Shown: positions 1 through 24,318 of the stretch, piece by piece | Numbering within the stretch: the first letter of the stretch is position 1 | How the letters are laid out: the number at the start of each line of letters is the position of its first letter | Virus record (IMG/VR): IMGVR_UViG_2740892258_000019 | Source: a virus | Lineage: Duplodnaviria > Heunggongvirae > Uroviricota > Caudoviricetes | DNA: 24,318 nucleotides | Direction: 5' to 3' (one strand) | Program-made: the position numbers and the translations under genes | Notes under the pieces: generated by a model | The model's input: the letters and a program-made list of their open reading frames with translations, nothing else | Databases searched by the model: none | What the model was told of the DNA's origin: nothing

Positions 1-336
1 TCAATCTCCCCCGGCTGAAACCGGAACCATCTCGCCAGCAGCCCCTGCGCCTGCGTCAGCGCCCTGGTTGCTCTCACCCATCCCCGTGATGAGCTGAAAT
101 CGTTTCTGTAACTGCAGGTAATCAGCCAGATCCATATTGTCGAGATCTTCCGGGAGAAGACCAGTACTGCGGGCAATCAGCGGTTCGTCCCAGTCTGCCG
201 GGTTTTTGCTGATTTTGCGCACCTGCTTCAGGTCTTTTACCGTCAGGCGTTTCAGTTCAACCAGCTCAATTCTGGTACCTGCAGCAGTGGTGAAGGGATA
301 AGACAATTTAAAAGTATCGGATGGGGTCTGTGACAT
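1..336 (-). CDS. phage tail assembly protein (Mu gp41 position), assigned by synteny
   Basis: 111-aa ORF whose stop codon is the first 3 bases of the window; lies downstream of sheath and tube genes on the minus strand; Gly/Ala/Asp-rich C-terminus; no diagnostic motif. Confidence 0.4.
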   Translation of the reverse strand: MSQTPSDTFKLSYPFTTAAGTRIELVELKRLTVKDLKQVRKISKNPADWDEPLIARSTGLLPEDLDNMDLADYLQLQKRFQLITGMGESNQGADAGAGAAGEMVPVSAGGD

Positions 337-412
337 GATTGTGCTCCTGTGTAAGTTCAGGGCAGTATGTCGGGAGAAGCGCGTGACGGATATTAAAGGA
401 GATTAAGAAGAA

Positions 413-426
413 GGGGCCGGAGCCCC
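413..426 (-). terminator. short GC hairpin (GGGGC-N4-GCCCC) followed by T-rich tract on the minus strand; possible attenuator after tail tube cluster
   Basis: Read directly: ggggccggagcccc, with ttcttcttaatctcc following on the minus strand; stem is only 5 bp. Confidence 0.25.
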
Positions 427-433
427 TGTGATG

Positions 434-715
434 TCAGCAAGTGCGAAACCCCTTGCAGTTACGCAGGAAAGCGATGAGAAGCGTCTTTCCCTCAGATTTG
501 CCGATGCCGGAGAACCAGTGGTCGGGAGGCTCCCATGCTTCAATCAAATCCGCCAGTTTGCGGGCCTTTGAACGTGTGCAGTCAATCGGGTCATTGGTTT
601 TACGGGTATTAAAAAGGGTTTCCACCCCCGGAATATCAAGGAGGGTAAACCACGTACCATTTGACATGCCCAGTGCCGCACATCGTCCTCCTTTATCCGT
701 CAGTTCAACACTCAC
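434..715 (-). CDS. hypothetical phage protein in tail module
   Basis: 93-aa ORF whose ATG lies 3 bp after the tail tube stop (tight coupling); no recognisable motif. Confidence 0.35.
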   Translation of the reverse strand: MSVELTDKGGRCAALGMSNGTWFTLLDIPGVETLFNTRKTNDPIDCTRSKARKLADLIEAWEPPDHWFSGIGKSEGKTLLIAFLRNCKGFRTC

Positions 716-717
716 CG

Positions 718-1239
718 TCAGCCCCCGATATTGATACGGTAGTCAGTCAGTTGATCAACACCGCCGACCCGGAAGATGTTGGCCAGATAGTCCAGTTGCA
801 GCAGCTCTTCACCATCCAGTACCTGTCTGATATACGTGCAGGTGAAGCTACTGGAGAACTCGGCGTTCTCGTGCTGTTTGAACGTCCCCAGCGGGTTCTT
901 CTTGAACATAATCGTCAGGAAGGTGACCAGCGGGATTTCGTCAATCAGCCCCTGCGAGCTGTAGCGCTGGACGCTGGAACGACACTGCAGTGCCAGCGAC
1001 CTGTACGGGTTCGCGGCAGACAGCATCGCATCGCGGTAAAAGCTGTTCCATTTGATTTCGCCTTCCAGTTTGTCAAAACCAGCCGGGAGTTCCACCTTAC
1101 CCACCATCCCCAGCGCCTTGTGTTCCTGCATAATCATGGAGACATCGGGGAGTTTAACTTCCTCAGCCCGTCCCAGCAGGTTAGTACCATCCAGATAGAT
1201 GTTGGCATTCGTGATGCGGTTTATCTCAATCTTTGACAT
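718..1239 (-). CDS. phage tail tube protein (Mu gpM-like)
   Basis: 173 aa, immediately downstream of and translationally coupled to the sheath gene; size and position typical of contractile-tail tube proteins. Confidence 0.7.
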   Translation of the reverse strand: MSKIEINRITNANIYLDGTNLLGRAEEVKLPDVSMIMQEHKALGMVGKVELPAGFDKLEGEIKWNSFYRDAMLSAANPYRSLALQCRSSVQRYSSQGLIDEIPLVTFLTIMFKKNPLGTFKQHENAEFSSSFTCTYIRQVLDGEELLQLDYLANIFRVGGVDQLTDYRINIGG

Positions 1240-2666
1240 CAGTTGCCCCCTTTCAGGGTTAACAGGTATTCCGAGGTGATCTCAGTCTCAAACGTCAGTC
1301 GCTCCAGCGGCGGTGGTGGCGTATATTTGTAGCTCAGCAACAGGTGCCCGGCGGCCAGCTCCGTCTCCGGATTGCGGGCCGGATCAAACCAGCAACGGAA
1401 GCCCAGTACCGCACCATCACCAGTCATTTTGCGACCGTAGGCGTTGACCGACTCCGTCAGTGCATCAATCAGCGCCTGAGTAATCGGCATGTCGATGTAC
1501 TGCTGGCTGAAATAACGAATGGACTCGTTGATCACATCACCGGTGCGGCGAACGTTCTCAAAGTTACGCATATGGGTGACCGTTGGCCATGCTGCCGTCC
1601 GGTTACCCCACAGACGAAGGCCGCTGCCGTAACTGCTGAATACCGTGGTGATCCCCTGTTCGTTAAGCAGGTTCACCTCACTCTGCGGGTCATCAATCAT
1701 CGCGGACAGCTGGCGCTCCACGCCGGTGATCCCCAGAATCTCCTGATTGGAGGATGACCACCAGTAGCCCTTGTCCAGATCGACTCTGGCACGCAGACCT
1801 GCTGCACGCTGGCTGAGCGGCTCCAGACGCTCTGTGTTTGTCACCGGGTCATATACCTTCACATGCGGATAGCACAGACGGACGCGGTCGGAGCTGGTAT
1901 TGAAGTTGATGGTGCCTTCCGGGCCACGACCTGCCAGAGCCTGTGCAAAGGTGGTACCGACAGGCGCATCAATGTAGGTTACCGCGCCCAGCTTCTCTGC
2001 CATGGCGATAAGCTCAACTGCGACACTCTTCTGGGTGCAGAACACCGGCGCAATCAGAATTTTGGCGAAATAGCCGTACAGGTTGAAGCTGTCGTTAAGC
2101 AGCTTCATGCCGGTTCGGTTTCCGGCGCTGTTCACCCCGCCGATGATGTCCGCCGCAGTCACCTTCGACGGGTCCGCGTACTCATAGCTCACCTTCACGC
2201 TGCCACCGGCCTCAATAGCCTTGCCCAGGTTCGTGAGCACACCCGCCTGCGCATCAACACGGTAGTCCGTGTTCGCCGTGTGGGTGGTGCTGCCTTCACT
2301 GTTTTTCACCACCACATTAGCGACAACCGGATGCGCCAGTCTGGCCTGCCCTGTCGATTTGTCAAAGGTAACCACCTCATCCTCGATCGCCGTTTTATGT
2401 TTCGCCGGGTCGAGGACGTTAATGACCAGAACGGTGCCTGCACCATGGTCATAAATCGCATCCAGCGCCTGCGGAATGGTAAAGCCGGTGAACTGGCTGC
2501 CAAATGCCGCTGCGTCTTTCTCAGACAGGCACTGTACCAGCGTATTGACATCCCCCATCGGGGCGGTACCAATCAGGCCAATAACGGCAGATTTCACCGT
2601 TTTAACCGGGCGGGCACCGTTTTCCACCTCAATGGTTTCGGGACCATGCAGATAGTTAGCTGCCAT
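1239..2666 (-). CDS. phage tail sheath protein (Mu gpL-like)
   Basis: 475-aa ORF; N-terminus MAANYLHGPETIEVENGARPV...IGLIGTAP resembles the conserved sheath N-terminus of Mu/P2-type contractile tails (recalled, not searched). Confidence 0.85.
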   Translation of the reverse strand: MAANYLHGPETIEVENGARPVKTVKSAVIGLIGTAPMGDVNTLVQCLSEKDAAAFGSQFTGFTIPQALDAIYDHGAGTVLVINVLDPAKHKTAIEDEVVTFDKSTGQARLAHPVVANVVVKNSEGSTTHTANTDYRVDAQAGVLTNLGKAIEAGGSVKVSYEYADPSKVTAADIIGGVNSAGNRTGMKLLNDSFNLYGYFAKILIAPVFCTQKSVAVELIAMAEKLGAVTYIDAPVGTTFAQALAGRGPEGTINFNTSSDRVRLCYPHVKVYDPVTNTERLEPLSQRAAGLRARVDLDKGYWWSSSNQEILGITGVERQLSAMIDDPQSEVNLLNEQGITTVFSSYGSGLRLWGNRTAAWPTVTHMRNFENVRRTGDVINESIRYFSQQYIDMPITQALIDALTESVNAYGRKMTGDGAVLGFRCWFDPARNPETELAAGHLLLSYKYTPPPPLERLTFETEITSEYLLTLKGGN

Positions 2667-2910
2667 GGGTGTCCTCCGTTTTCACTTCGCTGTCACTGCT
2701 GCTTCTGCGCTTTGGTGACTGCACAGCCGGTGTGCCGGCGGGTTTAGTCTCTTCAGGTACCGGCGTCAGATGTTTCAGCGCCACCAGTACCTTCACGTAG
2801 TCATGCTCCTCCGGCAGGGAAACCGTCTTCCCCGGCCAGAGCAGGATTTCGGTTCCGTCCGACAGCGTGACGCCGCTGGCCGGGCCGGAATAGCGGTATT
2901 CTTTCATCAC
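2656..2910 (-). CDS. small Mu-like structural-module protein (Mu gp38 position)
   Basis: 84-aa ORF overlapping the sheath start by 11 bp; located between head-completion and sheath genes. Confidence 0.5.
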   Translation of the reverse strand: MMKEYRYSGPASGVTLSDGTEILLWPGKTVSLPEEHDYVKVLVALKHLTPVPEETKPAGTPAVQSPKRRSSSDSEVKTEDTHGS

Positions 2911-3371
2911 TCGCTTTCCTCATAGTTCACTTCGGTTAACAGCGGGCCGGACGGTAAATCGCTGTCTTCGATAAAGACGCTTTCAGTCGCGAAGTCGAGG
3001 GCGTACTGCCACAGCCCCCTGACTTCACCGATAAACACCTCGCGGGTCAGCCAGATACGGCGGCGGCAGCCGGGCGGGGTGTGGCCACCGAGAATGCGGC
3101 GGACAGCATCCAGGACATTAATCGCCCCTTTTTTACCGTTGAGCTGGCGGAAGACCACCGTGACGCAGAGCTGGATAGTCTGAGACTGGATCACCGCACC
3201 GGTATCATCCGGCCTGTCAAAGCGCGAACCGGCATAGCTCAACAGCAACGCGCCAACCGGATGGTTCAGGCGATATTCAGCCGGTTTCTCCGGGAAGTAC
3301 TCCACCTGCAGTTGCGGCAGCTTCTCGCGTAACCGGGCCAGTACCGCATCAAGGACGGGCAGAACGTTCAT
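2907..3371 (-). CDS. Mu gp37-like head-tail joining/completion protein
   Basis: 154-aa ORF, translationally coupled to neighbours; assignment by Mu gene order. Confidence 0.5.
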   Translation of the reverse strand: MNVLPVLDAVLARLREKLPQLQVEYFPEKPAEYRLNHPVGALLLSYAGSRFDRPDDTGAVIQSQTIQLCVTVVFRQLNGKKGAINVLDAVRRILGGHTPPGCRRRIWLTREVFIGEVRGLWQYALDFATESVFIEDSDLPSGPLLTEVNYEESE

Positions 3372-3817
3372 CAGTATTTCTCCAGTAAACCGTCACGACC
3401 GCCGAAAGTGGCCGGGCGACTGCGTACACGAAACTCGCCAGGCTCAGGCACATCTTTCTGAGTGGACGGCAGCCCCAGCGTGAGCCTGTTATCACGTAAC
3501 TCCCTGAGTTGCCGCAGCGCTTCTTTGTGGTCATCCTTCACCGTATCCGGGAGGTCACCTTCCGGGCGGCGGGCGTAGAGCCGGTAACGGACCAGCGTGA
3601 TGGCAATGTCCCGCAGAACAGTCGGTATCTCTGCCAGTGGCAGGATATAGCGTCCGCGCAGATGGGCATCAATCAGCTCGTCGGCATAGCGGATACAGCT
3701 GTCCACCACACGGGTATTCACTGTTGCAGGCGAGTCGAAGTCCATCTCTTCACTGGTGAGTTCGATAAGCGTCCGCTCCGGCACCTGCGCAAGCAAATCC
3801 TCCAGGGTGCAGTACAT
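3371..3817 (-). CDS. Mu gp36-like protein (DUF1320-type)
   Basis: Start re-chosen at internal ATG (MYCTLEDLL...) 1 bp after the stop of the upstream gene; the track ORF extends further 5-prime and overlaps that gene. Confidence 0.55.
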   Translation of the reverse strand: MYCTLEDLLAQVPERTLIELTSEEMDFDSPATVNTRVVDSCIRYADELIDAHLRGRYILPLAEIPTVLRDIAITLVRYRLYARRPEGDLPDTVKDDHKEALRQLRELRDNRLTLGLPSTQKDVPEPGEFRVRSRPATFGGRDGLLEKY

Positions 3818-3818
3818 G

Positions 3819-4157
3819 TCACACCCCGCGCAGGATACGAATGACGTCGCCTTCACCCCCGGCTTCATCAAGTGCAATACCACAGGATTTACCGTCGCCG
3901 GACTGCGGCACGGCTCTGGCCTGAGCATCTGACTGAACAGCCACACCACGGCTGACAGCGGCCCCGGCCTCGACAGCAATAATGCCCAGAACGCTCACCG
4001 GCGTGCTGTCGCCGGTAACAGCATCCACTTCGGCAACCCCGAGCGCTGCGGCACCGGCTTTACAGGGGGTATTATCTGCCCCGACAAAACGCTGCTGTGT
4101 CAGTGCGGCCCCTGCCGTTACGGTTGTGATCAGAATGACCTGCTGAGTGGTTCCCAT
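3819..4157 (-). CDS. Gly/Ala-rich small head protein (possible decoration/cement protein)
   Basis: 112-aa ORF directly downstream of the major capsid gene; low-complexity Ala/Gly/Val-rich sequence. Confidence 0.45.
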   Translation of the reverse strand: MGTTQQVILITTVTAGAALTQQRFVGADNTPCKAGAAALGVAEVDAVTGDSTPVSVLGIIAVEAGAAVSRGVAVQSDAQARAVPQSGDGKSCGIALDEAGGEGDVIRILRGV

Positions 4158-4166
4158 AACGCCTCC

Positions 4167-5120
4167 TTATTTACTGATACCGGTGATGAGATACCCGGCA
4201 TCGCCACCAACCACGGCGACTTTGTAGATATCGGTATAACGGCAGTACTTCACCTTGCCACCGGCTCCGTCGTATTTGTCAGCAACAGGCATCCCCTTAC
4301 GACGCAGGGTGTAGCCGAAGGACGGCTCGTTCTCGTCCGCGCTGTCCGCCCCGGGCTGCGGTTTGCCGACATAGTGCAGCATCAGGTTGTCTCCCCAGAT
4401 ATCCGCCGGCACGCTGTCCTTATCCATTGCCGCTTTCATGGACGGCAGGGAGACAGGCGCACCGATGACGATCTCTTCGATCTGAAAGAGGTCCTGCAGG
4501 ATTTCTGTGGTGATGCGCTTGCGTTCGTTGGCTCCGATGGCAGCCTGAAGTGCCGGATGGAACTTCAGCAGCGCCATCACGCCGGCACCCATGGTCATCA
4601 GGTTAGGACGCAGCCCCGTGGCCGTACGGACCGCTTCCATACCGGCTTCAATCACCCCGATGGGGTCCCCCTTACCACCGGCCCAGCGATCACTGGCTGT
4701 CAGTTTTTTAACGTGCCCGGTACGGTAGACCTTTTGATCCTGAGCCAGACGGGCGGCGATAAGTTCACGGCGCAGGTTCACGCCATTCGTGGCGCGACGG
4801 ATGGCCTTGCTCTCTTCGTTAAACATGGACTCCGCCTGTTCGCGGTAATCCACCGGTGCTGCCAGATCGTGTTCACCCAGCACCAGATCCAGTGTGCCGG
4901 TTTTCTCACGGACCAGAACATTGCTGTCCGCCCCGACGGCACGCTCAGTGTCATATTCCACAAAGGCGGTTTTCCCGAAGGTCGGCACACGCACGCCTTC
5001 CTTGTCCGTCAGCACGACGGGGAAAATACGTTCGCCAATGAATGCGGCATTTTTATAGCCTCGGGCGATACTGGTCAGTACCGGATCAACGACACGTTTA
5101 CCTTTTAAGTAATCAGACAT
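4167..5120 (-). CDS. major capsid protein (Mu gpT family)
   Basis: 317 aa, size and position (after I protease/scaffold) match Mu T; sequence pattern recalled as Mu-like major head subunit. Confidence 0.85.
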   Translation of the reverse strand: MSDYLKGKRVVDPVLTSIARGYKNAAFIGERIFPVVLTDKEGVRVPTFGKTAFVEYDTERAVGADSNVLVREKTGTLDLVLGEHDLAAPVDYREQAESMFNEESKAIRRATNGVNLRRELIAARLAQDQKVYRTGHVKKLTASDRWAGGKGDPIGVIEAGMEAVRTATGLRPNLMTMGAGVMALLKFHPALQAAIGANERKRITTEILQDLFQIEEIVIGAPVSLPSMKAAMDKDSVPADIWGDNLMLHYVGKPQPGADSADENEPSFGYTLRRKGMPVADKYDGAGGKVKYCRYTDIYKVAVVGGDAGYLITGISK

Positions 5121-5134
5121 GATTTCTCCTTAAA

Positions 5135-6250
5135 TTACAGGCAGCGTGCGACAGCAGCCTCATAGCTGATGCCTTCTTTTTTGGACAGGGCCACTGCTTT
5201 CTGATGCAGGGCCAGACGCTCAGGATCGGCTTCCGCAAACTCCGCCACATCCACCTTCACCGTGTCGCCGACACGCTCCTTTGTGGCCTGTTCGGCGAAA
5301 TTCATCACCGGCTCCCCGTCGGAGAGCAATGAACGGAAGGCGGTGGCCAGCGGCGTGCGGCTTTCCCCCTCAGCAAACTCCACCGGCTTGTCGCCACCGG
5401 CGACGGCATCCAGCAGGGCAACCACCACGGAGGAGGCGCGGGGAGCCAGACGCCCCTCTGCGACCAGTTTTTCTGCAAAGGCCACATTGTCCTTATGCAG
5501 TTGCTCCTGTCTGGCCTGTGCATCACGCGCATCGCGATCAGCAGCCTGCTGCTTCAGGCGGCGGTTCTCCTCCTGAAGGGCTTCAATCTCTTCTTTTGTC
5601 ATCGATGATTCCTCGTTACTTGCGGAAGACGGCACCTGGCCTGTCTCACTGAATTGTGCACCTGCTGCATCCTGCGACGGTGCGTCGCGGTACGCCTCTT
5701 CGCGCAGATTGTTGAGCTGCCATTCCGGCAGGACTTTTTCTGCTTCGTCCAGACTGAAGCGGGCGATCAGAAAATCGCGCAGCTTTCCCCACAGGGAGGC
5801 ATTCGTGATGGCCTGCCAGTCGGCGAACTCCACCACACCTTCTTCCTGCTCACTGAAGGACACCTGTTTCAGCCCCTTGACGGAAGGTGGCTGTGCCCCG
5901 AGAAAGCCCACATGGCGCAGGTAGAGCACGCCGGGCTTCGGATTGGACGGTGAATCCGGGAGGTAGAAAGAGGCGGACACTTTTTTGAATCGTCCGTTGG
6001 TGACCATCTCAGCAAACTGCGGGTCCAGCTGGGCAGGCTCTGCCATCAGATCGACGCCGCTGAGCGACAGGGCTTTCACCCAGCCCCACGCCGGGTCTTC
6101 CGTTCTGGGATGACCAATCACGAGTGGTGCTTCATGGACGGACGGGTCATAGGCTTTCACGCAGGCGGCAAGATCGTCTGGCGTGAACGGCAGTTTTTTG
6201 CCGTGCATATCGGTATGAGTACCGGCTTTAAAAATGTGAATGGCTGACAT
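5135..6250 (-). CDS. Mu I-like head maturation protease/scaffold protein
   Basis: 371 aa; N-terminal MSAIHIFKAGTHTDMHGKK...FTPDDL pattern typical of Mu-like prophage I protein; charged coiled-coil scaffold-like C-terminal half. Confidence 0.8.
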   Translation of the reverse strand: MSAIHIFKAGTHTDMHGKKLPFTPDDLAACVKAYDPSVHEAPLVIGHPRTEDPAWGWVKALSLSGVDLMAEPAQLDPQFAEMVTNGRFKKVSASFYLPDSPSNPKPGVLYLRHVGFLGAQPPSVKGLKQVSFSEQEEGVVEFADWQAITNASLWGKLRDFLIARFSLDEAEKVLPEWQLNNLREEAYRDAPSQDAAGAQFSETGQVPSSASNEESSMTKEEIEALQEENRRLKQQAADRDARDAQARQEQLHKDNVAFAEKLVAEGRLAPRASSVVVALLDAVAGGDKPVEFAEGESRTPLATAFRSLLSDGEPVMNFAEQATKERVGDTVKVDVAEFAEADPERLALHQKAVALSKKEGISYEAAVARCL

Positions 6251-6464
6251 TTTGCTGTCCCGCGTTATGTTGTCGGAGACAGTTTGTGAGAAATGCAGGC
6301 CCGGCGATTTTAATCTGCTTTAGAAAACATCAGGGGAGAAGGACAGGGAAAGCAATGCGGTGAACCGGAAGCGGTTATAAAACAGAGGCTGTAAAGCCTT
6401 TATAAAGGTAATACAGCCCCTCATTCGCTGGCAATGATAAATCACCCGCCTGAAGAGAGAAAAC
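6251..6464 (-). promoter_or_regulatory. intergenic leader upstream of gene I (candidate late promoter) containing a perfect 12-bp palindrome CCTTTATAAAGG at 6397-6408
   Basis: Only sizeable intergenic gap inside the head module; Mu has a C-activated late promoter upstream of I; palindrome read directly. Confidence 0.35.
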
Positions 6465-6923
6465 TCAGCGACGGGCCGCTGATTCAAGATGGCGGACAAT
6501 GGTATCGAGGATGGGGATTACCACTTCAGGCTGTAGTTCTCCATCCCCCGTCACCGGCAGGAACGGGCGGGCCGGAAGTTCAACAGACTCATTACGCCCC
6601 GTTTTACCCCCGAACTGGTGAATGGTACCGTAAACAACGTTGGTCCCCACAACAGCCTGCCGGTCGTCATGGTCGGTTGATACTGACCCCATCAGACGCC
6701 CGGTATCCTGCAGTGTCTGCCCGTCACGTTCTTCCGCTGCCAGCGAGGGCATCCACCCCGGACGCCCCTCATCAAGAAAGTTAAACTGTGTTTCCGCCAG
6801 CAGGGTTCCGGCGATTTTGCGCATCGCGGGCTCCAGGTCTGTGGCAGCCAGATCCAGCGCACGGAGGCTCCGGCGCAGGGATTTATCGTTAATGGTGATA
6901 CTGACCAGGTTATCGGAAGCCAT
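6465..6923 (-). CDS. virion morphogenesis protein (Mu gpG family)
   Basis: 152 aa; motif VVGTNVVYGTIHQFGG characteristic of Mu G-like proteins; coupled to F. Confidence 0.75.
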   Translation of the reverse strand: MASDNLVSITINDKSLRRSLRALDLAATDLEPAMRKIAGTLLAETQFNFLDEGRPGWMPSLAAEERDGQTLQDTGRLMGSVSTDHDDRQAVVGTNVVYGTIHQFGGKTGRNESVELPARPFLPVTGDGELQPEVVIPILDTIVRHLESAARR

Positions 6924-6925
6924 TG

Positions 6926-7747
6926 TTATCCTCTCAGTTCCTGTTGTGCCAGTGGCTGAAGCGTACCCTGATAGCGGGCCAGGTCGGGACGGTATGCTGC
7001 CCCCGGTGCATAAGACCAGCCGACGTCGGTGGTCACCTTCGTAGTGCCGGTATTAAAGGTGGCCACGTTCCGCATTTCGCCGGTTTTCTCTGAGACCAGT
7101 TTCAGTTCCTGGCCCATGGCAGAGCCGGAGCTGATAACCTTCAGGCCACGGGCACGTACATCCGCCGCACTCAGGGCAATCACACTACAGCGGCAGCGCC
7201 AGCCGTTCGGCGGGTAAAATGCCTGCCAGAACGGGTCATCCCAGCGCAGCACCAGACCATGCAGCGCCAGATGGCTCCTGCGGGTATGGCTGTCGTTGAT
7301 GCCGGTATACATCCAGTACGGCCTGTCGTCGACGTTTTCCATCTGTTCCGCCCAACGACCGGCGCTGTAGAGTACGGACATATTGGTGCGAAAGATGGTA
7401 TCGAGCCGCCACGGACTGCCCTGCTGAATGGTGACCGGCTCACCCGTTACCGGGTCAGTCGTGTCACGTGGTCCCCACCATCCCTTACGCTTCAGCACCG
7501 GCTCCAGCTCCTGCCGGAACCAGCGATCGGTTTTTCCTTCATCGACAGCCTGCTGCAGTGCCCCGCGAATATCTTCCAGAATATCCAGGCGGGTCACTTT
7601 AGCGACGGTAAAGGCGCGGGCATGGGCTTCCTGCCACATTTCTTCCCAGTCCCAGGTAATCTGATACCCTTTGGACTTCAGGTAACTGACTGCCCGCTTC
7701 GGGGGAAGCGTCATGCAGTACGCCAGTTCAGCCGTTGTCACGCTCAT
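6926..7747 (-). CDS. head morphogenesis protein (Mu gpF family)
   Basis: Contains NGWRCRC motif of the Mu F domain; start chosen at internal ATG preceded by GGGGG; track ORF extends to 7774. Confidence 0.7.
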   Translation of the reverse strand: MSVTTAELAYCMTLPPKRAVSYLKSKGYQITWDWEEMWQEAHARAFTVAKVTRLDILEDIRGALQQAVDEGKTDRWFRQELEPVLKRKGWWGPRDTTDPVTGEPVTIQQGSPWRLDTIFRTNMSVLYSAGRWAEQMENVDDRPYWMYTGINDSHTRRSHLALHGLVLRWDDPFWQAFYPPNGWRCRCSVIALSAADVRARGLKVISSGSAMGQELKLVSEKTGEMRNVATFNTGTTKVTTDVGWSYAPGAAYRPDLARYQGTLQPLAQQELRG

Positions 7748-9245
7748 GCAGACGCCCCCAGATATTTGCCACAAAGAGAATGCGGGCCAGCCGTTCCTGC
7801 AGATCGTCCGTGTTCATCTGAGGGTAGAGCTCCGCCAGTTCGCCCAGCAGCTCAGACGGGTTAACCCCGTTTTCGACCCGCTTAAACAGAGGTGCCAGGA
7901 CGGGTTCCAGCGTGCCATTTAACACACCTCCGTTCATCAGAATGTCCAGCGCGTCGTCAAGCTGCTGCTGAGCCTGAATATCGGCATCAATCGCCTCGGC
8001 AAATGACAGCGGCAGCATGTTCTTCTCGCGTTCTGACGGTGGTGTCTCGTCAATATCGCCGTCCTGCAGCTGGTACTCACGCTTGAAGTATTGCGGGGTC
8101 AGACGCAGACCCGCCCGGGTGAGTTTTTCGTCGCGGGTGGCACGGGTGTCATCAATGGCCTCCTGTTCCCACATGGCCCAGACCGGACACGGCACATCGC
8201 CGAAGTTCAGGGTGACCACCGTTCTGATGACCTGATTCACTGCCGCCTGAATGATGTCCGCATCCGCATCGCGGATATCAGCCGTTACCTCCAGCCCGGC
8301 CTGTGCAGAGGCCTTGTTACTGTTCGCTTCCGTGGTCTGATTCTGACCGAGTAATGCAATGGAGATCTCACTGCGTGACAGCGTGATCAGCTCGCGGAAT
8401 ACCTCGCTGCTGTCCGCCTTGCCATCCGCGGCTTTGAGTTCGATGCTGCTGTCATCGGGGATGGCGGCCACCGCGTCCTCCACCATCTGCTCCATGGAGT
8501 CCAGCAGTTTTTCAATCTCTGCATCATTTGCACCCCTCGGGTGCTTACCGATCACCCATGGGGAGCCAAACTTTTCGGCAAAGCGGAGCCAGAATTTCAT
8601 CCCGCCTTTCTTGAAGGCGACCGGCCAGAAGCACATGGACAGGTCAGGGAAACCGTAAGGATTGTCATACGAGGCATCCTGTGCCGGCACCACGAATTTT
8701 GACGGTGACAGCAGCTCACCCTCCACACCCGCATCACGCGCCCGGAAGCGCAGGCAGTTGTCCGTATCAAACTGAAACCACTCAGGCGGTTTGCCGACAA
8801 TATCCGTCACCGCCCACGCCCTGACCGAACGGCCCCACATGATTTCACAGGGCTGATACCCGTAGAGCACGGCATCGCTCATCTCACCGATGATGCGGGA
8901 CAGATCCAGATCGTCGAGCATGTCGCGGATGAAACGGAAGACCCGGGCAGAAGCGTGACCGCGCTCCAGTCCACGCTCCAGTGATTTGAGCGCTGCTTTA
9001 CGTCTGCGGATACAGCCCCCGACCAGCGGGTCGGTGCGCAGTTCGCGGTAGATACGGATATCCCGTCCCTGAGCCTTGAGAATGGGATCAGGGTTGGGCA
9101 GGTACATTCCCAGAGCGTAAAAGTCGATGGCGCGACTGCGCGAGGCAATCTGCGCGGTCAGTGATGCAATCTGCGCGGTCAGTGATTTTTTGGGTTCGGT
9201 GAACGCCACGAACTCATCGGGTGAAACCCAGATACCTTTTGCCAT
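7728..9245 (-). CDS. portal protein (Mu gp29-like, DUF935 family)
   Basis: 505 aa between terminase and F; ATG overlaps the terminase stop (ATGA); carries a 7-aa tandem repeat SLTAQIA x2. Confidence 0.85.
   Translation of the reverse strand: MAKGIWVSPDEFVAFTEPKKSLTAQIASLTAQIASRSRAIDFYALGMYLPNPDPILKAQGRDIRIYRELRTDPLVGGCIRRRKAALKSLERGLERGHASARVFRFIRDMLDDLDLSRIIGEMSDAVLYGYQPCEIMWGRSVRAWAVTDIVGKPPEWFQFDTDNCLRFRARDAGVEGELLSPSKFVVPAQDASYDNPYGFPDLSMCFWPVAFKKGGMKFWLRFAEKFGSPWVIGKHPRGANDAEIEKLLDSMEQMVEDAVAAIPDDSSIELKAADGKADSSEVFRELITLSRSEISIALLGQNQTTEANSNKASAQAGLEVTADIRDADADIIQAAVNQVIRTVVTLNFGDVPCPVWAMWEQEAIDDTRATRDEKLTRAGLRLTPQYFKREYQLQDGDIDETPPSEREKNMLPLSFAEAIDADIQAQQQLDDALDILMNGGVLNGTLEPVLAPLFKRVENGVNPSELLGELAELYPQMNTDDLQERLARILFVANIWGRLHERDNG
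9145..9186. repeat. perfect 21-bp tandem duplication (2 copies) inside portal gene
   Basis: gcaatctgcgcggtcagtgat at 9145-9165 repeated exactly at 9166-9186. Confidence 0.9.
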
Positions 9246-10258
9246 CAGAATCCCTCCAGCATGCGGGCGGCTTCACGGCGGCGGCGCGAACGCGCCACCA
9301 CCGGCCCTGACGGTCCGTCAGTGGCGTTAATAGCCAGAAAACAGGCCCATGTACGGTCGGCGTGACCTGCTGCATCACTTTCCGCCACAAAGCGAGGCGC
9401 TCCGGTAGGTCCGGTGATCTTACGGAGTTTATGCAGATCACTGCGCAGTACCACATCTCCCGCCGGAATACGCAGGCGGCGGTCCTCAAACATCTCCCTG
9501 CCACGGGTCGCGAGGGTGAGCTTGTTCGGGCTGTTAAATATCACCCCCTCCACACGACTCCTGCCGTGGCGCTCCTGAGCATCTTCCACAGGCTTTTCCC
9601 CCATTCCTGTCTGATCCATACAGCAGCGCAGCACGCGATAACGGAAAAATACGTCATCCAGCAAAGCATCCTGCTCAGCAAAGGTGGCCCGTTTACGGGT
9701 GATGATTTCCCGGGTCCAGTAGACATCCCCCACCTGTTCAAGCACCCAGATCACAAACAGGTCATTACGGACAGCAATATCCACCCCCACAAAGCAGGGG
9801 CCACCCGTATAGTGCACCGGCAGTCCGGCAGCATCGTGCTCCACGCCGTCAATCAGTTCAAACGTCAGCCAGGCCGATGCCTCATCCAGCCACTTCAGTT
9901 CAAACTCCTGTGCCCAGGCGTCATCATCGTTGAGCGCCTGTCGCATCTGTGCAATGTCACGCGGAAGGCCGTCGCGCACGGCACGGTAAATATCCACGAT
10001 GTGACGTGACCAGACATTTTCAAGGGCGTTGCTGGTCATCAGTTCATAAAACTTGTTTCCCTTGCCGTTCGGCGTCGATGTCACACGCAGTCTGTAGCCG
10101 TTGGAAATGACCGGAAACAGGGCGGTCCAGATTTTGCGACTGTCGGCATGGAAGGCGAACTCATCCAGAAAGACGTTAGCCGCAAACCCACGTGCCGTGT
10201 CGGGATTTGCCGGCAGGGCCGTGATACGGGAGCCACCGGGTAACTCCACCTCAAGCAT
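9245..10258 (-). CDS. terminase large subunit, apparently 5-prime-truncated (Walker B, TSTPNG and nuclease motifs present; Walker A region absent)
   Basis: 337 aa; VFLDEFAF (Walker B-like) at residues ~28-35, TSTPNGKG motif, nuclease-like GVDIA...D; only 10 nt separate its ATG from the small-terminase stop and there is no SD. Confidence 0.7.
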   Translation of the reverse strand: MLEVELPGGSRITALPANPDTARGFAANVFLDEFAFHADSRKIWTALFPVISNGYRLRVTSTPNGKGNKFYELMTSNALENVWSRHIVDIYRAVRDGLPRDIAQMRQALNDDDAWAQEFELKWLDEASAWLTFELIDGVEHDAAGLPVHYTGGPCFVGVDIAVRNDLFVIWVLEQVGDVYWTREIITRKRATFAEQDALLDDVFFRYRVLRCCMDQTGMGEKPVEDAQERHGRSRVEGVIFNSPNKLTLATRGREMFEDRRLRIPAGDVVLRSDLHKLRKITGPTGAPRFVAESDAAGHADRTWACFLAINATDGPSGPVVARSRRRREAARMLEGF

Positions 10259-10268
10259 GGTGCTGCTG

Positions 10269-10823
10269 TCATGAGATCACCCCGTAAATCTGTTCCCGCA
10301 CCATCTTCAGGGTTTCCAGACTCAGGCGGGTGTCGCCGGACTTCGCCTGTTTTTCCAGAGCATTCATCCGCGCCTCAATTTTTGCCAGCACCTCGGCCCG
10401 GAATCGCTTGTGGGTCACCGAAGCACGTACCAGTGTGGCTATACTTTCCGAAGCAGTGGCCAGCAGTTTTGCGCGTTTTGCAGGGTCATCATTTTCCCCG
10501 ATTTCCTGCAGACGCATCAGAACATCCAGCATCTCGGTCTGAATAAGTGCCATCATCCCGGCAGAACGATCGTCCGCCTCGTCACCGGCTTCCTGTGCCA
10601 TCAGACGCGCGGCCTCGGTGGCGGCGCGGATGCGGGCCAGTTGTCGCTCCATTTTGTAGCCAAACCGCTGCAGGGAAGAGCGGGTGATGACGTATCCCTT
10701 CTCCTTCAGCAGGGCTTCCAGCCGGGCATATCCACTGAAGTTATTCTCCGTCAGTGCCCGCTCCAGCCAGCGGCGGACCTCCGTCGGCAGAGAATCAATG
10801 CTGCTGCGACGTCCCATAATCAC
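10269..10823 (-). CDS. terminase small subunit (Mu gp27-like, DUF3486-type)
   Basis: 184 aa; position between gp26-like gene and large terminase; basic/helical sequence as in Mu gp27. Confidence 0.7.
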   Translation of the reverse strand: MIMGRRSSIDSLPTEVRRWLERALTENNFSGYARLEALLKEKGYVITRSSLQRFGYKMERQLARIRAATEAARLMAQEAGDEADDRSAGMMALIQTEMLDVLMRLQEIGENDDPAKRAKLLATASESIATLVRASVTHKRFRAEVLAKIEARMNALEKQAKSGDTRLSLETLKMVREQIYGVIS

Positions 10824-11131
10824 TCACTCCAGTATTTTTCCGGGCGGGCAATACCCGGGCCGCATTCCACGGTGTATTCCACAATATCCACACCAAGGCG
10901 ACTCAGATCGGCAAACCAGTCACCGGACGGTCTCTTCTCCAGCTCCACCATTTTGCGATCTGCCAGATAATCAAGCTCCCGGCGCAGCTCCAGTTGCGTG
11001 GTGTCCGGGTAGATGGCACGGGACACGTCCAGCAGCAACGTCTCGCTGGCGGTGTAAGGGCGGGTTTTGTTCAGGGCAACCAGCAGACTCCAGCGCAGGG
11101 ATTCGCGGCGTACCCGGGTAATATCGACCAT
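10820..11131 (-). CDS. Mu gp26-like protein
   Basis: 103-aa ORF translationally coupled on both sides; assignment by synteny. Confidence 0.5.
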   Translation of the reverse strand: MVDITRVRRESLRWSLLVALNKTRPYTASETLLLDVSRAIYPDTTQLELRRELDYLADRKMVELEKRPSGDWFADLSRLGVDIVEYTVECGPGIARPEKYWSE

Positions 11132-11457
11132 TATTGACCTCCGGTATTGCGGTACTGCTGTACCACTTCCAGTTTGTTATAAAGCGCGTCCAGTTTGGCC
11201 TCAATGACTGTCTGGCCACGGATATAATCCTCTCGACGGACATAATTCAGCGGTAAATCCGCTTTAAATCGCATAAATTCTTTTTCCAGCTCGCCCCAGT
11301 TGGAGGCGGATTGTTGCAGGGCCTGTTCAAGGGAGGCGAATCGTGCCGCCTGGCGTTCTTCTGTTTTACTGAACAACCATTTGGCGAGCCCTCCCACAAA
11401 CCCCATGAAGGTGAGCAGAAAACTCACCACCGTCCAGAATTCAACCTGCAGTGTCAT
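11131..11457 (-). CDS. Mu gp25-like protein with N-terminal transmembrane segment
   Basis: 108 aa; hydrophobic N-terminus (WTVVSFLLTFMGFVGGL) then coiled-coil-like region. Confidence 0.5.
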   Translation of the reverse strand: MTLQVEFWTVVSFLLTFMGFVGGLAKWLFSKTEERQAARFASLEQALQQSASNWGELEKEFMRFKADLPLNYVRREDYIRGQTVIEAKLDALYNKLEVVQQYRNTGGQ

Positions 11458-12104
11458 TTCTGTAATCCTTCCCGTTCATCCAGTAACGCGTTTATCTGGT
11501 TCCGCCAGCGACGACATTGTCCTGCGTTGTCGATGATGTTGGCGAGAACGTCACGCTGGGAGACACCCGAATCGCGTAACCGGGTGTCAGTGGTTTCAGG
11601 TTGCCCGGTCGCTGTGCCAGAGCGGGTGCCAGCGGCGGCAACTGAGTCTGAATGACCGGTGTCGACGGATGCGTTGTCATATCCGAGTGCGGCGTTGTAC
11701 TGGCGCACGAAACCGCGAGTAAACACGCACTCAATGGGATGGCTCTTACCTTTTTCATCAATCCAGCGCTGTGTGACATCGTTAATTTGCCCCTGTAGTT
11801 GTTTATTCCGGCTCTCCAGTTGAGCAATCTGCTCAAGATAACCGGCTTCAGCCCGCTGCCCGGCGGCCACCTGCTCCTGATACCGTCTGGCCCAGGCCCG
11901 CAGCGCAGCATTCTCAAGCGTTGCCTGCTCCGTTTTGTACGTGTCGAACGCTGACTGCAACTGACTGAGCGCGGTATCACCGTCACGCTTTGCAGAGTCA
12001 TGACCACTTCTGTATCCCATGGCATACAGGCCGACCAGAAAGGCATTGATAAGAATGGCCAGCAGAATGCCGCGCCACGGCAGCTTTTTAACCAGATGCC
12101 ACAC
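11454..12104 (-). CDS. i-spanin (Rz-like) lysis protein
   Basis: Start re-chosen at GTG preceded by GGGGAGG; N-terminal TM helix (ILLAILINAFLVGLYAM) then coiled-coil periplasmic domain; follows endolysin. Confidence 0.6.
   Translation of the reverse strand: MWHLVKKLPWRGILLAILINAFLVGLYAMGYRSGHDSAKRDGDTALSQLQSAFDTYKTEQATLENAALRAWARRYQEQVAAGQRAEAGYLEQIAQLESRNKQLQGQINDVTQRWIDEKGKSHPIECVFTRGFVRQYNAALGYDNASVDTGHSDSVAAAGTRSGTATGQPETTDTRLRDSGVSQRDVLANIIDNAGQCRRWRNQINALLDEREGLQK
11492..11758 (-). CDS. candidate o-spanin (Rz1-like) embedded in alternate frame of i-spanin gene
   Basis: 88-aa Pro-rich ORF beginning MKKVRAIPLSACLLAVSCAS (signal plus near-lipobox Cys), wholly inside the i-spanin gene. 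Confidence 0.4.
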   Translation of the reverse strand: MKKVRAIPLSACLLAVSCASTTPHSDMTTHPSTPVIQTQLPPLAPALAQRPGNLKPLTPGYAIRVSPSVTFSPTSSTTQDNVVAGGTR

Positions 12105-12603
12105 AACTGCTGCCTCCCCATGTGAGATATCGCGGTGCCAGTTCGCGCAGGATGCGCTGCGGATAATGGCGGTTCTCCCGCCAGCTGGCCGCATTGCGTC
12201 CGGCATTCACCGTGGCGACATGTCCGAACCAGCGGGTGCTGTCCAGCCCCTGCTGCGAGGCCAGCCGTTTGTCCCGCTGTACCCAGCCCAGACCACCGTT
12301 ATAGCCTGACAGCGTCATGGCCATACGCTCGCAGTCACTGGCGGCGCTGACGCGTTGCCACAGCCAGCGGTCATAGCTGACCAGCGCCCGGATGGCCCAC
12401 GCCGGATTAAACGGTTCACGGCTGTTAAGCCCCGGCATCAGCTGACTTATCCAGTCAGCGGTGGTGGGCATAAACTGCGCCAGTCCCTGAGCGCCAGCCG
12501 GCGAGACCGCATCAGGTCGCCAGCCGCTTTCCTGATGCAGCTGCGCGGCGAAGTCGGCCACCGGCGCAGACAGTCCCCATTCAAGCCGGGCATTACGGAT
12601 CAC
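12088..12603 (-). CDS. endolysin catalytic portion (lytic transglycosylase, SLT-like motifs HQESGW / GLAQFMP / YNGG); gene split by upstream 56-bp duplication
   Basis: 171-aa ORF with only a GTG start; reading frame continues upstream into duplicated sequence until a stop created by the duplication. Confidence 0.65.
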   Translation of the reverse strand: MIRNARLEWGLSAPVADFAAQLHQESGWRPDAVSPAGAQGLAQFMPTTADWISQLMPGLNSREPFNPAWAIRALVSYDRWLWQRVSAASDCERMAMTLSGYNGGLGWVQRDKRLASQQGLDSTRWFGHVATVNAGRNAASWRENRHYPQRILRELAPRYLTWGGSSCVASG

Positions 12604-12708
12604 ATCATCGCGATACTGCAGCGCAACCTGCGGAGGCTGCGCTGCGCATGCCGGATCACATCATCGCGATACTGCAGCGCAACCTGCGGAGGCTGCGCTG
12701 CGCATGCC
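12597..12708. repeat. perfect 56-bp tandem duplication (2 copies) at the junction of two endolysin ORF fragments
   Basis: ggatcacatcatcgcgatactgcagcgcaacctgcggaggctgcgctgcgcatgcc at 12597-12652 repeated exactly at 12653-12708. Confidence 0.9.
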
Positions 12709-12884
12709 TGGCTGAAAAAGCCGCCACACCAGAGCAACATTGCGACAAAGAATACCCATGCCATATGAACCAGAAAGGTCCCGGCGCGGACTGACAGGCG
12801 TTCGGTTCTGATGAAGACCCGAAAGGCTTCGAAAGCCAGTTTCAGGGACATGCATACAATCCAGGTGATCTGCGGCCAGTTCAT
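12600..12884 (-). CDS. endolysin N-terminal signal-anchor fragment (frameshifted by 56-bp duplication)
   Basis: 94-aa ORF with hydrophobic MAWVFFVAMLLWCGGFF segment; its ...QPPQVALQYRDDVIR matches the in-frame upstream extension of the catalytic ORF. Confidence 0.45.
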   Translation of the reverse strand: MNWPQITWIVCMSLKLAFEAFRVFIRTERLSVRAGTFLVHMAWVFFVAMLLWCGGFFSQACAAQPPQVALQYRDDVIRHAQRSLRRLRCSIAMM

Positions 12885-12886
12885 GA

Positions 12887-13237
12887 TTAAAGCCCCATCG
12901 CAACAGCCAGACAGACAGCTGCAACAATCAGTGCACGGCGGATTAACGCAGCAGAAAATACAAGGTGAAGGCCGGTCTGCACAGGGAAACGCCCTTCAGC
13001 CATCAGCCTGTCTTCATGTTTCAGGTACTGACCGGGACGGGCTTTGGGGAAGAGCGAACGGTCAAGCCAGTACCCCAGCACTGCTGCCAGCGTGATGAGT
13101 GCCAGCTTGTAGATCACAACAGGCAACTGCTGTGGCGAGACCAGAGCGATGATGCCCAGCAACAGCACTGAGGTCAGCAGCCAGCCGCTGAGGCGAGGTT
13201 TTTTAACAGGGGGAATGAATTTTTTCAGGTTTTTCAT
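12887..13237 (-). CDS. holin-like membrane protein (first gene of late/lysis operon)
   Basis: Start re-chosen at ATG preceded by GAGGAG; predicted multi-pass membrane protein directly upstream of endolysin. Confidence 0.5.
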   Translation of the reverse strand: MKNLKKFIPPVKKPRLSGWLLTSVLLLGIIALVSPQQLPVVIYKLALITLAAVLGYWLDRSLFPKARPGQYLKHEDRLMAEGRFPVQTGLHLVFSAALIRRALIVAAVCLAVAMGL

Positions 13238-13484
13238 GTGTGTCTCCTCGTTTGGTGGAGACAGCATCACAAATGTGGCGGGATACGGATTTTAAACAGC
13301 GTTAATAGTGAAGATGTAAACGTGCACTGCATGATGGCTTTGAAAGAACGACCAGCCCGGTACCCGAACACCGGGCTGGCCATCGCCCCACAGGAATGCG
13401 CTGTGAGCCGACCAAGGTTCAGTCAGTCTCGCGAGACCAGACTAGCCTGCCATATTTTTTATAATTGTAAAAGGCTTACAGATT
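13238..13484. promoter_or_regulatory. central intergenic region between divergent late operon and dam, containing a 10-bp-stem hairpin (13352-13379)
   Basis: ccagcccggt-acccgaac-accgggctgg read directly; no U-tract; location fits late promoter/leader. Confidence 0.3.
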
Positions 13485-14255
13485 ATGAAAATGCAGACAT
13501 TACCCATCGTTCCATGGATTGGTGGCAAACGCCGCCTTGCAAAACACATCCTGCCGCTGTTTCCGGCGCATGAATGTTATGTGGAGCCGTTTTGTGGGGC
13601 AGCAGCGCTCTATTTTCTTAAGGTACCCGGCAAGATCGAAGTCATTAATGATATCAACGGTGAGCTGGTGAACCTGTATCGGGTGGTAAAACATCATCTG
13701 GAAGAATTTGTACGCCAGTTCAAATGGGCGCTGGTCAGCCGGCAGATCTACAAATGGCTGCAGATCACCCCGGAAGAAACACTGACGGATATCCAGCGTG
13801 CAGCACGGTTCTACTACCTTCAGAAGCAGGCGTTTGGGGGCAAGGTGGCGGAGCACAGCTTTGGTACCTCCACCATATCCCCGCCACGCTTCAACCTGCT
13901 GCGTATTGAAGAAGAACTGTCAGCGGCACACCTGCGGCTTTCCAGAACGGTCATAGAACACATGGACTGGCAACAGTGCATAGAACGATATGATCGCCCG
14001 CATACGTTGTTCTACTGTGACCCTCCATACTGGGGAACGGAAGGTTATGGTGTGGAGTTCGGACTAGAAAATTATGATCATATGGCAGATTTAGCACGCA
14101 GGATCAAAGGGAAGATGATTATATCGGTGAACGATATCCCGGAAATGCGGCAGGCATTCAACGGTCTAAATATTCAGTCGGTTGATATCAGCTACAACCT
14201 CAAGATCACTGGCAAATCCAGTCGCAAGAAGGAACTCATTATCCTCAACTTTTGA
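13485..14255 (+). CDS. Dam-family N6-adenine DNA methyltransferase (orphan)
   Basis: 256 aa with N-terminal PWIGGKRRL (AdoMet motif) and catalytic DPPY motif (FYCDPPYWG); no adjacent nuclease-like gene recognised. Confidence 0.85.
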   Translation: MKMQTLPIVPWIGGKRRLAKHILPLFPAHECYVEPFCGAAALYFLKVPGKIEVINDINGELVNLYRVVKHHLEEFVRQFKWALVSRQIYKWLQITPEETLTDIQRAARFYYLQKQAFGGKVAEHSFGTSTISPPRFNLLRIEEELSAAHLRLSRTVIEHMDWQQCIERYDRPHTLFYCDPPYWGTEGYGVEFGLENYDHMADLARRIKGKMIISVNDIPEMRQAFNGLNIQSVDISYNLKITGKSSRKKELIILNF

Positions 14256-15450
14256 CCGAATAGTAAGACTTCATGCAGTGAATCAAGTACTGCATGAAGT
14301 CAAGGGCTGGTTTTGTGTACCAAAAATAAACAGTGATAGCGGTAATAATTCCCATAACTAGAACACCACGTATAATCCAGAACGTACGTTTCTGCGTGTC
14401 TAGTCGCGCAGAAATACTGCTAAATACACCAGCCACGTCATCTTTAATGAAGGAATATTCCTTATTAATCTGTTTTTCTTTGTATTCAATTTCTTCGCCT
14501 AAGGCCTTTATAGATTGCATCTGGTTCGAAAGTGCCAGCCAGATTAACGTTGCAGCAAAAATGCATCCCAGAAGAATTATTGTGTTTGTTATCCCTTGGC
14601 CTGACCATTTCGTAGCCACTTTGAATTGGGTAGCTACGATAACAGAGGCAACAGGAATGCCAAGTATATGGTTCTGGATATCTGAAAACGCTTTGTGGAT
14701 TTTACCCATTTCTTCGACTTTTGCAGCACGCAGTTGATCCATTACTTTGTCATAAGAGAATCCAGAAGAGTAGATACGATACCCTTTCAGAAACTTTTCA
14801 TGCAGACGCTGAATATTGTCCAGTAAATAAGCGAATACTAGAGGTGAATCAATTCCATCACTAACTGCTTGAATACTTTCAATCAGAATATCTAGCTTCT
14901 GATCCTTATGGGTATCATCATTGAAACAAGCTATAAGGTTATCAAGATACTCCCTTTGCAAATTTTGTACATTTTCTGCAGCGAAGTGCGGTAATAGCTT
15001 GATAACTTCTTTTTTCAGAAAAACTAACTGACAAGTTGAGTTATCAAAGTAGGCCGCGGCCTCTTTTAGCAGGTTAACGAACTCGAGAATCTTCCGGTAG
15101 TTGCTGATGAAAACGGGGATATCTTCATCATCATTACGAAATTTTGTTTCTAGGATGAAGTAATTAGCTGGCTCAAGGCACTGATGCTTTGGAGCATTTA
15201 GCAATTTTTCATGGGTGGAAAACACAAGTCCCAGTCCACTCCGTGGTGACGTCACACGTAGGATGATCGTGTTACCTGGAGCGATAGTGCCTGTATCAAT
15301 AGAAAGACCATATTCACGAGGATCATCAAGCAAAGTATCAACCAGATCACAATCGGACTGATCTAAGAGCAACAGCGAACCGACACGAAACCCCTCTTGG
15401 AATTCCATACGACGATACAGAGCTGTCAGCATCTCAAATGAAATCGCCAC
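14245..15450 (-). CDS. 401-aa protein with large cytoplasmic N-domain and two C-terminal transmembrane helices; second gene of repressor-linked cargo pair
   Basis: Low-GC ORF; TM segments ITNTIILLGCIFAATLIWLAL and FWIIRGVLVMGIITAITVYFW; 2-bp gap after upstream gene; no known catalytic motif. Confidence 0.7.
   Translation of the reverse strand: MAISFEMLTALYRRMEFQEGFRVGSLLLLDQSDCDLVDTLLDDPREYGLSIDTGTIAPGNTIILRVTSPRSGLGLVFSTHEKLLNAPKHQCLEPANYFILETKFRNDDEDIPVFISNYRKILEFVNLLKEAAAYFDNSTCQLVFLKKEVIKLLPHFAAENVQNLQREYLDNLIACFNDDTHKDQKLDILIESIQAVSDGIDSPLVFAYLLDNIQRLHEKFLKGYRIYSSGFSYDKVMDQLRAAKVEEMGKIHKAFSDIQNHILGIPVASVIVATQFKVATKWSGQGITNTIILLGCIFAATLIWLALSNQMQSIKALGEEIEYKEKQINKEYSFIKDDVAGVFSSISARLDTQKRTFWIIRGVLVMGIITAITVYFWYTKPALDFMQYLIHCMKSYYSVKS
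14268..14300. terminator. 12-bp perfect inverted repeat hairpin at the convergence of dam and the cargo cassette
   Basis: acttcatgcagt-gaatcaagt-actgcatgaagt; no clear U-tract; lies within the last codons of the minus-strand gene. Confidence 0.35.
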
Positions 15451-15452
15451 GA

Positions 15453-16460
15453 TTAAACCTCAGTCATCCACATTTCCCTAAATTCTTCAGGTACATTACG
15501 TAGGGTGATAATATTTGTTTCCGGATCATAATCAATATAGCCTTCAGTTTTCCCTTCCCGGTCAAACTTAAGTTCCCAATATTTAGACTTGCCTTTAAAA
15601 GATACCAGAGCCCGAATGACTCGACCATCAGGAACGAAGCCATCCGATAACTCCAACTCTTCAGCAGCAAGTTTACCAGATAACTCCTCGGGAGCCTGGG
15701 GCCAAATGGCATTAACAAGGGTTTCAAGACTAAGTGGTTCACCAGCCTTACTTAGTGCATGTAAGTGTTCAAACGCACTCTTAAGAAATGCATCTTTTTC
15801 AGCGCCGTCAAGTCCTTTCTCTGCCGCAAATGCTTTTAAAACGTCACGTAACTTTTCAGACTCTCGTTTGGCGATTAAGACATCATTACAGCCTAGGAAC
15901 TGTTTAAAATAGTTTGAAACATTACCTTGCCCCTTAAGAAAACTGATATAGCGCTCTGCGCCACTTTCCCACGCGGTTAAGTCAATGCGCCCAGCCATAC
16001 GCAGCTTAGCAATATCAAGATAGGTACTATCTTGGATGTTAAAATCATCTGTGACAGTGGACCCAATGGTAGCGCTTACAATAGCTATCAACAGGTGTTC
16101 ATTGTGTCCTATCACGATATTTGCAAAAAGAACATAACCACCAGTAGCCATGTTTTCTCGCTGAGAACGTTCCGTCAGGTGATGCATCATTCGGCAGGAA
16201 CTTTGGTAGAAATCATCAACACCTTCGAGAAAGTCCCCAGCCATTCGTTCCATAGGATAGTTATCCGTATCGCCTTCAAAATAGCCATAACCTTTACCTG
16301 TGCGTCCTGCATATTTTGCACAAATATCGTTTATAAGGCGCTGAGAGGCTTCAGTAACTAGACCTTCTTCAGGACTCAATCTCTCAGAAGCGTCTCCATT
16401 TTGTTGTTTGTCTAAAATGTGAACTACAACGTGTTTAACTTCAATGGTCTGCTCAGACAT
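15453..16460 (-). CDS. NdpA/YejK-like nucleoid-associated protein family (NA37-like) homolog; first gene of cargo pair
   Basis: 335 aa (same length as E. coli YejK); N-terminal KHVVVHIL, GKGYGYF, central GGYVLF, IDLTAWE...YISFLKG and C-terminal YDPETNIITL pattern match my recollection of the NdpA family; SD AAGGTGGA upstream. Confidence 0.6.
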   Translation of the reverse strand: MSEQTIEVKHVVVHILDKQQNGDASERLSPEEGLVTEASQRLINDICAKYAGRTGKGYGYFEGDTDNYPMERMAGDFLEGVDDFYQSSCRMMHHLTERSQRENMATGGYVLFANIVIGHNEHLLIAIVSATIGSTVTDDFNIQDSTYLDIAKLRMAGRIDLTAWESGAERYISFLKGQGNVSNYFKQFLGCNDVLIAKRESEKLRDVLKAFAAEKGLDGAEKDAFLKSAFEHLHALSKAGEPLSLETLVNAIWPQAPEELSGKLAAEELELSDGFVPDGRVIRALVSFKGKSKYWELKFDREGKTEGYIDYDPETNIITLRNVPEEFREMWMTEV

Positions 16461-16530
16461 TGGCTATCCACCTTATTTTTTATTGCTTAATGGCAAATAA
16501 TTTCTGCTATATGTTCTCGTTAGGAACACA

Positions 16531-16938
16531 TTAACCCACATTTTTTAACCGCTCAATCGTTGCGGATAATTCCTTCAGTTGTTTTTCCATCTCAATCACA
16601 CGCTGTTTTTCTTCAGCGCCTCGCATGAGATCTCGCCGAACCTCAGGATCTAACTGGTTTAGAAGTTCAAGCATTTTAAGGTCTGACGGGCTGAATTGAT
16701 GTTGTGTTGGTACAGCAACAATTTCTTTAGATGGAATATGTTCTTTACCGGTAAGTAGCCAATCGATTGATACACCCAAATGGGTACTTAGCGCAACAAG
16801 AGCCTCTGCGTTTGGTTCTCTCTCTCCACGCAAATAGTTTTGAAGTGAGCGATATGGAATTTTTGATAAGTCAGATAATGCCTTTATTGTCATGCCATTA
16901 GCATCCATCACTTCACGCAATCTCTCTTTTGTACTCAT
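16531..16938 (-). CDS. prophage repressor, HTH XRE/Cro-CI family
   Basis: Start re-chosen at internal ATG (MSTKERLREVMDANGMTIKALSDLSKIPYRSLQNYLRGER...); divergent from ner; low GC; hydrophobic N-terminal track extension looks non-coding. Confidence 0.75.
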   Translation of the reverse strand: MSTKERLREVMDANGMTIKALSDLSKIPYRSLQNYLRGEREPNAEALVALSTHLGVSIDWLLTGKEHIPSKEIVAVPTQHQFSPSDLKMLELLNQLDPEVRRDLMRGAEEKQRVIEMEKQLKELSATIERLKNVG

Positions 16939-17026
16939 TTGAACATATCTCAATTTGACACACTCATTTGGGTGTGTACAATAGACCCAATAGAGTACAT
17001 CATAACCTAACAGGAACACGGTGCAT
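16939..17026. promoter_or_regulatory. divergent repressor/ner promoter-operator region with ACACAC-N8-GTGTGT inverted repeat (16958-16977)
   Basis: 88-bp AT-rich gap between divergently transcribed repressor and ner; repeat read directly. Confidence 0.45.
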
Positions 17027-17251
17027 ATGAACAAACAACAAGTTCGGGCACGGCTGGTTGAACGAGGCAGTAGCTTGCGCCAGTTCGCGCTTAACGCGGG
17101 CTATGAACCACGAACAGTCACCCAGGCAGTCAGTCGCTGGGCTGGTAAAAGTGAACTACCTCGCGGTCGTTTGACTTATCGGATTTTGCGAGATCTATCG
17201 GTTGCAATAGGTAAAGAAGTTACCCCCGGTATCCTTAAGGAGGCGTCATGA
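17027..17251 (+). CDS. ner: Ner-like DNA-binding regulator (Ner/Nlp family)
   Basis: 74 aa from ATG with AGGAA SD; pattern RARLVERGSSLRQFALNAGYEPRTVTQAVSRWAGK resembles Mu Ner/Nlp; stop overlaps the A start (ATGA). Confidence 0.65.
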   Translation: MNKQQVRARLVERGSSLRQFALNAGYEPRTVTQAVSRWAGKSELPRGRLTYRILRDLSVAIGKEVTPGILKEAS

Positions 17252-18363
17252 ATAAACCAAATACATCAAGCTCAGGTATCCGTATTTTGCGCGTTCTTAA
17301 GGCCTTACGTGGCCACGCTTTGAACGGTGTTTCTAACGGGGAACTAGCGGTTGCACTGCACGAATCACCGGCAAACATCAACGGCAGATTGATGCCTCGC
17401 TCTGCACGCTTTACTACCTGAGCAATGGACACAAAGGGCTGCAGGTGATGGACAGCGCGAAATTCTACAAGAACAAGCCCGCTAACCTTGCCCGTATCGC
17501 CAGTGACCGCGTGTGGAGTTATGAGATTACCGACCATGCCAGCGGCTGGATTTACGTTGAGTATGTGACGGGTGCGGAATCCGGTGAGAACCTGTGTTCT
17601 GTGCTTATCAACGCCATGCAGGAGCGTGGCGGCGCAGACGTGCTGCACGGCGTGCCAAAAATACTCTATCTCGACCCCGGCTCGGCAAACACCGCGGGTA
17701 TGACGAAAAACATGTGCCGCTCACTGGGCATTGACCTGATAGCGCACAAGCCGCATAACGCCCGCGCCACCGGACAGGTGGAAAAGGCGCGGGACATTAT
17801 CGAACGCAAGCTGGAGCCGGGTCTGAAGTTCCGGCCGGTTCACAGTCTGGAAGAACTCAACGCGCTGGCCGCGAAATGGCGCAGCCACTTTAACGCCACG
17901 GCTGTTCACAGCCGCCACGGTAAAACCCGCACGGATATCTGGCTGAAGATTACTGCTGAGCAGCTGAAAAAAGCGCCTTCCGTTGAGGTATGTGGTTACC
18001 GGTACAGACAACGCCGCAGATGCAGCCGCCGCACGCAAGGCGAAGGCGCTGCCGTTCGGCGGGCGGCTTGACCCGTATAAACATATCGACGACACCACAC
18101 TTCCGGCCTATATGCCGAAGCGTGGTCAGGCCTCTGACGTACGCGGGCCGCGCACTGAACAACGTCCCATGACTCATGTGGAGGCCGCGAAAGCCCTGCG
18201 CGATAAGTTCAGCGCCGACGGCCTTACCTGGACGCCGGAACATTACCGCCAGTTAACGGCACAGTACCCGGACGGCGTACCGGAAGCCGCACTGGATGAA
18301 GTCATGGCCACGCTGACCACACCGGCCAGCAGCAGTGTTATCAGCATTGTTAACGGCAACTGA
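17248..18363 (+). pseudogene. Mu-type DDE transposase A, disrupted: 57-codon N-terminal fragment, DDE-core ORF and C-terminal ORF in three different frames
   Basis: Strong SD AAGGAGG + ATG at 17248 but stop after 57 codons; DDE-core motifs restart at 17445 in another frame; frame changes again near 17985-18000; locus codes at most ~370 aa vs ~660 for MuA. Confidence 0.6.
17445..18071 (+). CDS. DDE transposase catalytic-core fragment (rve-like: ITDHAS ... LYLDPGSANT ... GQVEKARD)
   Basis: 208-aa ORF with D, D, E-containing motifs at the spacing expected of Mu-type transposase cores; ends in Arg-rich out-of-frame tail. Confidence 0.5.
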   Translation: MMDSAKFYKNKPANLARIASDRVWSYEITDHASGWIYVEYVTGAESGENLCSVLINAMQERGGADVLHGVPKILYLDPGSANTAGMTKNMCRSLGIDLIAHKPHNARATGQVEKARDIIERKLEPGLKFRPVHSLEELNALAAKWRSHFNATAVHSRHGKTRTDIWLKITAEQLKKAPSVEVCGYRYRQRRRCSRRTQGEGAAVRRAA

Positions 18364-18373
18364 GGAGGGAAAC

Positions 18374-19555
18374 ATGCTGGTACTGAAGCAGCAACTGAAA
18401 GAGGCCCGTATTCCACAGGCGGTGGTGGCGAGAGCTGTCGATGTTTCTGAGGCCACGCTGGCCCAGATTGTGAATCATAACGCGTGGCCCCGCACCAGCC
18501 CCGGAGAAGTGCGCCGGCGTCTTGCGTCCTGGCTGGAAAGTCAGGGGATTGATACAACGAAGAGTTTTGATGCTGTACAGGGCGCGGCCACGCCCCGTAC
18601 AGCGGGTACCACAGATAAAACGAGCCTCAGTGAGGAAGAGAATATGTTACTCAAAAAACAGGTGTTATTTCCAGCAACCAAAAAAGCGTTTGGTCTTTTC
18701 CGTGACCCGTTCGCCGACGAAGCCATGCAGGGTTCTGATGATGTGTTCACCACCCCGGATATTCGCTACGTGCGTGAGGCGTTGTACCAGACAGCCCGTC
18801 ATGGTGGGTTTATGGCCGTCATCGGTGAGTCCGGTGCGGGTAAATCCACGCTGCGCCGCGACCTGACTGAACGTATCAACCGCGAGAATGCGCCGGTAAT
18901 TGTTATCGAGCCATACATCATCGCTATGGAAGACAACGATGTGAAAGGGAAAACCCTGAAGGCAGCAGCGATTGCCGAAGCCATTATCAGTACCATCGCA
19001 CCACTGGAAAGCATCAGACGCAGTCAGGACGCCCGCTTTCGCCAGTTGCATCGCGTCCTGAAAGACAGCAGCCAGGCGGGGTTCAGCCACGTTCTGGTGA
19101 TTGAGGAGGCCCACAGTCTGCCCATTCCGACACTGAAACACCTCAAACGGAAACACCTCAAACGCTTTTTTGAGCTGGAGTCCGGTTTCAAAAAACTGCT
19201 GTCCATCGTGCTGATTGGCCAGCCGGAACTGGCGACAAAACTGTCTGAACGCAATATGGAAGTCCGTGAAGTCGTTCAGCGCTGTGAGGTGGTCGAACTT
19301 CTGCCTCTGGACAATAACCTTGAAGAGTTTCTGACGTTCAAACTGCAACGGGCCGGTAAACAACTGACGGACATTATGGACGCCAGCGCAGTGGATGCCA
19401 TACGTGCCCGCCTGAGCAATCCGGGAAGTCATCGTAAAAATATGGTCAGCCTGCTGTATCCGCTGGCCGTCAGTAACCTGGTAATAGCCGCCATGAATCT
19501 GGCCGCTGAAATCGGGGTTCCACAGGTCAACGCTGACGTTGTCAAAGGGGTTTAA
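18374..19555 (+). CDS. Mu B-like transposition ATPase (AAA+; Walker A GESGAGKST, Walker B VLVIEEAH)
   Basis: Start at ATG after GAGGAGGG; 393 aa; contains 5-aa tandem repeat KHLKR x2. Confidence 0.8.
   Translation: MLVLKQQLKEARIPQAVVARAVDVSEATLAQIVNHNAWPRTSPGEVRRRLASWLESQGIDTTKSFDAVQGAATPRTAGTTDKTSLSEEENMLLKKQVLFPATKKAFGLFRDPFADEAMQGSDDVFTTPDIRYVREALYQTARHGGFMAVIGESGAGKSTLRRDLTERINRENAPVIVIEPYIIAMEDNDVKGKTLKAAAIAEAIISTIAPLESIRRSQDARFRQLHRVLKDSSQAGFSHVLVIEEAHSLPIPTLKHLKRKHLKRFFELESGFKKLLSIVLIGQPELATKLSERNMEVREVVQRCEVVELLPLDNNLEEFLTFKLQRAGKQLTDIMDASAVDAIRARLSNPGSHRKNMVSLLYPLAVSNLVIAAMNLAAEIGVPQVNADVVKGV
19135..19164. repeat. perfect 15-bp tandem duplication (2 copies), in frame, inside B gene
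   Basis: gaaacacctcaaacg at 19135-19149 repeated exactly at 19150-19164. Confidence 0.9.
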
Positions 19556-19557
19556 TA

Positions 19558-19827
19558 ATGAAATCCACCACAGGTATCAACCAGCAAATCAGCAAAGTGC
19601 AGTCAGCCATTATGGCGCTTAAGGCGACGAACACGGATGTACAAAGCATCACCATCAGGGGTAACAAACCTGTCATCCGCGTTTCCCGGAGTGCGCATTG
19701 CATGCGCATGCTTGAGCAGGGAAAGGCCTGTTATCTGTATACCGGTCATGACCACAGGGGACATTTCCGTCAGGGCGTTTTCGAACTGCACGGCTGTCGC
19801 GTCGTGTGGCCGGAATCTTTGTGGTAA
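19558..19827 (+). CDS. hypothetical early protein (Cys/His-containing)
   Basis: 89-aa ORF starting 3 bp after the B stop; Mu kil position by synteny only. Confidence 0.45.
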   Translation: MKSTTGINQQISKVQSAIMALKATNTDVQSITIRGNKPVIRVSRSAHCMRMLEQGKACYLYTGHDHRGHFRQGVFELHGCRVVWPESLW

Positions 19828-19854
19828 TCAGCACAACAGGAGGAGTCATAAAAT

Positions 19855-20385
19855 ATGGCAAAAAGTACAAAAGGGGCAAAACGTATCAAAGCCGCAGCAG
19901 CACTCTGGGTGCCGGGGACACGCGAAGAGGTCATTGAGGGAATCAGACTGCTTGGTGACGCGCAACGTGAACTGGTCAGGGCTGAAACAGAAATGAATGA
20001 CACCATTGGCGACATCACTGCACGTTATGCCCCGCTCACCGAGAGCCTGAAAAAACGCATGGCCGAACTGCAGTCCGGTATCCAGACATGGTGTGAGGCG
20101 CACCGTGATGAACTGACCGGCAACGGGAAGGTGAAGTTCGCTAACCTCACCACCGGCGAGGTGCAGTGGCGAAACCGTCCGCCGTCAGTCAGCATTCGCG
20201 GGGCGGATAATGTTATTGAATTACTGAGACGTCTGGGGCTTGAGCGCTTTATTCGTGTAAAGGAGGAAATAAATAAAGATGCCATTCTGAATGAAAAAGA
20301 GGCTGTGAAAAATATTCCCGGTATTACCATAAAAAGTGATATTGAGGATTTTTCAATAATTCCTTTTGAGCAGGATGTGCAGTAA
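19855..20385 (+). CDS. gam: Gam host-nuclease inhibitor (Mu Gam / Ku-like DNA-end-binding protein)
   Basis: 176 aa; strong SD AGGAGGAG; N-terminal MAKSTKGAKRIKAAAALWVP... and C-terminal ...GITIKSDIEDFSIIPFEQ closely resemble my recollection of Mu Gam. Confidence 0.85.
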   Translation: MAKSTKGAKRIKAAAALWVPGTREEVIEGIRLLGDAQRELVRAETEMNDTIGDITARYAPLTESLKKRMAELQSGIQTWCEAHRDELTGNGKVKFANLTTGEVQWRNRPPSVSIRGADNVIELLRRLGLERFIRVKEEINKDAILNEKEAVKNIPGITIKSDIEDFSIIPFEQDVQ

Positions 20386-20482
20386 ACACACCACGTTAAT
20401 TATTTAATAAAAACATTTTCTTTTTTATTCCGGCGTCAGCGCCGCGGGCTTCTGCACGCCGGAAACAGAGGAGAATTAAATT

Positions 20483-20677
20483 ATGATATTTAAATGTATT
20501 CAGTGCGAGAGGGATATAACAGCCCTGCGTTTTCACAGCGCCATCGCCGTGATGTCCGGTAAGTATCACATACCTGCAGTACGTGTCACCCTGGTCTGCC
20601 CGTACTGCAGCCAGCATTTTTCGGCGGACGTGCCCGTCATAGAATTCTCCCGCCCTGACAGGGAGGACGCGCAATGA
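20483..20677 (+). CDS. small zinc-ribbon-like protein (CxxC ... CxxC)
   Basis: 64 aa; Cys pairs CIQC and CPYC; SD GAGGAG upstream. Confidence 0.5.
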   Translation: MIFKCIQCERDITALRFHSAIAVMSGKYHIPAVRVTLVCPYCSQHFSADVPVIEFSRPDREDAQ

Positions 20678-20946
20678 TTACCCCACAGGAAGCACGACAG
20701 CGCACCCGAACTCTTGTTGAACACTATGTCAACGAGTGTGAATGCCGCGACCTCACCGATGTGAAGCACGTCCTGACGGCGCTAATCAGCATGGCCACAC
20801 AGGCCATTGTGGCGACCAACGGAAAGGAGGCTGCCCTGCAGGTACTGATGAACACACTCACCCACACGGCAGAGCATGAGGTGCCGTACCGGATGGAAAC
20901 CACTGCAGAAGGCGGCCTGCACATCACCGTCAGCCGGAAGCACTGA
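20674..20946 (+). CDS. hypothetical early protein
   Basis: 90-aa ORF, start overlapping upstream stop; no motif recognised. Confidence 0.45.
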   Translation: MITPQEARQRTRTLVEHYVNECECRDLTDVKHVLTALISMATQAIVATNGKEAALQVLMNTLTHTAEHEVPYRMETTAEGGLHITVSRKH

Positions 20947-20955
20947 GGGCGCGGC

Positions 20956-21252
20956 ATGACACGAAACACCGAACTCACCCGCACCGCCCTCTACCGTCTG
21001 GCCCTGCAGCGTTTCGGGCCGGACGCACAGGCCCTGAAACTGACAGAAGAGGCCGCTGAACTGGCGGCCAGTGCTGCCCGCAATCTGAACGGACAGGGCA
21101 GCGAAAGTGACCTCGCGGCAGAGCTGGCAGACGTGGAAATCATGACAGAGCAACTGCGCCTTCAGGGGATGGACCGGCTGATTGACTTCCACAAACAGAA
21201 AAAACTGGAACGTCTGGCTGCACGACTGGGCGTGATTTACACGAACGAGTAA
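20956..21252 (+). CDS. MazG-like nucleotide pyrophosphohydrolase domain protein
   Basis: 98 aa with EEAAELAAS and ELADVEIM motifs typical of all-alpha MazG/HisE-type NTP pyrophosphatases. Confidence 0.55.
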   Translation: MTRNTELTRTALYRLALQRFGPDAQALKLTEEAAELAASAARNLNGQGSESDLAAELADVEIMTEQLRLQGMDRLIDFHKQKKLERLAARLGVIYTNE

Positions 21253-21266
21253 CCGGGAGGCATTCA

Positions 21267-21482
21267 ATGGCTGACATACTCAGGGAAATCACCGCATGGA
21301 CACTGATTCTTACTGGCCTGGCGACATGCCTCAGTGCGGGGGCAGCCCTGGCTGCCCTGCTGATGCACATAACAACACAGTGGTTATGGGAAAAGCTTAA
21401 AGCAGCATACAGCCTGAAAGAGCTGTCCGACGCTGTCCGGGCATGGAAACGGCAGAAAAATACCGGAGATACAGAACAATGA
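21267..21482 (+). CDS. small membrane protein
   Basis: 71 aa with one hydrophobic helix (WTLILTGLATCLSAGAALAALL); coupled to neighbours. Confidence 0.45.
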   Translation: MADILREITAWTLILTGLATCLSAGAALAALLMHITTQWLWEKLKAAYSLKELSDAVRAWKRQKNTGDTEQ

Positions 21483-22162
21483 CAGACCAGAATAAACACA
21501 TTGAGAAACTGAAAAAGTTGCTGGCGCTGGCCGCATCCGGCAACCCGCACGAGGCCGCTCTGGCACTGCGCCGAGCCCGTAAACTGATGGATGTTCACGG
21601 CATCACACATTCCGACATTGCTATGAGTGATATTGATGAAACCATCAGTCATTACTGGCCGACAGGCAGTCTCCGTCCACCGCGCTACATGCTGGGCCTG
21701 ATGAACATCATCCGCGAGGCATTTGGTGTTAACTCCATCATTCACCCCGGCACGCATCCGTCTGTGGGGTTCTACGGTAACCGGGAACGAGCGGCACTGG
21801 CTGCGTACACCTGGGAAGTGCTGGTCCGCCAGCTGAAAAAGGCGCGTCAGCAGTATATCAGCGCACAGAACAAAAGAATAAAAAACGCCACCCGTACCAG
21901 CCGTGGAGACCAGTTTGCTGAAGGCTGGGTACTGGCCGTTATCAGTGAAATACAGTCCTTTGCCCTGACCGATGATGAGCGTGAACTGATGCAACAGTGG
22001 CTGGAACATAAATACCCGCAGACGCAAACCACCAGGGCGCGTAAACCGGGAAGAAGCCGCAATGGCGACGCCTCGCGCTATGCGGGGTTTCGTGAAGGGC
22101 AGAACGTCAGACTGCACCGCCCGGTCAGTGGGCAGGAACAACAGAAACTGGAGGCCAGATGA
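21479..22162 (+). CDS. early-region protein with DUF2786-like N-terminal motif
   Basis: Start re-chosen at ATG (MTDQNKHIEKLKKLLALAASGNPHEAALALRRARKLM...) overlapping upstream stop (ATGA), GGAGA SD. Confidence 0.55.
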   Translation: MTDQNKHIEKLKKLLALAASGNPHEAALALRRARKLMDVHGITHSDIAMSDIDETISHYWPTGSLRPPRYMLGLMNIIREAFGVNSIIHPGTHPSVGFYGNRERAALAAYTWEVLVRQLKKARQQYISAQNKRIKNATRTSRGDQFAEGWVLAVISEIQSFALTDDERELMQQWLEHKYPQTQTTRARKPGRSRNGDASRYAGFREGQNVRLHRPVSGQEQQKLEAR

Positions 22163-22389
22163 TTACGCTATCAGGTAACAGCCGGAAATTAAAAGCCTGC
22201 CGAATATCTGCCAGATACCTTTTTGCCCGCGCCTTTTTTAAGAACGTCAGGCCGGGGATCACAATTGGTGTTATTGCCGGACGCGAACAGGTTGAAAAAT
22301 ACATGTCAGGTGCATGGTGGAATAACGACCCTGTCATTGCTGCCCGTAATATTCATATCGAATGGGGAGGTATTCAGAATGACTACTGA
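22159..22389 (+). CDS. hypothetical early protein
   Basis: 76-aa ORF with GGAGG SD and ATGA overlap with upstream gene. Confidence 0.45.
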   Translation: MITLSGNSRKLKACRISARYLFARAFFKNVRPGITIGVIAGREQVEKYMSGAWWNNDPVIAARNIHIEWGGIQNDY

Positions 22390-22585
22390 AACCATTGTCT
22401 GTTTTCTTTTCTGGTATATGTACGCAGGATCATGCAGCGCAAGACTTCATCGTTCCCTGGGCTATGGCAGGCACTACGACACCGCGCATTACATCCTGTA
22501 CATGACCGCCGTCATGTTGTTCTGGCCAGTCACCCTGCCAGCTGCAACCGACATTGTTGCCGACAGACTGAAAAAAAGGAGATGA
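22379..22585 (+). CDS. small two-helix membrane protein
   Basis: 68 aa from ATG after GGAGG; hydrophobic segments IVCFLFWYMYAG and ILYMTAVMLFWPV. Confidence 0.45.
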   Translation: MTTETIVCFLFWYMYAGSCSARLHRSLGYGRHYDTAHYILYMTAVMLFWPVTLPAATDIVADRLKKRR

Positions 22586-22586
22586 T

Positions 22587-23036
22587 ATGCAGAAAAAACG
22601 CCTGATACAGCTTATCCATATTGCCCGTAATGAACTGGGTATGGATGAAGACACCTACCGCCAGATGTTACAGGGGCTGACCGGTAAAGCCTCAACCAAA
22701 GGAATGGATACCACACAACTAAACTGCGTGCTGGAATCCATGAAAAAGAAAGGCTTTCGCGTTAAACCAGCCAGAAAAGCCAGCTCCGGTTTACCGCTGG
22801 ATAACCATCCGCAGTCCAGGAAAATTCGTGCGCTATGGCTTGAAATGGCTGCTGCCGGCATTGTTCGTGACCGTTCAGAAAATGCATTAGCGCGGTGGAT
22901 CAAGCGGGAAACGGGCATCAGCGCCCTGCGCTGGCTCAATACTGAACAGGCAAGCAGTGTTATTGAGAAACTGAAGAAGTGGCAGCACAGAGCTGCGGGA
23001 GTAAAACATGAGCGACCTGAATCAGTTTCGAAGTAA
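22587..23036 (+). CDS. gemA: GemA-like protein (Mu gp16 family, DUF1018-type)
   Basis: 149 aa; N-terminal LIQLIHIARNELGMDEDTYRQML pattern and position immediately upstream of mor. Confidence 0.6.
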   Translation: MQKKRLIQLIHIARNELGMDEDTYRQMLQGLTGKASTKGMDTTQLNCVLESMKKKGFRVKPARKASSGLPLDNHPQSRKIRALWLEMAAAGIVRDRSENALARWIKRETGISALRWLNTEQASSVIEKLKKWQHRAAGVKHERPESVSK

Positions 23037-23406
23037 AGGGCCGGAACTCCTGGTGGAGCTGGCACAGCATACCTCTGAGACCGTTCGCGAGATTATTGAT
23101 ATTGAGCCCGCAATTGCCGACCAGATTGGTCAGGCCGTCGCGAACCGAATGATGCAGGTCTGGGGCGGGCAAAACGTTTATTTCCCGATGGGCATGGTAT
23201 GGAAGGTCAGTCAGCGCGACCGGGAAATCTTCAGGGAGTTTAACGGACGCAACCACCACGAACTGGCCCGCAAGTTTGGTGTTTCGCTTCAGTGGGTCTA
23301 CAGCGTGGTTAAGCGGGTCAGAAAAGAAGAACTGGATCGGATGCAGGGCAGGTTGTTTGATGAAGATCTGCCAGAGGAGACGAAAGACGTTAACAAATCC
23401 AGATAA
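23008..23406 (+). CDS. mor: Mor/C-family transcriptional activator (middle-operon activator)
   Basis: 132 aa; GGQNVYFP and REFNGRNHHELARKFGVSLQWVY motifs match the Mor/C family HTH region. Confidence 0.75.
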   Translation: MSDLNQFRSKGPELLVELAQHTSETVREIIDIEPAIADQIGQAVANRMMQVWGGQNVYFPMGMVWKVSQRDREIFREFNGRNHHELARKFGVSLQWVYSVVKRVRKEELDRMQGRLFDEDLPEETKDVNKSR

Positions 23407-23450
23407 TTCCTGCTTGTTAAAGTCCTTTCAAAAATCTCCTTATTGTATAA

Positions 23451-23483
23451 AAGCACGGTAGACCCCTTACCGTGCTTTTTTTA
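23451..23483 (+). terminator. rho-independent terminator downstream of mor
   Basis: aagcacggta-gacccct-taccgtgctt followed by a T-run, read directly. Confidence 0.8.
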
Positions 23484-23520
23484 TGCTCTCTCTTTAGTAT
23501 TCAGGATGCAGGGAGAAAAT

Positions 23521-24153
23521 ATGTTTGACGTTTCGTTGTTAAATCTGCCATGGGCAACACTGGTGACCCTGACCAGTGGCTATATTGGGTATTTTATTGC
23601 GAATGTGGGACTGAAGGATCACCACAAGCCCATTGAGGTGACTTTTTCTTCGCTGATTTTTGGCCTGACAGCAATGATGGCTTACCAGGCTGTTATGTGG
23701 GCAGGTCTGAATGCCTGGCTGGCAACACCACCAGCACTTCTGTGTGCCGTTACATGCGGTGCGTGGTGGCGCAGGTACGGTCGCAAATGGATGTACAGAT
23801 TACTGTGGAATAATGATGTTTCATGGTCTGACGATACCAGCTCAGCATGGCAGGCAATGTTTGATCAAACAGGCTTCAGCGTTACCGAGGTCAGAGTGAT
23901 TCTTCGCGATGGTTCCGGTATGATGTCACGGCTGCCAGGGAACTTTGAAGAGTGGCCTAACGGTCCGTTTACCCTGGGGAATAAAGGCGATATGGTTCTT
24001 TACGTCACGCACAGCAGCCCTTCAGGCAGTAACGAATGGGAAGAGTATAAAGGCGTGGTTGATAAGTACTGGGGAGCTCTGGCAACCTATATTCCAGCAG
24101 ATCAGATTGCCAGAGTGGAGATCAGGCGCGTTCGTGCAACGAACGATGAATGA
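23521..24153 (+). CDS. membrane protein (three N-terminal TM helices + ~110-aa soluble C-domain), function unknown
   Basis: Start chosen at ATG after GGGAG; first gene after the mor terminator; no motif recognised. Confidence 0.55.
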   Translation: MFDVSLLNLPWATLVTLTSGYIGYFIANVGLKDHHKPIEVTFSSLIFGLTAMMAYQAVMWAGLNAWLATPPALLCAVTCGAWWRRYGRKWMYRLLWNNDVSWSDDTSSAWQAMFDQTGFSVTEVRVILRDGSGMMSRLPGNFEEWPNGPFTLGNKGDMVLYVTHSSPSGSNEWEEYKGVVDKYWGALATYIPADQIARVEIRRVRATNDE

Positions 24154-24159
24154 TGTTTA

Positions 24160-24318
24160 TTTTTTCCCTGGGGCAGGGGCTGCCGGCATAGTGGTTTTAT
24201 TGGCAGAGGAAGACGATTCTCCTTTTCTACCGGAATCGCGCTCGAACGTCACGATGTGCTTGCTTTTGGGCTTTTCTGAGTAATCCAGGCTATCATGCTT
24301 ATTGTTTTGAGTAGTCAT
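24160..24318 (-). CDS. small basic ORF convergent with upstream gene, abutting window edge (possibly partial)
   Basis: 53-codon ORF (MTTQNNKHDSLDYSEKPKSKHIVTFERDSGRKGESSSSANKTTMPAAPAPGKK) whose ATG is the last 3 bases of the window; below track cut-off. Confidence 0.25.

What the first reader, a model, noticed from the sequence alone, without database searches (positions are those of the whole stretch)
1..24318. Early and late modules diverge from a central control/cargo region, unlike colinear canonical Mu
In Mu the repressor is divergent from a single rightward early-middle-late transcription series. Here ner-A-B-gam-gemA-mor run on the plus strand toward the window end, while the lysis-terminase-head-tail series runs on the minus strand in the opposite direction, both starting from the 13.3-17.0 kb central module. 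This is either a distinct Mu-like lineage with divergent arms (I believe BcepMu-type phages are arranged this way but cannot verify it here), an inversion, or a junction of two elements. It also places the late activator C and both prophage ends outside the window.
Basis: partly seen in the sequence, partly recalled or inferred. Interest (0 to 1): 0.5.

Follow-up and report, generated by a model that had tools for sequence, protein, structure and literature searches.

The report
BcepMu-type prophage with divergent arms
The window is about two thirds of a BcepMu-like transposable prophage of E. coli, whose early and late genes normally point away from a central control region; this genome plan is already described and common in E. 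coli, so the layout is real but ordinary, and this copy also has broken transposase, terminase and endolysin genes.

Summary
Lysis, terminase, head and tail genes fill the minus strand of 1-13237. Early genes, from a ner-like gene to Mor, fill the plus strand of 17021-23406. A control and cargo module lies between them.

This is the native plan of BcepMu-type transposable phages, not a rearrangement or a chimera. Both arms are colinear with Burkholderia phage BcepMu. Escherichia phage PhiKM (filed under Bcepmuvirus) is 97.6% identical. 123 complete E. coli genomes hold at least 80% of the window as one same-strand match. Full copies sit at different chromosomal sites, with TG...CA ends and 6-bp target duplications. 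Of 68 species-level loci with this transposase type, 65 share the layout and 3 are colinear like Mu.

- "A" and "B" are not MuA/MuB homologues.
- "A" is only a two-piece remnant here.
- No separate C gene exists in this lineage. The single Mor/C-family gene is inside the window.
- Both prophage ends are outside the window; the Mor-side end is 196 bp beyond it.

Against its closest relative the window has no point differences but six indels. These may be real decay or draft-assembly artefacts. The low-GC cargo looks like a Type II PANGU defence pair.

The parts
1..6250 (-). Late arm, distal part: tail assembly protein (1-336), tail tube (718-1239), tail sheath (1239-2666), head-tail connector genes (2656-4157), major capsid protein (4167-5120) and Mu I-like protease/scaffold (5135-6250).
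   Evidence: tblastn hits to BcepMu gp32-gp41, in order and at 31-76% identity. PGAP names come from the otherwise identical N61 prophage.
6251..6464 (-). Intergenic region between the G and I homologues. It holds a promoter-like block GCAGATTAAAATCGCC (6303-6318) and a conserved palindrome CCTTTATAAAGG followed by GCTTTAC (6387-6408). It is a candidate internal late promoter and sits where Mu has its strong gyrase site.
   Evidence: The same blocks occur in Klebsiella KP12 and in BcepMu. The Mu gyrase site is annotated between G and I. The function is inferred.
6465..10823 (-). Head morphogenesis and packaging genes: G (6465-6923), F (6926-7747), portal (7728-9245, with a 21-bp in-frame tandem duplication at 9145-9165), TerL remnant (9245-10258, with a 289-bp frameshifting deletion at 10262|10263) and TerS (10269-10823).
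   Evidence: Pfam Portal_Mu E 3e-90. Terminase_6N matches only from profile position 73. Phage_Mu_Gp27 E 4e-44. Indels were mapped against N61.
10820..13237 (-). Start of the late arm: two small genes (10820-11457), spanin-like gene (11454-12104), SLT endolysin split by a 56-bp tandem duplication (12088-12603 and 12600-12884; the duplication lies at about 12594-12705) and holin (12887-13237).
   Evidence: Pfam SLT and Holin_2-3. BcepMu gp21-gp26 match in order. The duplication is shown.
13238..13484 (-). Late control region upstream of the holin gene. It holds a conserved block CACTATTAACGCTGTTTAAAATCC (13287-13310), with TAAAAT as a possible -10 element and no consensus promoter match to the block in the scan. 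It also holds a hairpin TGTCTCC...GGAGACA covering the holin Shine-Dalgarno sequence (13240-13265). This is the candidate Mor-dependent late promoter.
   Evidence: TTTAAAAT lies about 40-70 nt upstream of the holin start in 26 of 52 related loci, within otherwise divergent sequence. The hairpin folds at -12.2 kcal/mol. Mor dependence is inferred by analogy with Mu.
13485..14255 (+). D12-class (Dam-type) DNA adenine methyltransferase. It points against the late arm and overlaps the 3' end of the cargo gene by 11 bp.
   Evidence: Pfam MethyltransfD12 E 7e-28. PADLOC MTase_II E 4e-115.
14245..16460 (-). Low-GC cargo pair downstream of the repressor. One gene encodes a YejK/NA37 nucleoid-associated protein (15453-16460). 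The other encodes a 401-aa protein with an acidic N-terminal part and three C-terminal transmembrane segments (14245-15450). The architecture matches the Type II PANGU defence system.
   Evidence: NA37 E 1e-80. PDB YejK 9be2 E 7e-30. Charge and transmembrane profile. The same gene pair occurs in three other genera. PANGU is described in bioRxiv 10.64898/2026.04.06.716658. The pair is in only 19 of 5426 E. coli genomes.
16531..16938 (-). cI-type HTH repressor. It is on the same strand as the cargo and the late genes.
   Evidence: Pfam HTH_3 E 6e-12 and Phage_CI_repr E 2.5e-6. Its position matches BcepMu gp17.
16939..17026 (.). Divergent control region. It holds a near-consensus early promoter, TTGACA (16955-16960), a 16-nt spacer and TACAAT (16977-16982) on the plus strand. 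A dyad ACACAC...GTGTGT lies between the two hexamers and is a candidate operator.
   Evidence: The promoter scan matches 11 of 12 positions. The operator role is inferred.
17021..17251 (+). First early gene, a small HTH protein in the position of Mu ner.
   Evidence: phrog_8503, and a weak match to phrog_769 'transcriptional repressor'. HTH_35 E 0.004. No hit to Mu Ner.
17248..18363 (+). Remnants of three early genes. The first 135 nt of the gp12-like HTH gene are fused out of frame (17248-17421). The DUF3102 gene is missing entirely. Two transposase pieces remain in different frames (17445-18071 and 17983-18363). The deletion junctions are at 17382|17383 (1568 bp lost) and 17993|17994 (320 bp lost).
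   Evidence: Mapped against N61. Pfam rve matches from profile position 23 only. The pieces are 77% and 51% identical to BcepMu gp09. The 1568-bp junction is found in 0 of 5426 complete E. coli genomes.
18374..19555 (+). Transposition ATPase of the ExeA/AAA_22 type, the functional counterpart of MuB. It carries a 15-bp in-frame tandem duplication at 19135-19149.
   Evidence: AAA_22 E 3e-18. 58% identical to BcepMu gp08. The duplication is shown.
19558..22585 (+). Middle of the early arm: Gam (19855-20385), an NTP pyrophosphohydrolase-like gene (20956-21252), a DUF2786 gene (21479-22162) and several small genes of unknown function.
   Evidence: Phage_Mu_Gam E 1e-40, 62% identical to Mu Gam. PHROG matches. 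N61 annotation.
22587..23406 (+). GemA (22587-23036) and the only Mor/C-family activator (23008-23406), the last conserved genes of the early arm.
   Evidence: Pfam GemA E 1e-40 and Mor E 1e-43. There is a single Mor/C homologue per genome in N61, PhiKM, KP12 and BcepMu.
23443..24318 (.). Variable segment next to the prophage end: a membrane protein gene of unknown function (23521-24153, +) and a small ORF (24157-24318, -). The Mor-side prophage end lies 196 bp beyond the window.
   Evidence: Matches to most relatives stop at 23363-23366. phrog_12870. The end was located in the source contig.

Best explanation
The window is the central 24.3 kb of a roughly 38-kb BcepMu-type transposable prophage of E. 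coli, seen in reverse orientation relative to the BcepMu reference. In this lineage the whole immunity-plus-early module is inverted relative to Mu. The cI-type repressor and the late genes share one strand. The early operon reads outward to the other prophage end and finishes with the single Mor/C-family activator.

Likely mechanism:
1. In the lysogen the repressor (16531-16938) shuts the near-consensus early promoter at 16955-16982. It is co-transcribed with the cargo genes downstream of it.
2. On induction the early operon makes the ner-like regulator, the rve-type transposase, the ExeA-type ATPase, Gam, GemA and Mor.
3. Mor then acts back at the centre on a weak-promoter block upstream of the holin gene (13287-13310), and probably on a second block upstream of the protease/scaffold gene (6303-6318). 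This drives leftward late transcription. There is no separate C step.

Shown here: gene identities, order, strands, synteny, ends, target duplications and how widespread the layout is. Inferred: the operator, the Mor-dependent promoters and the two-step cascade.

This copy, as assembled, cannot transpose, package DNA or lyse the cell, because its transposase, TerL and endolysin genes are disrupted.
For: - tblastn places 19 of 21 late-arm ORFs and 6 early-arm ORFs on BcepMu in unbroken order. The late ORFs match the BcepMu plus strand and the early ORFs the minus strand, so the reverse complement of the window is colinear with BcepMu.
- Only 7 ORFs hit Mu. In Mu all 7 are on one strand; here they are split 4 and 3 between strands.
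- Lavigne et al. 2009 (PMC2771037) describe BcepMu as two clusters, genes 1-13 on the bottom strand and 17-52 on the top strand. They place the lysogeny control at the interface, followed by the lysis cassette. They also describe a Tn552/IS1604-type transposase unrelated to MuA.
- Escherichia phage PhiKM (taxonomy Bcepmuvirus) is 97.6% identical over 77% of the window. Klebsiella KP12_2 shows the same layout.
- 646 of 5426 complete E. coli genomes match, and 123 hold at least 80% of the window as one same-strand match.
- Full prophages in strain N61 (38,007 bp, inside a cysteine hydrolase gene) and strain KE50 (inside fliC) have 6-bp duplications, GCTATC and CTCAGA. Their ends read TGAT...ATCA and carry two GAGATAAAT/GCGATAAAT repeats at the same spacing as the BcepMu ends. 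Two further insertion sites were seen.
- 65 of 68 species-level loci with this transposase type have the divergent layout.
- There is a single Mor/C homologue per genome.
- A conserved promoter-like block lies upstream of the holin gene in 26 of 52 loci.
Against: - No experiment here shows the promoters, the operator or Mor dependence.
- The 'ner' assignment is positional only.
- By nucleotide identity the element is not close to BcepMu: megablast found no BcepMu match, and protein identities range from 26% to 77%. 'BcepMu-type' is therefore a family-level statement.
- Three relatives with the same transposase type are colinear like Mu, so the layout is not universal in the family.
- The gene disruptions may be assembly artefacts, in which case the real prophage could be functional.
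Confidence: 0.92

Rival explanations
1. A recent, strain-specific inversion of the early or late module in an originally colinear Mu-like prophage.
For: Colinear relatives with the same transposase type exist: L039, L045 and L074. Inversion of this module has therefore happened at least once in the family's history.
Against: The divergent layout is the same in BcepMu, PhiKM, KP12, 123 complete E. coli genomes and 65 of 68 species-level loci. Window 12646-17382, which spans both proposed junctions, matches the complete N61 genome apart from two positions at the 56-bp duplication boundary. No inverted repeats or IS elements were found at 13.3 or 17.0 kb.
Confidence: 0.02
2. A junction of two different elements, or a chimeric assembly, joined in the 13.3-17.0 kb region.
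For: GC drops to 40-43% at 14.2-16.5 kb. The source is a draft contig, CVOH01000150.1, which differs from its closest relative by six indels.
Against: Both arms match one phage, BcepMu. Complete genomes carry the whole unit bounded by one pair of ends and one target duplication, at different sites. The low-GC segment is a two-gene cargo cassette found in 19 genomes; in all those whose context was examined it lies in this prophage. None of the six indels lies at 13.3 or 17.0 kb.
Confidence: 0.02
3. This rival concerns the state of this copy, not the layout. The six indels are artefacts of the draft assembly, from scaffold joining or gap closing, and the real prophage is intact and identical to that of strain N61.
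For: There are no point differences from N61 over 24.3 kb apart from two positions at the 56-bp duplication boundary, yet there are six indels: +21, -289, +56, -1568, -320 and +15 bp. That ratio is very unlikely for natural decay. The deletion junctions have 0-1 bp of microhomology. The three insertions are exact tandem copies, as expected if overlapping contig ends were butted together. The contig ends 59 nt beyond the window start, inside the prophage. The 1568-bp deletion junction occurs in none of 5426 complete genomes.
Against: The contig contains no N runs. Deletions that inactivate the transposase, terminase and endolysin are what selection for a grounded prophage would favour. No reads were available for checking.
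Confidence: 0.5

Closest known systems
Burkholderia phage BcepMu (NC_005882; Summer et al. 2004, as summarised in PMC2771037)
   Same: - Two divergent gene clusters with the lysogeny control at the interface.
- The repressor is on the late-gene strand, followed by a cargo slot and then holin, SLT endolysin and spanin.
- Mu-type TerS, TerL, portal, F and G genes, and a P2-type tail.
- An rve/Tn552-type transposase next to an ExeA-type ATPase.
- GemA and a single Mor/C gene at the end of the early arm.
- TGA... termini carrying two repeats at the same spacing.
   Different: - No nucleotide-level match; protein identities are 26-77%.
- The middle early genes and the cargo differ. Here there are Gam, Dam and a NAP plus membrane-protein pair; BcepMu has gp18-20 and an acyltransferase.
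- The E. coli relatives carry an invertase and alternative tail-fibre genes, which BcepMu is said to lack.
Escherichia phage PhiKM (PQ738613, Bcepmuvirus) and the prophages of E. coli N61, G-002-25, KE50 and M-17
   Same: Same element. N61 is identical at every aligned base except two positions at the 56-bp duplication boundary. PhiKM is 97.6% identical over 77% of the window. Gene order is the same throughout.
   Different: The window has six indels that these copies lack. PhiKM carries a different central cargo and a different end-proximal segment.
Escherichia phage Mu (NC_000929)
   Same: Replicative-transposition lifestyle, inferred from the ends, the target duplications and the scattered insertion sites. 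Homologous Gam (62%), GemA, Mor, TerL, portal, F and G. The G-I intergenic region is near the middle of the genome.
   Different: - Mu is colinear: c is divergent from a single rightward series.
- No similarity to MuA or MuB was detected.
- Mu has both Mor and C; this lineage has one such gene.
- Mu makes 5-bp duplications (established knowledge); here they are 6 bp.
- Mu has its own tail genes; here the tail is P2-like.
Type II PANGU defence system (Pag2A and Pag2B; bioRxiv 10.64898/2026.04.06.716658). This applies to the cargo only.
   Same: A two-gene unit. The first gene encodes a YejK/NA37-type nucleoid-associated protein. The second follows after a 2-nt gap and encodes a protein with an acidic N-terminal part and a C-terminal transmembrane region.
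   Different: Sequence identity to the tested PANGU-Ecu system could not be checked, because its sequences are not held. No defence phenotype was tested here. PADLOC (2023) has no model for the system.

Membership tests
BcepMu-type transposable phages | Two oppositely oriented gene clusters (early versus lysis/head/tail) with the lysogeny control at their interface | tested here: met
   Strands and order. Colinear with BcepMu on both arms. The definition comes from PMC2771037.
BcepMu-type transposable phages | An rve (Tn552/IS1604-type) DDE transposase unrelated to MuA, next to an ExeA/AAA_22-type ATPase | tested here: met
   Pfam rve and AAA_22. The two genes are 77% and 58% identical to BcepMu gp09 and gp08, with no hit to Mu. 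The transposase gene is truncated in this copy.
BcepMu-type transposable phages | Mu-type packaging and head genes combined with a P2-type contractile tail | tested here: met
   Phage_Mu_Gp27 and Portal_Mu. Phage_Mu_F, Phage_sheath_1 and Phage_tube. The tail genes of N61 carry P2-type names: gpD, V, W, J, I, X.
BcepMu-type transposable phages | TG...CA termini with repeated transposase-binding sites, target-site duplication and many different insertion sites | tested here: met
   Tested in full-length relatives and in the source contig, not inside the window. The ends resemble those of BcepMu. 6-bp duplications occur at two sites. Four different insertion sites were seen.
BcepMu-type transposable phages | Nucleotide-level relatedness to BcepMu itself (same species or close genus member) | tested here: not met
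   Megablast of the window against 50,697 phage records gave no BcepMu match. Similarity is detectable only at the protein level. GenBank nevertheless files the 97.6%-identical PhiKM under Bcepmuvirus.
Mu-like phages in the strict sense (Muvirus) | Colinear early-middle-late series on one strand, with only the repressor divergent | tested here: not met
   The late genes are on the opposite strand from the early genes.
Mu-like phages in the strict sense (Muvirus) | MuA and MuB homologues, and separate Mor and C activators | tested here: not met
   No tblastn hit of the transposase or the ATPase to Mu. Only one Mor/C homologue occurs in the complete relatives.
Type II PANGU defence (cargo only) | A YejK/NA37-type nucleoid-associated protein encoded in a two-gene operon with an intergenic gap under 40 bp | tested here: met
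   NA37 E 1e-80. The genes end and start at 15453 and 15450, a 2-nt gap. The pairing is conserved in Paraburkholderia, Shewanella and Citrobacter.
Type II PANGU defence (cargo only) | A partner protein with an N-terminal acidic DNA-mimic (DMK) domain and a C-terminal transmembrane domain | tested here: inconclusive
   Residues 1-260 have pI 5.0 (39 D+E against 28 K+R). Three hydrophobic segments lie at 262-378. There is a weak KwaA-like match, E 8e-5.
Type II PANGU defence (cargo only) | Protection against phage that requires both genes | not testable with these tools
   This needs plaque assays. The preprint reports it for a UPEC-derived system.

The most novel reading that the evidence does not exclude
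The relative orientation of the immunity-plus-early module and the late module may be a variable character within one transposase family. Of 68 species-level loci with a BcepMu-type transposase, 65 are divergent and 3 are fully colinear like Mu: a Burkholderiaceae MAG, Rhodocyclus tenuis and a third MAG. In the clearest colinear case (the Burkholderiaceae MAG, L039) BcepMu-type holin, endolysin, TerS and portal genes follow directly after Mor. The module has therefore flipped at least once without loss of the phage. That would make the family a natural test of whether activation of late promoters by Mor, and the siting of the cargo slot downstream of the repressor, depend on genome geometry. 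I did not find this variation described, but my literature search was limited.
Probability: 0.35. Interest if true: 0.35.

Novelty: already known. Interest (0 to 1): 0.15.

Why it matters
The practical value is in annotation.
- Prophages of this kind occur in about 12% of complete E. coli genomes (646 of 5426). They should not be annotated on the Mu template.
- The transposase and ATPase are not MuA and MuB. There is no C gene to look for. The target duplication is 6 bp.
- The prophage ends lie beyond Mor on one side and beyond the tail fibres and invertase on the other.
- The layout places a cargo slot directly downstream of the repressor, where it should be expressed in the lysogen. Here that slot holds a likely Type II PANGU defence pair.
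- For this particular contig, six indels with essentially no point differences are a warning that 'defective prophage' calls from draft assemblies may reflect assembly errors.

Tried and rejected
- Exact search for the 1568-bp deletion junction in one genome per GTDB species: no match.
- The same junction as a 600-nt query against 5426 complete E. coli genomes: no full-length match. The deletion is therefore unique to the source assembly.
- PADLOC on the NA37 protein: nothing, even at E up to 10.
- PDB sequence search with the 401-aa protein: nothing.
- Pfam at E up to 10 on the 401-aa protein and the end-proximal membrane protein: only noise.
- Kiwa was considered for the cargo because of a weak KwaA match. 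It was rejected because the partner is NA37, not DUF4868, and the Kiwa paper mentions no nucleoid protein.
- A strict end-motif pattern found the ends of BcepMu, N61 and B. cenocepacia but none in the three colinear loci, so their left ends remain unmapped.
- The supplementary sequences of the PANGU preprint are not held.
- The terminator scan of the centre gave fewer hits than shuffled sequence. How repressor and cargo transcription is kept out of the lysis genes is unexplained.
Full report
**What is in the window.**

The minus strand of 1-13237 carries a lysis cassette, packaging and head genes, and tail genes:
- Lysis cassette: holin 12887-13237, SLT endolysin 12088-12884, spanin-like gene 11454-12104.
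- Packaging and head genes: Mu gp27-type TerS 10269-10823, TerL 9245-10258, Mu-type portal 7728-9245, F, G, an I-like protease/scaffold and the capsid gene.
- Tail genes: sheath 1239-2666 and tube 718-1239.

The plus strand of 17021-23406 carries:
- a small HTH gene in the ner position;
- transposase fragments;
- an AAA_22/ExeA ATPase;
- Gam, small early genes, GemA and Mor.

Between the arms lie a Dam-type methylase (+), two low-GC genes (-) and a cI-type repressor (-). GC skew changes sign near 17 kb. GC falls to about 40% at 14.2-16.5 kb.

**Where the window comes from.**
- The portal and ATPase proteins, each carrying a unique short duplication, are found on one public contig only. This is CVOH01000150.1 of the draft E. 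coli assembly GCA_001245225.1.
- The window equals contig positions 60-24377. Its second part (window 8374-24318) was verified base for base.
- The contig ends 59 nt beyond the window start.
- On the other side the prophage ends 196 bp beyond the window, at ...CATGTCTGATCA. Host DNA of the gapC-cybB region follows.

**The layout is the native plan of BcepMu-type phages.**
- tblastn of 43 window ORFs against Burkholderia phage BcepMu puts 19 of the 21 late-arm ORFs in unbroken order on the BcepMu plus strand.
- Six early-arm ORFs fall in order on its minus strand: the gp12-like regulator, two transposase pieces, the ATPase, GemA and Mor. The reverse complement of the window is therefore colinear with BcepMu on both arms.
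- Against Mu only seven ORFs give hits: G, F, portal, TerL, Gam, GemA and Mor. In Mu all seven are on one strand; here they are split 4 and 3 between strands.
- Lavigne et al. 2009 (PMC2771037) describe exactly this plan for BcepMu. Genes 1-13 lie on the bottom strand and include the regulators and a Tn552/IS1604-type transposase unrelated to MuA. The lysogeny control sits at the interface. A lysis cassette, Mu-like head genes and P2-like tail genes follow on the top strand.

**It is common and mobile as one unit.**
- Escherichia phage PhiKM, isolated from a uropathogenic strain and filed under Bcepmuvirus, is 97.6% identical over 77% of the window. Klebsiella KP12_2 has the same order.
- 646 of 5426 complete E. 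coli genomes match. 123 hold at least 80% of the window as one same-strand match.
- In strain N61 the full prophage is 38,007 bp and splits a cysteine hydrolase gene. In strain KE50 it splits fliC.
- Both copies have 6-bp duplications (GCTATC and CTCAGA). Both begin TGAT and end ATCA. Both carry two GAGATAAAT/GCGATAAAT repeats at each end, at the spacing seen at the BcepMu ends.
- Strain 12089 carries the prophage inside the J gene of another prophage.
A chimera or a strain-specific inversion is therefore excluded.

**Survey across species.**
- An alignment of four transposases retrieved 80 loci from one-genome-per-species contigs. They span Enterobacterales, Pseudomonas, Burkholderiales, Neisseriales and others.
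- In 68 of these loci late genes fall within the 10-kb flanks.
- 65 have them upstream of the transposase on the opposite strand, which is the divergent layout.
- 3 are colinear like Mu: L039, L045 and L074. In L039 the order is repressor(-), ner-like, gp12-like, DUF3102, transposase, ATPase, Gam, GemA, Mor, holin, SLT, TerS, TerL and portal, all but the first on one strand. These genes are 28-68% identical to the E. coli proteins.
- The divergent plan is therefore the rule in this family. The module has flipped at least once.

1. 'A' and 'B' are analogues of MuA and MuB, not homologues.
2. No C gene is missing. tblastn with Mu Mor, Mu C, BcepMu gp01 and the window's Mor finds exactly one locus in each of N61, PhiKM, KP12 and BcepMu. 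In the window it lies at 23008-23406.
3. The duplication is 6 bp, not 5 bp.
4. Both ends are indeed outside the window.

**State of this copy.** Aligned to N61, the window has no point differences apart from two positions at the 56-bp duplication boundary, but six indels (totals rechecked):

| Change | Position in window | Effect |
|---|---|---|
| +21 bp tandem copy | 9145-9165 | in frame, in the portal gene |
| -289 bp | 10262\|10263 | removes and frameshifts the start of TerL; Pfam Terminase_6N matches only from profile position 73 |
| +56 bp tandem copy | about 12594-12705 | frameshifts the endolysin gene |
| -1568 bp | 17382\|17383 | removes most of the gp12-like gene, all of the DUF3102 gene and the first 469 nt of the transposase gene |
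| -320 bp | 17993\|17994 | lies inside the transposase gene and frameshifts it |
| +15 bp tandem copy | 19135-19149 | in frame, in the ATPase gene |

- The invariant W-x-I-D motif of the transposase (D160 in alignment A1) lies upstream of the first usable start codon of the remnant.
- As assembled, the prophage cannot transpose, package DNA or lyse the cell.
- Six large indels with essentially no substitutions is not what natural decay usually looks like. The deletion junctions have 0-1 bp of microhomology, and the insertions are exact tandem copies. The 1568-bp junction occurs in none of 5426 complete genomes.
- I cannot decide between real decay and draft-assembly artefacts, and I rate them about equal. 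Neither alters the conclusion about the layout.

**Likely regulation (inferred).**
- The 88-bp divergent region holds a near-consensus promoter, TTGACA, a 16-nt spacer and TACAAT, at 16955-16982. It reads into the early arm. A dyad lies between the hexamers and could be the operator.
- Upstream of the holin gene lies the block CACTATTAACGCYGTTTAAAATCC. Its core TTTAAAAT is present at about the same distance in 26 of 52 related loci, although the surrounding sequence differs.
- BcepMu has AGCCGATTAAAAGACC upstream of both its holin gene and its I-like gene. The window has GCAGATTAAAATCGCC upstream of its I-like gene.
- A conserved -10-like TAAAAT (the consensus scan reported no promoter at this block) is what activator-dependent late promoters look like in Mu. 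Mor, made last in the early arm, is the obvious activator. That gives a two-step cascade.
- A hairpin covering the holin ribosome-binding site follows the block.

**The cargo.**
- The low-GC pair encodes a full-length YejK/NA37 protein, with E 7e-30 to PDB entry 9be2.
- The second protein has 401 residues, an acidic N-terminal part and three C-terminal transmembrane segments.
- The same pair sits side by side in Paraburkholderia next to an Mrr-type nuclease. It also occurs in Shewanella, and in a Citrobacter lambdoid prophage between the antiterminator Q gene and the holin gene.
- A 2026 preprint names this architecture Type II PANGU. It shows protection against T4 for a system from a UPEC strain.
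- Only 19 of 5426 E. coli genomes carry the pair. Relatives carry other genes in this slot.

**Verdict.** Interest is low. The side observations that might merit follow-up are the colinear minority in the family, the conserved late-promoter block and the suspicious indel pattern.

Noticed in passing
window 9145-9165, 10262|10263, 12594-12705, 17382|17383, 17993|17994, 19135-19149: Against the closest complete genome (E. coli N61) the window has essentially no point differences (only two positions, at the 56-bp duplication boundary) but six indels: +21, -289, +56, -1568, -320 and +15 bp. They disrupt TerL, the endolysin, a regulator gene, the DUF3102 gene and the transposase. The pattern suggests either draft-assembly artefacts or unusual decay.
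   Followed up: partly
window 14245-16460 (- strand): Low-GC cargo downstream of the repressor. It encodes a YejK/NA37 nucleoid-associated protein and a 401-aa protein with an acidic N-terminal part and C-terminal transmembrane segments. This matches the Type II PANGU defence architecture of a 2026 preprint. The pair is conserved in other genera and in a lambdoid prophage cargo site.
   Followed up: partly
L039 (Burkholderiaceae MAG), L045 (Rhodocyclus tenuis), L074 (MAG): Three relatives with a BcepMu-type transposase (54-68% identical) have a Mu-like colinear order; in L039 and L045 Mor is detected ahead of the late genes, and in L039 the holin, endolysin, TerS and portal genes follow on the same strand. 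The arm orientation therefore varies within the family.
   Followed up: partly
window 13240-13310 (- strand): A conserved block CACTATTAACGCYGTTTAAAATCC lies upstream of the holin gene. Its core is present in 26 of 52 related loci. A hairpin follows that pairs with the holin Shine-Dalgarno sequence. Relatives keep a hairpin there with different sequences, for example ATGCCGTC...GACGGCAT in BcepMu.
   Followed up: partly
window 6251-6464 (- strand): The G-I intergenic region carries a palindrome CCTTTATAAAGG followed by GCTTTAC. This is conserved from E. coli to Burkholderia. The region lies about 46-51% along the genome, which is where Mu has its strong gyrase site.
   Followed up: no
L003 87-98 and 38094-38105; L006 287-298 and 38294-38305: The target-site duplications of this prophage family are 6 bp (GCTATC and CTCAGA), not the 5 bp of Mu.
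   Followed up: yes
window 23443-24318: A second variable slot lies between Mor and the prophage end. It holds a 210-aa membrane protein (phrog_12870, no Pfam match) and a 53-aa ORF. Most relatives diverge from window position 23363-23366 onward.
   Followed up: no
window 14245-14255: The Dam-type methylase gene (+) and the 401-aa cargo gene (-) converge and overlap by 11 bp, with no terminator-like site between them. How repressor and cargo transcription is stopped before the lysis genes is unclear.
   Followed up: no
L003 171-3540; L002 24-1934: E. coli and Klebsiella relatives carry a DNA invertase and alternative tail-fibre and assembly genes at the tail-side end, resembling the Mu G segment. 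BcepMu is described as lacking a tail-fibre inversion system.
   Followed up: no
L002 (OM835952.1): The record 'Klebsiella phage KP12 clone KP12_2' is filed under Vequintavirinae, but it is a BcepMu-type transposable phage sequence. It is probably a co-assembled prophage rather than part of KP12.
   Followed up: no

What the first reader, a model, noticed from the sequence alone, without database searches (positions are those of the whole stretch)
9245..10271. Large terminase appears N-terminally truncated (Walker A ATPase segment missing)
The large-terminase ORF is only 337 aa and begins ~28 residues before the Walker-B-like VFLDEFAF motif. In terminases the Walker A P-loop normally lies ~90-100 residues upstream of Walker B. 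Only 10 nt with no SD separate its ATG from the small-terminase stop, and an in-frame stop lies just upstream. An internal deletion of roughly 0.3-0.5 kb would explain this and would abolish DNA packaging.
Basis: partly seen in the sequence, partly recalled or inferred. Interest (0 to 1): 0.55.

Follow-up and report, generated by a model that had tools for sequence, protein, structure and literature searches.

The report
Truncated terminase: probable draft-assembly artefact
The phage DNA-packaging gene really is missing its first 289 bases in this sequence, but the loss is one of seven clean gaps and duplications in an otherwise letter-perfect draft contig, so it most likely reflects how the draft was stitched together, not the bacterium.

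Summary
The large-terminase ORF (window 9245-10258, minus strand, 337 aa) lacks the first 101 residues of the 438-aa protein found in identical E. coli Mu-like prophages. The missing part includes the Walker A loop FARQTGKT. The cause is a clean 289-bp, frame-shifting deletion at window 10262, just after codon 3.

The window is contig CVOH01000150.1 of the E. coli K1 A192PP draft genome. Against a prophage that is otherwise 100% identical, it shows 0 substitutions but six structural lesions: deletions of 289, 1568 and 320 bp, and perfect tandem duplications of 21, 56 and 15 bp. A seventh lesion, a 160-bp deletion, splits the chromosomal gene ydcJ just outside the prophage. All junctions have 0-1 nt of microhomology.

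The protein created by this prophage's unique insertion in gapC occurs on 8 public contigs. Each of eight lesion-specific proteins occurs on only one, this contig.

Best explanation (about 85%): neighbouring contigs were joined without regard to overlaps or gaps. A genuine deletion giving a packaging-dead prophage is about 10% likely. Either way the finding is ordinary. Checking the reads or a PCR would settle it.

The parts
9245..10258 (-). Truncated large-terminase ORF, 337 aa. It equals residues 102-438 of the intact 438-aa TerL. It keeps Walker B (VFLDEF, residues 29-34) and the whole RNase H-like nuclease domain, and lacks Walker A.
   Evidence: Its closest relatives among solved structures are T4/RB49 gp17.
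10262..10263 (.). Junction of the 289-bp deletion. There is 1 nt of microhomology (G at 10262). On the minus strand the sequence reads ATGACAGCAG|CACCATGCTT.
   Evidence: Alignment A1 and junction analysis against NZ_CM138826.1.
10081..10272 (-). Remnant reading frame from the native TerL start codon. The ATG at 10272..10270 overlaps the gp27 stop as ATGA. After 3 native codons it is frame-shifted by the deletion and ends after 63 aa. It has no Pfam match.
10269..10823 (-). Mu gp27-like small terminase (DUF3486). It is intact and 100% identical to the reference.
   Evidence: Pfam PF11985, E=3.7e-44.
7728..9245 (-). Mu-type portal (DUF935). It is 505 aa instead of 498 because of a perfect 21-bp tandem duplication at 9145-9165 (SLTAQIA repeated).
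   Evidence: The 505-aa product is on 1 contig only.
12597..12708 (.). Perfect 56-bp tandem duplication (two copies). It frame-shifts the SLT endolysin gene into 83-aa and 171-aa pieces.
17382..17383 (.). Junction of a blunt 1568-bp deletion with 0 nt of microhomology. It removes the 3' part of the Ner-like HTH gene, the DUF3102 gene and the 5' part of the MuA-like transposase gene.
17993..17994 (.). Junction of a 320-bp deletion (1 nt of microhomology) inside the transposase gene.
19135..19149 (.). Perfect 15-bp tandem duplication (GAAACACCTCAAACG) in the MuB-like AAA gene, giving 393 aa instead of 388.

Best explanation
The 289-bp gap that truncates the large terminase is most likely an artefact of how the E. 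coli A192PP draft (GCA_001245225.1, contig CVOH01000150.1; window = contig positions 60-24377) was built, not a mutation in the prophage.

Inferred mechanism: the deposited 'contig' is a chain of about eight primary short-read contigs of 0.6-9 kb that were joined end to end.
- Where two neighbours overlapped by fewer bases than the assembler could merge, the overlap was written twice. This gives the perfect tandem duplications of 15, 21 and 56 bp.
- Where a stretch between neighbours was not assembled, the gap was closed or its Ns were dropped. This gives the blunt deletions of 160, 289, 320 and 1568 bp.

One such join falls 10 nt into the TerL gene. The ORF finder then starts at the next in-frame ATG (Met102).

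Shown: the lesion pattern, the absence of substitutions, a lesion outside the prophage, and the privacy of all lesions to this one contig. Inferred: the joining procedure itself, because the assembly methods paper for A192PP is not held.

In the living strain the gene is expected to be the ordinary 438-aa T4-gp17-type terminase, translationally coupled to gp27 through an ATGA overlap.
For: 1. Against the prophage of E. coli GIMC1410:G-002-25, the 24,318-base window has 0 substitutions but six structural differences. These are deletions of 289, 1568 and 320 bp and perfect tandem duplications of 21, 56 and 15 bp.
2. The next 5 kb of the same contig is chromosomal DNA. It is 100% identical to ATCC 11775, NU14 and other strains, except for a blunt 160-bp deletion that splits ydcJ/hglS. 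The lesions are therefore not specific to the prophage.
3. All seven junctions have 0-1 nt of microhomology, as expected for arbitrary joins.
4. Natural relatives show the opposite pattern. M-17 versus GIMC1410 has 11 SNPs and 0 indels in 8.5 kb. Other family members differ by 1-4% substitutions.
5. The prophage sits in gapC in this strain, a junction found in 0 of 5,426 complete E. coli genomes. The 169-aa GapC-prophage fusion product is nevertheless recorded on 8 contigs from NCBI and Logan, the longest 60,282 bp. Each of eight lesion-specific products (TerL-337, portal-505, SLT-171, SLT-83, Tnp-207, HTH-57, MuB-393, YdcJ-171) is recorded on 1 contig, the 57,681-bp CVOH contig. Intact proteins of the window are on 493 to more than 1000 contigs.
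6. Several read sets of this lineage are public (A192, A192P, A192PP and four A192PP mutants). The authors found no structural variants between A192 and A192PP. The sister draft of A192 was a fragmented Velvet assembly of Nextera XT MiSeq reads: 627 contigs, 5.52 Mb, 5,668 CDS (PMC5115809).
7. A later comparison found unusually low shared-protein fractions with A192PP, 80-83% versus 87-90% for IHE3034. This fits a CDS count inflated by split genes (PMC5054322).
8. Adding back the net 2,245 bp lost in the part examined gives about 59.9 kb, close to the 60,282-bp contig that carries the same gapC fusion. This is a weak inference.
Against: - The absence of the lesions from them is therefore inferred from contig counts, not seen in sequence.
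- I assume, but cannot show, that those contigs come from the A192 lineage.
- The assembly method of A192PP itself (McCarthy et al. 2015) is not in the library.
- Only one lesion was found in the 5 kb of chromosomal flank available, and ydcJ is not essential.
- There are no Ns or other scaffold marks in the contig.
- Prophage inactivation by deletions in the terminase, transposase and lysis genes is a common natural outcome.
Confidence: 0.85

Rival explanations
1. The deletion is genuine. In strain A192PP, or its ancestor A192, the Mu-like prophage in gapC lost 289 bp of the TerL gene. Ribosomes starting at the native ATG make a 63-aa frame-shifted peptide. At most a little Walker-A-less TerL(102-438) is made by re-initiation at Met102. 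Without the P-loop the motor cannot hydrolyse ATP, so no DNA is packaged. With the transposase and endolysin lesions as well, the prophage is a dead remnant.
For: - The sequence as deposited has the deletion.
- The other lesions also hit key phage functions: transposase twice and the SLT endolysin. This is what decay of a prophage looks like.
- Homology-independent deletions do occur in E. coli.
- The loss of function follows from the missing Terminase_6N positions 1-72 and from the known requirement for Walker A in T4 gp17-type terminases (established knowledge).
Against: - There are 0 substitutions alongside 7 structural changes in 29.6 kb. This is the reverse of the natural spectrum seen among relatives.
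- Three of the seven lesions are short perfect tandem duplications, two of them in frame and harmless. One lesion is in a chromosomal gene.
- No lesion-specific protein occurs on any other contig, although 8 contigs carry the same rare insertion.
- The authors found no structural variants in this lineage by read mapping (PMC5115809).
- Extrapolated genome-wide, about one lesion per 4 kb would disrupt roughly a thousand genes, which is not compatible with a virulent, fast-growing strain (inference).
Confidence: 0.1
2. The gene is intact in the cell, but the missing 5' segment lies on another contig or elsewhere in the genome. That would mean a split or rearranged gene, or a repeat shared with a second Mu-like prophage that the assembler collapsed and skipped.
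For: - Many E. coli genomes carry more than one related prophage of this family, with up to 6 matching places per genome.
- An unrelated short-read contig (Logan SRR30310103_1580) happens to start 2 nt from the same site.
Against: - Neither the 289-bp segment nor its 101-aa translation is found anywhere in the 29.6 kb of the contig that could be read.
- The chromosomal ydcJ deletion cannot be explained by a prophage repeat.
- The Logan coincidence is expected from the search criterion. Only a contig starting 0-2 nt before that ATG can yield exactly this 337-aa product.
- This reading is a variant of the artefact explanation, not a biological alternative.
Confidence: 0.04
3. The 337-aa protein is a natural short form: a terminase family that starts at this position, or a domesticated nuclease-only protein.
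For: The ORF is open and its nuclease domain is complete.
Against: - All homologues examined are 435-486 aa and align about 100 residues further N-terminal, with a Walker A motif.
- In its 90%-identity cluster the full-length 438-aa forms are on hundreds of contigs, while the 337-aa form is on one.
- The native start codon and the first three codons are still present upstream and out of frame, the signature of a deletion.
Confidence: 0.01

Closest known systems
Intact large terminase of the same E. coli Mu-like prophage (WP_000122980.1, 438 aa; strains M-17, GIMC1410:G-002-25, N61, KE50)
   Same: 100% identical over residues 102-438. Same neighbours (gp27/DUF3486 upstream, DUF935 portal downstream). 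Same native start codon and ATGA overlap with gp27.
   Different: The window lacks 289 bp (codon 4 to part of codon 100), so residues 1-101 and Walker A FARQTGKT are not encoded in frame.
Phage T4 / RB49 gp17 large terminase (PDB 3cpe, 2o0h, 3ezk)
   Same: Best solved-structure relatives. Residues 104-197 of the intact protein align to gp17 250-345, including Walker B and the coupling motif. Pfam Terminase_6N and 6C are the T4-type families. The Walker A sequence ARQTGKT resembles gp17 SRQLGKT (from memory, not tested here).
   Different: Much shorter protein (438 vs 610 aa) and low overall identity. The window copy has no P-loop at all.
Phage Mu gp28 and the B3 ORF31 / Pasteurella phage AFS-2018a large terminases
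   Same: Same gene order gp26-gp27-gp28-gp29 in transposable phages. 35% identity to B3 and 68-69% to AFS-2018a over the retained part.
   Different: Those proteins are full length (486 and 435 aa). Mu gp28 itself was not aligned here.
Scaffold-join errors in short-read draft assemblies (overlapping contig ends written twice; gaps closed without sequence)
   Same: Perfect short tandem duplications and blunt deletions at intervals of 0.6-9 kb, with no substitutions. Lesions occur inside and outside the prophage and are absent from other data sets of the same insertion.
   Different: No Ns or other scaffold marks remain. The joining software for this assembly is unknown to me, so the resemblance is inferred from my own knowledge of assemblers and was not tested.

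Membership tests
T4 gp17-type large terminase (Pfam Terminase_6N + Terminase_6C) | N-terminal ATPase domain with a Walker A P-loop (G/A-x4-GK-T/S) | tested here: not met
   The window ORF matches Terminase_6N only from profile position 73 and has no GKT/GKS motif. The intact orthologue has FARQTGKT at residues 26-33 and matches profile positions 2-212.
T4 gp17-type large terminase (Pfam Terminase_6N + Terminase_6C) | Walker B (hydrophobic run followed by DE) and the downstream coupling motif | tested here: met
   NVFLDEF at residues 28-34 aligns to gp17 MIYIDE. STPNG aligns to gp17 TTTPNG.
T4 gp17-type large terminase (Pfam Terminase_6N + Terminase_6C) | C-terminal RNase H-like nuclease domain | tested here: met
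   PF17289, E=1.3e-27, profile positions 1-154 of 155, residues 157-312.
T4 gp17-type large terminase (Pfam Terminase_6N + Terminase_6C) | Position between the small-terminase and portal genes | tested here: met
   gp27/DUF3486 at 10269-10823 and the DUF935 portal at 7728-9245, all on the minus strand.
Mu-like transposable prophage | DDE transposase, MuB-like ATPase, Gam, GemA, Mor, gp27-gp28-gp29-F head module, insertion at a non-specific chromosomal site | tested here: met
   Gene calls and Pfam families. Insertion sites differ in every genome examined; here it is gapC. The transposase and neighbouring genes carry lesions in this contig.
Assembly (contig-join) artefact | Lesions are not confined to the element and are not accompanied by substitutions | tested here: met
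   0 SNPs and 6 lesions in 24.3 kb of prophage. 0 SNPs and 1 lesion in 5 kb of chromosome.
Assembly (contig-join) artefact | Junctions are blunt or arbitrary; duplications are perfect, tandem and shorter than a read or k-mer | tested here: met
   Microhomology of 0-1 nt at all junctions. Duplications of 15, 21 and 56 bp are exact.
Assembly (contig-join) artefact | Lesions are absent from independent assemblies or reads of the same strain | tested here: inconclusive
   By contig counts only. The gapC fusion product is on 8 contigs and each lesion-specific product on 1. The other contigs could not be fetched and their strain identity is inferred from the rarity of the insertion.
Assembly (contig-join) artefact | Read depth and read pairs contradict the joins | not testable with these tools
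   There is no access to raw reads (PRJEB9141, PRJEB14305, PRJEB16318).

The most novel reading that the evidence does not exclude
The lesions are real. A192PP then carries a Mu-like prophage whose terminase has lost its ATPase P-loop but keeps an intact nuclease domain. This protein would be made by re-initiation 10 nt after the gp27 stop. It would poison or cut the packaging complexes of related superinfecting Mu-like phages, acting as a dominant-negative terminase used as defence. The strain would also have undergone an unusual burst of homology-independent deletions and tandem duplications.
Probability: 0.02. Interest if true: 0.5.

Novelty: not a real feature. Interest (0 to 1): 0.07.

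Why it matters
The finding matters mainly as a caution. The A192PP draft (CVOH00000000) has been used as a reference for transposon-insertion sequencing and for comparative genomics (PMC5847654, PMC5054322). If joins like these recur about every 4 kb, then gene truncations, 'pseudogenes' and essentiality calls based on it need re-checking.

For phage biology there is nothing new. If the deletion were real, it would be one more defective prophage with a textbook loss-of-function lesion in the packaging ATPase.

Tried and rejected
- **Deletion in other genomes.** All 20 complete E. coli genomes that hold this TerL region at 95-99% identity have the full 2,469-bp version. No phage record is closely related at the DNA level.
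- **Exact 337-aa protein in public assemblies.** It was found only in the source contig and in one Logan contig that merely begins 2 nt before the ATG, a contig-end effect.
- **Independent assemblies of the same strain.**
  - The last prophage gene (53 aa) is in 15,839 blocks of the collection, so only unrelated long contigs were returned.
  - Ten intact window proteins are all on 493 or more contigs, too common to isolate the lineage.
  - The gapC fusion protein P0001 may not be looked up.
- **Complete genome with the same gapC insertion.** None exists among 5,426.
- **A192PP assembly methods paper (PMC4534652).** It is not held.
- **Missing segment elsewhere.** No hit in the 29.6 kb of the contig available, by blastn or tblastn.
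- **Base composition of the deleted segments.** GC is 0.55-0.57 versus 0.54 overall, which is unremarkable.
- **Natural short isoform.** Rejected: homologues are 435-486 aa and the native start remnant is still present.
- **Not used.** The large protein-database searches, structure prediction and fold search were not run. The family assignment was already unambiguous from Pfam and PDB sequence matches.
Full report
**1. The observation**

The finding concerns the minus strand. The ORF at 9245..10258 encodes 337 aa starting MLEVELPGGSRITALPANPDTARGFAANVFLDEFAFH. It lies between a Mu gp27-type small terminase (10269..10823; PF11985, E=3.7e-44) and a Mu-type portal (7728..9245; PF06074, E=2.9e-90), followed by a Mu F-like head protein.

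Pfam places the ORF in the T4-type large-terminase families. The ATPase domain (Terminase_6N) is matched only from profile position 73 of 215, beginning at residue 6. The nuclease domain (Terminase_6C) is complete.

Ten nucleotides without a Shine-Dalgarno motif separate the gp27 stop from the ATG, and an in-frame TGA lies 21 nt upstream.

**2. What is missing**

Twenty complete E. coli genomes carry this region at 95-99% identity, and in all of them it is 268 bp longer. In strain M-17 the gene is 438 aa. It starts with an ATG that overlaps the gp27 stop (ATGA) and has Walker A FARQTGKT at residues 26-33 and Walker B NVFLDE about 100 residues later. Terminase_6N is matched at 2-212/215.

The DNA alignment shows one clean 289-bp gap in the window, directly after ATGACAGCAG. 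The 268-bp net difference is 289 minus a 21-bp duplication in the portal gene.

The native start codon survives at 10272..10270 and now opens a frame-shifted 63-aa ORF (10081..10272). The 337-aa ORF begins at what is Met102 of the intact protein.

Homologues in isolated transposable phages are 435 aa (Pasteurella phage AFS-2018a, 69% identity) and 486 aa (Pseudomonas phage B3, 35%). Both extend about 100 residues further N-terminal. The nearest solved structures are T4 and RB49 gp17. The 'natural short form' reading is therefore excluded.

**3. The surroundings change the interpretation**

The whole window matches the prophage of E. coli GIMC1410:G-002-25 over 26,403 bases in five pieces. Base-by-base comparison gives 0 substitutions and six structural differences:

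| Lesion | Window position | Gene affected |
|---|---|---|
| Perfect 21-bp tandem duplication | 9145-9165 | portal, in frame |
| 289-bp deletion | 10262 | TerL |
| Perfect 56-bp tandem duplication | 12597-12708 | SLT endolysin, frame-shifted |
| Blunt 1568-bp deletion | 17382/17383 | Ner-like gene, DUF3102, 5' part of transposase |
| 320-bp deletion | 17993 | transposase |
| Perfect 15-bp tandem duplication | 19135-19149 | MuB-like gene, in frame |

Every junction has 0-1 nt of microhomology. Natural relatives differ in the opposite way. M-17 versus GIMC1410 shows 11 substitutions and no indel in 8.5 kb, and other family members differ by 1-4% substitutions.

**4. Source of the window**

The exact 337-aa product is recorded in GCA_001245225.1, contig CVOH01000150.1 (57,681 bp). 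The window is positions 60-24377 of that contig. CVOH00000000 is the draft genome of E. coli K1 strain A192PP (PMC5054322).

In this strain the prophage is inserted in gapC. No other of 5,426 complete genomes has this junction.

The 5 kb of chromosome next to the prophage is 100% identical to ATCC 11775, NU14 and many other B2 strains. The exception is a blunt 160-bp deletion that splits ydcJ/hglS. The lesion style therefore continues outside the prophage, at about one lesion per 4 kb.

**5. Are the lesions seen anywhere else?**

Exact-sequence look-ups give these counts:
- The 169-aa GapC fragment, whose last codons are read from the prophage end and which marks this insertion, is on 8 contigs from NCBI and Logan. 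The longest is 60,282 bp.
- Each of eight lesion-specific products (TerL-337, portal-505, SLT-171, SLT-83, transposase-207, HTH-57, MuB-393, YdcJ-171) is on a single contig of 57,681 bp, the CVOH contig.
- Intact proteins of the window are on 493 to more than 1000 contigs.

Public read sets exist for A192, A192P, A192PP and four A192PP mutants. The authors reported no structural variants in the lineage. The sister draft of A192 was a fragmented Velvet assembly of Nextera XT MiSeq data (PMC5115809).

The simplest reading is that the other seven contigs are independent assemblies of this lineage and that they lack all the lesions. I could not fetch them to look, so this step rests on counts.

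**6. Best explanation (about 85%)**

The deposited contig is a chain of primary contigs (pieces of 9.2, 1.1, 2.4, 4.7, 0.6, 1.1 and 9.3 kb) joined without regard to overlaps or gaps.
- Overlapping ends written twice give perfect short tandem duplications.
- Unassembled stretches closed without sequence give blunt deletions.

The TerL 'truncation' is one such join. The joining procedure itself is inferred from my own knowledge of short-read scaffolding, because the methods paper is not held.

**7. Rivals**

- **A genuine deletion (about 10%).** It would make the prophage unable to package DNA, since the P-loop is indispensable in gp17-type terminases (established knowledge). The pattern of 7 structural changes with 0 substitutions, the harmless in-frame duplications, the chromosomal lesion and the privacy of all lesions argue against it.
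- **The missing segment lies elsewhere, or a collapsed repeat was skipped (about 4%).** It was not found in the 29.6 kb available, and this reading does not explain ydcJ.
- **A natural short form (about 1%).** Excluded by the homologues and by the remnant of the native start.

**8. Comparison and verdict**

The gene belongs to the T4 gp17-type (Terminase_6N/6C) terminases of Mu-like phages. As written in this window it fails the Walker A criterion, while Walker B, the nuclease domain and the gene context are met.

Nothing here is new biology. The biological conclusion is probably not correct. Read mapping or a single PCR would settle it. Interest is low. The useful message is a warning about this draft assembly.

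Noticed in passing
window 9145-9165 (portal gene 7728-9245, minus strand): Perfect 21-bp tandem duplication (GCAATCTGCGCGGTCAGTGAT) adds SLTAQIA to the portal N-terminus, giving 505 aa instead of 498. The 505-aa form is on one public contig only. An otherwise identical Logan contig (L006) lacks the duplication.
   Followed up: yes
window 12597-12708 (SLT endolysin; ORFs 12088-12603 and 12600-12851, minus strand): Perfect 56-bp tandem duplication frame-shifts the transglycosylase/endolysin gene into 83-aa and 171-aa pieces. Both pieces are private to this contig.
   Followed up: yes
window 17382/17383 and 17993: Two blunt deletions of 1568 bp and 320 bp remove most of the Ner-like gene, DUF3102 and large parts of the MuA-like DDE transposase. 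They leave 57-, 207- and 83-aa fragments with a retained 611-bp island between them.
   Followed up: yes
window 19135-19149 (MuB-like AAA gene 18374-19555, plus strand): Perfect 15-bp tandem duplication (GAAACACCTCAAACG) adds five residues, giving 393 aa instead of 388. It is private to this contig.
   Followed up: yes
L007 20085/20086 (same contig, about 4.1 kb beyond the window end): Blunt 160-bp deletion with 0 nt of microhomology splits the chromosomal gene ydcJ/hglS. The flank is otherwise 100% identical to many B2 strains.
   Followed up: yes
L007 about 16130-16145 (about 190 nt beyond the window end): The Mu-like prophage is inserted in gapC. This produces a 169-aa GapC fragment that reads into the prophage end. 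The junction is absent from 5,426 complete E. coli genomes, and other members of the prophage family sit at a different site in every genome examined.
   Followed up: partly
window 14245-16938 (minus strand): Between the Dam methylase gene and the early operon, this prophage carries a 401-aa hypothetical protein, a 335-aa NA37 nucleoid-associated protein and a 135-aa HTH repressor. Ten other members of the family (L009-L018) lack the first two and have different repressors (112-152 aa), so this looks like a variable cargo/immunity region.
   Followed up: no
L006 position 1 (Logan SRR30310103_1580), equivalent to window 10260: An unrelated short-read contig, 100% identical to the window apart from the 21-bp duplication, begins 2 nt from the TerL deletion junction. 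This is probably a selection effect of searching for the exact 337-aa product. A repeat or mosaic boundary at this site was not excluded.
   Followed up: partly

What the first reader, a model, noticed from the sequence alone, without database searches (positions are those of the whole stretch)
9145..9186. Perfect 21-bp in-frame tandem duplication in the portal gene
The 21-bp unit is duplicated exactly, adding a 7-aa repeat (SLTAQIA x2) near the portal N-terminus without breaking the frame. A perfect copy implies a very recent event. Together with the 15-bp and 56-bp duplications, this is three perfect tandem duplications in 24 kb, suggesting replication slippage or relaxed selection on this prophage.
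Basis: seen in the sequence. Interest (0 to 1): 0.4.

Follow-up and report, generated by a model that had tools for sequence, protein, structure and literature searches.

The report
Private 21-bp duplication, probably assembly artefact
The perfect 21-base duplication in the phage portal gene is really in this sequence, but it exists in only one draft E. coli assembly. There it sits among six other clean insertions and deletions with no base substitution at all, so it is most likely an assembly error rather than biology.

Summary
**Observation:** confirmed. Window 9145-9186 is GCAATCTGCGCGGTCAGTGAT twice, 100% identical. It is in frame in the Mu-type portal gene (7728-9245, minus strand) and turns SLTAQIA into SLTAQIASLTAQIA, giving 505 aa against 498 aa in relatives.

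**Source:** the window is contig CVOH01000150.1 of draft assembly GCA_001245225.1.

**No relative has the second copy:**
- none of the E. coli complete-genome matches;
- none of 117 portal relatives at 57-98% identity, where this N-terminal segment has fixed length;
- none of the public contig collections scanned;
- the exact 505-aa protein occurs on one contig only.

**Decisive context:** against the intact prophage of E. coli GIMC1410:G-002-25 the window has zero substitutions over 24.3 kb but six indels.
- Duplications of 21, 56 and 15 bp.
- Deletions of 289, 1568 and 320 bp.
- All have 0-1 bp of junction microhomology.
- A seventh, a 160-bp deletion, hits the host gene hglS 4 kb outside the prophage, in a flank otherwise identical to strain NU14.
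- Two intact prophages differ from each other by 97 substitutions and no indel.

**Verdict:** this does not fit slippage or prophage-specific decay. The best reading is contig-join or gap-handling errors in one draft assembly (about 0.68). A genuine private mutation remains possible (about 0.22). Only the raw reads can decide. Low interest.

The parts
9145..9186 (-). Perfect 21-bp x2 tandem duplication. It covers codons 21-34 of the portal gene (SLTAQIA SLTAQIA) and has 0 bp of junction microhomology.
   Evidence: It is absent from all relatives.
7728..9245 (-). Mu-type portal gene (gp29 / DUF935). It is 505 codons here and 498 in the otherwise identical prophages.
   Evidence: Pfam PF06074 at 2.9e-90. 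PHROG 113 at 2.8e-163.
10262..10263 (-). Junction of a 289-bp deletion that removes codons ~4-100 of the large terminase and shifts the frame. A 337-aa 3' ORF remains. Microhomology is 1 bp.
   Evidence: Pfam Terminase_6N starts at profile position 73.
12596..12708 (-). Perfect 56-bp x2 tandem duplication (periodic stretch 113 bp, 1 bp extra). It frameshifts the SLT-domain transglycosylase (endolysin) gene.
17382..17383 (+). Junction of a 1568-bp deletion. It removes the 3' part of an HTH gene, the whole DUF3102 gene and the 5' part of the DDE transposase gene. Microhomology is 0 bp.
17993..17994 (+). Junction of a 320-bp deletion inside the transposase gene. Microhomology is 1 bp.
19135..19164 (+). 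Perfect 15-bp x2 tandem duplication in the MuB-like AAA+ transposition protein gene (18374-19555). It is in frame and adds KHLKR (393 aa against 388 aa). Microhomology is 0 bp.

Best explanation
The second 21-bp copy is most likely not in the bacterium's genome. It looks like one of at least seven join or gap-handling errors in contig CVOH01000150.1 of the draft E. coli assembly GCA_001245225.1.

**Proposed mechanism (inferred).** The contig was stitched together from smaller pieces.
- Where neighbouring pieces overlapped by a few bases and were butted together without merging, the overlap appears twice. This gives the perfect 15-, 21- and 56-bp tandem duplications.
- Where pieces separated by unassembled sequence were butted together without a gap marker, the missing stretch appears as a clean deletion of 160, 289, 320 or 1568 bp.

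**Underlying biology.** The sequence beneath these errors is an ordinary, probably intact, BcepMu-like transposable prophage inserted in gapC of a phylogroup-B2 E. coli. Its portal would be the normal 498 aa.

**Shown:** the lesions, their privacy to one assembly, the absence of substitutions, the lack of microhomology, and the lesion in a host gene.

**Inferred:** the assembly mechanism. I could not identify the pipeline used.
For: 1. **Source.** The window is 100% identical to positions 60-24377 of CVOH01000150.1, a 57.7-kb contig of a multi-contig draft assembly.
2. **Indels without substitutions.** Against the prophage of E. coli GIMC1410:G-002-25 there are 0 true substitutions in 24.3 kb. 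The two listed by BLAST are over-extension into the 56-bp repeat. There are 6 indels. Strain N61 gave the same identity and bit score but was not compared in detail. Two intact copies (M-17 and GIMC1410) differ by 97 substitutions and 0 indels over 22,429 bp. By my own arithmetic, a Fisher test of 0:6 against 97:0 gives about 7e-10.
3. **Not confined to the prophage.** The 5-kb host flank is 100% identical to NU14 and other B2 strains except for a 160-bp deletion in hglS with 0 bp of microhomology. That makes 7 indels and 0 SNPs in 29.5 kb. Extrapolated to 5 Mb, this would be about 1,200 mostly gene-breaking lesions, which is hard to reconcile with a viable isolate (inference).
4. **Junction overlaps are 0, 1, 0, 1, 0, 1 and 0 bp**, as expected for arbitrary breakpoints.
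5. **Privacy to one contig.** The 505-aa portal, the 393-aa MuB-like protein and the 337-aa terminase remnant each occur on one contig only in the gene index. Their listed source is NCBI and not Logan, the independent re-assemblies of public read sets, whereas the intact forms are listed from NCBI, Logan and ENA.
6. **Junction searches.** No complete E. coli genome (5,426) carries the 21-bp junction. The junction 33-mer is absent from genome contigs, viral contigs and metagenome contigs.
7. **Conserved segment.** The insertion sits in a strongly conserved, length-invariant segment of the portal. The WVSP-to-LPNPD spacing is 36 in 108 relatives and 37 in 9 relatives, against 43 here.
8. **Literature.** Contig edges are a recognised source of misassemblies (PMC3446322). 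Scaffolders place overlapping contigs side by side with 'negative gaps' (PMC5368935).
Against: - No read data could be examined, so nothing here proves the copy is absent from the organism.
- The 29.6 kb of the contig that I could read contains no N or other gap marker.
- The three duplications differ in length (15, 21, 56 bp). They are therefore not a simple k-1 overlap from one de Bruijn graph.
- A 1568-bp gap is longer than ordinary paired-end inserts span.
- The assembler and pipeline are unknown. The accession was not found in the literature.
- Absence from Logan is weak evidence, because I cannot show that this isolate's reads are in that collection.
- Two of the three duplications are in frame. 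This is mildly more expected for real, tolerated mutations, although 2 of 3 by chance is not unusual.
Confidence: 0.68

Rival explanations
1. The duplication is a genuine, very recent, strain-private mutation in a prophage that is being inactivated. Under this reading the terminase deletion, endolysin frameshift and transposase deletions are real knock-outs. The in-frame 7-residue portal insertion is a neutral passenger in an already dead prophage.
For: - The sequence is deposited as such, and the portal frame is preserved.
- Three of the other lesions hit genes whose loss locks or disarms a transposable prophage: transposase, terminase and endolysin. Selection against induction could favour such losses.
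- Perfect identity of the copies, and absence from all relatives, fit a very young event.
Against: - One knock-out is enough to disarm a prophage, so selection cannot explain six hits.
- Neutral accumulation of six indels of at least 15 bp with zero substitutions contradicts the 97:0 substitution-to-indel ratio seen between intact copies.
- No microhomology is present at any junction, whereas slippage and RecA-independent deletion in E. coli normally use short direct repeats. The statement about the mechanism is established knowledge.
- An identical type of lesion lies in host hglS outside the prophage.
- None of the three lesion-bearing proteins is seen in any other assembly or in Logan.
Confidence: 0.22
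2. The lesions are real and record a local burst of homology-independent end joining or illegitimate recombination in and next to the prophage. Candidate causes are gyrase-mediated (quinolone-induced) short-homology-independent recombination, or joining of breaks protected by the prophage's own Ku-like Gam protein.
For: - Seven junctions with 0-1 bp of microhomology cluster in 29.5 kb.
- The prophage encodes a Gam family host-nuclease inhibitor (Pfam Phage_Mu_Gam).
Against: - No known bacterial process gives perfect 15-56 bp tandem duplications together with clean deletions and no substitutions.
- Nothing shows that the events are local rather than assembly-wide.
- All the privacy arguments made for the artefact apply equally here.
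- The idea is purely speculative.
Confidence: 0.05
3. The two-copy heptad is a functional or conserved feature of this portal lineage, for example an adaptive extension of an N-terminal helix or a copy-number-variable (contingency) repeat.
For: - The duplication is in frame, and seven residues is about two helical turns.
- A helix is predicted over residues 22-33, but at pLDDT below 50.
Against: - All 117 relatives keep one copy and a fixed spacing.
- Every fetched locus and every listed E. coli genome is single-copy.
- No copy-number polymorphism was seen anywhere.
Confidence: 0.02

Closest known systems
Mu-family portal protein (gp29 / gpH; Pfam PF06074 Portal_Mu / DUF935; solved portals 9khx and 8rka)
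   Same: There is a full-length match to PF06074 and PHROG 113. Sequence similarity to the solved portal chains 8rka_A and 9khx_X covers residues ~79-501. The gene order gp27 - large terminase - portal - Mu F-like - Mu G-like is kept.
   Different: It has seven extra residues (a second SLTAQIA) in the conserved N-terminal segment that is single-copy in every relative examined. This segment lies outside the part alignable to the solved structures.
BcepMu-like transposable prophage of E. coli (Escherichia phage PhiKM PQ738613, genus Bcepmuvirus; prophages of strains GIMC1410:G-002-25, N61, M-17, KE50)
   Same: Apart from the indels it is identical in sequence to the GIMC1410 prophage, and it has the same gene content. 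N61 gave the same identity and bit score. Like other members it sits at a different chromosomal site in every genome, here in gapC.
   Different: It carries three perfect tandem duplications and three deletions found in no other copy.
Slipped-strand (replication slippage) in-frame tandem duplications
   Same: It is a head-to-tail perfect copy, short, and preserves the frame.
   Different: There is no direct-repeat microhomology at the borders and no copy-number variation among relatives. It is accompanied by deletions that also lack microhomology.
Contig-join / gap-closure misassemblies in short-read draft genomes (overlapping contig ends concatenated; gaps collapsed)
   Same: The lesions are private to one draft assembly. 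The duplicate copies are perfect and the deletions are clean, with arbitrary breakpoints and no accompanying substitutions. They occur in prophage and host genes alike. General descriptions of such errors are in PMC3446322 and PMC5368935.
   Different: There are no Ns at the joins, the overlap lengths vary, and the pipeline is unknown. This is not confirmed with reads.

Membership tests
Mu-type portal protein (PF06074) | Full-length match to the family profile above the curated cut-off | tested here: met
   303.4 bits against a cut-off of 23.9, profile positions 2-336 of 336. PHROG 113 at E=2.8e-163.
Mu-type portal protein (PF06074) | Position in the head module, directly after the large terminase and before the Mu F-like protein | tested here: met
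Replication-slippage tandem duplication | Short direct repeat (microhomology) at the borders, so that the periodic stretch is longer than 2 units | tested here: not met
   The periodic stretch is exactly 42 = 2x21 + 0 bp. The 15-bp repeat gives +0 and the 56-bp repeat gives +1.
Replication-slippage tandem duplication | Single-copy ancestral state in close relatives | tested here: met
   All listed E. coli genome matches are 21 bp shorter. All fetched loci read ...KKSLTAQIASRSR....
Conserved or copy-number-variable protein repeat | Two or more copies, or variable copy number, in independent relatives | tested here: not met
   117 relatives have a spacing of 36 or 37 residues, and none has the insertion.
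Decaying (cryptic) prophage under relaxed selection | Inactivating lesions in essential phage genes | tested here: met
   Terminase, endolysin and transposase are all disrupted in the deposited sequence.
Decaying (cryptic) prophage under relaxed selection | Lesions confined to the prophage and accompanied by substitutions in proportion | tested here: not met
   There are 0 substitutions against 6 indels, while intact copies differ by 97:0. The same type of deletion occurs in host hglS.
Assembly (contig-join / gap) artefact | Present only in one assembly, with no independent sequence carrying the junction | tested here: met
   One contig in the gene index. No junction in the 5,426 complete E. 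coli genomes or in three contig collections. IMG/VR has low power, because only 2 contigs hold the intact site.
Assembly (contig-join / gap) artefact | Gap markers (N runs) or a documented scaffolding history at the joins | tested here: not met
   There is no N in the window, L008 or L009. The pipeline could not be traced.
Assembly (contig-join / gap) artefact | Raw reads contradict the assembled junction | not testable with these tools
   No access to read archives.

The most novel reading that the evidence does not exclude
All seven junctions are real and record a burst of homology-independent breakage and rejoining in and beside a transposable prophage of a clinical E. coli. The cause might be gyrase-mediated illegitimate recombination or end joining assisted by the phage's Ku-like Gam. 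The burst would have produced both perfect short tandem duplications and clean deletions within a time too short for a single substitution.
Probability: 0.05. Interest if true: 0.55.

Novelty: not a real feature. Interest (0 to 1): 0.08.

Why it matters
The main value is quality control. The same window contains at least six such lesions. Any first-stage finding built on them would rest on the same probable artefact. That includes the 15-bp and 56-bp duplications, the 'truncated' terminase, the 'split' endolysin, the 'remnant' transposase and the label 'defective prophage'. All of these should be down-weighted together.

If the lesions turned out to be real, they would show an unusual homology-independent mutational burst. 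They would also show that a seven-residue insertion in a highly conserved portal segment can be carried, though only in a prophage that is already dead.

Tried and rejected
- **Conserved or adaptive repeat.** Rejected. 117 relatives and all fetched loci are single-copy.
- **Microhomology-mediated slippage.** Rejected. There is 0 bp of overlap at the junction.
- **Prophage-specific decay.** Weakened by the hglS deletion in the host flank.
- **Finding the same isolate in an independent (Logan) assembly.** I looked up the terminal 53-aa prophage gene and searched for the gapC insertion site. The gene is in 15,839 blocks, and the 10 places shown all have other insertion sites. Dead end.
- **Tracing the assembly or its pipeline in the literature.** CVOH01 gave one unrelated paper and GCA_001245225 gave none. 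A Velvet/SSPACE/GapFiller origin is only a guess. The GapFiller paper describes closure rules that would not by themselves create these junctions.
- **Structural placement of the insertion.** The AlphaFold2 model is poor (mean pLDDT 57.8, residues 1-57 below 50). The solved Mu-type portals align only from residue ~79. Nothing can be said about structural effect, and no fold search was run on this model.
- **IMG/VR junction scans.** All were negative. A control shows only two IMG/VR contigs hold the intact site, so these scans carry little weight.
- **GC content of the 'deleted' segments.** Unremarkable at 0.50-0.57, against 0.54 for the prophage.
- **Reaching the remaining 28 kb of the contig.** Not possible, because look-ups are limited to window-encoded proteins.

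Full report
**1. The observation**

Window 9145-9186 is GCAATCTGCGCGGTCAGTGAT repeated twice without a mismatch (TRF: period 21, 2.0 copies, 100%; raw sequence). The periodic stretch is exactly 42 bp. The bases on either side break the period, so the junction has no microhomology. About 5.5e-9 such repeats are expected by chance in 24 kb.

The repeat lies in ORF 7728-9245 on the minus strand. This ORF translates to a 505-aa protein that begins MAKGIWVSPDEFVAFTEPKKSLTAQIASLTAQIASRSRAIDF. The protein is a Mu-type portal: Pfam PF06074 at 2.9e-90 and PHROG 113 at 2.8e-163. It is flanked by gp27, a large-terminase ORF and a Mu F-like gene.

**2. Do relatives carry it?**

No relative examined carries the second copy.

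- **Phage records.** Phage PhiKM (genus Bcepmuvirus) and two other phage records align only up to the repeat.
- **Complete E. coli genomes.** In 5,426 genomes, 619 carry a related site. Every listed full-length match to a 551-bp query is 530 or 528 bp long, which is 21 or 23 bp shorter. A 70-bp query centred on the junction finds only matches spanning 49 bp in two pieces.
- **Fetched loci.** All seven read ...KKSLTAQIASRSR... with one copy.
- **Protein relatives.** 117 cluster representatives at 57-98% identity, from Enterobacterales to Burkholderia and Chromobacterium, keep the distance from the WVSP motif to LPNPD at 36 (108 proteins) or 37 (9 proteins) residues. The window protein has 43. 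The insertion therefore sits in a conserved segment of fixed length.
- **Contig collections.** The junction 33-mer is absent from the genome, viral and metagenome collections. A control shows IMG/VR holds only two copies of the intact site, so that null result is weak.

**3. Where the window comes from**

The exact 505-aa protein is on record for one contig only: CVOH01000150.1 (57,681 bp) of the NCBI draft assembly GCA_001245225.1. The window equals positions 60-24377 of that contig.

The 393-aa MuB-like protein (with the 15-bp duplication) and the 337-aa terminase remnant are also singletons. Their source is listed as NCBI only, not Logan. The intact versions are listed from NCBI, Logan and ENA.

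**4. The context that changes the reading**

I compared the window with the intact prophage of E. coli GIMC1410:G-002-25. Strain N61 gave the same identity and bit score in the search. The window shows no true substitution over its whole length. The two 'mismatches' reported by BLAST are over-extension into the 56-bp repeat. The window shows six indels:

| Lesion | Window position | Gene affected | Effect | Junction overlap |
|---|---|---|---|---|
| +21 bp | 9145-9186 | portal | in frame | 0 bp |
| -289 bp | 10262/10263 | large terminase, codons ~4-100 | frameshift | 1 bp |
| +56 bp | 12596-12708 | SLT transglycosylase | frameshift | 1 bp |
| -1568 bp | 17382/17383 | HTH gene, DUF3102 gene, 5' of transposase | genes lost | 0 bp |
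| -320 bp | 17993/17994 | transposase | deletion within the gene | 1 bp |
| +15 bp | 19135-19164 | MuB-like ATPase | in frame | 0 bp |

By contrast, two intact copies of this prophage (M-17 and GIMC1410) differ by 97 substitutions and no indel over 22,429 bp. By my own arithmetic, a Fisher test of 0:6 against 97:0 gives about 7e-10.

The 5 kb of host DNA that I could reach beyond the prophage end is 100% identical to NU14 and many other B2 strains. The one exception is a 160-bp deletion inside hglS (ydcJ), again with 0 bp of junction overlap.

In total there are seven clean indels and no SNP in 29.5 kb, and one of the seven lies in a host gene.

**5. Interpretation**

Replication slippage predicts short direct repeats at the borders, and none is present. 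Relaxed selection on a prophage predicts lesions confined to the prophage and accompanied by substitutions, and neither holds. Selection against prophage induction could fix one knock-out but not six.

A density of one lesion per ~4 kb, if it applied genome-wide, would give about 1,200 mostly disruptive lesions (inference). That is hard to reconcile with a cultured isolate.

The simplest account is that the deposited contig was stitched from smaller pieces. Small overlaps between neighbouring ends were written twice, giving the perfect short duplications. Unassembled gaps were closed up without a marker, giving the clean deletions. Contig edges are a recognised source of misassembly (PMC3446322). 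Scaffolders do place overlapping contigs side by side with negative gaps (PMC5368935).

I put this at about 0.68. The weak points are:
- no reads were seen;
- the accessible 29.6 kb has no Ns;
- the overlap lengths differ;
- one gap is 1.6 kb;
- the pipeline could not be identified.

A genuine strain-private mutation set remains possible (about 0.22). A real homology-independent rearrangement burst is a long shot (about 0.05). A functional repeat is essentially excluded (about 0.02).

**6. If the duplication were real**

It would add seven residues (about two helical turns if the segment is helical) to a conserved N-terminal stretch. The AlphaFold2 model is too poor there to say more (pLDDT below 50 for residues 1-57). 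The solved Mu-type portals align only from about residue 79. In the deposited sequence the prophage lacks a working transposase, terminase and endolysin, so the portal would not be under selection anyway.

**7. Comparison with the known, and verdict**

The gene is an ordinary member of the Mu portal family, in an ordinary BcepMu-like transposable prophage that is very widespread in E. coli. Its terminal gene is listed in 15,839 index blocks, with a different insertion site in each place read. Here the prophage is inserted in gapC.

The duplication is a singleton of one draft assembly and is most probably not a real feature. Interest is low. The practical consequence is that the sibling findings in this window (the 15-bp and 56-bp duplications, the truncated or split genes, the 'defective prophage' label) share the same doubt. 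The decisive test is a k-mer count or read mapping on the isolate's raw reads.

Noticed in passing
window 12596-12708: Perfect 56-bp x2 tandem duplication that frameshifts the SLT-domain transglycosylase (endolysin) gene. It is absent from all relatives and belongs to the same class of lesion as the 21-bp repeat.
   Followed up: yes
window 19135-19164: Perfect 15-bp x2 tandem duplication. It is in frame in the MuB-like AAA+ transposition protein and adds KHLKR (393 aa against 388 aa). It is a singleton in the public gene index.
   Followed up: yes
window 10262/10263, 17382/17383, 17993/17994: Three clean deletions relative to intact copies, of 289 bp in the large terminase, 1568 bp across the early region and transposase 5' end, and 320 bp in the transposase. 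Each has 0-1 bp of junction overlap, and there is no substitution anywhere in the window.
   Followed up: yes
L009 20085/20086 (contig CVOH01000150.1, about 4 kb beyond the window end): A 160-bp deletion splits the host gene hglS (ydcJ) into 171-aa and 213-aa ORFs. The flank is otherwise 100% identical to strain NU14. This shows the lesions are not confined to the prophage.
   Followed up: yes
L009 15946-16638 (just beyond the window end): The prophage is inserted in gapC, leaving a 169-aa Gp_dh_N remnant. Ten other genomes carry this prophage at ten different chromosomal sites, as expected for a transposable phage.
   Followed up: partly
window 13485-16460: An accessory block lies between the lysis genes and the repressor. 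It holds an orphan Dam-type methyltransferase (13485-14255, plus strand), a 401-aa protein of unknown function (14245-15450, minus strand; PHROG 5023; weak KwaA/Kiwa-like hit at E=8e-5) and an NA37 nucleoid-associated protein (15453-16460, minus strand). The block is conserved in intact relatives and could be a moron or defence cargo.
   Followed up: no
proteins P0001, P0011, P0027 (relatives found): Other singleton aberrant portals exist in public assemblies. One is a 622-aa chimera of two portal variants. One is a 554-aa fusion of portal residues 1-322 to a tail sheath. One is a 528-aa fusion to a PF02620 domain. They suggest that structural oddities in this gene are common products of assembly or of prophage decay.
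   Followed up: partly
window 1 and 24318: Both window ends coincide exactly with CDS boundaries of the homologous intact prophage (L006 1001 and 27403). The contig itself ends only 59 bp before window position 1, so the tape-measure gene and the rest of the tail module are on another contig.
   Followed up: partly

Follow-up and report, generated by a model that had tools for sequence, protein, structure and literature searches.

The endolysin gene of a BcepMu-like prophage in the draft genome of E. coli K1 strain A192PP is split in two by a perfect 56-bp tandem duplication. Judging from the pattern of differences, we consider it very probable that this duplication is a local misassembly at scaffold or contig joins of the draft and not a mutation of the bacterium. 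We favour an artefact because a single draft contig carries seven blunt structural differences and no substitutions, because one of these differences lies in a host gene and because the 56-bp duplication was missing from every other assembly we searched. The underlying gene is an ordinary, already known BcepMu-type SLT endolysin. The window refers here to the whole stretch of DNA analysed (24,318 nucleotides), which corresponds to positions 60-24377 of contig CVOH01000150.1 (57,681 bp) of assembly GCA_001245225.1. The positions of all features in the window are given in Table 1.

Table 1. Position, strand and description of the features discussed in the text (window coordinates)
Feature	Position	Strand	Description
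21-bp tandem duplication	9145..9186	-	Perfect; portal gene; in frame, +7 aa (505 vs 498 aa)
289-bp deletion junction	10262..10263	-	Blunt; 5' part of large terminase gene lost, product 337 aa
Rz-like inner-membrane spanin	11454..12104	-	216 aa; overlaps end of endolysin gene; phrog_1403
Candidate Rz1 outer-membrane spanin	11492..11758	-	88 aa; embedded in Rz in another frame; sequence only
C-terminal endolysin fragment	12088..12603	-	171 aa; GTG start
56-bp unit, copy 2 in gene direction	12597..12652	-	Gene nt 233-288; extra compared with all relatives
N-terminal endolysin fragment	12600..12884	-	94 aa; 78 native plus 16 out-of-frame residues
56-bp unit, copy 1 in gene direction	12653..12708	-	Gene nt 177-232
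Holin	12887..13237	-	116 aa; directly upstream of endolysin; PF13272 Holin_2-3; phrog_1528
Dam-type DNA adenine methylase	13485-14255	+	Cargo block
401-aa protein	14245-15450	-	C-terminal membrane segments; weak match to Kiwa defence protein KwaA (E = 8e-5)
NA37 nucleoid-associated protein	15453-16460	-	Cargo block; PF04245
1568-bp deletion junction	17382..17383	+	Blunt
320-bp deletion junction	17993..17994	+	Blunt; inside transposase gene
15-bp tandem duplication	19135..19164	+	Perfect; MuB-like AAA ATPase gene; in frame, +5 aa (393 vs 388 aa)

Structure of the split endolysin gene

A first-pass annotation of this DNA had described two perfect tandem copies of a 56-bp unit, and both copies are present. 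Tandem Repeats Finder reported a period of 56, 2.0 copies and 100% matches (score 226) for positions 12596-12708. Direct comparison of the sequence with itself at this period gave an identity over exactly 113 nt, which equals 2 x 56 + 1 and thus corresponds to a junction microhomology of 1 nt. The copy boundaries can be written in two ways (12596-12651/12652-12707 or 12597-12652/12653-12708), and the novel junction created by the duplication reads ...GCGCATGC followed directly by CGGATCAC.... A perfect 56-nt tandem repeat cannot be considered a chance product of 24 kb of sequence.

Since 56 is not a multiple of 3, the duplication shifts the reading frame and, as had been claimed, the open reading frame falls apart into a membrane-anchor fragment and an SLT-domain fragment. 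In the N-terminal fragment the out-of-frame residues read HAQRSLRRLRCSIAMM and end at a TGA stop (12602-12600), and the hydrophobic signal-anchor (approximately residues 35-63) is located within the native part. Gene callers start this fragment at a later ATG, which yields 83 aa; this version is on record, whereas an exact-protein look-up of the 94-aa open reading frame returned no record. The GTG of the C-terminal fragment is the native Val76 codon and overlaps the stop codon of the upstream reading frame as GTGA. This fragment holds the entire SLT domain together with the catalytic Glu of the QES motif (residue 100 of the intact protein). It had been remarked that the downstream fragment has only a GTG start and no obvious Shine-Dalgarno sequence. 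The lack of an obvious Shine-Dalgarno sequence stands, but the overlap of the GTG with the upstream stop, which represents a termination-reinitiation arrangement, had been overlooked. The duplication is situated between the export segment and the catalytic domain and, if it were real, the predicted outcome would be a membrane peptide plus an SLT domain without a route to the periplasm. A lysis-defective prophage had been proposed on these grounds. However, if the deposited sequence were real, this prophage would also be dead for other reasons, because its transposase and its large terminase are truncated.

When one copy of the 56-bp unit was removed in silico, a single 246-aa open reading frame running from 12884 to 12088 was restored, and this is the endolysin found intact in relatives. 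The restored protein is identical to WP_015365652.1, which carries the name 'transglycosylase SLT domain-containing protein' in the closest relatives and is annotated at the endolysin locus of GIMC1410, N61, KE50 and M-17. Pfam assigned residues 97-193 to the SLT family (PF01464) with an E-value of 1.3e-14 and 54.2 bits, which is above the gathering score of 21.3, and the comparison with PHROG 669 'endolysin' (phrog_669) gave 8.9e-69. Among the family 1 lytic transglycosylases, E. coli Slt70 (PDB 1QSA/1SLY) aligned to the restored protein over residues 85-184 (Slt70 463-560). Here, the 'HQESGWRP' motif with Glu at residue 100 was aligned with 'RQESAWNP' of Slt70, the Glu of which is the catalytic Glu478. 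The two enzymes differ in their architecture: Slt70 is a 70-kDa periplasmic superhelical protein, whereas the window enzyme is a small single-domain phage protein with an N-terminal membrane anchor.

The hydrophobic segment of the restored protein is preceded by Arg residues, reaches Kyte-Doolittle values of up to 1.92 and involves a Gly-Gly pair (55-56) and a possible A-x-A site (A-C-A followed by A). This stretch is a putative signal-anchor or SAR-like segment through which an SLT-family lytic transglycosylase domain would be exported. The sequence would be compatible with a releasable SAR domain, with a stable anchor and with a cleaved signal peptide. Thus, the anatomy proposed in the first-pass annotation, a signal-anchor N-terminus fused to an SLT-type lytic transglycosylase, was right, as the PF01464 match and the hydrophobic segment indicate. 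As in the SAR endolysins (P1 Lyz, phage 21 R21, SLT-type), the catalytic domain of the window endolysin comes directly after an N-terminal hydrophobic segment, and the enzyme is likewise paired with a small holin. One of its distant matches carries the annotation 'SAR endolysin transglycosylase'. BcepMu-type endolysins reportedly have SAR status; our literature search found no support for this assignment.

The 'lytic murein transglycosylase' of the Bcepmuvirus Escherichia phage PhiKM (XRL29434.1) shares 96.7% identity with the restored window protein. In PhiKM and in the E. coli prophages, the endolysin gene has the same neighbourhood as in the window, which consists of a holin, the SLT endolysin and an Rz-like spanin. 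The window assembly differs from these BcepMu-like endolysins in that it alone carries the 56-bp duplication and the split into the 83/94-aa and 171-aa reading frames.

The export segment was strongly divergent (window 12740-12884, residues ~8-48) when the 246-aa and 242-aa endolysin alleles of E. coli prophages were compared, and from residue ~49 (LLWCGGFFSQACAAQ...) onwards the two alleles were nearly identical. In this alignment, residue ~49 looks like a sharp mosaic boundary within the gene.

Companion differences on the source contig

The locus was present in 636 of 5426 complete E. coli genomes. In all 30 of the matches listed out of these 636, the alignment consisted of two overlapping pieces that together spanned ~1241-1245 bp for a query of 1301 bp, from which a single copy of the 56-bp unit can be deduced. 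A 60-mer across the novel junction had no contiguous match in the complete E. coli genomes carrying the locus (n = 636), and a 38-mer of the junction had no match in IMG/VR, the GTDB representative genomes and the JGI metagenomes. The same three collections contained no match to the junction of the 1568-bp deletion. As positive control we used the native boundary, which was found at 3 loci. The comparison with related endolysin genes, which had been suggested as a check, thus yielded an intact single-copy gene, and homologues with both 56-bp copies were not seen. At the protein level, the 83-aa and 171-aa endolysin fragments, the portal protein extended by 7 aa and the MuB-like protein extended by 5 aa occurred on CVOH01000150.1 only, among 153 billion indexed gene positions. 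None of the other genomes searched was found to carry any of the lesions.

Whole-window alignment with the best match, the prophage of GIMC1410 (NZ_CM138826.1, 3669665-3696067), yielded six edits and 0 substitutions over ~24.2 kb. N61 is identical to GIMC1410 over the window region and therefore shows the same six differences. From Table 1, it can be seen that these edits involve three duplications and three deletions. Through the 1568-bp deletion, the DUF3102 gene is lost entirely, a Ner-like HTH gene lacks its 3' end and the transposase gene its 5' end. Junction microhomology was quantified for each event and amounted to 0, 1, 1, 0, 1 and 0 nt for the 21-bp duplication, the 289-bp deletion, the 56-bp duplication, the 1568-bp deletion, the 320-bp deletion and the 15-bp duplication, respectively. 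Microhomologies of 0-1 nt are as expected if the breakpoints were random. The GC content near the breakpoints, which we used as a proxy for coverage dips, was unremarkable and gave no signal.

A seventh event was detected outside the prophage. The host gene ydcJ/hglS carries a blunt 160-bp deletion with 0 nt microhomology at position ~28518 of CVOH01000150.1, 4 kb beyond the prophage, and is split by it into reading frames of 171 and 213 aa. The 5.0 kb of host DNA past the prophage (cybB-ydcA-ydcI-ydcJ-opgD) are otherwise 100% identical to ATCC 11775 and to many ST95 genomes. This deletion shows that the indel phenomenon extends beyond the prophage. Taken together, 29.3 kb of CVOH01000150.1 contain seven blunt events and no substitutions, which corresponds to about one event per 4 kb.

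When GIMC1410, KE50 and M-17 were compared among themselves, we counted 88-125 substitutions and 0 indels over 26.4 kb, and the comparison with the ETEC L4 isolate gave 226 substitutions and 0 indels over 21.6 collinear kb. According to these alignments, the natural relatives diverge in the opposite way to the window, by substitutions and without indels. We also considered a naturally decaying prophage pseudogene. This candidate was rejected, since the window has 0 substitutions relative to GIMC1410/N61 and shares no lesion with other genomes. Similarly, in-silico editing of the window, which might have been suspected from six blunt edits without substitutions, was ruled out, because the variant proteins and both endolysin fragments are present on the public contig.

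The CVOH accession is the 2015 draft genome of E. coli K1 strain A192PP. The parent strain A192 was sequenced in the same laboratory with MiSeq Nextera XT 2x151 reads and assembled with Velvet/VelvetOptimiser into 627 contigs with 5,668 CDS. By read mapping, the authors found four SNPs and no structural variants between A192PP and A192, with their own A192 assembly as reference. The implied CDS number of the A192PP draft is ~5,570-5,590 compared with ~5,030 in the related strain IHE3034, and this excess is consistent with hundreds of split genes. A192PP has been described as a PKS/colibactin strain; its growth is normal and its virulence is high.

Possible origins of the duplication

Three outcomes had been offered for the repeat in the first-pass annotation: the prophage might be lysis-defective, slippage might have occurred recently, or the assembly might contain an artefact. 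Our data favour the artefact. Slippage is not favoured, because the homology flanking the 56-bp repeat is 1 nt only; a duplication by replication slippage is expected to have a direct repeat at its boundary, and a microhomology of 1 nt is at chance level.

A misassembly could have come about as follows. The graph of a short-read de Bruijn assembly would be unable to merge contig ends whose overlap is below the k-mer size. Once such ends were placed side by side during paired-read scaffolding or gap closing, the overlap would appear twice in the sequence, and perfect duplications of 15, 21 and 56 bp would result. A gap closed at zero length, or a short contig that was dropped, would leave blunt deletions of 160, 289, 320 and 1568 bp. 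The differences on CVOH01000150.1 resemble known short-read local misassemblies in several respects, although the match is one of pattern only: every repeat is perfect and below the usual k-mer length, the deletions have blunt junctions, point errors are lacking, and several events share one contig while each of them is private to one assembly. Moreover, the errors are not confined to one element, since six of them are located in the prophage and one in ydcJ. If the frequency of about one event per 4 kb, which is extrapolated from 7 events in 29.3 kb of one contig, applied at genome scale, it would be incompatible with a viable and virulent strain. What counts against the artefact is the choice of genes. 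The transposase (hit twice), the large terminase and the endolysin are genes whose loss would lock in a prophage, and selection could also produce such a set of hits.

A rival reading is that the 56-bp duplication is a real and very recent mutation in A192/A192PP, one of several inactivating lesions in a prophage that is being locked in. The cell would then make a signal-anchor peptide and, perhaps via reinitiation at the GTGA, a cytoplasmic SLT domain unable to reach the cell wall, and lysis would fail. The deposited sequence encodes exactly such a split, selection against an inducible prophage could plausibly act on the three genes named above, and zero substitutions are compatible with a very recent origin. 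However, seven blunt events without substitutions in 29 kb are far from the natural pattern of this prophage, which is hundreds of substitutions and no indels, and one event affects an unrelated host gene. For the two duplications that keep the frame of the portal and MuB-like genes, no selective benefit is apparent, and the microhomology expected from slippage is lacking. To our knowledge, E. coli has no efficient blunt end-joining pathway. The four SNPs and the lack of structural variants in the authors' mapping, which is relative to their own A192 assembly, also argue against a real mutation. Altogether, we consider this reading unlikely.

It is highly improbable that all seven events are real products of an unusual mutational process, such as frequent double-strand breaks combined with microhomology-independent end-joining in a colibactin-producing K1 strain. 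Such a process would account for events that are blunt, clustered and free of substitutions in both prophage and host DNA, and the description of A192PP as a PKS/colibactin strain fits it. However, at about one event per 4 kb, more than 1000 genes would be disrupted, essential ones included, and this is at odds with normal growth, high virulence and a distance of 4 SNPs from the parent. In addition, perfect tandem duplications are atypical of end-joining, and we know of no such genome-wide blunt-rearrangement process in E. coli. There is likewise only a very slim chance that the seven events represent a real burst of double-strand-break repair without point mutation, in which the split endolysin would be made as an anchor peptide and a GTGA-coupled cytoplasmic SLT domain.

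We give almost no credence to a functional split, in which a separate membrane peptide and a lytic domain are produced by design or are rejoined by programmed frameshifting: the stop/start overlap as GTGA speaks for it, but the second 56-bp copy is a perfect repeat without independent information, relatives carry a fused single-copy gene (30 of the 30 listed matches among 636, with the junction 60-mer in none), the split proteins occur on one contig only, and neither a slippery site nor a stimulatory structure was identified; the comparative data effectively refute it.

If the duplication is a misassembly, its biological significance is small, because a common BcepMu-like prophage of E. coli carries this gene as its standard, already annotated endolysin. 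In practical terms, the observation calls for caution regarding the quality of the CVOH01 assembly. This draft of A192PP has been used as mapping reference for TraDIS and as comparator proteome, and at about one blunt error per 4 kb, false pseudogenes and split genes would number in the hundreds. In scans for disrupted genes, the first check should be whether a lesion is accompanied by further blunt indels but by no substitutions when near-identical genomes are compared, since this combination points to an artefact.

The prophage and its lysis cassette

The window had been assigned to a Mu-like prophage, and its gene content confirms that it is a transposable prophage, with a Mu-type portal, gp27, F, Gam, GemA, Mor, an rve transposase and a MuB-like ATPase. 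More specifically, it is BcepMu-like, as indicated by its gene content and by the classification of the related phage PhiKM in the genus Bcepmuvirus. In A192PP, the prophage interrupts gapC and leaves a truncated product of 169 aa, and no complete genome was found to carry the prophage at this site. In other genomes the prophage occurs at many sites (next to fadM, gspL, malE and tdh), and such varied sites are consistent with random, transposition-type integration. GIMC1410 and N61, which are unrelated isolates, share 100% identity over the 26.4-kb prophage region.

The endolysin gene is flanked on the same strand by the holin gene upstream and the spanin gene downstream, so that the order is holin, endolysin, spanin. 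The 88-aa reading frame inside the Rz gene contains a lipobox-like LSAC/AVSC element (MKKVRAIPLSACLLAVSC) and a proline-rich mature part, and it is likely to be an embedded Rz1 outer-membrane spanin. In RefSeq relatives, this reading frame is not annotated as Rz1. Judged by gene content, the holin, the endolysin and the predicted Rz/Rz1 pair form what is a standard Gram-negative lysis cassette.

The region that separates the lysis genes from the repressor is a cargo block (13485-16460) with the three genes given in Table 1. From its predicted products, this block may be a prophage-borne defence or moron module.

Follow-up and report, generated by a model that had tools for sequence, protein, structure and literature searches.

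A two-gene cassette behind the repressor of a Mu-like Escherichia coli prophage as a probable phage-borne relative of the DS-1 and type II PANGU anti-phage systems

A defective Mu-like prophage of E. coli carries, behind its repressor, two genes that in our assessment are likely to form an anti-phage cassette of the DS-1 / type II PANGU kind, held as exchangeable cargo in a BcepMu-like immunity region. Gene A codes for a predicted DNA-bound sensor resembling DS-1A and Pag2A, and gene B for a predicted membrane effector resembling DS-1B and Pag2B. Throughout, the window denotes the whole stretch of DNA that was analysed (24,318 nucleotides). An earlier note, made from this DNA without database searches, had put the pair forward as a candidate for an undescribed exclusion or defence system. 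The proposed defence role gains backing from homology to the experimentally validated DS-1; the claim of novelty did not survive, given that DS-1 has been published (PMC13092281), that its NCBIfam models DS1_1 and DS1_2 are matched by the two proteins, and that type II PANGU has the same architecture (10.64898/2026.04.06.716658). As far as sequence can tell, the pair is a divergent phage-borne member of an already described kind of system, and new as a member.

Organisation of the locus

In this copy of the prophage, the transposase, lysin and terminase genes are partly gone. The segment at 12646-17382, with the pair, the repressor and the dam gene, is free of deletions and 99.96% identical to an intact copy. 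In the carrier phage the early and late operons diverge, in a BcepMu-like layout instead of the canonical Mu order. The two minus-strand genes lie 2 bp apart, behind the repressor and on its strand, exactly as the earlier note had placed them (Table 1), and RefSeq calls the same two CDSs at an identical E. coli locus.

Table 1. Features of the locus, with positions counted from the first letter of the window
Feature	Position	Strand	Basis or remark
Dam-family orphan DNA adenine methyltransferase	13485-14255	+	Pfam MethyltransfD12, E 7e-28; TIGR00571
Gene B, membrane partner, 401 aa	14245-15450	-	GTG start
B residues 356-378, predicted TM helix 2	14317-14385	-	Kyte-Doolittle, mean up to 1.95
B residues 285-311, predicted TM helix 1	14518-14598	-	Kyte-Doolittle, 19-residue mean up to 2.33
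B residues 213-275, long juxtamembrane helix	14626-14814	-	family conservation
B residues 1-212, acidic alpha/beta predicted cytoplasmic domain	14815-15450	-	charge, AF2
A/B junction	15451-15461	-	...GAG GTT TAA TC GTG..., direct sequence reading
Gene A, NA37/YejK-family, 335 aa	15453-16460	-	ATG start
Leader between repressor stop and A start codon	16461-16530	-	70 nt, AT-rich, GC 0.33
Prophage repressor, HTH_3 / CI-type	16531-16938 (to 17034 by longest start)	-	Pfam
Divergent control region, repressor / ner-like early gene	16939-17020	.	consensus scan

At the junction, the TAA stop codon of A is followed by a 2-nt spacer and the GTG start of B, and a GAGG Shine-Dalgarno-like motif (15458-15461) lies within the 3' end of A; this arrangement implies translational coupling. 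The predicted ribosome-binding site of A itself is AAGGTGGA, at 16467-16474. By eye, the last ~70 nt of the leader resemble the leader of the cassette in two other loci (L008 and L023), where it is differently positioned; in a blastn-short comparison no more than the final 10 nt matched.

The repressor (Pfam HTH_3, E 6e-12; Phage_CI_repr, E 2.5e-6; DicA/RstR-like by NCBIfam; a RefSeq CDS of 408 nt) lies 70 bp upstream of the ATG of A on the common strand, and a scan of the 70-nt leader found no terminator-like site between them. It is the probable origin of read-through transcription into the pair in the lysogen, to which the anatomy is suited. There is a weak promoter-like site at 16595-16566(-), with 9/12 matches. 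The strongest such site, TTGACA-16-TACAAT at 16955-16982(+), points rightward and is a consensus match only (11/12); promoter and terminator scans of the locus did no better than scans of shuffled sequence.

The earlier note had also read the low GC content of the pair as a sign of separate acquisition. The difference itself was reproduced, with 0.415 for the pair as against 0.576 for the structural and lysis genes and 0.532 for the early genes, but it is not specific to the pair: since the repressor (GC 0.412) and the flanking spacers are equally low, the low-GC block is the entire leftward unit at 14245-17020. On the other side, the Dam-family methyltransferase (PADLOC MTase_II, E 4e-115) is convergent with B, overlaps its 3' end by 11 bp and forms the other edge of a variable slot, which it also flanks in related prophages. 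This orphan methylase is the only defence-type neighbour of the pair in the window.

The two proteins and their relatives

Protein A belongs to the NA37/YejK family over its full length (Pfam NA37, PF04245: E 1e-80, 272.1 bits where the gathering threshold is 24.6, 324 of the 325 profile positions covered, from 1 to 324; phrog_3767: E 7e-117), as the earlier note had suspected. Its AF2 model (pLDDT 84.4) retrieves E. coli YejK (9be2) in Foldseek with E 7.8e-20, probability 1.00 and 26% identity, the TM-score being 0.51 because domain orientation differs; phmmer relates A to YejK at E 7e-30. While A has the fold of housekeeping YejK/NdpA and a matching full-length NA37 domain, it was rejected as a YejK equivalog (NF001557: 186.2 bits, below the cutoff of 341), and its clade always precedes a partner gene and sits on prophages or islands instead of the chromosomal yejK locus. 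Its members are best regarded as mobile paralogues, separate from chromosomal yejK.

Protein B has no Pfam domain match, is assigned to phrog_5023 (E 2e-142) and was modelled by AF2 with a pLDDT of 82. A large cytoplasmic domain followed by two C-terminal TM helices, the architecture expected from the first reading, is what Kyte-Doolittle analysis predicts; residues 262-280 form a further, marginal hydrophobic segment, and exactly two hydrophobic segments were found in 49/51 members of the B family. The AF2 model has helices at 285-331 and 333-378. Between the TM helices lies a 44-residue helical hairpin, and N309, Q310, E320, R349 and Q353 are invariant polar residues of this part of the protein.

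The N-terminal domain has a net charge of -14 and a pI of 4.6, mixes strands and helices in its AF2 secondary structure, and is acidic in 50/51 family members (mean charge -8.5). Judged on net charge alone it is a candidate 'DMK' DNA mimic, and by analogy with Pag2B it would bind the NAP. The juxtamembrane helix that follows is where the family is best conserved (GY..F.SGFSYDKV...AKVEEMGKIHK.FSDIQN.ILGIPVA). It holds the majority of the invariant columns (G223, F231, S232, Y233, K235, K250, D257, I258, Q259, P266, A268 and T274) and is also the block that aligns best with DS-1B. Structure and PDB-sequence profile searches for a solved relative of B found none, and its fold shows no feature pointing to an activity and no recognisable enzyme domain. 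Neither A nor B is represented by a model in PADLOC 2.0. Compared with a 92%-identical E. coli copy, dN/dS is 0.039 for A and 0.075 for B; such strong purifying selection shows that neither is a chance ORF and that both are genuine genes under selection.

The closest functional reference is DS-1, a two-gene E. coli system (DS-1A, WP_000355468.1; DS-1B, WP_000150292.1) that was validated against phages via DefensePredictor and is represented in NCBIfam by NF053868 (DS1_1, 'nucleoid-associated anti-phage protein') and NF053869 (DS1_2, 'anti-phage protein'). It protects when cloned alone in MG1655, lowering plating by 7.6 logs for Bas1, 2.7 for Bas26 and 1.7 for both Bas3 and T3, by a mechanism that was not reported (bioRxiv 2025, Science 2026; PMC13092281). 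A matches NF053868 with E 1.4e-17 and 63.7 bits, B matches NF053869 with E 3e-21 and 75.9 bits, and the latter model is matched by all 51 of the 51 sampled B-family members. In BLASTP, A and DS-1A share 23% identity over residues 34-217 (E 8e-9), and B and DS-1B likewise 23% (E 6e-10); the hhalign probability against DS-1B is 95.6% over 273 columns. With both scores far under the equivalog cutoffs (330 and 315) and identities of ~23%, A and B were rejected as DS-1 equivalogs, and sequence comparison places them as significant but distant homologues of DS-1A and DS-1B.

The two systems share the order of an NA37 protein followed by a partner of ~400 aa, with a 2-bp gap in both (221777/221780 in DS-1), and DS-1B, also from E. 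coli, resembles B in being acidic in its N-terminal portion and in having hydrophobic helices at its C-terminus. On the other hand, DS-1A has an N-terminal CxxC...CxxC zinc-ribbon extension of ~40 aa that A is without, and the hydrophobic segments of DS-1B are weaker than those of B on the Kyte-Doolittle scale. Protection has been measured for DS-1, whereas for the A/B pair it is predicted from homology. DefensePredictor gives a log-odds of 11.7 to WP_077474557.1, a 40%-identical member of the clade.

A second reference is type II PANGU (Pag2A + Pag2B), described in a preprint as a YejK-like NAP with an effector that joins an acidic DMK domain at its N-terminus to a C-terminal TM domain (Li et al., bioRxiv April 2026, 10.64898/2026.04.06.716658). 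Like A/B it is bicistronic (neighbour <40 bp) with the YejK-like NAP as first component, and its effector, like B, ends in a TM domain, in B by prediction only; like the A/B family it occurs in E. coli and is widely distributed and horizontally mobile, and in some genomes it lies near defence genes, as do some homologues of the A/B pair. This likeness is drawn from the architecture as described and not from sequence comparison. For PANGU-Ecu it is reported that both genes are needed, that Abi-like growth arrest follows, that Pag2A departs from the nucleoid upon infection by T4, and that Pag2A and the Pag2B DMK domain bind each other with a KD of 19 nM (10.64898/2026.04.06.716658); these functional properties are on record for PANGU-Ecu only. 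Prophages are nowhere mentioned in the preprint, whereas the A/B subfamily is carried mainly by phages and occupies cargo slots in Mu-like, lambdoid and P2-like ones. Type I PANGU (Pag1A + Pag1B GRel toxSAS) uses the same kind of NAP sensor and an effector recognised via an acidic DNA-mimic domain, its proposed trigger being phage-induced degradation of the host genome; there the effector is soluble, an alarmone synthetase (pppGpp) for which the heterotrimer has been solved, in contrast to the predicted membrane protein B.

Linkage and mobility of the pair

In all 54 of the 54 testable IMG/VR viral loci, the NA37 gene stands directly upstream of its partner on the same strand. Homologous pairs are separated by -11 to +16 bp, and the two proteins diverge in parallel (97/87/50/47/43% identity for A vs 94/76/38/35/35% for B). 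The suggestion that the pair is a unit which recurs outside Mu-like prophages and is not part of the phage core held up well. In lambdoid prophages it has the Q antiterminator on one side and the holin on the other, and its strand is opposite to that of Q and the lysis genes; it adjoins holin/lysin genes in both Mu-like and lambdoid prophages, and gpD in a P2-like prophage. It was found in ICE and chromosomal-island contexts too. For instance, the P. aeruginosa pair lies in an integrase-proximal island, where Septu-like (AAA_21+HNH) and Gabija-like (OLD-TOPRIM+UvrD) genes adjoin it, and the Paraburkholderia pair in an island close to an Mrr restriction gene, both with no phage genes nearby, while in Citrobacter retron-like RT+SMC and SLFN genes are found near the pair.

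Closer to the carrier, related Mu-like phages have the pair at two distinct positions relative to dam. In related E. coli prophages the pair is absent and the slot is filled by other ORFs, whose products are proteins without any defence match, and in S. Typhi a 198-aa NA37 remnant is all that is kept. These contexts support the view of A and B as a horizontally mobile cargo unit and not a component of the phage core.

Proposed mechanism and alternative readings

Starting from the anatomy, homology, linkage, mobility and selection observed above, and following the PANGU preprint by analogy at every functional step, we infer a possible course of events. In the lysogen, the YejK-like A would reside on the host nucleoid, and B would be held in the inner membrane by its two C-terminal helices, with the acidic N-terminal domain in the cytoplasm. 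A superinfecting lytic phage that degrades or disrupts the host chromosome would leave the NAP without DNA, and the freed NAP would then bind the acidic, DNA-mimicking domain of B. Binding would activate the membrane module of B and bring about a growth stop or death before progeny appear (abortive infection). As temperate carriers spare the host genome, they could, in our reading, carry such a sensor safely.

The polarity may also run the other way, with B sensing adsorption, DNA injection or envelope stress and releasing or licensing the NAP to coat and block phage DNA, which would give exclusion without obligatory death; we hold this to be unlikely. The placement of the pair recalls lambda cI-rexA-rexB, where a two-gene exclusion module acting by abortive infection, with one cytoplasmic and one membrane product, stands directly behind the repressor and shares its strand. 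RexB has four TM helices and RexA is not an NA37 protein, and PADLOC, Pfam and PDB searches gave no sequence or fold match relating Rex to A or B. Kiwa (KwaA + KwaB/DUF4868) is likewise a two-gene system of a membrane protein and a DNA-binding protein, in reversed gene order; the C-terminal region of B matches PADLOC KwaA (E 8e-5), and the KwaB structures 9mtn and 9mrx appear at Foldseek ranks 16, 20 and 34 for the model of A. However, KwaA is matched by just 3/51 B-family members, with that E-value as the best, the KwaB Foldseek matches have E 0.8-1.7 at a probability of at most 0.08, PADLOC returned no match for the NAP, KwaB included, and neither Kiwa protein was found by PDB-sequence profile searches; homology to Kiwa was rejected. 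As to the signalling itself, the preprint leaves open how Pag2A activates Pag2B and in which direction type II signalling runs, and once suggests PagB as a possible sensor, but it reports NAP relocalisation and Abi-like arrest for type II (10.64898/2026.04.06.716658).

A different benefit to the host, be it plasmid or conjugation exclusion, an addiction module stabilising the prophage, or a stress or virulence factor, seems to us very unlikely. The cassette kept in a decaying prophage would fit an addiction module as well, but the PANGU constructs, single genes included, are reported to be non-toxic (10.64898/2026.04.06.716658), which argues against classical toxin-antitoxin behaviour. Likewise, the lack of defence matches among the alternative occupants of the slot and a fold of B that points to no activity have to be weighed against the homology of both proteins to a pair whose anti-phage phenotype has been measured and the known defence genes that neighbour the pair in other genomes. 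Finally, a role for the phage itself, as a nucleoid organiser for transposition or silencing with a membrane anchor, or as a regulator of lysis timing, is highly improbable: Mu-type transposition does employ host nucleoid proteins, the pair adjoins lysis genes in Mu-like and lambdoid prophages and both families score strongly in PHROGs, but close relatives of this prophage carry unrelated ORFs in the slot or, in S. Typhi, only the NA37 remnant, the lambdoid pair runs against Q and the lysis genes, the P. aeruginosa and Paraburkholderia islands hold the pair away from phage genes, and the homologue DS-1 protects when cloned by itself.

The anti-phage cassette that we favour also raises a question about its phage-borne branch, namely whether this could be a Rex-like immunity module, co-transcribed with the repressor and following a logic unlike the published model, an idea to which we give only a small chance. 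The membrane protein might respond to injection or to events at the envelope, with Kiwa-like polarity; or the system might be set to ignore the replicative transposition of its own carrier, which itself disrupts the chromosome. If this were true, the conserved juxtamembrane helix (residues 213-275), together with the polar residues within the TM helices and in the stretch that separates them, could define a new type of membrane effector that has no solved relative, and either variant would entail a step of self/non-self discrimination of a sort undescribed for NAP-based defences.

Kinship with a validated anti-phage system

An important correction concerns novelty. The earlier note took the coupling of an NA37-like protein with a membrane partner to be undescribed, but such a pairing was both validated and named during 2025-26, the last two years, and is now covered by NCBIfam anti-phage models. 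The pair is a divergent, mostly phage-borne branch of a known kind of system. The two minus-strand genes themselves, separated by a 2-nt spacer, are present exactly as that note had them.

Locations of the features discussed (window positions, or residues of protein B where indicated)
Feature	Location	Strand	Details
Gene A	15453-16460	-	ORF, 335 aa, ATG start
Gene B	14245-15450	-	ORF, 401 aa, GTG start
HTH_3 / CI-type repressor gene	16531-16938	-	RefSeq annotation of identical locus
dam-family orphan adenine methyltransferase gene	13485-14255	+	PADLOC MTase_II, E 4e-115
B, alpha/beta domain	residues 1-212		AF2 model
B, very long helix	residues 213-275		AF2 model
B, helical hairpin	residues 285-378		AF2 model
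Deletion, ~288 bp, in-frame	10262		large terminase
Deletion, 56 bp	12646-12652		splits SLT lysin into ORFs 12600-12884 and 12088-12603
Deletion, 1568 bp	17382/17383		ner-like 3' end, all of DUF3102, DDE transposase 5' end
Deletion, 319 bp	17993		inside transposase

The first protein, A, is a full-length member of the NA37/YejK family, as had been suspected: it matches Pfam PF04245 over profile positions 1-324 of 325 (E 1e-80), and its AF2 model (pLDDT 84) finds E. coli YejK (crystal structure 9be2) in Foldseek (E 8e-20, 26% identity). We rejected its identification as the housekeeping YejK, given a score of 186 bits against an equivalog cutoff of 341. Its nearest relatives form a separate clade located on mobile elements, and a 40%-identical member of this clade is rated a likely defence gene by DefensePredictor (log-odds 11.7). 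Partner B yielded no Pfam domain, nor any relative in the PDB by single-sequence search, profile search or fold comparison. Its AF2 model (pLDDT 82) consists of three parts, beginning with an acidic N-terminal domain (net charge -14, pI 4.6) and ending in a hairpin that holds strongly hydrophobic segments at residues 285-311 and 356-378. This architecture is typical of the family: among 51 diverse members, the acidic N-terminal domain is shared by 50 and a count of exactly two hydrophobic segments by 49, with conservation peaking in the juxtamembrane helix that leads into the first of them. The family is large, with 1277 members at E <=1e-3 when 1.84 billion cluster representatives (50% identity) were searched by profile.

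Both proteins are homologous to DS-1, a two-gene anti-phage system of E. coli. A matches the NCBIfam model DS1_1, 'nucleoid-associated anti-phage protein' (E 1.4e-17), and B matches DS1_2, 'anti-phage protein' (E 3e-21), each with a score far under the equivalog cutoff; DS1_2 was matched by all 51 sampled members of the B family. Aligned directly with the DS-1 proteins, A and B show 23% identity each (E 8e-9 and 6e-10), and the B-family profile aligns to DS-1B with 95.6% probability. DS-1 is one among 42 systems validated by DefensePredictor and comprises an NA37 protein of 391 aa bearing an N-terminal zinc ribbon (WP_000355468.1) and, encoded 2 bp after it, a 404-aa protein (WP_000150292.1); expressed in MG1655 from its own promoter, it lowered plating by 7.6 logs for Bas1, 2.7 logs for Bas26, and 1.7 logs each for Bas3 and T3 (PMC13092281). 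The accessions of the window proteins, WP_000003711 and WP_001007984, are not among the DefensePredictor entries listed.

Mobile cargo in an exchangeable slot

The pair is cargo rather than part of the phage core, as had been proposed. Among 5426 complete E. coli genomes the region was matched in 67 and the pair in only 19, and related prophages that share the repressor, ner and dam flanks fill the slot between repressor and dam with different genes: a single 177-aa ORF in one group (e.g., the Klebsiella phage KP12 record), ORFs of 297 and 145 aa in another (e.g., strain Ecol_448). Alternative contents observed across comparison loci L008 to L010 and other relatives include, besides these, ORFs of 242 and 134 aa, a 188-aa DUF2441 protein and a 233-aa ORF in L008 (L010 4607-5897 and 2274-3382; L009 4304-4837 and 2676-3242; L008 5125-5826). 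None of these uncharacterised ORFs has a PADLOC match, and those of KP12, Ecol_448 and L008 gave no informative Pfam match either; all are candidates for further lysogen-expressed cargo. The slot is variable, yet its other contents do not mark a defence hotspot. The dam-family methyltransferase, which is convergent with B and overlaps its 3' end by 11 bp, flanks the variable slot in every related prophage seen; the cassette is found on its opposite side in three loci (L008, L023 and L034).

The unity of the cassette holds well beyond this phage. Scanning IMG/VR with the B family gave 56 loci, and an NA37 gene lies directly 5' on the same strand in all 54 that have upstream DNA, which bears out the expectation that the two genes travel together; A and B also diverge in parallel across loci, and both are under strong purifying selection (dN/dS 0.039 and 0.075). 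Mu-like prophages have the pair between early region and holin, where its placement relative to dam takes two forms. In lambdoid prophages it is encoded on the opposite strand, with the Q antiterminator on one side and the holin on the other, and in P2-like prophages it adjoins gpD. Sinorhizobium phage phi2LM21 carries it as well. Outside phages, it sits beside an integrase in P. aeruginosa, adjoining AAA_21+HNH (Septu-like) and OLD-TOPRIM+UvrD (Gabija-like) genes, and near an Mrr restriction gene in Paraburkholderia. A Citrobacter lambdoid prophage with a homologous pair (L007 13976-17155; L005/L006 12039-13265) carries a colicin-domain gene, an SLFN/AlbA_2 gene and a reverse transcriptase with an SMC-like ATPase (retron-like or similar) nearby, so its late region is densely loaded with cargo.

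The earlier observation that the pair is low in GC stands (0.415, versus 0.532 for early genes and 0.576 for those of structure and lysis), but the atypical composition is not confined to the pair: since the repressor (0.412) and the spacers are low as well, the block comprises the whole leftward unit, 14245-17020.

Proposed mechanism and competing readings

The PANGU preprint (bioRxiv 10.64898/2026.04.06.716658) defines type II systems by a YejK-like nucleoid-associated protein, Pag2A, and an effector, Pag2B, which is acidic and DNA-mimicking in its N-terminal domain and transmembrane in its C-terminal one. For its E. coli system it reports that both genes are needed, that each alone is non-toxic, and that infected cultures behave as in abortive infection; Pag2A is reported to depart the nucleoid upon T4 infection and to bind the isolated acidic domain with a KD of 19 nM. 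Compared by description of Pag2A and Pag2B, the anatomy of our pair agrees point for point, the acidic N-terminal domain of B being a candidate DNA mimic. The word 'prophage' is absent from that preprint, whereas the branch described here is mostly phage-borne. Beyond this preprint and PMC13092281, we found no literature on a Mu-like defence hotspot or other phage work on NA37.

By analogy, the type II PANGU model is the most likely mechanism for the pair. Our results establish domain anatomy, homology to a validated system, obligate pairing, mobility and selection, whereas the trigger, the membrane activity and the binding of A to DNA and to B are inferred. A would be held on the host chromosome by binding DNA; it would come free once a lytic phage degraded or disrupted that chromosome; released A would then bind the acidic cytoplasmic domain of B, whose membrane module may finally arrest or kill the cell.

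A reversed polarity as in the two-gene Kiwa system, with the membrane protein as sensor and the DNA-binding protein as effector, appears unlikely. The hints towards it are weak, namely matches to KwaA by three of the 51 B-family members and the presence of KwaB among Foldseek matches of the A model, and PDB profile searches return neither Kiwa protein. Homology of B to KwaA (PADLOC E 8e-5) was rejected, being reproduced by so few members and having no PDB profile match; the similarity probably reflects transmembrane composition. It is curious, if statistically unsupported, that the two halves of the pair weakly echo KwaB (A) and KwaA (the B C-terminus), the matches of the A model to KwaB structures 9mtn and 9mrx being non-significant (356 columns, TM ~0.2, E 0.8-1.7). 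Some other kind of host benefit is improbable, as nothing favours it over defence. That the pair serves the life cycle of the phage itself is likewise improbable, contradicted by close relatives that do without the pair, by its presence on non-phage islands and by the activity of DS-1 when cloned alone.

Expression, prophage decay and significance

The A/B junction reads GAG GTT TAA TC GTG, with a GAGG motif just 5' of the spacer, an anatomy usual for translational coupling. The repressor gene lies 70 bases 5' of A on the same strand, and a consensus scan found no terminator-like hairpin in that interval; expression of the pair in the lysogen is plausible, because it stands behind the repressor without an intervening terminator. 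The same scan stayed within the range of shuffled controls, with 9 promoter-like sites (7.0 +/- 2.6 in the controls) and 2 terminator-like sites (3.1 +/- 2.2). When we sought a promoter travelling with the cassette, the leader of A showed no properly spaced sigma-70 hexamers, and its similarity to copies inserted elsewhere extends, by eye, over only ~70 nt. A near-consensus sigma-70-like site (TTGACA-16-TACAAT, 11/12 matches, 16955-16982(+)) lies in the 82-bp divergent region, points toward the ner-like gene at 17021 and is probably an early promoter under repressor control.

Measured against the intact prophage of E. coli M-17 (L001; NZ_CP068394, 1667501-1670194), the window prophage is defective through four deletions, none of which occurs in the best matches from the 5426 complete E. 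coli genomes. The pair has been kept intact in a prophage that is otherwise decaying, and over 12646-17382, which holds dam, the pair and the repressor, identity to the M-17 copy is 99.96%. A related Mu-like prophage in S. Typhi (CP029870, L076 5001-5597) retains, between transposase region and holin, only a 198-aa NA37 fragment that is 100% identical to part of A, with partner, dam and repressor missing; as the fragment is listed in 2702 collection blocks, this deletion looks fixed in the lineage. Across the window, and likewise in L001 (1-32200), two operons diverge from the central repressor/cargo region, an early one (ner-like, transposase, ExeA/MuB-like, gam, mor) and a late one (holin, lysin, head, tail). 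Mu differs in having c at the left end; the layout here presumably resembles the BcepMu type.

The pair illustrates how defence systems now come to be recognised: the combination seemed undescribed, yet its validation and naming fall in the last two years. What the locus adds is context, namely a divergent branch of nucleoid-associated protein plus membrane effector, borne mainly by temperate phages, which occupies exchangeable slots for cargo in three families of unrelated prophages and here lies directly behind the repressor. Annotation resources miss this branch, with no PADLOC match and NCBIfam scores under the cutoffs, so that counts of such prophage-encoded immunity are too low. The locus also offers a natural system for asking how the type II PANGU membrane effector works, and how a chromosome-rearranging prophage keeps from setting off a sensor of genome integrity.

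What the first reader, a model, noticed from the sequence alone, without database searches (positions are those of the whole stretch)
13485..14300. Orphan Dam-type methyltransferase convergent with the cargo cassette, with 3-prime ends overlapping and a shared 12-bp-stem hairpin
The Dam-family gene (DPPY motif) has no recognisable restriction partner and sits in the central module. Its stop overlaps the last codons of the convergent 401-aa gene by 11 bp, and a perfect 12-bp inverted repeat (14268-14300) lies inside that gene's C-terminal coding sequence. The hairpin may act as a bidirectional terminator or RNA-stability element. The methylase may provide anti-restriction protection or regulate late promoters, as Dam methylation does for Mu mom.
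Basis: partly seen in the sequence, partly recalled or inferred. Interest (0 to 1): 0.45.

Follow-up and report, generated by a model that had tools for sequence, protein, structure and literature searches.

The report
Prophage orphan methylase with junction hairpin
This is an ordinary stand-alone DNA adenine methylase gene of a Mu-like E. coli prophage, and the hairpin at its end sits where relatives carry a terminator between converging genes; the real surprise is a conserved folded RNA just upstream of the gene that matches no catalogued RNA family.

Summary
A 256-aa Dam-family (D12) methylase with DPPY lies at 13485-14255 (+). It overlaps the convergent 401-aa gene by 11 bp. A perfect inverted repeat lies in that gene's last codons; it is 13 bp (14267-14279/14289-14301), not 12.

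The window is a BcepMu-like transposable prophage of E. coli. The methylase is an orphan. It keeps its place while neighbouring genes change, and close homologues occur in unrelated temperate phages such as VP882 and phiHAP-1.

The "cargo" is a two-gene module (YejK-like protein plus membrane protein) distantly related to the DS-1 anti-phage system. It lies downstream of the repressor, as rexAB does in lambda.

The hairpin fills a slot that in relatives holds terminator-type stem-loops. It is present only when the cassette abuts the methylase 3' end. The overlap traces to a stop-codon difference (TAG in relatives, AAG here) paired with a compensating change in the other arm. Neither strand has a canonical U-tract, so function is inferred.

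Methylase specificity is unknown; the Dam GATC-contact residues are not conserved.

New: a ~150-nt structured RNA element (13340-13490) accompanies this methylase in at least 130 loci, shows strong covariation and has no Rfam match.

The parts
13485..14255 (+). Orphan Dam-family (D12 class, alpha-type) N6-adenine DNA methyltransferase, 256 aa. The SAM-binding motif I (EPFCGAAA) is at about 13584-13607.
   Evidence: It matches Pfam PF02086 at 7e-28 over the whole domain, TIGR00571 at 116.9 bits against a cut-off of 114.85, PADLOC MTase_II at 4e-115, and DpnM and EcoDam in the PDB at 5e-17 and 1e-14. The exact protein is on at least 1000 public contigs.
14019..14030 (+). Catalytic motif IV, DPPY.
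   Evidence: Read directly from the sequence. It is invariant in relatives.
14245..14255 (.). 11-bp overlap of the 3' ends of the two convergent genes.
   Evidence: Seen directly. It is absent from the Brenneria relative L022, where the cargo gene stops at a TAG inside the hairpin arm.
14267..14301 (.). Junction hairpin with a 13-bp perfect stem (6 G-C pairs) and a 9-nt loop, lying inside the last codons of the 401-aa gene and 11 nt past the methylase stop.
   Evidence: Located. A stem this long arose in 1 of 200 shuffles. It is perfect in 3 sublineages, carries one wobble in 2 others, is degraded where the methylase is deleted, and is absent where the cassette sits in the other slot.
14245..15450 (-). 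Cargo gene 2: a 401-aa membrane protein. Its C-terminal transmembrane region is weakly KwaA-like, and the protein is distantly related to DS1_2.
   Evidence: It matches NCBIfam NF053869 at 3e-21 (75.9 bits, cut-off 315), PADLOC KwaA at 8e-5 over residues 262-394 and PHROG 5023 at 2e-142. It has no Pfam hit.
15453..16460 (-). Cargo gene 1: a 335-aa YejK/NA37-type nucleoid-associated protein, distantly related to DS1_1.
   Evidence: It matches Pfam PF04245 at 1e-80 and NCBIfam NF053868 at 1.4e-17 (63.7 bits, cut-off 330). In 31 of the 33 viral loci it lies directly upstream of the 401-aa homologue; the other two are partial loci that lack the upstream region.
14237..16510 (.). Exchangeable cargo cassette between the methylase and the repressor. 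It also supplies the last 6 codons of the methylase.
   Evidence: Homology to relatives with other cargo stops at 14236 and resumes at 16511. G+C drops to 38-46%. Only 19 of the 636 E. coli genomes that match the region carry this cassette.
16531..16938 (-). Prophage repressor (HTH_3 / CI-type), directly upstream of the cargo genes on the same strand.
   Evidence: Supported by Pfam HTH_3 at 6e-12 and Phage_CI_repr at 2.5e-6 and by the M-17 annotation. A divergent early-promoter-like site, TTGACA-16-TACAAT, lies at 16955-16982.
12887..13237 (-). Holin, the first gene of the leftward lysis and late arm, divergent from the methylase.
   Evidence: Supported by Pfam Holin_2-3 at 9e-42 and the M-17 annotation.
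13340..13490 (-). Conserved structured RNA element attached to the methylase 5' end. It has four parts: H1 at 13350-13381 followed by a pyrimidine-rich tail; H2 at 13382-13412; H3 at 13420-13444 with the palindrome GTCTCGCGAGAC; and an AU-rich H4 at 13461-13486 that overlaps the methylase ribosome-binding site and ATG.
   Evidence: Its conservation is shown. The alifold energy is -33.2 kcal/mol on the minus strand against -22.5 on the plus strand. The covariance model R1 hits 74 of 90 methylase loci searched, 57 of 80 viral loci, and VP882, phiHAP-1 and vB_E354. In the alignment 92% of cells are paired against 71% after shuffling, and all 35 pairs show double changes. G-U cells outnumber A-C cells 325 to 79. 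Rfam gives no hit.
13401..13481 (+). Candidate long-range helix in the methylase 5' UTR: CUGUGAGCC (13401-13409, the 3' half of H2) pairs with GGCUUACAG (13473-13481, next to the ribosome-binding site).
   Evidence: Predicted. Over 72 sequences there are 399 Watson-Crick cells, 92 plus-strand wobbles and 34 minus-strand wobbles, with U-A to C-G covariation at one pair.

Best explanation
SHOWN. The gene encodes a genuine Dam-family (D12) N6-adenine DNA methyltransferase with no restriction partner. It is a portable module of temperate phages. Here it lies in the central hinge of a BcepMu-like transposable prophage of E. coli, between the leftward lysis and late arm and the rightward early arm, with an exchangeable cargo slot on each side.

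The slot on its 3' side holds a two-gene module, a YejK-like protein plus a membrane protein, distantly related to the DS-1 anti-phage system. This module lies directly downstream of the repressor gene on the same strand.

The 13-bp hairpin occupies the place where relatives carry terminator-type stem-loops between the methylase and whatever converges on it. Relatives end the cargo gene at a TAG inside the hairpin's 3' arm. This lineage has AAG there, with a compensating T-A versus A-T difference in the 5' arm. The reading frame therefore runs 8 codons further and overlaps the methylase stop by 11 bp.

INFERRED. The cargo genes are probably co-transcribed with the repressor in lysogens, like lambda cI-rexAB. 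The hairpin acts at the RNA level as the end structure of the two converging transcripts. It limits read-through of the repressor-cargo operon towards the antisense methylase and the holin, and it caps the 3' end of the methylase mRNA. The methylase is probably kept silent in the lysogen and made late, to methylate progeny phage DNA against restriction, a Mom-like role. The conserved structured RNA element at its 5' end is the likely control device: an antisense RNA on the minus strand, plus a helix in the mRNA that hides the ribosome-binding site.
For: Identity and orphan status:
- Domain and structure-sequence matches are given.
- The complete prophage annotation shows no nuclease.
- The methylase region is in 636 of 5426 complete E. 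coli genomes, but this cassette is in only 19 of them.
- Homology breaks at 14236 and 16511.
- Homologues of 65-91% identity occur across gamma- and beta-proteobacteria. Homologues of about 64% identity occur in VP882, phiHAP-1 and Burkholderia phages.

Cargo:
- The two genes stay paired in 31 of 33 viral loci; the other two are partial loci.

Hairpin:
- It exceeds chance.
- Three unrelated hairpin sequences lie at the same distance after the methylase stop in E. coli and Klebsiella relatives.
- The one in PhiKM is a canonical minus-strand terminator after the repressor.
- 61% of 80 distinct homologue loci have a compact hairpin of -12 kcal/mol or stronger within 60 nt of the stop, against 17-21% in controls.
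- The stem is 13/13 Watson-Crick in three sublineages. It is 12 plus one G-U in L204, and 11 plus one wobble, with a compensatory pair, in L022.
- It drops to 6-8 Watson-Crick pairs where the methylase has been deleted, and to 1-3 where the cassette sits in the other slot. One of the other-slot genes is 92% identical in its body.

RNA element:
Against: - The hairpin has no U-tract on the plus strand (1 T in 9 nt) and only a weak one on the minus strand (5 T in 8 nt). The terminator scan did not call it.
- On the minus strand, termination 7-9 nt past the stem would give mRNAs without a stop codon.
- Only about five independent lineages inform the link between the hairpin and the gene arrangement. 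The direction of change (decay or build-up) is unknown.
- Both arms are also protein-coding, so part of their conservation may be at the protein level.
- No transcript, methylation or activity data exist for this locus.
- The methylase target is unknown. BcepMu itself has no such methylase, and four relatives have deleted it, so it is dispensable.
- No conserved sigma-70 promoter was found for either strand of the upstream element.
Confidence: 0.6

Rival explanations
1. The hairpin has no function of its own. It is a by-product of the coding sequence, or a relic of an older terminator that the extended reading frame has overprinted.
For: It lies wholly inside an ORF, has no canonical U-tract on either strand, and was not called by the terminator scan. 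Few independent lineages are available. A Salmonella variant carries a 7-aa tandem duplication across the 5' arm and loop, so the region tolerates rearrangement.
Against: A 13-bp perfect stem arose in only 1 of 200 shuffles. There are no changes in the 26 arm positions between sublineages that differ by about 10% in flanking DNA. The changes that do occur are a wobble or compensatory. The hairpin tracks the convergent arrangement rather than the gene-body phylogeny.
Confidence: 0.2
2. The methylase and the cassette form one functional unit, like a restriction-modification or toxin-immunity system. Methylation would protect the host or phage from the cassette's activity.
For: The two are adjacent, their 3' ends overlap by 11 bp, and the cassette supplies the last 6 codons of the methylase.
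Against: The methylase is found next to lipoprotein genes, next to no cargo at all, or co-directional with other genes. The cassette occurs without any nearby homologue of this methylase in 20 or more viral loci, on the methylase's other side in L090, L098 and L192, and beside a deleted methylase in L091-L094. No nuclease domain was detected.
Confidence: 0.05
3. The methylase is mainly an epigenetic regulator of the phage's own lysis-lysogeny or late promoters, not an anti-restriction function.
For: It lies in the regulatory hinge between the repressor and the divergent late operon. It carries an elaborate conserved control region. A regulatory role has been proposed for the related methylase of the Vibrio phage VHML; this is recalled from memory and was not checked here.
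Against: In VP882, phiHAP-1 and Burkholderia phages the same methylase, with the same RNA element, lies at the end of the late or tail operon rather than in a regulatory hinge. In many viral contigs it is the terminal gene. It has been lost without loss of the prophage.
Confidence: 0.15
4. The upstream conserved element is not an RNA but a DNA control region. The H3 palindrome would be a Mor/C-type activator site for a late promoter, and the other repeats would be further protein-binding sites.
For: The H3 palindrome is centred about 40 bp upstream of the transcription start implied by the TATAAT at 13460-13465. That is the geometry of Mor/C-dependent promoters in Mu, according to established knowledge. 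A Mor-family gene is present in the prophage.
Against: All 35 pairs covary. G-U cells outnumber A-C cells four to one in H1-H3, and the opposite bias holds in the plus-strand long-range helix. That is the pattern of RNA pairing, not DNA symmetry. The TATAAT is not conserved in relatives. The element also accompanies the methylase in phages that are not Mu-like.
Confidence: 0.15

Closest known systems
Dam-family (D12 class) adenine methyltransferases: E. coli Dam, T4 Dam, DpnM
   Same: The fold family and motif order match: motif I, then the target-recognition region, then DPPY. The protein passes Pfam PF02086 and TIGR00571 and aligns directly to DpnM and EcoDam. Like Dam, it has no restriction partner.
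   Different: The relationship is remote (E about 1e-14 to 1e-17). The residues that read GATC in EcoDam (L122, R124, N126, known from the published structure) align with other residues here. GATC specificity therefore cannot be assumed. The gene is phage-borne and dispensable.
Mu Mom, and the Hia5 / Hin1523 / Nma1821 non-specific methylases of Mu-like prophages (PMC3299994)
   Same: This is a DNA adenine-modifying function carried by a transposable (Mu-like) prophage. It is Dam-related with DPPY and is probably under tight post-transcriptional control. In many related phages the gene is the terminal one, as mom is in Mu.
   Different: Here it is central, not at the right end. No com-like gene precedes it. 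Sequence membership in the Hia5 subfamily was not tested. Hia5 is much further from Dam than this protein is. Non-specific activity is unknown.
Lambda cI-rexA-rexB immunity operon
   Same: An anti-phage-type cargo lies directly downstream of the repressor gene on the same strand, and a stem-loop closes the unit before the next transcription unit. That rexAB follows cI in lambda, with a terminator closing the operon, is established knowledge and was not checked here.
   Different: Co-transcription is inferred only. The closing hairpin here lies inside the last cargo codons and lacks a clear U-tract.
DS-1 anti-phage system (NCBIfam NF053868 / NF053869; DefensePredictor, PMC13092281)
   Same: The architecture is the same: a YejK-type nucleoid-associated protein followed by a second protein. 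Both models are hit. The paper reports a validated defence system with a YejK domain.
   Different: The scores are far below the equivalog cut-offs (63.7 against 330, and 75.9 against 315). Defence activity is untested. The equation of the paper's system with the name DS-1 rests on NCBIfam naming; it was not found in the paper's main text.
Antisense-RNA and leader-structure control of harmful genes: hok/sok, and Mu com-mom translational control
   Same: A structured RNA is complementary to the leader of a potentially harmful gene. The mRNA also has a long-range helix that can hide the ribosome-binding site.
   Different: No transcript has been shown. No promoter has been identified. There is no Com-like protein. 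The resemblance is in inferred mechanism only.

Membership tests
D12-class / Dam-family N6-adenine DNA methyltransferase | Passes the curated family profiles. | tested here: met
   Pfam PF02086 scores 98.4 bits against a cut-off of 22. TIGR00571 scores 116.9 bits against 114.85.
D12-class / Dam-family N6-adenine DNA methyltransferase | Catalytic DPPY motif and a SAM-binding FxGxG-type motif, in alpha order (motif I before motif IV). | tested here: met
   DPPY is at residues 179-182 and EPFCGAAA at residues 34-41. Both are invariant in relatives.
GATC-specific Dam (EcoDam / T4 Dam / DpnM type) | Conservation of the GATC-contacting residues (EcoDam L122, R124, N126, P134). | tested here: not met
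   In the phmmer alignments to 2g1p and 2dpm, R124 aligns with E or A, L122 with V or K, and N126 with S or H. Only the proline and arginine of the loop are kept. The NF008152 Dam equivalog scores 69 bits against a cut-off of 441.
Orphan (solitary) methyltransferase | No cognate restriction endonuclease in the neighbourhood, and the methylase is conserved independently of its neighbours. | tested here: met
   
Orphan (solitary) methyltransferase | Demonstrated methyltransferase activity and recognition motif. | not testable with these tools
   This needs a SMRT or Nanopore methylome of phage DNA, or of a dam- dcm- host expressing the gene.
Hia5 / Hin1523 non-specific methylases of Mu-like prophages | Gene at the mom position (right end), downstream of a com-like gene. 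| tested here: not met
   The gene is central, between the holin and the repressor. The 214-bp upstream region holds no com-like ORF.
Hia5 / Hin1523 non-specific methylases of Mu-like prophages | Sequence membership in the subfamily and near-non-specific adenine methylation. | not tested
Activity cannot be tested here.
Intrinsic (Rho-independent) terminator | Stable G+C-containing stem-loop. | tested here: met
   The stem is 13 bp with 6 G-C pairs, at about -20 to -22 kcal/mol on either strand.
Intrinsic (Rho-independent) terminator | U-tract immediately 3' of the stem. | tested here: not met
   The plus-strand tail is AAGGGCUGG (1 U). The minus-strand tail is UUACUAUU (5 of 8 U), but it lies inside the ORF and the loop is 9 nt. 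The scan did not call it.
DS-1 anti-phage system (NCBIfam equivalogs) | Both proteins reach the equivalog cut-offs. | tested here: not met
   The scores are 63.7 against 330 and 75.9 against 315. The proteins are related but are not members by the curated thresholds.
Kiwa (KwaA + KwaB) | A KwaA membrane protein together with a KwaB (DUF4868) partner. | tested here: not met
   There is only a weak KwaA hit (8e-5) on the C-terminal third of the 401-aa protein. The partner is NA37, with no PADLOC hit.
Any Rfam 15 RNA family (for the element upstream of the methylase) | A match at the gathering score, or a suggestive sub-threshold match. | tested here: not met
   Nothing reached the gathering score in the window or in 9 related loci. 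Only two noise hits, elsewhere, appeared at E up to 5.

The most novel reading that the evidence does not exclude
The roughly 110-150-nt element at 13340-13490 is a previously uncatalogued structured RNA family. It travels with this orphan-methylase subfamily across unrelated temperate phages (BcepMu-like, VP882/phiHAP-1-like and Burkholderia phages). It works as a sense/antisense switch. A stable minus-strand RNA (H1-H3) is complementary to the methylase leader. In the mRNA, a helix (13401-13409 with 13473-13481) hides the ribosome-binding site. Together they keep a potentially harmful methylase silent in lysogens until lytic growth.
Probability: 0.45. Interest if true: 0.6.

Novelty: new member of a known kind. 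Interest (0 to 1): 0.36.

Why it matters
As submitted, the finding is ordinary. Orphan Dam-family methylases are common prophage genes, and a stem-loop between convergent genes is expected.

Three points are still useful:
- **Cargo slots.** The locus defines two exchangeable slots beside a fixed methylase in a prophage family present in about 12% of complete E. coli genomes. One slot holds a DS-1-like module placed like lambda rexAB.
- **Origin of the overlap.** The junction shows how a stop-codon difference inside a hairpin arm, with a compensating change in the other arm, produces overlapping convergent genes.
- **New RNA element.** The methylase is coupled in at least 130 loci to a strongly covarying structured RNA that is absent from Rfam. 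If this RNA controls methylase expression, it would explain why prophage methylases are silent in lysogen methylomes, and it would offer a compact regulatory part.

Tried and rejected
- **Restriction-modification reading.** Rejected, because the methylase and the cassette occur independently of each other.
- **GATC specificity.** Not supported by the alignment to EcoDam and DpnM. The GATC count in the window is uninformative: 71 observed against 94 expected.
- **Literature on specificity.** The Salmonella methylome note, the M.EcoGIX paper, the VP882, phiE125 and VHML searches, and the Shewanella Mu-like prophage paper gave nothing on this subfamily.
- **M.EcoMIV of strain EC958.** This is a D12-class prophage methylase that was not transcribed in the lysogen and has no assigned motif (PMC4659465). 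It is a lead only. Three blind fetches of EC958 regions found no prophage, so identity with this protein is unverified.
- **Metagenome scan.** The degenerate junction pattern returned mostly chance matches. Only a few new junction sequences were recovered (L195, L204, L209, L143, L192).
- **Viral pattern scan.** It added only one short, non-homologous locus.
- **Promoter search.** No positionally conserved sigma-70 promoter was found for either strand of the upstream element. The apparent peak is the conserved GATAATG at the start codon.
- **Known RNA families.** Rfam and ARAGORN were negative. A recollection of a "D12-methyl" RNA motif upstream of D12 methylase genes could not be confirmed in the paper library.
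- **Kiwa membership of the cassette.** Rejected.
Full report
**Observation**

The plus-strand ORF 13485-14255 (256 aa) and the minus-strand ORF 14245-15450 (401 aa, GTG start) are both present. DPPY is encoded at 14019-14030. The two genes overlap by 11 bp at their 3' ends.

The inverted repeat is one pair longer than reported. It has 13 perfect pairs, 14267-14279 with 14289-14301, and a 9-nt loop. It lies 11 nt past the methylase stop and inside the last codons of the 401-aa gene.

A perfect stem of this length with a short loop arose in only 1 of 200 dinucleotide-preserving shuffles of the window. The local fold is unusually stable on both strands, with z = -4.0 and -2.8.

**What the window is**

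Over 12646-17382 the window is 99.96% identical to a prophage in E. coli M-17. Related phage records are classified in Bcepmuvirus, for example PhiKM. The layout is as follows:

- Lysis, head and tail genes run leftward from the holin at 12887-13237.
- Early genes run rightward from about 17000: a Ner-like gene, a DDE transposase, a MuB-like ATPase, Gam and Mor.
- The hinge between these arms holds the methylase (+), two A+T-rich cargo genes (-) and the repressor (-, 16531-16938).

**The methylase**

It passes Pfam PF02086 and, narrowly, TIGR00571. It aligns directly to DpnM and EcoDam. Motif I precedes DPPY, which is the alpha-type order.

It is an orphan. The whole prophage has no annotated nuclease, and the flanking proteins have no nuclease domain.

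The methylase region occurs in 636 of 5426 complete E. coli genomes, but only 19 of them carry this cassette. Homology to relatives with other cargo stops at 14236 and resumes at 16511. A second insertion point lies between the holin and the methylase, at about 13310-13341.

Homologues of 65-91% identity occur in prophages of many gamma- and beta-proteobacteria. Homologues of about 64% identity occur in phages that are not Mu-like, such as VP882, phiHAP-1 and Burkholderia phages.

The gene is not essential. BcepMu itself lacks it, and four viral contigs carry a clean deletion of about 900 bp.

Its target is unknown. The EcoDam residues that read GATC align with different residues here (the residue roles come from the published EcoDam structure). 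Public names say only "DNA adenine methylase".

**The cargo**

The 335-aa protein is a YejK/NA37 nucleoid-associated protein (1e-80). The 401-aa protein has no Pfam domain and a weakly KwaA-like C-terminal membrane region.

Both hit the NCBIfam models named DS1_1 ("nucleoid-associated anti-phage protein") and DS1_2, but far below the equivalog cut-offs. The DefensePredictor paper reports a validated defence system with a YejK domain (PMC13092281). I could not find the name DS-1 itself in its main text.

The two genes are adjacent in 31 of the 33 viral loci, down to 36% identity; the other two are partial loci that lack the upstream region. Their position directly downstream of the repressor on the same strand recalls lambda cI-rexAB. 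Co-transcription with the repressor is inferred, not shown.

**The hairpin**

Four results place it in context.

First, relatives with other cargo carry unrelated hairpin sequences at the same distance after the methylase stop. In PhiKM, which has no cargo gene, the hairpin is a canonical minus-strand terminator 87 nt after the repressor stop, with a UUUGUUUC tail on that strand only. In Photorhabdus it is a plus-strand terminator. In Xenorhabdus and several beta-proteobacteria it looks bidirectional.

Second, across 80 distinct homologue loci, 61% have a compact hairpin of -12 kcal/mol or stronger within 60 nt of the stop. Shuffled or internal control sequences give 17-21%.

Third, distant homologues of the cassette end with ordinary terminators just after their stop codon. 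The in-frame hairpin occurs only where the cassette abuts the methylase 3' end. The counts of Watson-Crick pairs out of 13 are:

| Lineage | Arrangement | Watson-Crick pairs |
|---|---|---|
| Window, L005, L195 | convergent with intact methylase | 13 |
| L204 | convergent | 12, plus one G-U |
| L022 (Brenneria) | convergent | 11, plus one wobble and one compensatory T-A to A-T pair |
| L091-L094 | methylase deleted | 6-8 |
| L090, L098, L192 | cassette in the holin-side slot | 1-3 |

L090 is 92% identical to the window gene in its body but has a different tail. The tail and hairpin therefore go with the slot, not with the gene's phylogeny.

Fourth, the compensatory pair coincides with the stop codon. 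L022 and L091-L094 read ATG TAG. The window lineage reads ATG AAG and runs on for 8 codons to a TGA that overlaps the methylase. This accounts for the 11-bp overlap.

**Limits of the hairpin evidence**

- Neither strand has a canonical U-tract, and the scan did not call a terminator.
- Minus-strand termination would precede the stop codon.
- Only about five lineages inform the link between hairpin and arrangement, and the direction of change is unknown.
- The arms are also coding sequence.

I therefore rate the RNA-end function (a terminator or 3' stabiliser for the converging transcripts) as likely but unproven.

**A structured RNA next to the methylase**

The 150 nt upstream of the ATG are conserved across genera and show compensatory changes.

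RNAalifold on a plain MAFFT alignment favours the minus strand: -33.2 kcal/mol with 15 compensatory pairs, against -22.5 for the plus strand.

A covariance model built from 17 sequences found the element in many more loci, always at the methylase 5' end:

- 74 of 90 methylase loci searched;
- 57 of 80 viral-contig loci;
- VP882, phiHAP-1 and Burkholderia phage vB_E354.

The element stays with the methylase when the cassette is inserted between it and the holin. The deletion that removes the methylase in L091-L094 also spans its position, and no hit was found in L091 or L093.

On the 73-sequence alignment, 92.3% of cells pair, against 71% in shuffles (0 of 500 reach the observed value) and 31-43% when the partners are slid. 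All 35 pairs show double changes. This alignment was fitted to the model, so it leans towards the structure.

G-U cells outnumber A-C cells 325 to 79. The minus-strand RNA is the more stable one in 66 of 72 sequences. Base composition explains about half of that difference.

A separate long-range helix shows the opposite wobble bias. CUGUGAGCC (13401-13409) pairs with GGCUUACAG (13473-13481), next to the ribosome-binding site. It has 92 plus-strand wobbles against 34 minus-strand wobbles, and one U-A to C-G covarying pair. This fits a helix in the methylase mRNA that hides the ribosome-binding site.

No Rfam 15 family matches. No tRNA or tmRNA is present. No conserved sigma-70 promoter was found.

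My reading is a sense/antisense control module for a potentially harmful methylase. It is comparable in logic to hok/sok or to Mu com-mom control, and it is inferred only.

**Mechanism overall**

Shown:
- the family membership, orphan status, modular position and dispensability of the methylase;
- the boundaries of the cassette;
- the reality of the hairpin and its dependence on the gene arrangement;
- the covariation of the RNA element.

Inferred:
- co-transcription of the cargo with the repressor;
- the hairpin as the end structure of the converging transcripts;
- late, Mom-like anti-restriction use of the methylase;
- RNA-based silencing of the methylase in lysogens.

A statement in PMC4659465 that prophage methylases are often transcriptionally silent fits this picture. 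I could not verify that its M.EcoMIV is this protein.

**Verdict**

The methylase and the hairpin are new members of known kinds. The adjacent RNA element is the part most likely to be new.

Noticed in passing
window 13340-13490 (minus strand); also L250 2853-3009, L251 2853-2999, L253 2851-2972, and 130 or more other loci: A conserved structured RNA element with three covarying hairpins, an AU-rich hairpin and a pyrimidine-rich tail always lies at the 5' end of this methylase subfamily, including in phages that are not Mu-like. It has no Rfam 15 match.
   Followed up: yes
window 10262, 12646-12652, 17382/17383 and 17993, compared with L001: Relative to the otherwise 99-100% identical prophage in E. 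coli M-17, the window lacks four internal segments of about 289 bp, 56-62 bp, 1569 bp and 320 bp. By the M-17 gene map these fall in the large terminase, the SLT endolysin, the HTH/DUF3102/transposase N-terminus and the transposase. This copy therefore looks defective, or the sequence has been spliced.
   Followed up: partly
window 14245-16460: The cargo is a YejK/NA37-like protein plus a membrane protein with a weakly KwaA-like C-terminus. Both hit the NCBIfam DS1_1 and DS1_2 anti-phage models far below cut-off. The pair is conserved down to 36% identity in many phage contexts.
   Followed up: partly
window about 13310-13341; L002 4112-5080; L004 2430-3858; L090, L098, L192: A second cargo insertion point lies between the holin and the methylase-plus-RNA-element block. 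It holds extra genes in KP12 and PhiKM. In Klebsiella-type relatives it holds the same DS-1-like cassette, with a different C-terminal tail.
   Followed up: partly
L091-L094, about 5180-5440: Four viral contigs carry the cassette next to a clean deletion of about 900 bp. The deletion removes the methylase and its upstream RNA element, leaving only the last 25-55 bp of the gene.
   Followed up: yes
protein P0023 (Salmonella, 408 aa): A variant of the 401-aa protein has a 7-residue tandem duplication (…LMQYLIDFMQYLID…). By inference from the protein sequence, the duplication covers the hairpin's 5' arm and loop. This looks like replication slippage at the hairpin.
   Followed up: no
L275, L276, L278, L284, L294-L296, L302, L306, L309, L317, L331, L336; also H30 and H36: In many viral contigs and in two phage records the methylase homologue is the terminal gene, within a few bases of the contig end. 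This resembles the position of mom at the right end of Mu.
   Followed up: no
window 14349-14376 (+) and 16955-16982 (+): There are two strong sigma-70-like sites. TTCCCA-16-TATAAT lies just past the hairpin and points antisense into the cargo gene. TTGACA-16-TACAAT lies upstream of the early genes and is probably the early promoter, divergent from the repressor.
   Followed up: no
L003 4104-4637; L007 6819-7352; L011, L014, L019 and L021 downstream of the methylase: In relatives, the slot between the methylase and the repressor usually holds a lipoprotein gene of 111-312 aa with an LxGC lipobox. This may be a superinfection-exclusion type of cargo gene.
   Followed up: no

Follow-up and report, generated by a model that had tools for sequence, protein, structure and literature searches.

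The interval from 17,027 to 18,363 of the window, by which we mean the whole 24,318-nt stretch of DNA that was analysed, covers the first genes of an early operon. Divergent from this operon lies a gene for a cI-type repressor of 135 amino acids (16531..16938, minus strand; gene call and Pfam HTH_3), the equivalent of BcepMu gp17, which in alignment is 100% identical to its counterpart in the prophage of E. coli N61, the closest relative. The operon itself opens on the plus strand with a small ner-like helix-turn-helix gene of 74 amino acids (17027..17251) that belongs with the BcepMu gp16 family. Its match to the NCBIfam BcepMu_gp16 model, at 29.1 bits, falls under the cut-off of 34, its match to Pfam HTH_35 (E 0.007) is likewise under cut-off, and its similarity to Mu Ner (33% over 42 amino acids, pairwise E 5e-4) is weak but real. 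An AAGGAGG motif and the ATG at 17248, overlapping the TGA of this gene, begin a first ORF (17248-17421) that stops after 57 codons. A second ORF (17445-18071) follows in another frame, with a GTG at 17445 and an ATG at 17448, and a third, encoding 126 amino acids, occupies the remaining frame at 17983-18363, directly 5' of a gene for an ExeA/AAA_22-type transposition ATPase of 393 amino acids (18374..19555, plus strand, ATG at 18374), which is the equivalent of BcepMu gp08 and the 'B' analogue of the operon. An earlier note on this DNA, made from its letters alone, had read the three ORFs as a transposase A gene reduced to three out-of-frame fragments. Its coordinates for the strong Shine-Dalgarno sequence and overlapping ATG, the stop after 57 codons and the changes of frame are all confirmed, and the DDE-core motifs that it saw in the ORF from 17445 correspond to a match to the Pfam family rve.

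Alignment to the N61 prophage, which served as our reference (N61 coordinates are given as in the compared sequence), resolves the composition of the three ORFs. Window positions 13500-17382 and 17383-17993 are each 100% identical to N61, and from 17993 on the window is identical to it apart from one 15-nt insertion. At the junction 17382..17383, positions 3884-5451 of the N61 stretch are missing without microhomology (a deletion of 1,568 bp, Δ1568), and at 17993..17994 positions 6063-6382 are missing with an ambiguity of 1 nt (320 bp, Δ320). Δ1568 takes out codons 46-102 of a gene for a 102-amino acid IclR-type winged-helix protein (the BcepMu gp12 equivalent), a whole DUF3102 gene of 303 codons and codons 1-156 of the transposase gene tnpA, and places the second position of transposase codon 157 directly after winged-helix codon 45, out of frame. 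The intact winged-helix protein matches Pfam HTH_IclR at residues 12-57 as well as phrog_1368; its stump in the window (17248..17382, plus strand) is 100% identical to N61 positions 3749-3883. The plus-strand segment that follows, 17383..17993, runs from position 2 of tnpA codon 157 to codon 360, contains the rve/DDE core (Pfam rve) and is 100% identical to N61 positions 5452-6062. Δ320 then removes tnpA codons 361-466 and a further 2 nt and shifts the frame, so that the C-terminal part of the protein, residues 468-589 with the stop, lies in the third frame (17994..18363, plus strand; identical to N61 positions 6383-6752). There are thus two transposase fragments at the locus rather than the three originally proposed, the first ORF being made up of the 45 winged-helix codons and 12 codons of transposase DNA read in the wrong frame.

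What is left of the transposase amounts to residues 158-360 and 468-589, or 325 of 589. The earlier suggestion that its N-terminal part is absent is borne out by the loss of residues 1-157; residues 361-466 and the whole DUF3102 gene are gone as well. Using alignment to the retroviral integrase core and the columns that are invariant in six phage homologues, we mapped the catalytic triad to D160 (codon 17391-17393), D254 (17673-17675) and E290 (17781-17783). The D160 codon survives, with a TAA (17334) before it and the first start codon (17445) after it, and those of D254 and E290 lie inside the 17445-18071 ORF. By frame analysis no canonical translation product includes D160, and the complete triad is found in one frame in intact relatives only. 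A structure profile search made for the lost 361-466 segment matched only retroviral integrase cores, and these covered the D254-E290 region. Judged from its reading frames, the locus as written is unable to make an active transposase, and the text of the window therefore does not provide for autonomous transposition.

Hundreds of E. coli prophages match the region, as do the phages PhiKM, Phi06_2974 B and Klebsiella KP12, and wherever the match is full-length, 3.1 kb of the window is spread, in three pieces, over ~5.0 kb of the relative. The annotated gene order of N61 is repressor, 74-amino acid gene, 102-amino acid helix-turn-helix gene, 303-amino acid DUF3102 gene, 589-amino acid "integrase catalytic domain" gene, 388-amino acid ExeA-family ATPase gene, and then Gam and downstream genes. 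The order gp16-like, gp12-like, gp10-like, tnpA and ExeA-type ATPase is present in N61, PhiKM, BcepMu and all ten of ten other loci; in the window the gp12-like gene is truncated and the gp10-like gene absent, both from Δ1568. In the family, the 102-amino acid IclR-type winged-helix gene and a DUF3102 gene of ~300 codons always stand between the ner-like gene and the transposase gene (N61 stretch 3749-4979; 1994-3483 in the relative L009). To our knowledge neither of these two genes has a role in transposition or a counterpart in Mu.

The relationships of the transposase point in the same direction as the gene order. The intact E. coli protein of 589 amino acids shows 68.5% identity to BcepMu gp09, in an alignment covering 98% of the protein, and 56.6% identity to the phage B3 transposase, and PhiKM, a close E. 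coli phage relative, is classified in Bcepmuvirus. Pfam recognizes rve alone in the intact transposase (residues 152-282) and AAA_22 alone in the ATPase, and the Mu-specific families (end-binding helix-turn-helix, Mu core and C-terminal) were found neither in the intact protein nor in the window fragment. When the intact homologue was compared with MuA by BLASTP the best E value was 0.47, and an hhalign comparison of MuA with the profile of the family gave a probability of 0.4% (E 0.14), the match of columns 325-455 to MuA 444-578 not being significant. No Mu record occurred among 69 phage hits obtained by tblastn, and direct comparison of the ATPase with MuB gave no significant similarity. 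The TnpA of BcepMu has itself been described as unrelated to MuA and as a distant member of the Tn552-IS1604 family (PMC2771037; PMC2628397). On these sequence comparisons we assign the element to the BcepMu-type transposable prophages and not to Mu. The proper yardstick for the locus is consequently the 589-amino acid BcepMu-type TnpA and not MuA (~660 amino acids), the standard used in the earlier note, which had also advised that alignment to MuA and related transposases would map the missing segments; the N61 relative did serve to map Δ1568 and Δ320, but MuA could not be aligned significantly.

Members of this prophage family are present in 641 of the 5,426 complete E. coli genomes (~12%), a single genome carrying as many as 3 copies, and the transposition module is intact in 626 of the 641 genomes with a match. 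All ten loci that we inspected were intact and lay at ten different chromosomal sites; two of them come from the same genome and one lies within a lambdoid prophage, a diversity of sites that is consistent with active random transposition. Each of the 69 phage homologues is likewise a single full-length transposase gene.

Over the whole 24.3 kb, the window differs from N61 by six indels and by zero true substitutions. In addition to Δ1568 and Δ320, the Mu-type portal gene (DUF935) contains a perfect 21-bp tandem duplication at 9145-9186, in which GCAATCTGCGCGGTCAGTGAT occurs twice, and encodes 505 instead of 498 amino acids. The large terminase gene has lost 289 bp at a blunt junction at 10262 (Δ289), which breaks the frame after codon 4 and leaves an ORF of 337 codons from an internal ATG at 10258, the intact protein having 438 residues. 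In the gene for an SLT transglycosylase (endolysin) a perfect 56-bp tandem duplication (12596-12708) causes a frameshift that yields ORFs of 83 and 171 codons. Nor is the ATPase gene untouched, as had been thought: a perfect 15-bp tandem duplication at 19135-19164 repeats KHLKR and lengthens the protein from 388 to 393 amino acids, the repeated stretch beginning 8 residues past the end of Walker B (VLVIEEAH, 240-247).

The prophage is not the only DNA affected. Outside the window, ~3.9 kb past the right end of the prophage, a blunt deletion of 160 bp (Δ160; contig CVOH01000150.1, between 20085 and 20086 of the extended contig stretch) splits the host gene ydcJ into ORFs of 171 and 213 codons, and apart from this deletion 5,041 bp of host flank match ATCC 11775 at 100% identity. 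Because a lesion of the same type hits ydcJ, the lesions are not specific to the prophage; six fall in 24.3 kb of prophage and one in 5.0 kb of host flank (29.6 kb of assembly covered), a density of about one per 4-5 kb that is similar in phage and host DNA. At none of the breakpoints, whether in the prophage or in ydcJ, was there microhomology of 2 nt or more, and slippage between direct repeats was rejected as their source on this ground. The chromosomal site of the prophage differs from that in N61, and the two elements must therefore have integrated independently, although they are base-identical.

The contig that carries these lesions belongs to the assembly GCA_001245225.1 of E. coli K1 A192PP (PMC5054322), a rat-passaged derivative of A192. 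Exact look-up of the 57-amino acid ORF product returned CVOH01000150.1 and no other contig, and among ~15 billion proteins the same holds for the 207-amino acid product, the 393-amino acid B protein, the 505-amino acid portal and the 171-amino acid YdcJ fragment. The 337-amino acid terminase ORF had one other match, where the gene runs off the end of a Logan contig on which the portal is intact. The Logan contig SRR30310103_1580, which comes from a run that looks unrelated, has its first letters no more than 2 nt from the Δ289 junction (compared with window position 10260) and encodes the intact portal of 498 amino acids; this start is probably a coincidence, given that the phage is carried by more than 15,000 blocks. 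Neither the Δ1568 junction nor the Δ160 junction in ydcJ occurs among the 5,426 complete E. coli genomes.

The insertion site provides a marker by which other sequences of the same lineage can be recognized. The prophage sits in gapC, and about 200 bp past the end of the window the truncated gene encodes a fusion protein of 169 amino acids that ends in 3-4 phage-end codons (17255-17764 of the contig stretch that runs past the window end). This protein was found on eight contigs in NCBI and Logan, counting the deposited one, the longest being 60,282 bp. Look-up of the 53-amino acid gene at the phage end led to other insertion sites only. Since the phage-gapC junction is absent from the 5,426 complete genomes, the eight contigs are probably data sets of the same (A192) lineage. 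By protein look-up none of the five lesion-specific proteins came from the seven other contigs with the marker, even the ydcJ fragment, which lies ~3 kb from it. At its other end, the deposited contig opens within the prophage: its first letter falls between the tape-measure gene and the tail-assembly genes, and window position 1 follows 59 nt later (at about contig position 60). The break in the assembly thus lies inside the element, whose left part is on another contig.

We consider it most likely that the fragmented transposase is the product of errors in the deposited draft assembly and not of biological decay, and we infer this from the anatomy of the lesions and their confinement to one contig, which are matters of direct observation. 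Two blocks of 1,568 and 320 bp are missing from the early operon in the deposited A192PP contig, which gives rise to the three short ORFs, and the two gaps belong to a contig-wide group of seven or more lesions, all of them either blunt deletions lacking microhomology or perfect tandem duplications; the cause would be the mis-joining or mis-closing of contig ends while the assembly was being built, rather than mutation in the bacterium. Six structural changes with zero substitutions are not what neutral decay produces. Extrapolated from a small sample of seven lesions in 29.6 kb, the observed density would correspond to some 1,200 lesions genome-wide, most of them disruptive, a number that would not be credible as real mutation because the strain is fully virulent and 357 essential genes have been mapped in it (PMC5847654). 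The homologue counts reported for A192PP imply ~5,580 predicted proteins as compared with ~5,030 in its close relative IHE3034 (PMC5054322), and the ~550 additional proteins would be consistent with widespread splitting of genes. The parent draft was assembled with Velvet from MiSeq Nextera XT reads (PMC5115809). A simple de Bruijn path error would not give blunt joins that lack both N's and shared k-mers; these presuppose a step of scaffolding or gap closing. It is probable, then, that the actual A192PP prophage has an intact transposition module like its relatives. The earlier conclusion that the element can no longer transpose autonomously is accurate for the sequence as written, but as a statement about a decayed element it is probably wrong, the lesions being present in no other assembly. 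Sequencing errors that restore one long ORF of normal length, which the earlier note had itself named as an outcome against its interpretation, come close to the explanation we favour, with the difference that 1.6 and 0.3 kb are missing and not single bases.

Other accounts of the same sequence deserve consideration. The deletions might be real, the prophage having lost 1,568 and 320 bp in A192PP or its parent A192 after integration in gapC, and it is in this sense that the deposited sequence reads. We think this unlikely, and equally doubt its corollary, that the element is a cryptic prophage unable to transpose, package or lyse, with terminase, portal, endolysin and B damaged besides the transposase. 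Mu-type lysogens classically escape killing by losing the transposase, and the damaged genes do include the killing functions transposase, B and endolysin. However, decay targeted to the prophage, or selection against its killing functions, is weakened as an explanation by the lesions in ydcJ, portal and terminase: the first is of a like kind in a host gene outside the prophage, and the host draws no selective advantage from the other two. The 24 kb moreover hold six indels and zero substitutions, the opposite of normal decay, and no other assembly has any of the lesions although the insertion site is found on eight contigs. A192, A192P, A192PP and four mutants have all been sequenced, and the authors report that the series A192, A192P and A192PP differs by just four SNPs and by no structural variant (PMC5115809), which also argues against real loss. 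If all seven blunt lesions were nevertheless real, they would form a local, substitution-free cluster of ~30 kb within a transposable prophage and the DNA beside it, in a K1 strain that produces colibactin, and could be the scars of repeated double-strand breaks, joined by a microhomology-independent end joining that was possibly helped by the Ku-like Gam protein of the prophage; we regard such a history as very improbable.

Also very improbable is that the lesions are real only in a sub-population of phage copies, for instance defective genomes arising from spontaneous replicative transposition, and that the assembler followed these. A contig that starts inside the prophage would fit a tangled assembly graph, a Logan contig of another run begins no more than 2 nt from the Δ289 junction, and related prophages reach three copies per genome. 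Yet the ydcJ deletion lies in host and not phage DNA, a coincidence such as that of the Logan contig is expected by chance with more than 15,000 phage-bearing blocks, and we saw no direct sign of heterogeneity. We give practically no credence to the last alternative, that a MuA-like gene of ~660 codons lies here in three pieces through small frameshifts, or that the gene is functional while split or subject to programmed frameshifting. Three successive ORFs in three frames, the first with a good Shine-Dalgarno sequence, speak for it, but the first of them comes from another gene and no significant similarity to MuA exists, nor is Mu represented among the 69 phage hits. Small frameshifts or sequencing slips at ~17420-17445 and 17985-18000 were rejected because the alignment is short of 1,568 and 320 bp and not of 1-2 bases, and programmed frameshifting or a naturally split transposase because the relatives carry one gene of 589 codons, single and full-length in 69 of 69 phage homologues and in the E. 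coli copies (626 of 641).

With assembly error as the preferred explanation, there is nothing unusual about the locus, which belongs to a very common family of Bcepmuvirus-like prophages of E. coli, and even with real lesions it would count as a further defective prophage and be unremarkable as such. The case is a caution, in that a story of a transposition-dead, domesticated prophage would here rest on a draft contig with about one apparent structural error per 4 kb. Users of A192PP as a reference, for example in the published TraDIS mapping, may face split or truncated genes that are absent from the strain.

Set against known systems, the lesions share with the indel and mis-join errors of short-read drafts their occurrence in one deposited draft only, their indifference to genes and reading frame, their presence in phage and host DNA alike and their perfect flanks; they differ in the blunt joins without N's or shared k-mers, which call for the additional scaffolding or gap-closing step. 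The likeness to cryptic Mu-type prophages lies in the dead transposase and damaged late genes of the sequence as written, but those prophages also carry substitutions and have lesions in common with their relatives, whereas the window shows neither, and here there is a host lesion as well. In its general plan the operon resembles the early operon of Mu, with a repressor, a small Ner-type regulator, a DDE transposase, an ATPase partner, Gam and, further on, Mor and GemA; in contrast to Mu, the transposase of the family has 589 amino acids where MuA has 663, and two additional genes stand between ner and the transposase gene. Compared with BcepMu, the module of the window is short of 1,888 bp, its gp12-like gene being cut at codon 45, its gp10-like gene missing and its transposase without residues 1-157 and 361-467; in the intact E. 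coli relative the genes stand in the BcepMu order: gp17 repressor, gp16, gp12, gp10 (DUF3102-like), the Tn552/IS1604 rve transposase gp09, and gp08.

Follow-up and report, generated by a model that had tools for sequence, protein, structure and literature searches.

A DUF6338-like membrane-protein gene and a small convergent gene as a probable cargo cassette at the right end of a BcepMu-type Escherichia coli prophage

The last kilobase of the window, by which we mean the whole stretch of 24,318 nucleotides that was analysed, is in our view a mobile two-gene cargo cassette (a moron) that has mor on one side and the right terminal repeats of a transposable prophage on the other, a reading of the anatomy to which we assign a probability of about 0.9. 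The cassette combines a large gene, whose product is best described from its sequence relationships as a divergent branch of DUF6338, with a small convergent gene for a proline-tailed protein (Table 1). Both genes are protein-coding.

Table 1. Features of the cassette and its surroundings, in window coordinates
Feature	Position	Strand or location	Remarks
mor	23008-23406	+	Pfam Mor PF08765, E 1.1e-43
Intrinsic terminator hairpin	23449-23479	3' of mor	Terminator scan and RNA fold
Candidate weak promoter of the large gene	23460-23488	+	Inferred
Large ORF	23521-24153	+	210 aa, PHROG 12870
Small convergent ORF	24157-24318	-	53 aa, RefSeq WP_001571575, PHROG 15726
Allele-specific cargo segment	23366-24318, continuing past the window to ~24360 (window-equivalent)		Alignment

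Prophage type and right end

The complete-genome context is given by E. coli M-17, which is 100% identical. Here host rstB follows directly after the small ORF, and then tus; neither a C gene nor any further phage gene is present 3' of the small ORF in this context. The right terminus of the prophage (...CATTTATCTCATGTCTGATCA) falls in host rstB at window-equivalent position 24514, 196 bp past the window end, and the left terminus reads TGATGCGCCGCGCGATAAATG..., i.e. TGAT...GATAAATG. Sites of the GAGATAAAT type are repeated in both prophage ends, with GATAAAT repeats at positions 14-21 and 36-43 of each. The host sequence GCTGGT of rstB is duplicated at the junctions, and other copies of the prophage occupy many insertion sites (irp1, yfaV, xylR, a fimbrial usher gene and others). 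TG...CA ends are the terminus criterion quoted for BcepMu-type transposable prophages (PMC2628397), and the present prophage has such ends together with the repeated motifs, the short target duplication and the variety of sites that go with this type. The early operon, which encodes the rve transposase, an AAA+ B-like protein, Gam, GemA and Mor, is divergent from the repressor; beyond the repressor, and on the opposite strand, come the late genes (RefSeq, L001, L002). This is the BcepMu layout. The related phage PhiKM is classified as Bcepmuvirus. The prophage is therefore of the BcepMu type, in its termini and in its gene order.

These observations bear directly on the frame in which the locus had been placed by the earlier note, namely the semi-essential mor-C interval of Mu, with further phage genes (C, lysis) to be expected past the window. 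The likeness to Mu is real as far as it goes, as mor and gemA are true Mu homologues and Mu also carries accessory genes at the distal end of its early operon. Here, however, the early operon runs up to the phage terminus, and C, lys and late genes are all absent from its downstream side. The phage end is fixed by the terminal inverted repeats and the target duplication, host genes follow directly, and the lysis and late genes are upstream on the other strand. Extending the window, as had been proposed in order to locate C, leads only to the end of the phage. The complete-genome context already refutes the mor-C frame, and we give it practically no credence. Homology to a conserved Mu core function, which had been named as evidence that would count against an accessory locus, was looked for and not found.

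The cassette as optional, mobile cargo

The mor gene, which encodes a Mor-family late activator, is the last core gene of the early/middle operon and is context, not cargo; only its last ~13 codons, from ~23366, are part of the cargo-specific allele. We aligned this allele with three 'empty' E. coli prophages (L004-L006) and with PhiKM, which is likewise empty. Similarity to these cargo-free relatives ends at ~23366, and the cargo segment replaces the ~100 bp that they have between mor and the terminal repeats, so that the two alleles differ by a clean replacement running from mor codon ~120 to the terminal repeats. Among 640 E. coli genomes with this gemA-mor, 115-119 (~118) have both cassette genes, while ~520 have nothing between mor and the phage end; in the cargo-free genomes, mor is followed by ~180-270 bp and then by host DNA. 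The base composition of the cassette does not mark it as foreign, as its GC content of 0.50-0.53 compares with 0.52-0.58 nearby, and this argument was set aside.

The same gene pair follows Mor at the ends of prophages in Klebsiella, Citrobacter, Serratia, Proteus, Salmonella and Symbiopectobacterium. In an HK97-like prophage (L071) it lies within the head-tail operon, flanked by the connector and head-closure genes; in alphaproteobacterial prophages its neighbours are serine recombinase, Dam or morphogenesis genes; and it stands at the end of Synechococcus phage Ssp-JY41 in a cyanophage record. The suggestion that an accessory, moron-like locus follows the terminator is thus borne out both by the patchy occurrence in E. 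coli and by the unrelated phage types that carry the pair.

Terminator and candidate promoter

The strong intrinsic terminator that had been noticed after mor is confirmed. The terminator scan shows a 13-bp stem with a T-run after it and an A-run before it, and the hairpin has a folding energy of -19.1 kcal/mol (z = -6.98), a value matched by 0 of 200 shuffles. Because of the A-run ahead of the stem the hairpin looks bidirectional, and judged by its sequence it probably is. Counterpart hairpins, in which the stem sequence has changed and the pairing is kept, are present at the Klebsiella, Citrobacter, Serratia, Salmonella and Symbiopectobacterium loci. No RNA family was matched at the locus in Rfam, and the terminator scan found no terminator between the large and small genes.

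A promoter scan detected no convincing sigma-70 promoter 5' of the large gene. The candidate listed in Table 1 consists of a -35-like TAGACC in the hairpin loop and, after a 17-nt spacer, a -10-like TATGCT immediately following the T-run and 33 nt 5' of the ATG; with 8/12 consensus matches it falls below the threshold of the scan. A T-run followed by TATTCT or TATGCT is repeated 28-36 nt 5' of the ATG in six enterobacterial loci. Given the lack of a convincing promoter, the large gene is perhaps expressed only by read-through in lytic growth.

Such expression would suit a role in phage development, in which the large gene acts during the lytic cycle and the small protein regulates it, transcription either reading through the mor terminator from the early/middle operon or starting at a Mor-dependent promoter. 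Membrane remodelling, holin/antiholin-like timing of lysis, or control of DNA entry or exit would be possible roles. Apart from the missing consensus promoter, this explanation draws on the orientation of the large gene, which is that of mor here and that of the late structural genes in the HK97-like prophage, and on a weak, non-significant resemblance of the three-helix part of its product to LydA and class III holins (Foldseek E 0.02-0.8). However, the cassette is absent from ~80% of the closest E. coli relatives, which still look complete; a holin and an SLT lysis gene are already present elsewhere in the prophage; a strong terminator stands between mor and the large gene; and family members also occupy seemingly non-phage chromosomal spots (L069, L080). 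We regard a lytic-cycle role as unlikely. The narrower idea that the large protein is itself a holin was rejected, since the gene is outside the lysis cassette, the protein has a soluble domain of ~110 aa and the LydA-type resemblance is not significant.

The large gene

The large ORF begins at ATG 23521, with a Shine-Dalgarno sequence GGGAGA 5 nt upstream and an alternative in-frame ATG at 23506. An ORF of 211 aa had been reported here; the ORF stands, and its product is one residue shorter. The protein matches PHROG 12870 with an E value of 8e-134 over the whole 210-position profile.

In the AlphaFold2 model (mean pLDDT 84.5) three long helices, residues 11-28, 37-60 and 65-97, are followed by a β domain at 119-205. 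The helical segments are free of charged residues and have mean Kyte-Doolittle values of 1.0-1.3. As this makes them only moderately hydrophobic, the three transmembrane helices that are probable on this model (~11-31, 40-60 and 62-83) are a prediction and not a measurement, and it is as a prediction that the three N-terminal helices of the earlier note are upheld. They would place the protein at the inner membrane with the predicted topology. Residues 84-97 form an amphipathic, W/R/K-rich juxtamembrane helix, and residues ~105-205 are predicted to form a cytoplasmic LSm/Sm-like β-barrel. The Foldseek matches of this barrel include the LSm domain of LSM14 with a bound partner peptide; identity to LSm/Sm domains (LSM14, EDC3) is 9-17%, with non-significant Foldseek E values. 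Unlike these domains, the barrel of the large protein would be tethered to the membrane, and there is no sign that it forms rings or binds RNA. When PDB sequences were searched with a profile, only noise was returned (E >= 0.59).

The order of parts is superficially equal to that of MscS channels, in which three helices also precede an Sm-like β domain with a D-G turn, and in both a Gly-containing third helix runs into an amphipathic stretch. An MscS-like channel was nevertheless rejected, as hhalign gave no homology to the MS_channel core (TM3 and β domain).

The large-protein family comprises 521 clusters with conserved columns. The most conserved part of the protein is the first membrane helix and the KDHHK loop that follows it, and in the wider family only G20, Y21, Y24, G30, W83, G153, Y161, G185, T189, P192 and R202 are conserved. 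A catalytic arrangement of S101, D104, D157 and H164 was considered and dropped, since these columns are not conserved across the wider family.

No Pfam family matches the large protein even at E <= 1, and it does not pass the gathering threshold for DUF6338 (PF19865). This family is matched weakly by 19 of 34 close homologues (best E 8.5e-6; the precomputed hits are marked 'faint'), and one homologue, P0052, is named 'DUF6338 family protein' in its source databases. Since the large protein itself has no Pfam match, we place it in a divergent branch, probably a sister branch of DUF6338. It resembles the members of DUF6338 and PHROG 12870 in size (~200 aa) and single-domain build; as both families are annotated 'unknown function', membership explains no mechanism.

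The small convergent gene

The small ORF had been described as running into the window boundary. It is in fact complete: its ATG occupies the final three bases of the window, and RefSeq annotates an identical 53-aa CDS. Its Shine-Dalgarno sequence, AAGGAT, lies beyond the window, as does a sigma-70-like promoter (TTGAAA-18-TAGAAT, window-equivalent 24362-24391, 10/12 match) that is still inside the phage end. The product matches PHROG 15726 (E 1e-41, residues 1-53 of the 53-position profile), contains a DYSE-x-PK motif and ends in the tail PAAPAPGKK. It is hydrophilic, with a maximum hydropathy of -0.26 and a GRAVY of -1.40. The description of the ORF as basic holds for the window copy, which has a pI of 9.7, and not in general, the net charge of relatives ranging from -9 to +9. 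The AlphaFold2 model has no secondary structure (pTM 0.16), from which the protein is predicted to be disordered.

A sequence search with the 53-aa protein recovers only near-identical copies (>=79% identity), and few further long contigs came from searching with a profile of 111 diverse relatives. The small gene was instead traced by synteny, across three bacterial phyla/classes. Among the relatives, N-[YFH]-x-x-P-x-T motifs recur, and the tails are rich in Pro and Lys, as in ...VPPPPKK (L071), ...GPPPPKK (L079) and ...PPPSPKKK (Bradyrhizobium, Afipia). The tail motif is loose in the window copy and acidic in some relatives (...APPSRD, ...PFPSEE). Ribosome stalling at polyproline, considered as a common feature, was rejected for the window copy because its tail contains no PP. 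An analogy with spanins (Rz/Rz1) was also rejected, there being no lipobox or signal sequence and the locus lying outside the lysis cassette.

The stop codons of the two convergent genes are 3 nt apart here, and in nearly all loci they are 0-8 nt apart or overlap by up to 20 nt. By a strict automatic rule, 19 of 31 independent loci have a convergent ORF with a proline tail directly at the stop of the large gene (~27 of 31 by eye), compared with 1.3% of random positions. Four loci (L017, L018, L052 and L057) have no detectable counterpart of the small ORF.

Prophage ends collect debris, and either ORF might be a chance or decaying frame. Neither has a known function, and the endosymbiont copies (L017, L018, L026) are degraded or without a partner. 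Such a reading is disfavoured by the conserved columns of the large-protein family and by purifying selection on the small ORF, for which dN/dS is 0.10-0.25 with synonymous sites saturated and the Shine-Dalgarno sequence conserved. The small ORF is, moreover, syntenic in Gammaproteobacteria, Alphaproteobacteria and a cyanophage, and analogues of its product have been detected by proteomics. We consider the probability of chance or decay negligible.

A similar locus in Pseudomonas stutzeri

The proteomic analogues come from P. stutzeri ATCC 14405, in which three novel proline-rich small proteins of 36-47 aa are encoded directly downstream of the DUF6338 gene Pstu14405_RS12030 (PMC10433244). These abundant proteins were seen by digest-free mass spectrometry, with 44-114 PSMs and 98-100% coverage, full-length and in the soluble cell fraction; they have the tails ...PPPPKK, ...PPPPPKRDSK and ...PPPPPKKGG, and were reported as not conserved beyond P. 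stutzeri (PMC10433244). The relatives in L071, L079, Bradyrhizobium and Afipia have tails of this kind as well. The two loci are alike in that a DUF6338 membrane protein stands beside hydrophilic, basic, proline-rich small proteins with PPPPKK-type tails. They differ in that P. stutzeri has three small genes on the same strand as DUF6338 whereas the window has one convergent gene, and in that the P. stutzeri locus is not described as a prophage whereas the present locus is a prophage end. As the P. stutzeri small genes are co-directional, a link between the proteins is favoured and a purely antisense link is disfavoured. The module that we propose is a small hydrophilic ORF (~36-60 aa) with a C-terminal proline motif adjoining a DUF6338-like gene, and in the window the two adjoin.

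The authors of the proteomic study raised antimicrobial roles and noted DUF6338 in biosynthetic gene clusters (PMC10433244). In a model of our own along these lines the small proline-rich proteins would be the active products (antimicrobial-peptide-like, RiPP-precursor-like or secreted signals) and the DUF6338 protein an exporter, a processing factor or an immunity protein. The variable copy number (one here, two in L080, three in P. stutzeri) and the repeated motifs and Pro/Lys-rich tails would be in keeping with this. The peptides, however, lack a signal peptide, a leader and a cleavage motif, neither a modifying enzyme nor an ABC exporter adjoins them in any locus examined, those of P. stutzeri are full-length and in the soluble cell fraction, and a 210-aa three-helix protein would be an unusual exporter. 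We therefore hold active peptides to be very unlikely.

Proposed function

In our view the cassette may be a lysogen-benefit membrane module restrained by its small partner, a functional reading that we hold tentatively and at somewhat less than even odds. The large product would be an inner-membrane protein of the DUF6338 lineage, with three helices and a cytoplasmic LSm-like barrel. The small gene, read convergently from a predicted promoter of its own within the phage end, would supply a disordered cytoplasmic protein of ~50 aa that carries a short aromatic motif and ends in a PxxP(K/R) tail. This protein might use its linear motifs to dock onto the LSm-like barrel, in the way that peptides are bound by some LSm domains, and hold the membrane protein in an inactive or tuned state. 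The pair would then serve in the lysogen as a conflict module, by superinfection exclusion or abortive infection at the membrane, to the benefit of prophage and host, the membrane protein acting once the balance of the two products is disturbed. We infer the physical interaction, the topology, the expression in lysogens and the defence role of the pair. Against this reading stand the lack of a convincing promoter for the large gene, the loose tail of the window copy and the acidic tails of some relatives, and the four loci in which no small ORF was detected.

Among known systems the nearest in possible working mode are the inner-membrane exclusion and abortive-infection morons: lambda RexB with RexA, HK97 gp15, P22 SieA and T4 Imm. 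Like the cassette, these are optional temperate-phage genes set off by a terminator that encode a small multi-helix inner-membrane protein, some with a cytoplasmic partner; no sequence or fold relation between them and the cassette was detected.

The gene neighbourhoods of some relatives hint at a role in conflict. An Abi_alpha gene lies two genes from a cassette relative in L020, the copy in L068 has near it an Eco57I/MmeI-type RM gene as well as two genes that by eye look like BrnT/BrnA, and a Rosmer-like RmrA/DUF4411 pair is one gene away in L069. These are anecdotes from three or four loci and do not amount to a statistical enrichment, and other neighbours checked in L077 and L069 had no PADLOC match. 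The structure and HMM searches suggested by the earlier note were carried out and gave no functional assignment: neither protein matched a PADLOC-DB 2.0 family at E <= 1, NCBIfam and Pfam scans of both were uninformative, and within PHROGs both fall only in families of the 'unknown function' class. The exclusion or host interaction suggested by the earlier note is accordingly no more than a guess. A literature search on the accessions and PHROG identifiers gave no match.

Some of these neighbours, the Rosmer-like pair and the BrnTA read by eye, are toxin-antitoxin genes, and the arrangement of the cassette could itself be that of an addiction system, in which a membrane-depolarising toxin and a labile antidote (the small protein or an antisense transcript) stabilise the carrier element and have no anti-phage role. 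The genes are convergent, with abutting or overlapping 3' ends in nearly all loci, and as no terminator separates them their transcripts should overlap; the partner is small and, being predicted to be disordered, probably labile. On the other hand, transposable prophages do not excise and so have little need for addiction, the three co-directional small genes of P. stutzeri are ill-suited to an antisense mechanism, the small ORF is conserved as a protein, and similarity to known toxin-antitoxin families was absent in Pfam, NCBIfam and PADLOC. Addiction is, on balance, decidedly unlikely. A type I system in particular was rejected, since the small ORF is hydrophilic and conserved as protein and there is no Rfam match, even though convergent transcripts may overlap.

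A broader form of the membrane-module reading is more doubtful. DUF6338 proteins and PxxP-tailed disordered mini-proteins might together constitute an unrecognised, widespread two-component system, carried as cargo by many prophage types, in which the barrel reads the motifs of its partner, and release or loss of the partner, for example upon infection or translation stress, switches on the membrane effector. If this were so, the pair would represent a new phage-defence or exclusion family with eukaryote-like motif-and-domain logic.

Implications

As the early operon ends at the phage terminus, what follows mor in these E. coli 'Mu-like' prophages is a slot for cargo at the terminus and not an internal region. 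Prophage-boundary calls that end at the last gene miss 196 bp which contain the predicted promoter of the small gene and the transposase-binding repeats. Should the pair prove to be without a phenotype, it would be an ordinary moron. If it is a functional module, a DUF family of ~500 clusters gains an obligate partner that gene callers usually miss, and the orphan proteomic observation in P. stutzeri would be explained and seen to be general. The cassette would then be a candidate for a new prophage-borne exclusion or abortive-infection system, compact (~1 kb) and simple to clone, in clinically common E. coli lineages, including ST131-type strains.

The cassette in its prophage

The cassette, a gene for a 210-aa membrane protein and a convergent 53-aa gene, is a real and well-delimited terminal cargo of a BcepMu-type prophage. 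A prophage in E. coli M-17 and several other strains matches the window at 100% identity. In M-17 the prophage, of ~38.9 kb, lies between rstA, which it closely follows, and a truncated rstB. Its minus strand carries the tail and head genes, terminase, SLT lysin and holin; dam, the gene for a nucleoid-associated protein and the repressor lie between the late and early blocks; and the plus strand carries, in order, a ner-like gene, the rve transposase, an AAA+ B-like protein, Gam, GemA, Mor and the 210-aa gene, after which the phage ends. This gene layout is of the BcepMu type, and the related phage PhiKM is classified as a Bcepmuvirus. At the left junction host ...CTGCTGGT is followed by TGATGCGCCGCGCGATAAATG..., and at the right junction ...CATTTATCTCATGTCTGATCA is followed by host GCTGGTCGGG. 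The prophage has TG...CA termini, which are typical of BcepMu relatives (PMC2628397), GATAAAT-type repeats at equal offsets in both ends and a 5-6-bp target duplication.

An earlier note had placed the cassette in a Mu-style mor-to-C interval. Extension downstream in M-17 refutes this: host rstB and tus directly follow the small ORF, the right terminus lies at window coordinate 24514, 196 bp past the window end, and no C gene precedes it. We note that the window and several IMG/VR virus contigs (L029, L031, L032 and L034) end exactly at the small-ORF start codon (24316-24318). Boundary calls made at the last gene lose 196 bp of true phage DNA, in which the small-gene promoter and the terminal transposase-binding repeats lie.

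The M-17 insertion lies ~20 codons into the sensor-kinase gene rstB (~6790-6800 in the left-end locus L002, 14010-14021 in the right-end locus L001), and each junction has a copy of GCTGGT. The rstB annotated in RefSeq is truncated at its 5' end and given a new start, so RstB signalling has probably been lost in this probiotic strain. A gemA-mor probe matches three places in the M-17 genome (NZ_CP068394.1), indicating several related transposable prophages, one of which is described here.

The final ~145 bp of the phage right end (L001 13862-14006, window-equivalent 24361-24505) is ~90% identical to unannotated DNA on ~105 E. coli plasmids (for example L081 3001-3144). These are large (166-296 kb) and many come from poultry isolates; on p3R-1 this DNA adjoins IS1 and IS3 remnants. 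It looks like the fossil end of a related transposable phage. In the PhiKM record (PQ738613; L003 4094-5351) the Mor-family gene is labelled 'protein C', and the 'Fe2+ ABC transporter permease' and tail-fibre genes after it lie beyond the phage terminus (AATCA); these look like host flank that was packaged, or like the product of an assembly that joined the ends.

Features of the cassette and its upstream neighbours (window positions)
Feature	Position	Strand	Remarks
gemA	22587-23036		unambiguous call, as for mor
mor	23008-23406	+	Pfam Mor, E 1e-43
Hairpin after mor	23449-23479		13-bp stem and T-run
Large ORF	23521-24153	+	210 aa; ATG start
53-aa ORF	24157-24318	-	complete; ATG is the final three window bases

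Optional cargo

The gemA-mor probe is present in 640 of 5426 complete E. coli genomes, among which ~119 carry the 210-aa gene and ~118 the small ORF and phage end. In the remaining genomes no phage gene follows mor, and only 180-270 bp separate it from host DNA (as in the cargo-free prophages L004-L006). Between the two alleles similarity is lost within the last ~13 codons of mor (~23366) and resumes only in the terminal ~70-150 bp. Insertion sites vary among strains (irp1, yfaV, xylR, a fimbrial usher gene and others), as expected from transposition. Together with the occurrence of the cassette at loci of other phages, these counts bear out the accessory, moron-like placement first proposed. 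In Serratia marcescens Mor and the DUF6338-like gene are separated by a further 95-aa ORF (L073 6690-6977), indicating that the terminal slot has room for genes besides this pair.

The strong terminator seen after mor in the earlier note is confirmed, with an RNA fold of -19.1 kcal/mol (z = -6.98 against shuffles). A GGGAGA Shine-Dalgarno sequence lies 5 nt 5' of the large-gene ATG. A promoter scan upstream of this gene found none; TAGACC-17-TATGCT, which overlaps the terminator, is a weak candidate and no more than a lead. Six enterobacterial loci share the T-run and TATTCT/TATGCT, and in these the hairpin stems differ and the pairing is kept. Equivalents of window 23449-23488 are found in L007, L013, L014, L016, L019, L045 and L047, and across genera the T-run of the post-mor hairpin is always followed by the hexamer 28-36 nt upstream of the large-gene ATG. 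A terminator and a weak promoter may be combined in this single element.

The membrane protein

The large ORF stands where it was first read, at 210 residues and not 211. Its product gave no match in a Pfam search; weak PF19865 (DUF6338) matches are found in 19 of 34 homologues, and PHROG 12870 matches it at full length. It is a divergent DUF6338 membrane protein; a relationship to MscS was tested and rejected. Among 1.84 billion cluster representatives, profile searching identified 521 family clusters, nearly all of 196-260 aa with a single domain, and no informative fusions.

In the AlphaFold2 model (pLDDT 84.5) residues 11-28, 37-60 and 65-97 form helices, and residues 119-205 form a beta domain that is predicted to be an LSm-like barrel. 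The helices agree with the three transmembrane segments originally described, which are charge-free and of moderate hydrophobicity only (mean Kyte-Doolittle 1.0-1.3). A KDHHK loop follows the first helix and five Lys/Arg residues follow the third, from which the positive-inside rule predicts an external N-terminus and a cytoplasmic beta domain. The domain would then share a compartment with the small partner, which has no signal sequence. The best-conserved part among close relatives is the N-terminal LPW-helix 1-KDHHK stretch.

The small convergent gene

The small ORF was first described as running to the window boundary. The convergent ORF is indeed present, ending three bases from the large-gene stop codon, and it is complete, not cut by the window: RefSeq annotates the same CDS in identical genomes, and PHROG 15726 aligns at 1-53 of 53. 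Its dN/dS is 0.10-0.25 in pairs with estimable synonymous divergence; in the remaining pairs synonymous sites are saturated, with non-synonymous divergence of only 0.13-0.47. These values, a conserved AAGGAT-type Shine-Dalgarno sequence and synteny across loci lead us to reject a chance ORF; judged by its sequence evolution, this is a protein gene.

The small proteins are rich in Ser, Pro, Lys, Thr and Asn and have no hydrophobic segment; AlphaFold2 gives the 53-aa protein no secondary structure (pTM 0.16). A common aromatic motif takes the form [DE][YF][ST]E[ND]xK in enterobacteria; in alphaproteobacteria it appears as one to three N[YFH]xxPxT repeats. A common C-terminal PxxP tail is mostly followed by Lys or Arg (PAAPAPGKK in the window; PPAPLGKK, PPPSPKKK and VPPPPKK in relatives). 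The description of the product as basic holds for the window copy but not for the family, in which net charge ranges from -9 to +9.

A sigma-70-like promoter (TTGAAA-18-TAGAAT, 10/12 match) lies 44-73 nt 5' of the ATG, in the conserved phage end beyond the window. A scan found no terminator between the two genes, so their transcripts should overlap, up to the bidirectional-looking post-mor hairpin.

Conservation of the pairing

In Klebsiella, Citrobacter, Serratia, Proteus, Salmonella, Symbiopectobacterium and Arsenophonus, prophage ends carry large-protein homologues of 57-76% identity after Mor. Those of 37-47% identity lie in prophage-like regions of Bradyrhizobium, Afipia, Devosia and Rhizobiaceae, beside serine recombinase, Dam or morphogenesis genes; an HK97-like prophage (L071) also has one, placed between its connector and head-closure genes. 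A 29%-identity homologue ends the record of Synechococcus phage Ssp-JY41.

Searching with the 53-aa sequence recovers only copies of at least 79% identity, so its wider conservation is visible by synteny only. In almost all loci a minus-strand ORF of 36-60 codons ends -20 to +8 nt from the large-gene stop codon. Under a strict automatic rule (convergent ORF, minimum length 35 aa, PxxP or PP within the 14 C-terminal residues, no hydrophobic stretch) a partner is found at 19 of 31 distinct loci; at 9300 positions drawn at random from this DNA the rate is 1.3%. By eye ~27 of the 31 have a proline-tailed partner, the exceptions being two endosymbiont copies and two virus contigs. The anatomy is firmly that of an optional, mobile two-gene module.

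In P. stutzeri a 194-aa DUF6338 gene is directly followed by genes for three novel proteins of 36, 47 and 41 aa, for which digest-free mass spectrometry gave 44-114 spectra and 98-100% coverage; their C-termini are ...APPPPKK, ...PPPPPKRDSK and ...PPPPPKKGG, and the authors considered them unique to P. stutzeri (PMC10433244). The tail is of the same type as in the cassette partners, and the pairing of a DUF6338-type membrane protein with a proline-tailed mini-protein therefore appears to be general. The P. stutzeri genes are co-directional with the DUF6338 gene, whereas those in the window are convergent, which favours a link at the level of the proteins over a purely antisense one.

Two tandem convergent ORFs with the same ...PPPKPSR tail adjoin one DUF6338-like gene in L080 (6628-6951), and partner copy number thus varies from one in the window to two here and three in P. 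stutzeri. In an Allosphingosinicella MAG (L069 7614-7837) the predicted large protein is extended at its C-terminus by 30 residues rich in Ala, Pro and Ser, the putative coding sequence of which overlaps, in antisense, one of a pair of small proline-rich ORFs (...PPPPAPAPAPAPPPPTKR and ...PPPPAPSRK).

Proposed function

The reading we favour, at a probability of roughly 40%, is that the cassette may be a lysogen-benefit conflict module acting at the membrane, by exclusion or abortive infection. The disordered partner would bind the LSm-like barrel through linear motifs and, when bound, restrain the membrane protein. The moron behaviour of the cassette, the predicted cytoplasmic location of barrel and partner and, by analogy, the precedent of peptide-binding LSm domains are consistent with this, as are a few suggestive, if anecdotal, defence-type neighbours. 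Near family members we note Abi_alpha (L020 7358-8236), an Eco57I/MmeI-type RM gene together with two genes that, on inspection by eye, look like BrnT/BrnA (L068 1013-4775) and a Rosmer-like RmrA/DUF4411 pair (L069 8756-10371). A search of PADLOC-DB models found no homology of either cassette protein to known defence proteins, which counts against a conflict module. An accessory role in the lytic cycle is an unlikely alternative, a toxin-antidote pair slightly less likely still, and a system for peptide export or immunity the least probable of the three.

The cassette is known in kind, as a moron and as a DUF family; the conservation of the pairing and its connection with the small proteins of P. 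stutzeri appear to be new.
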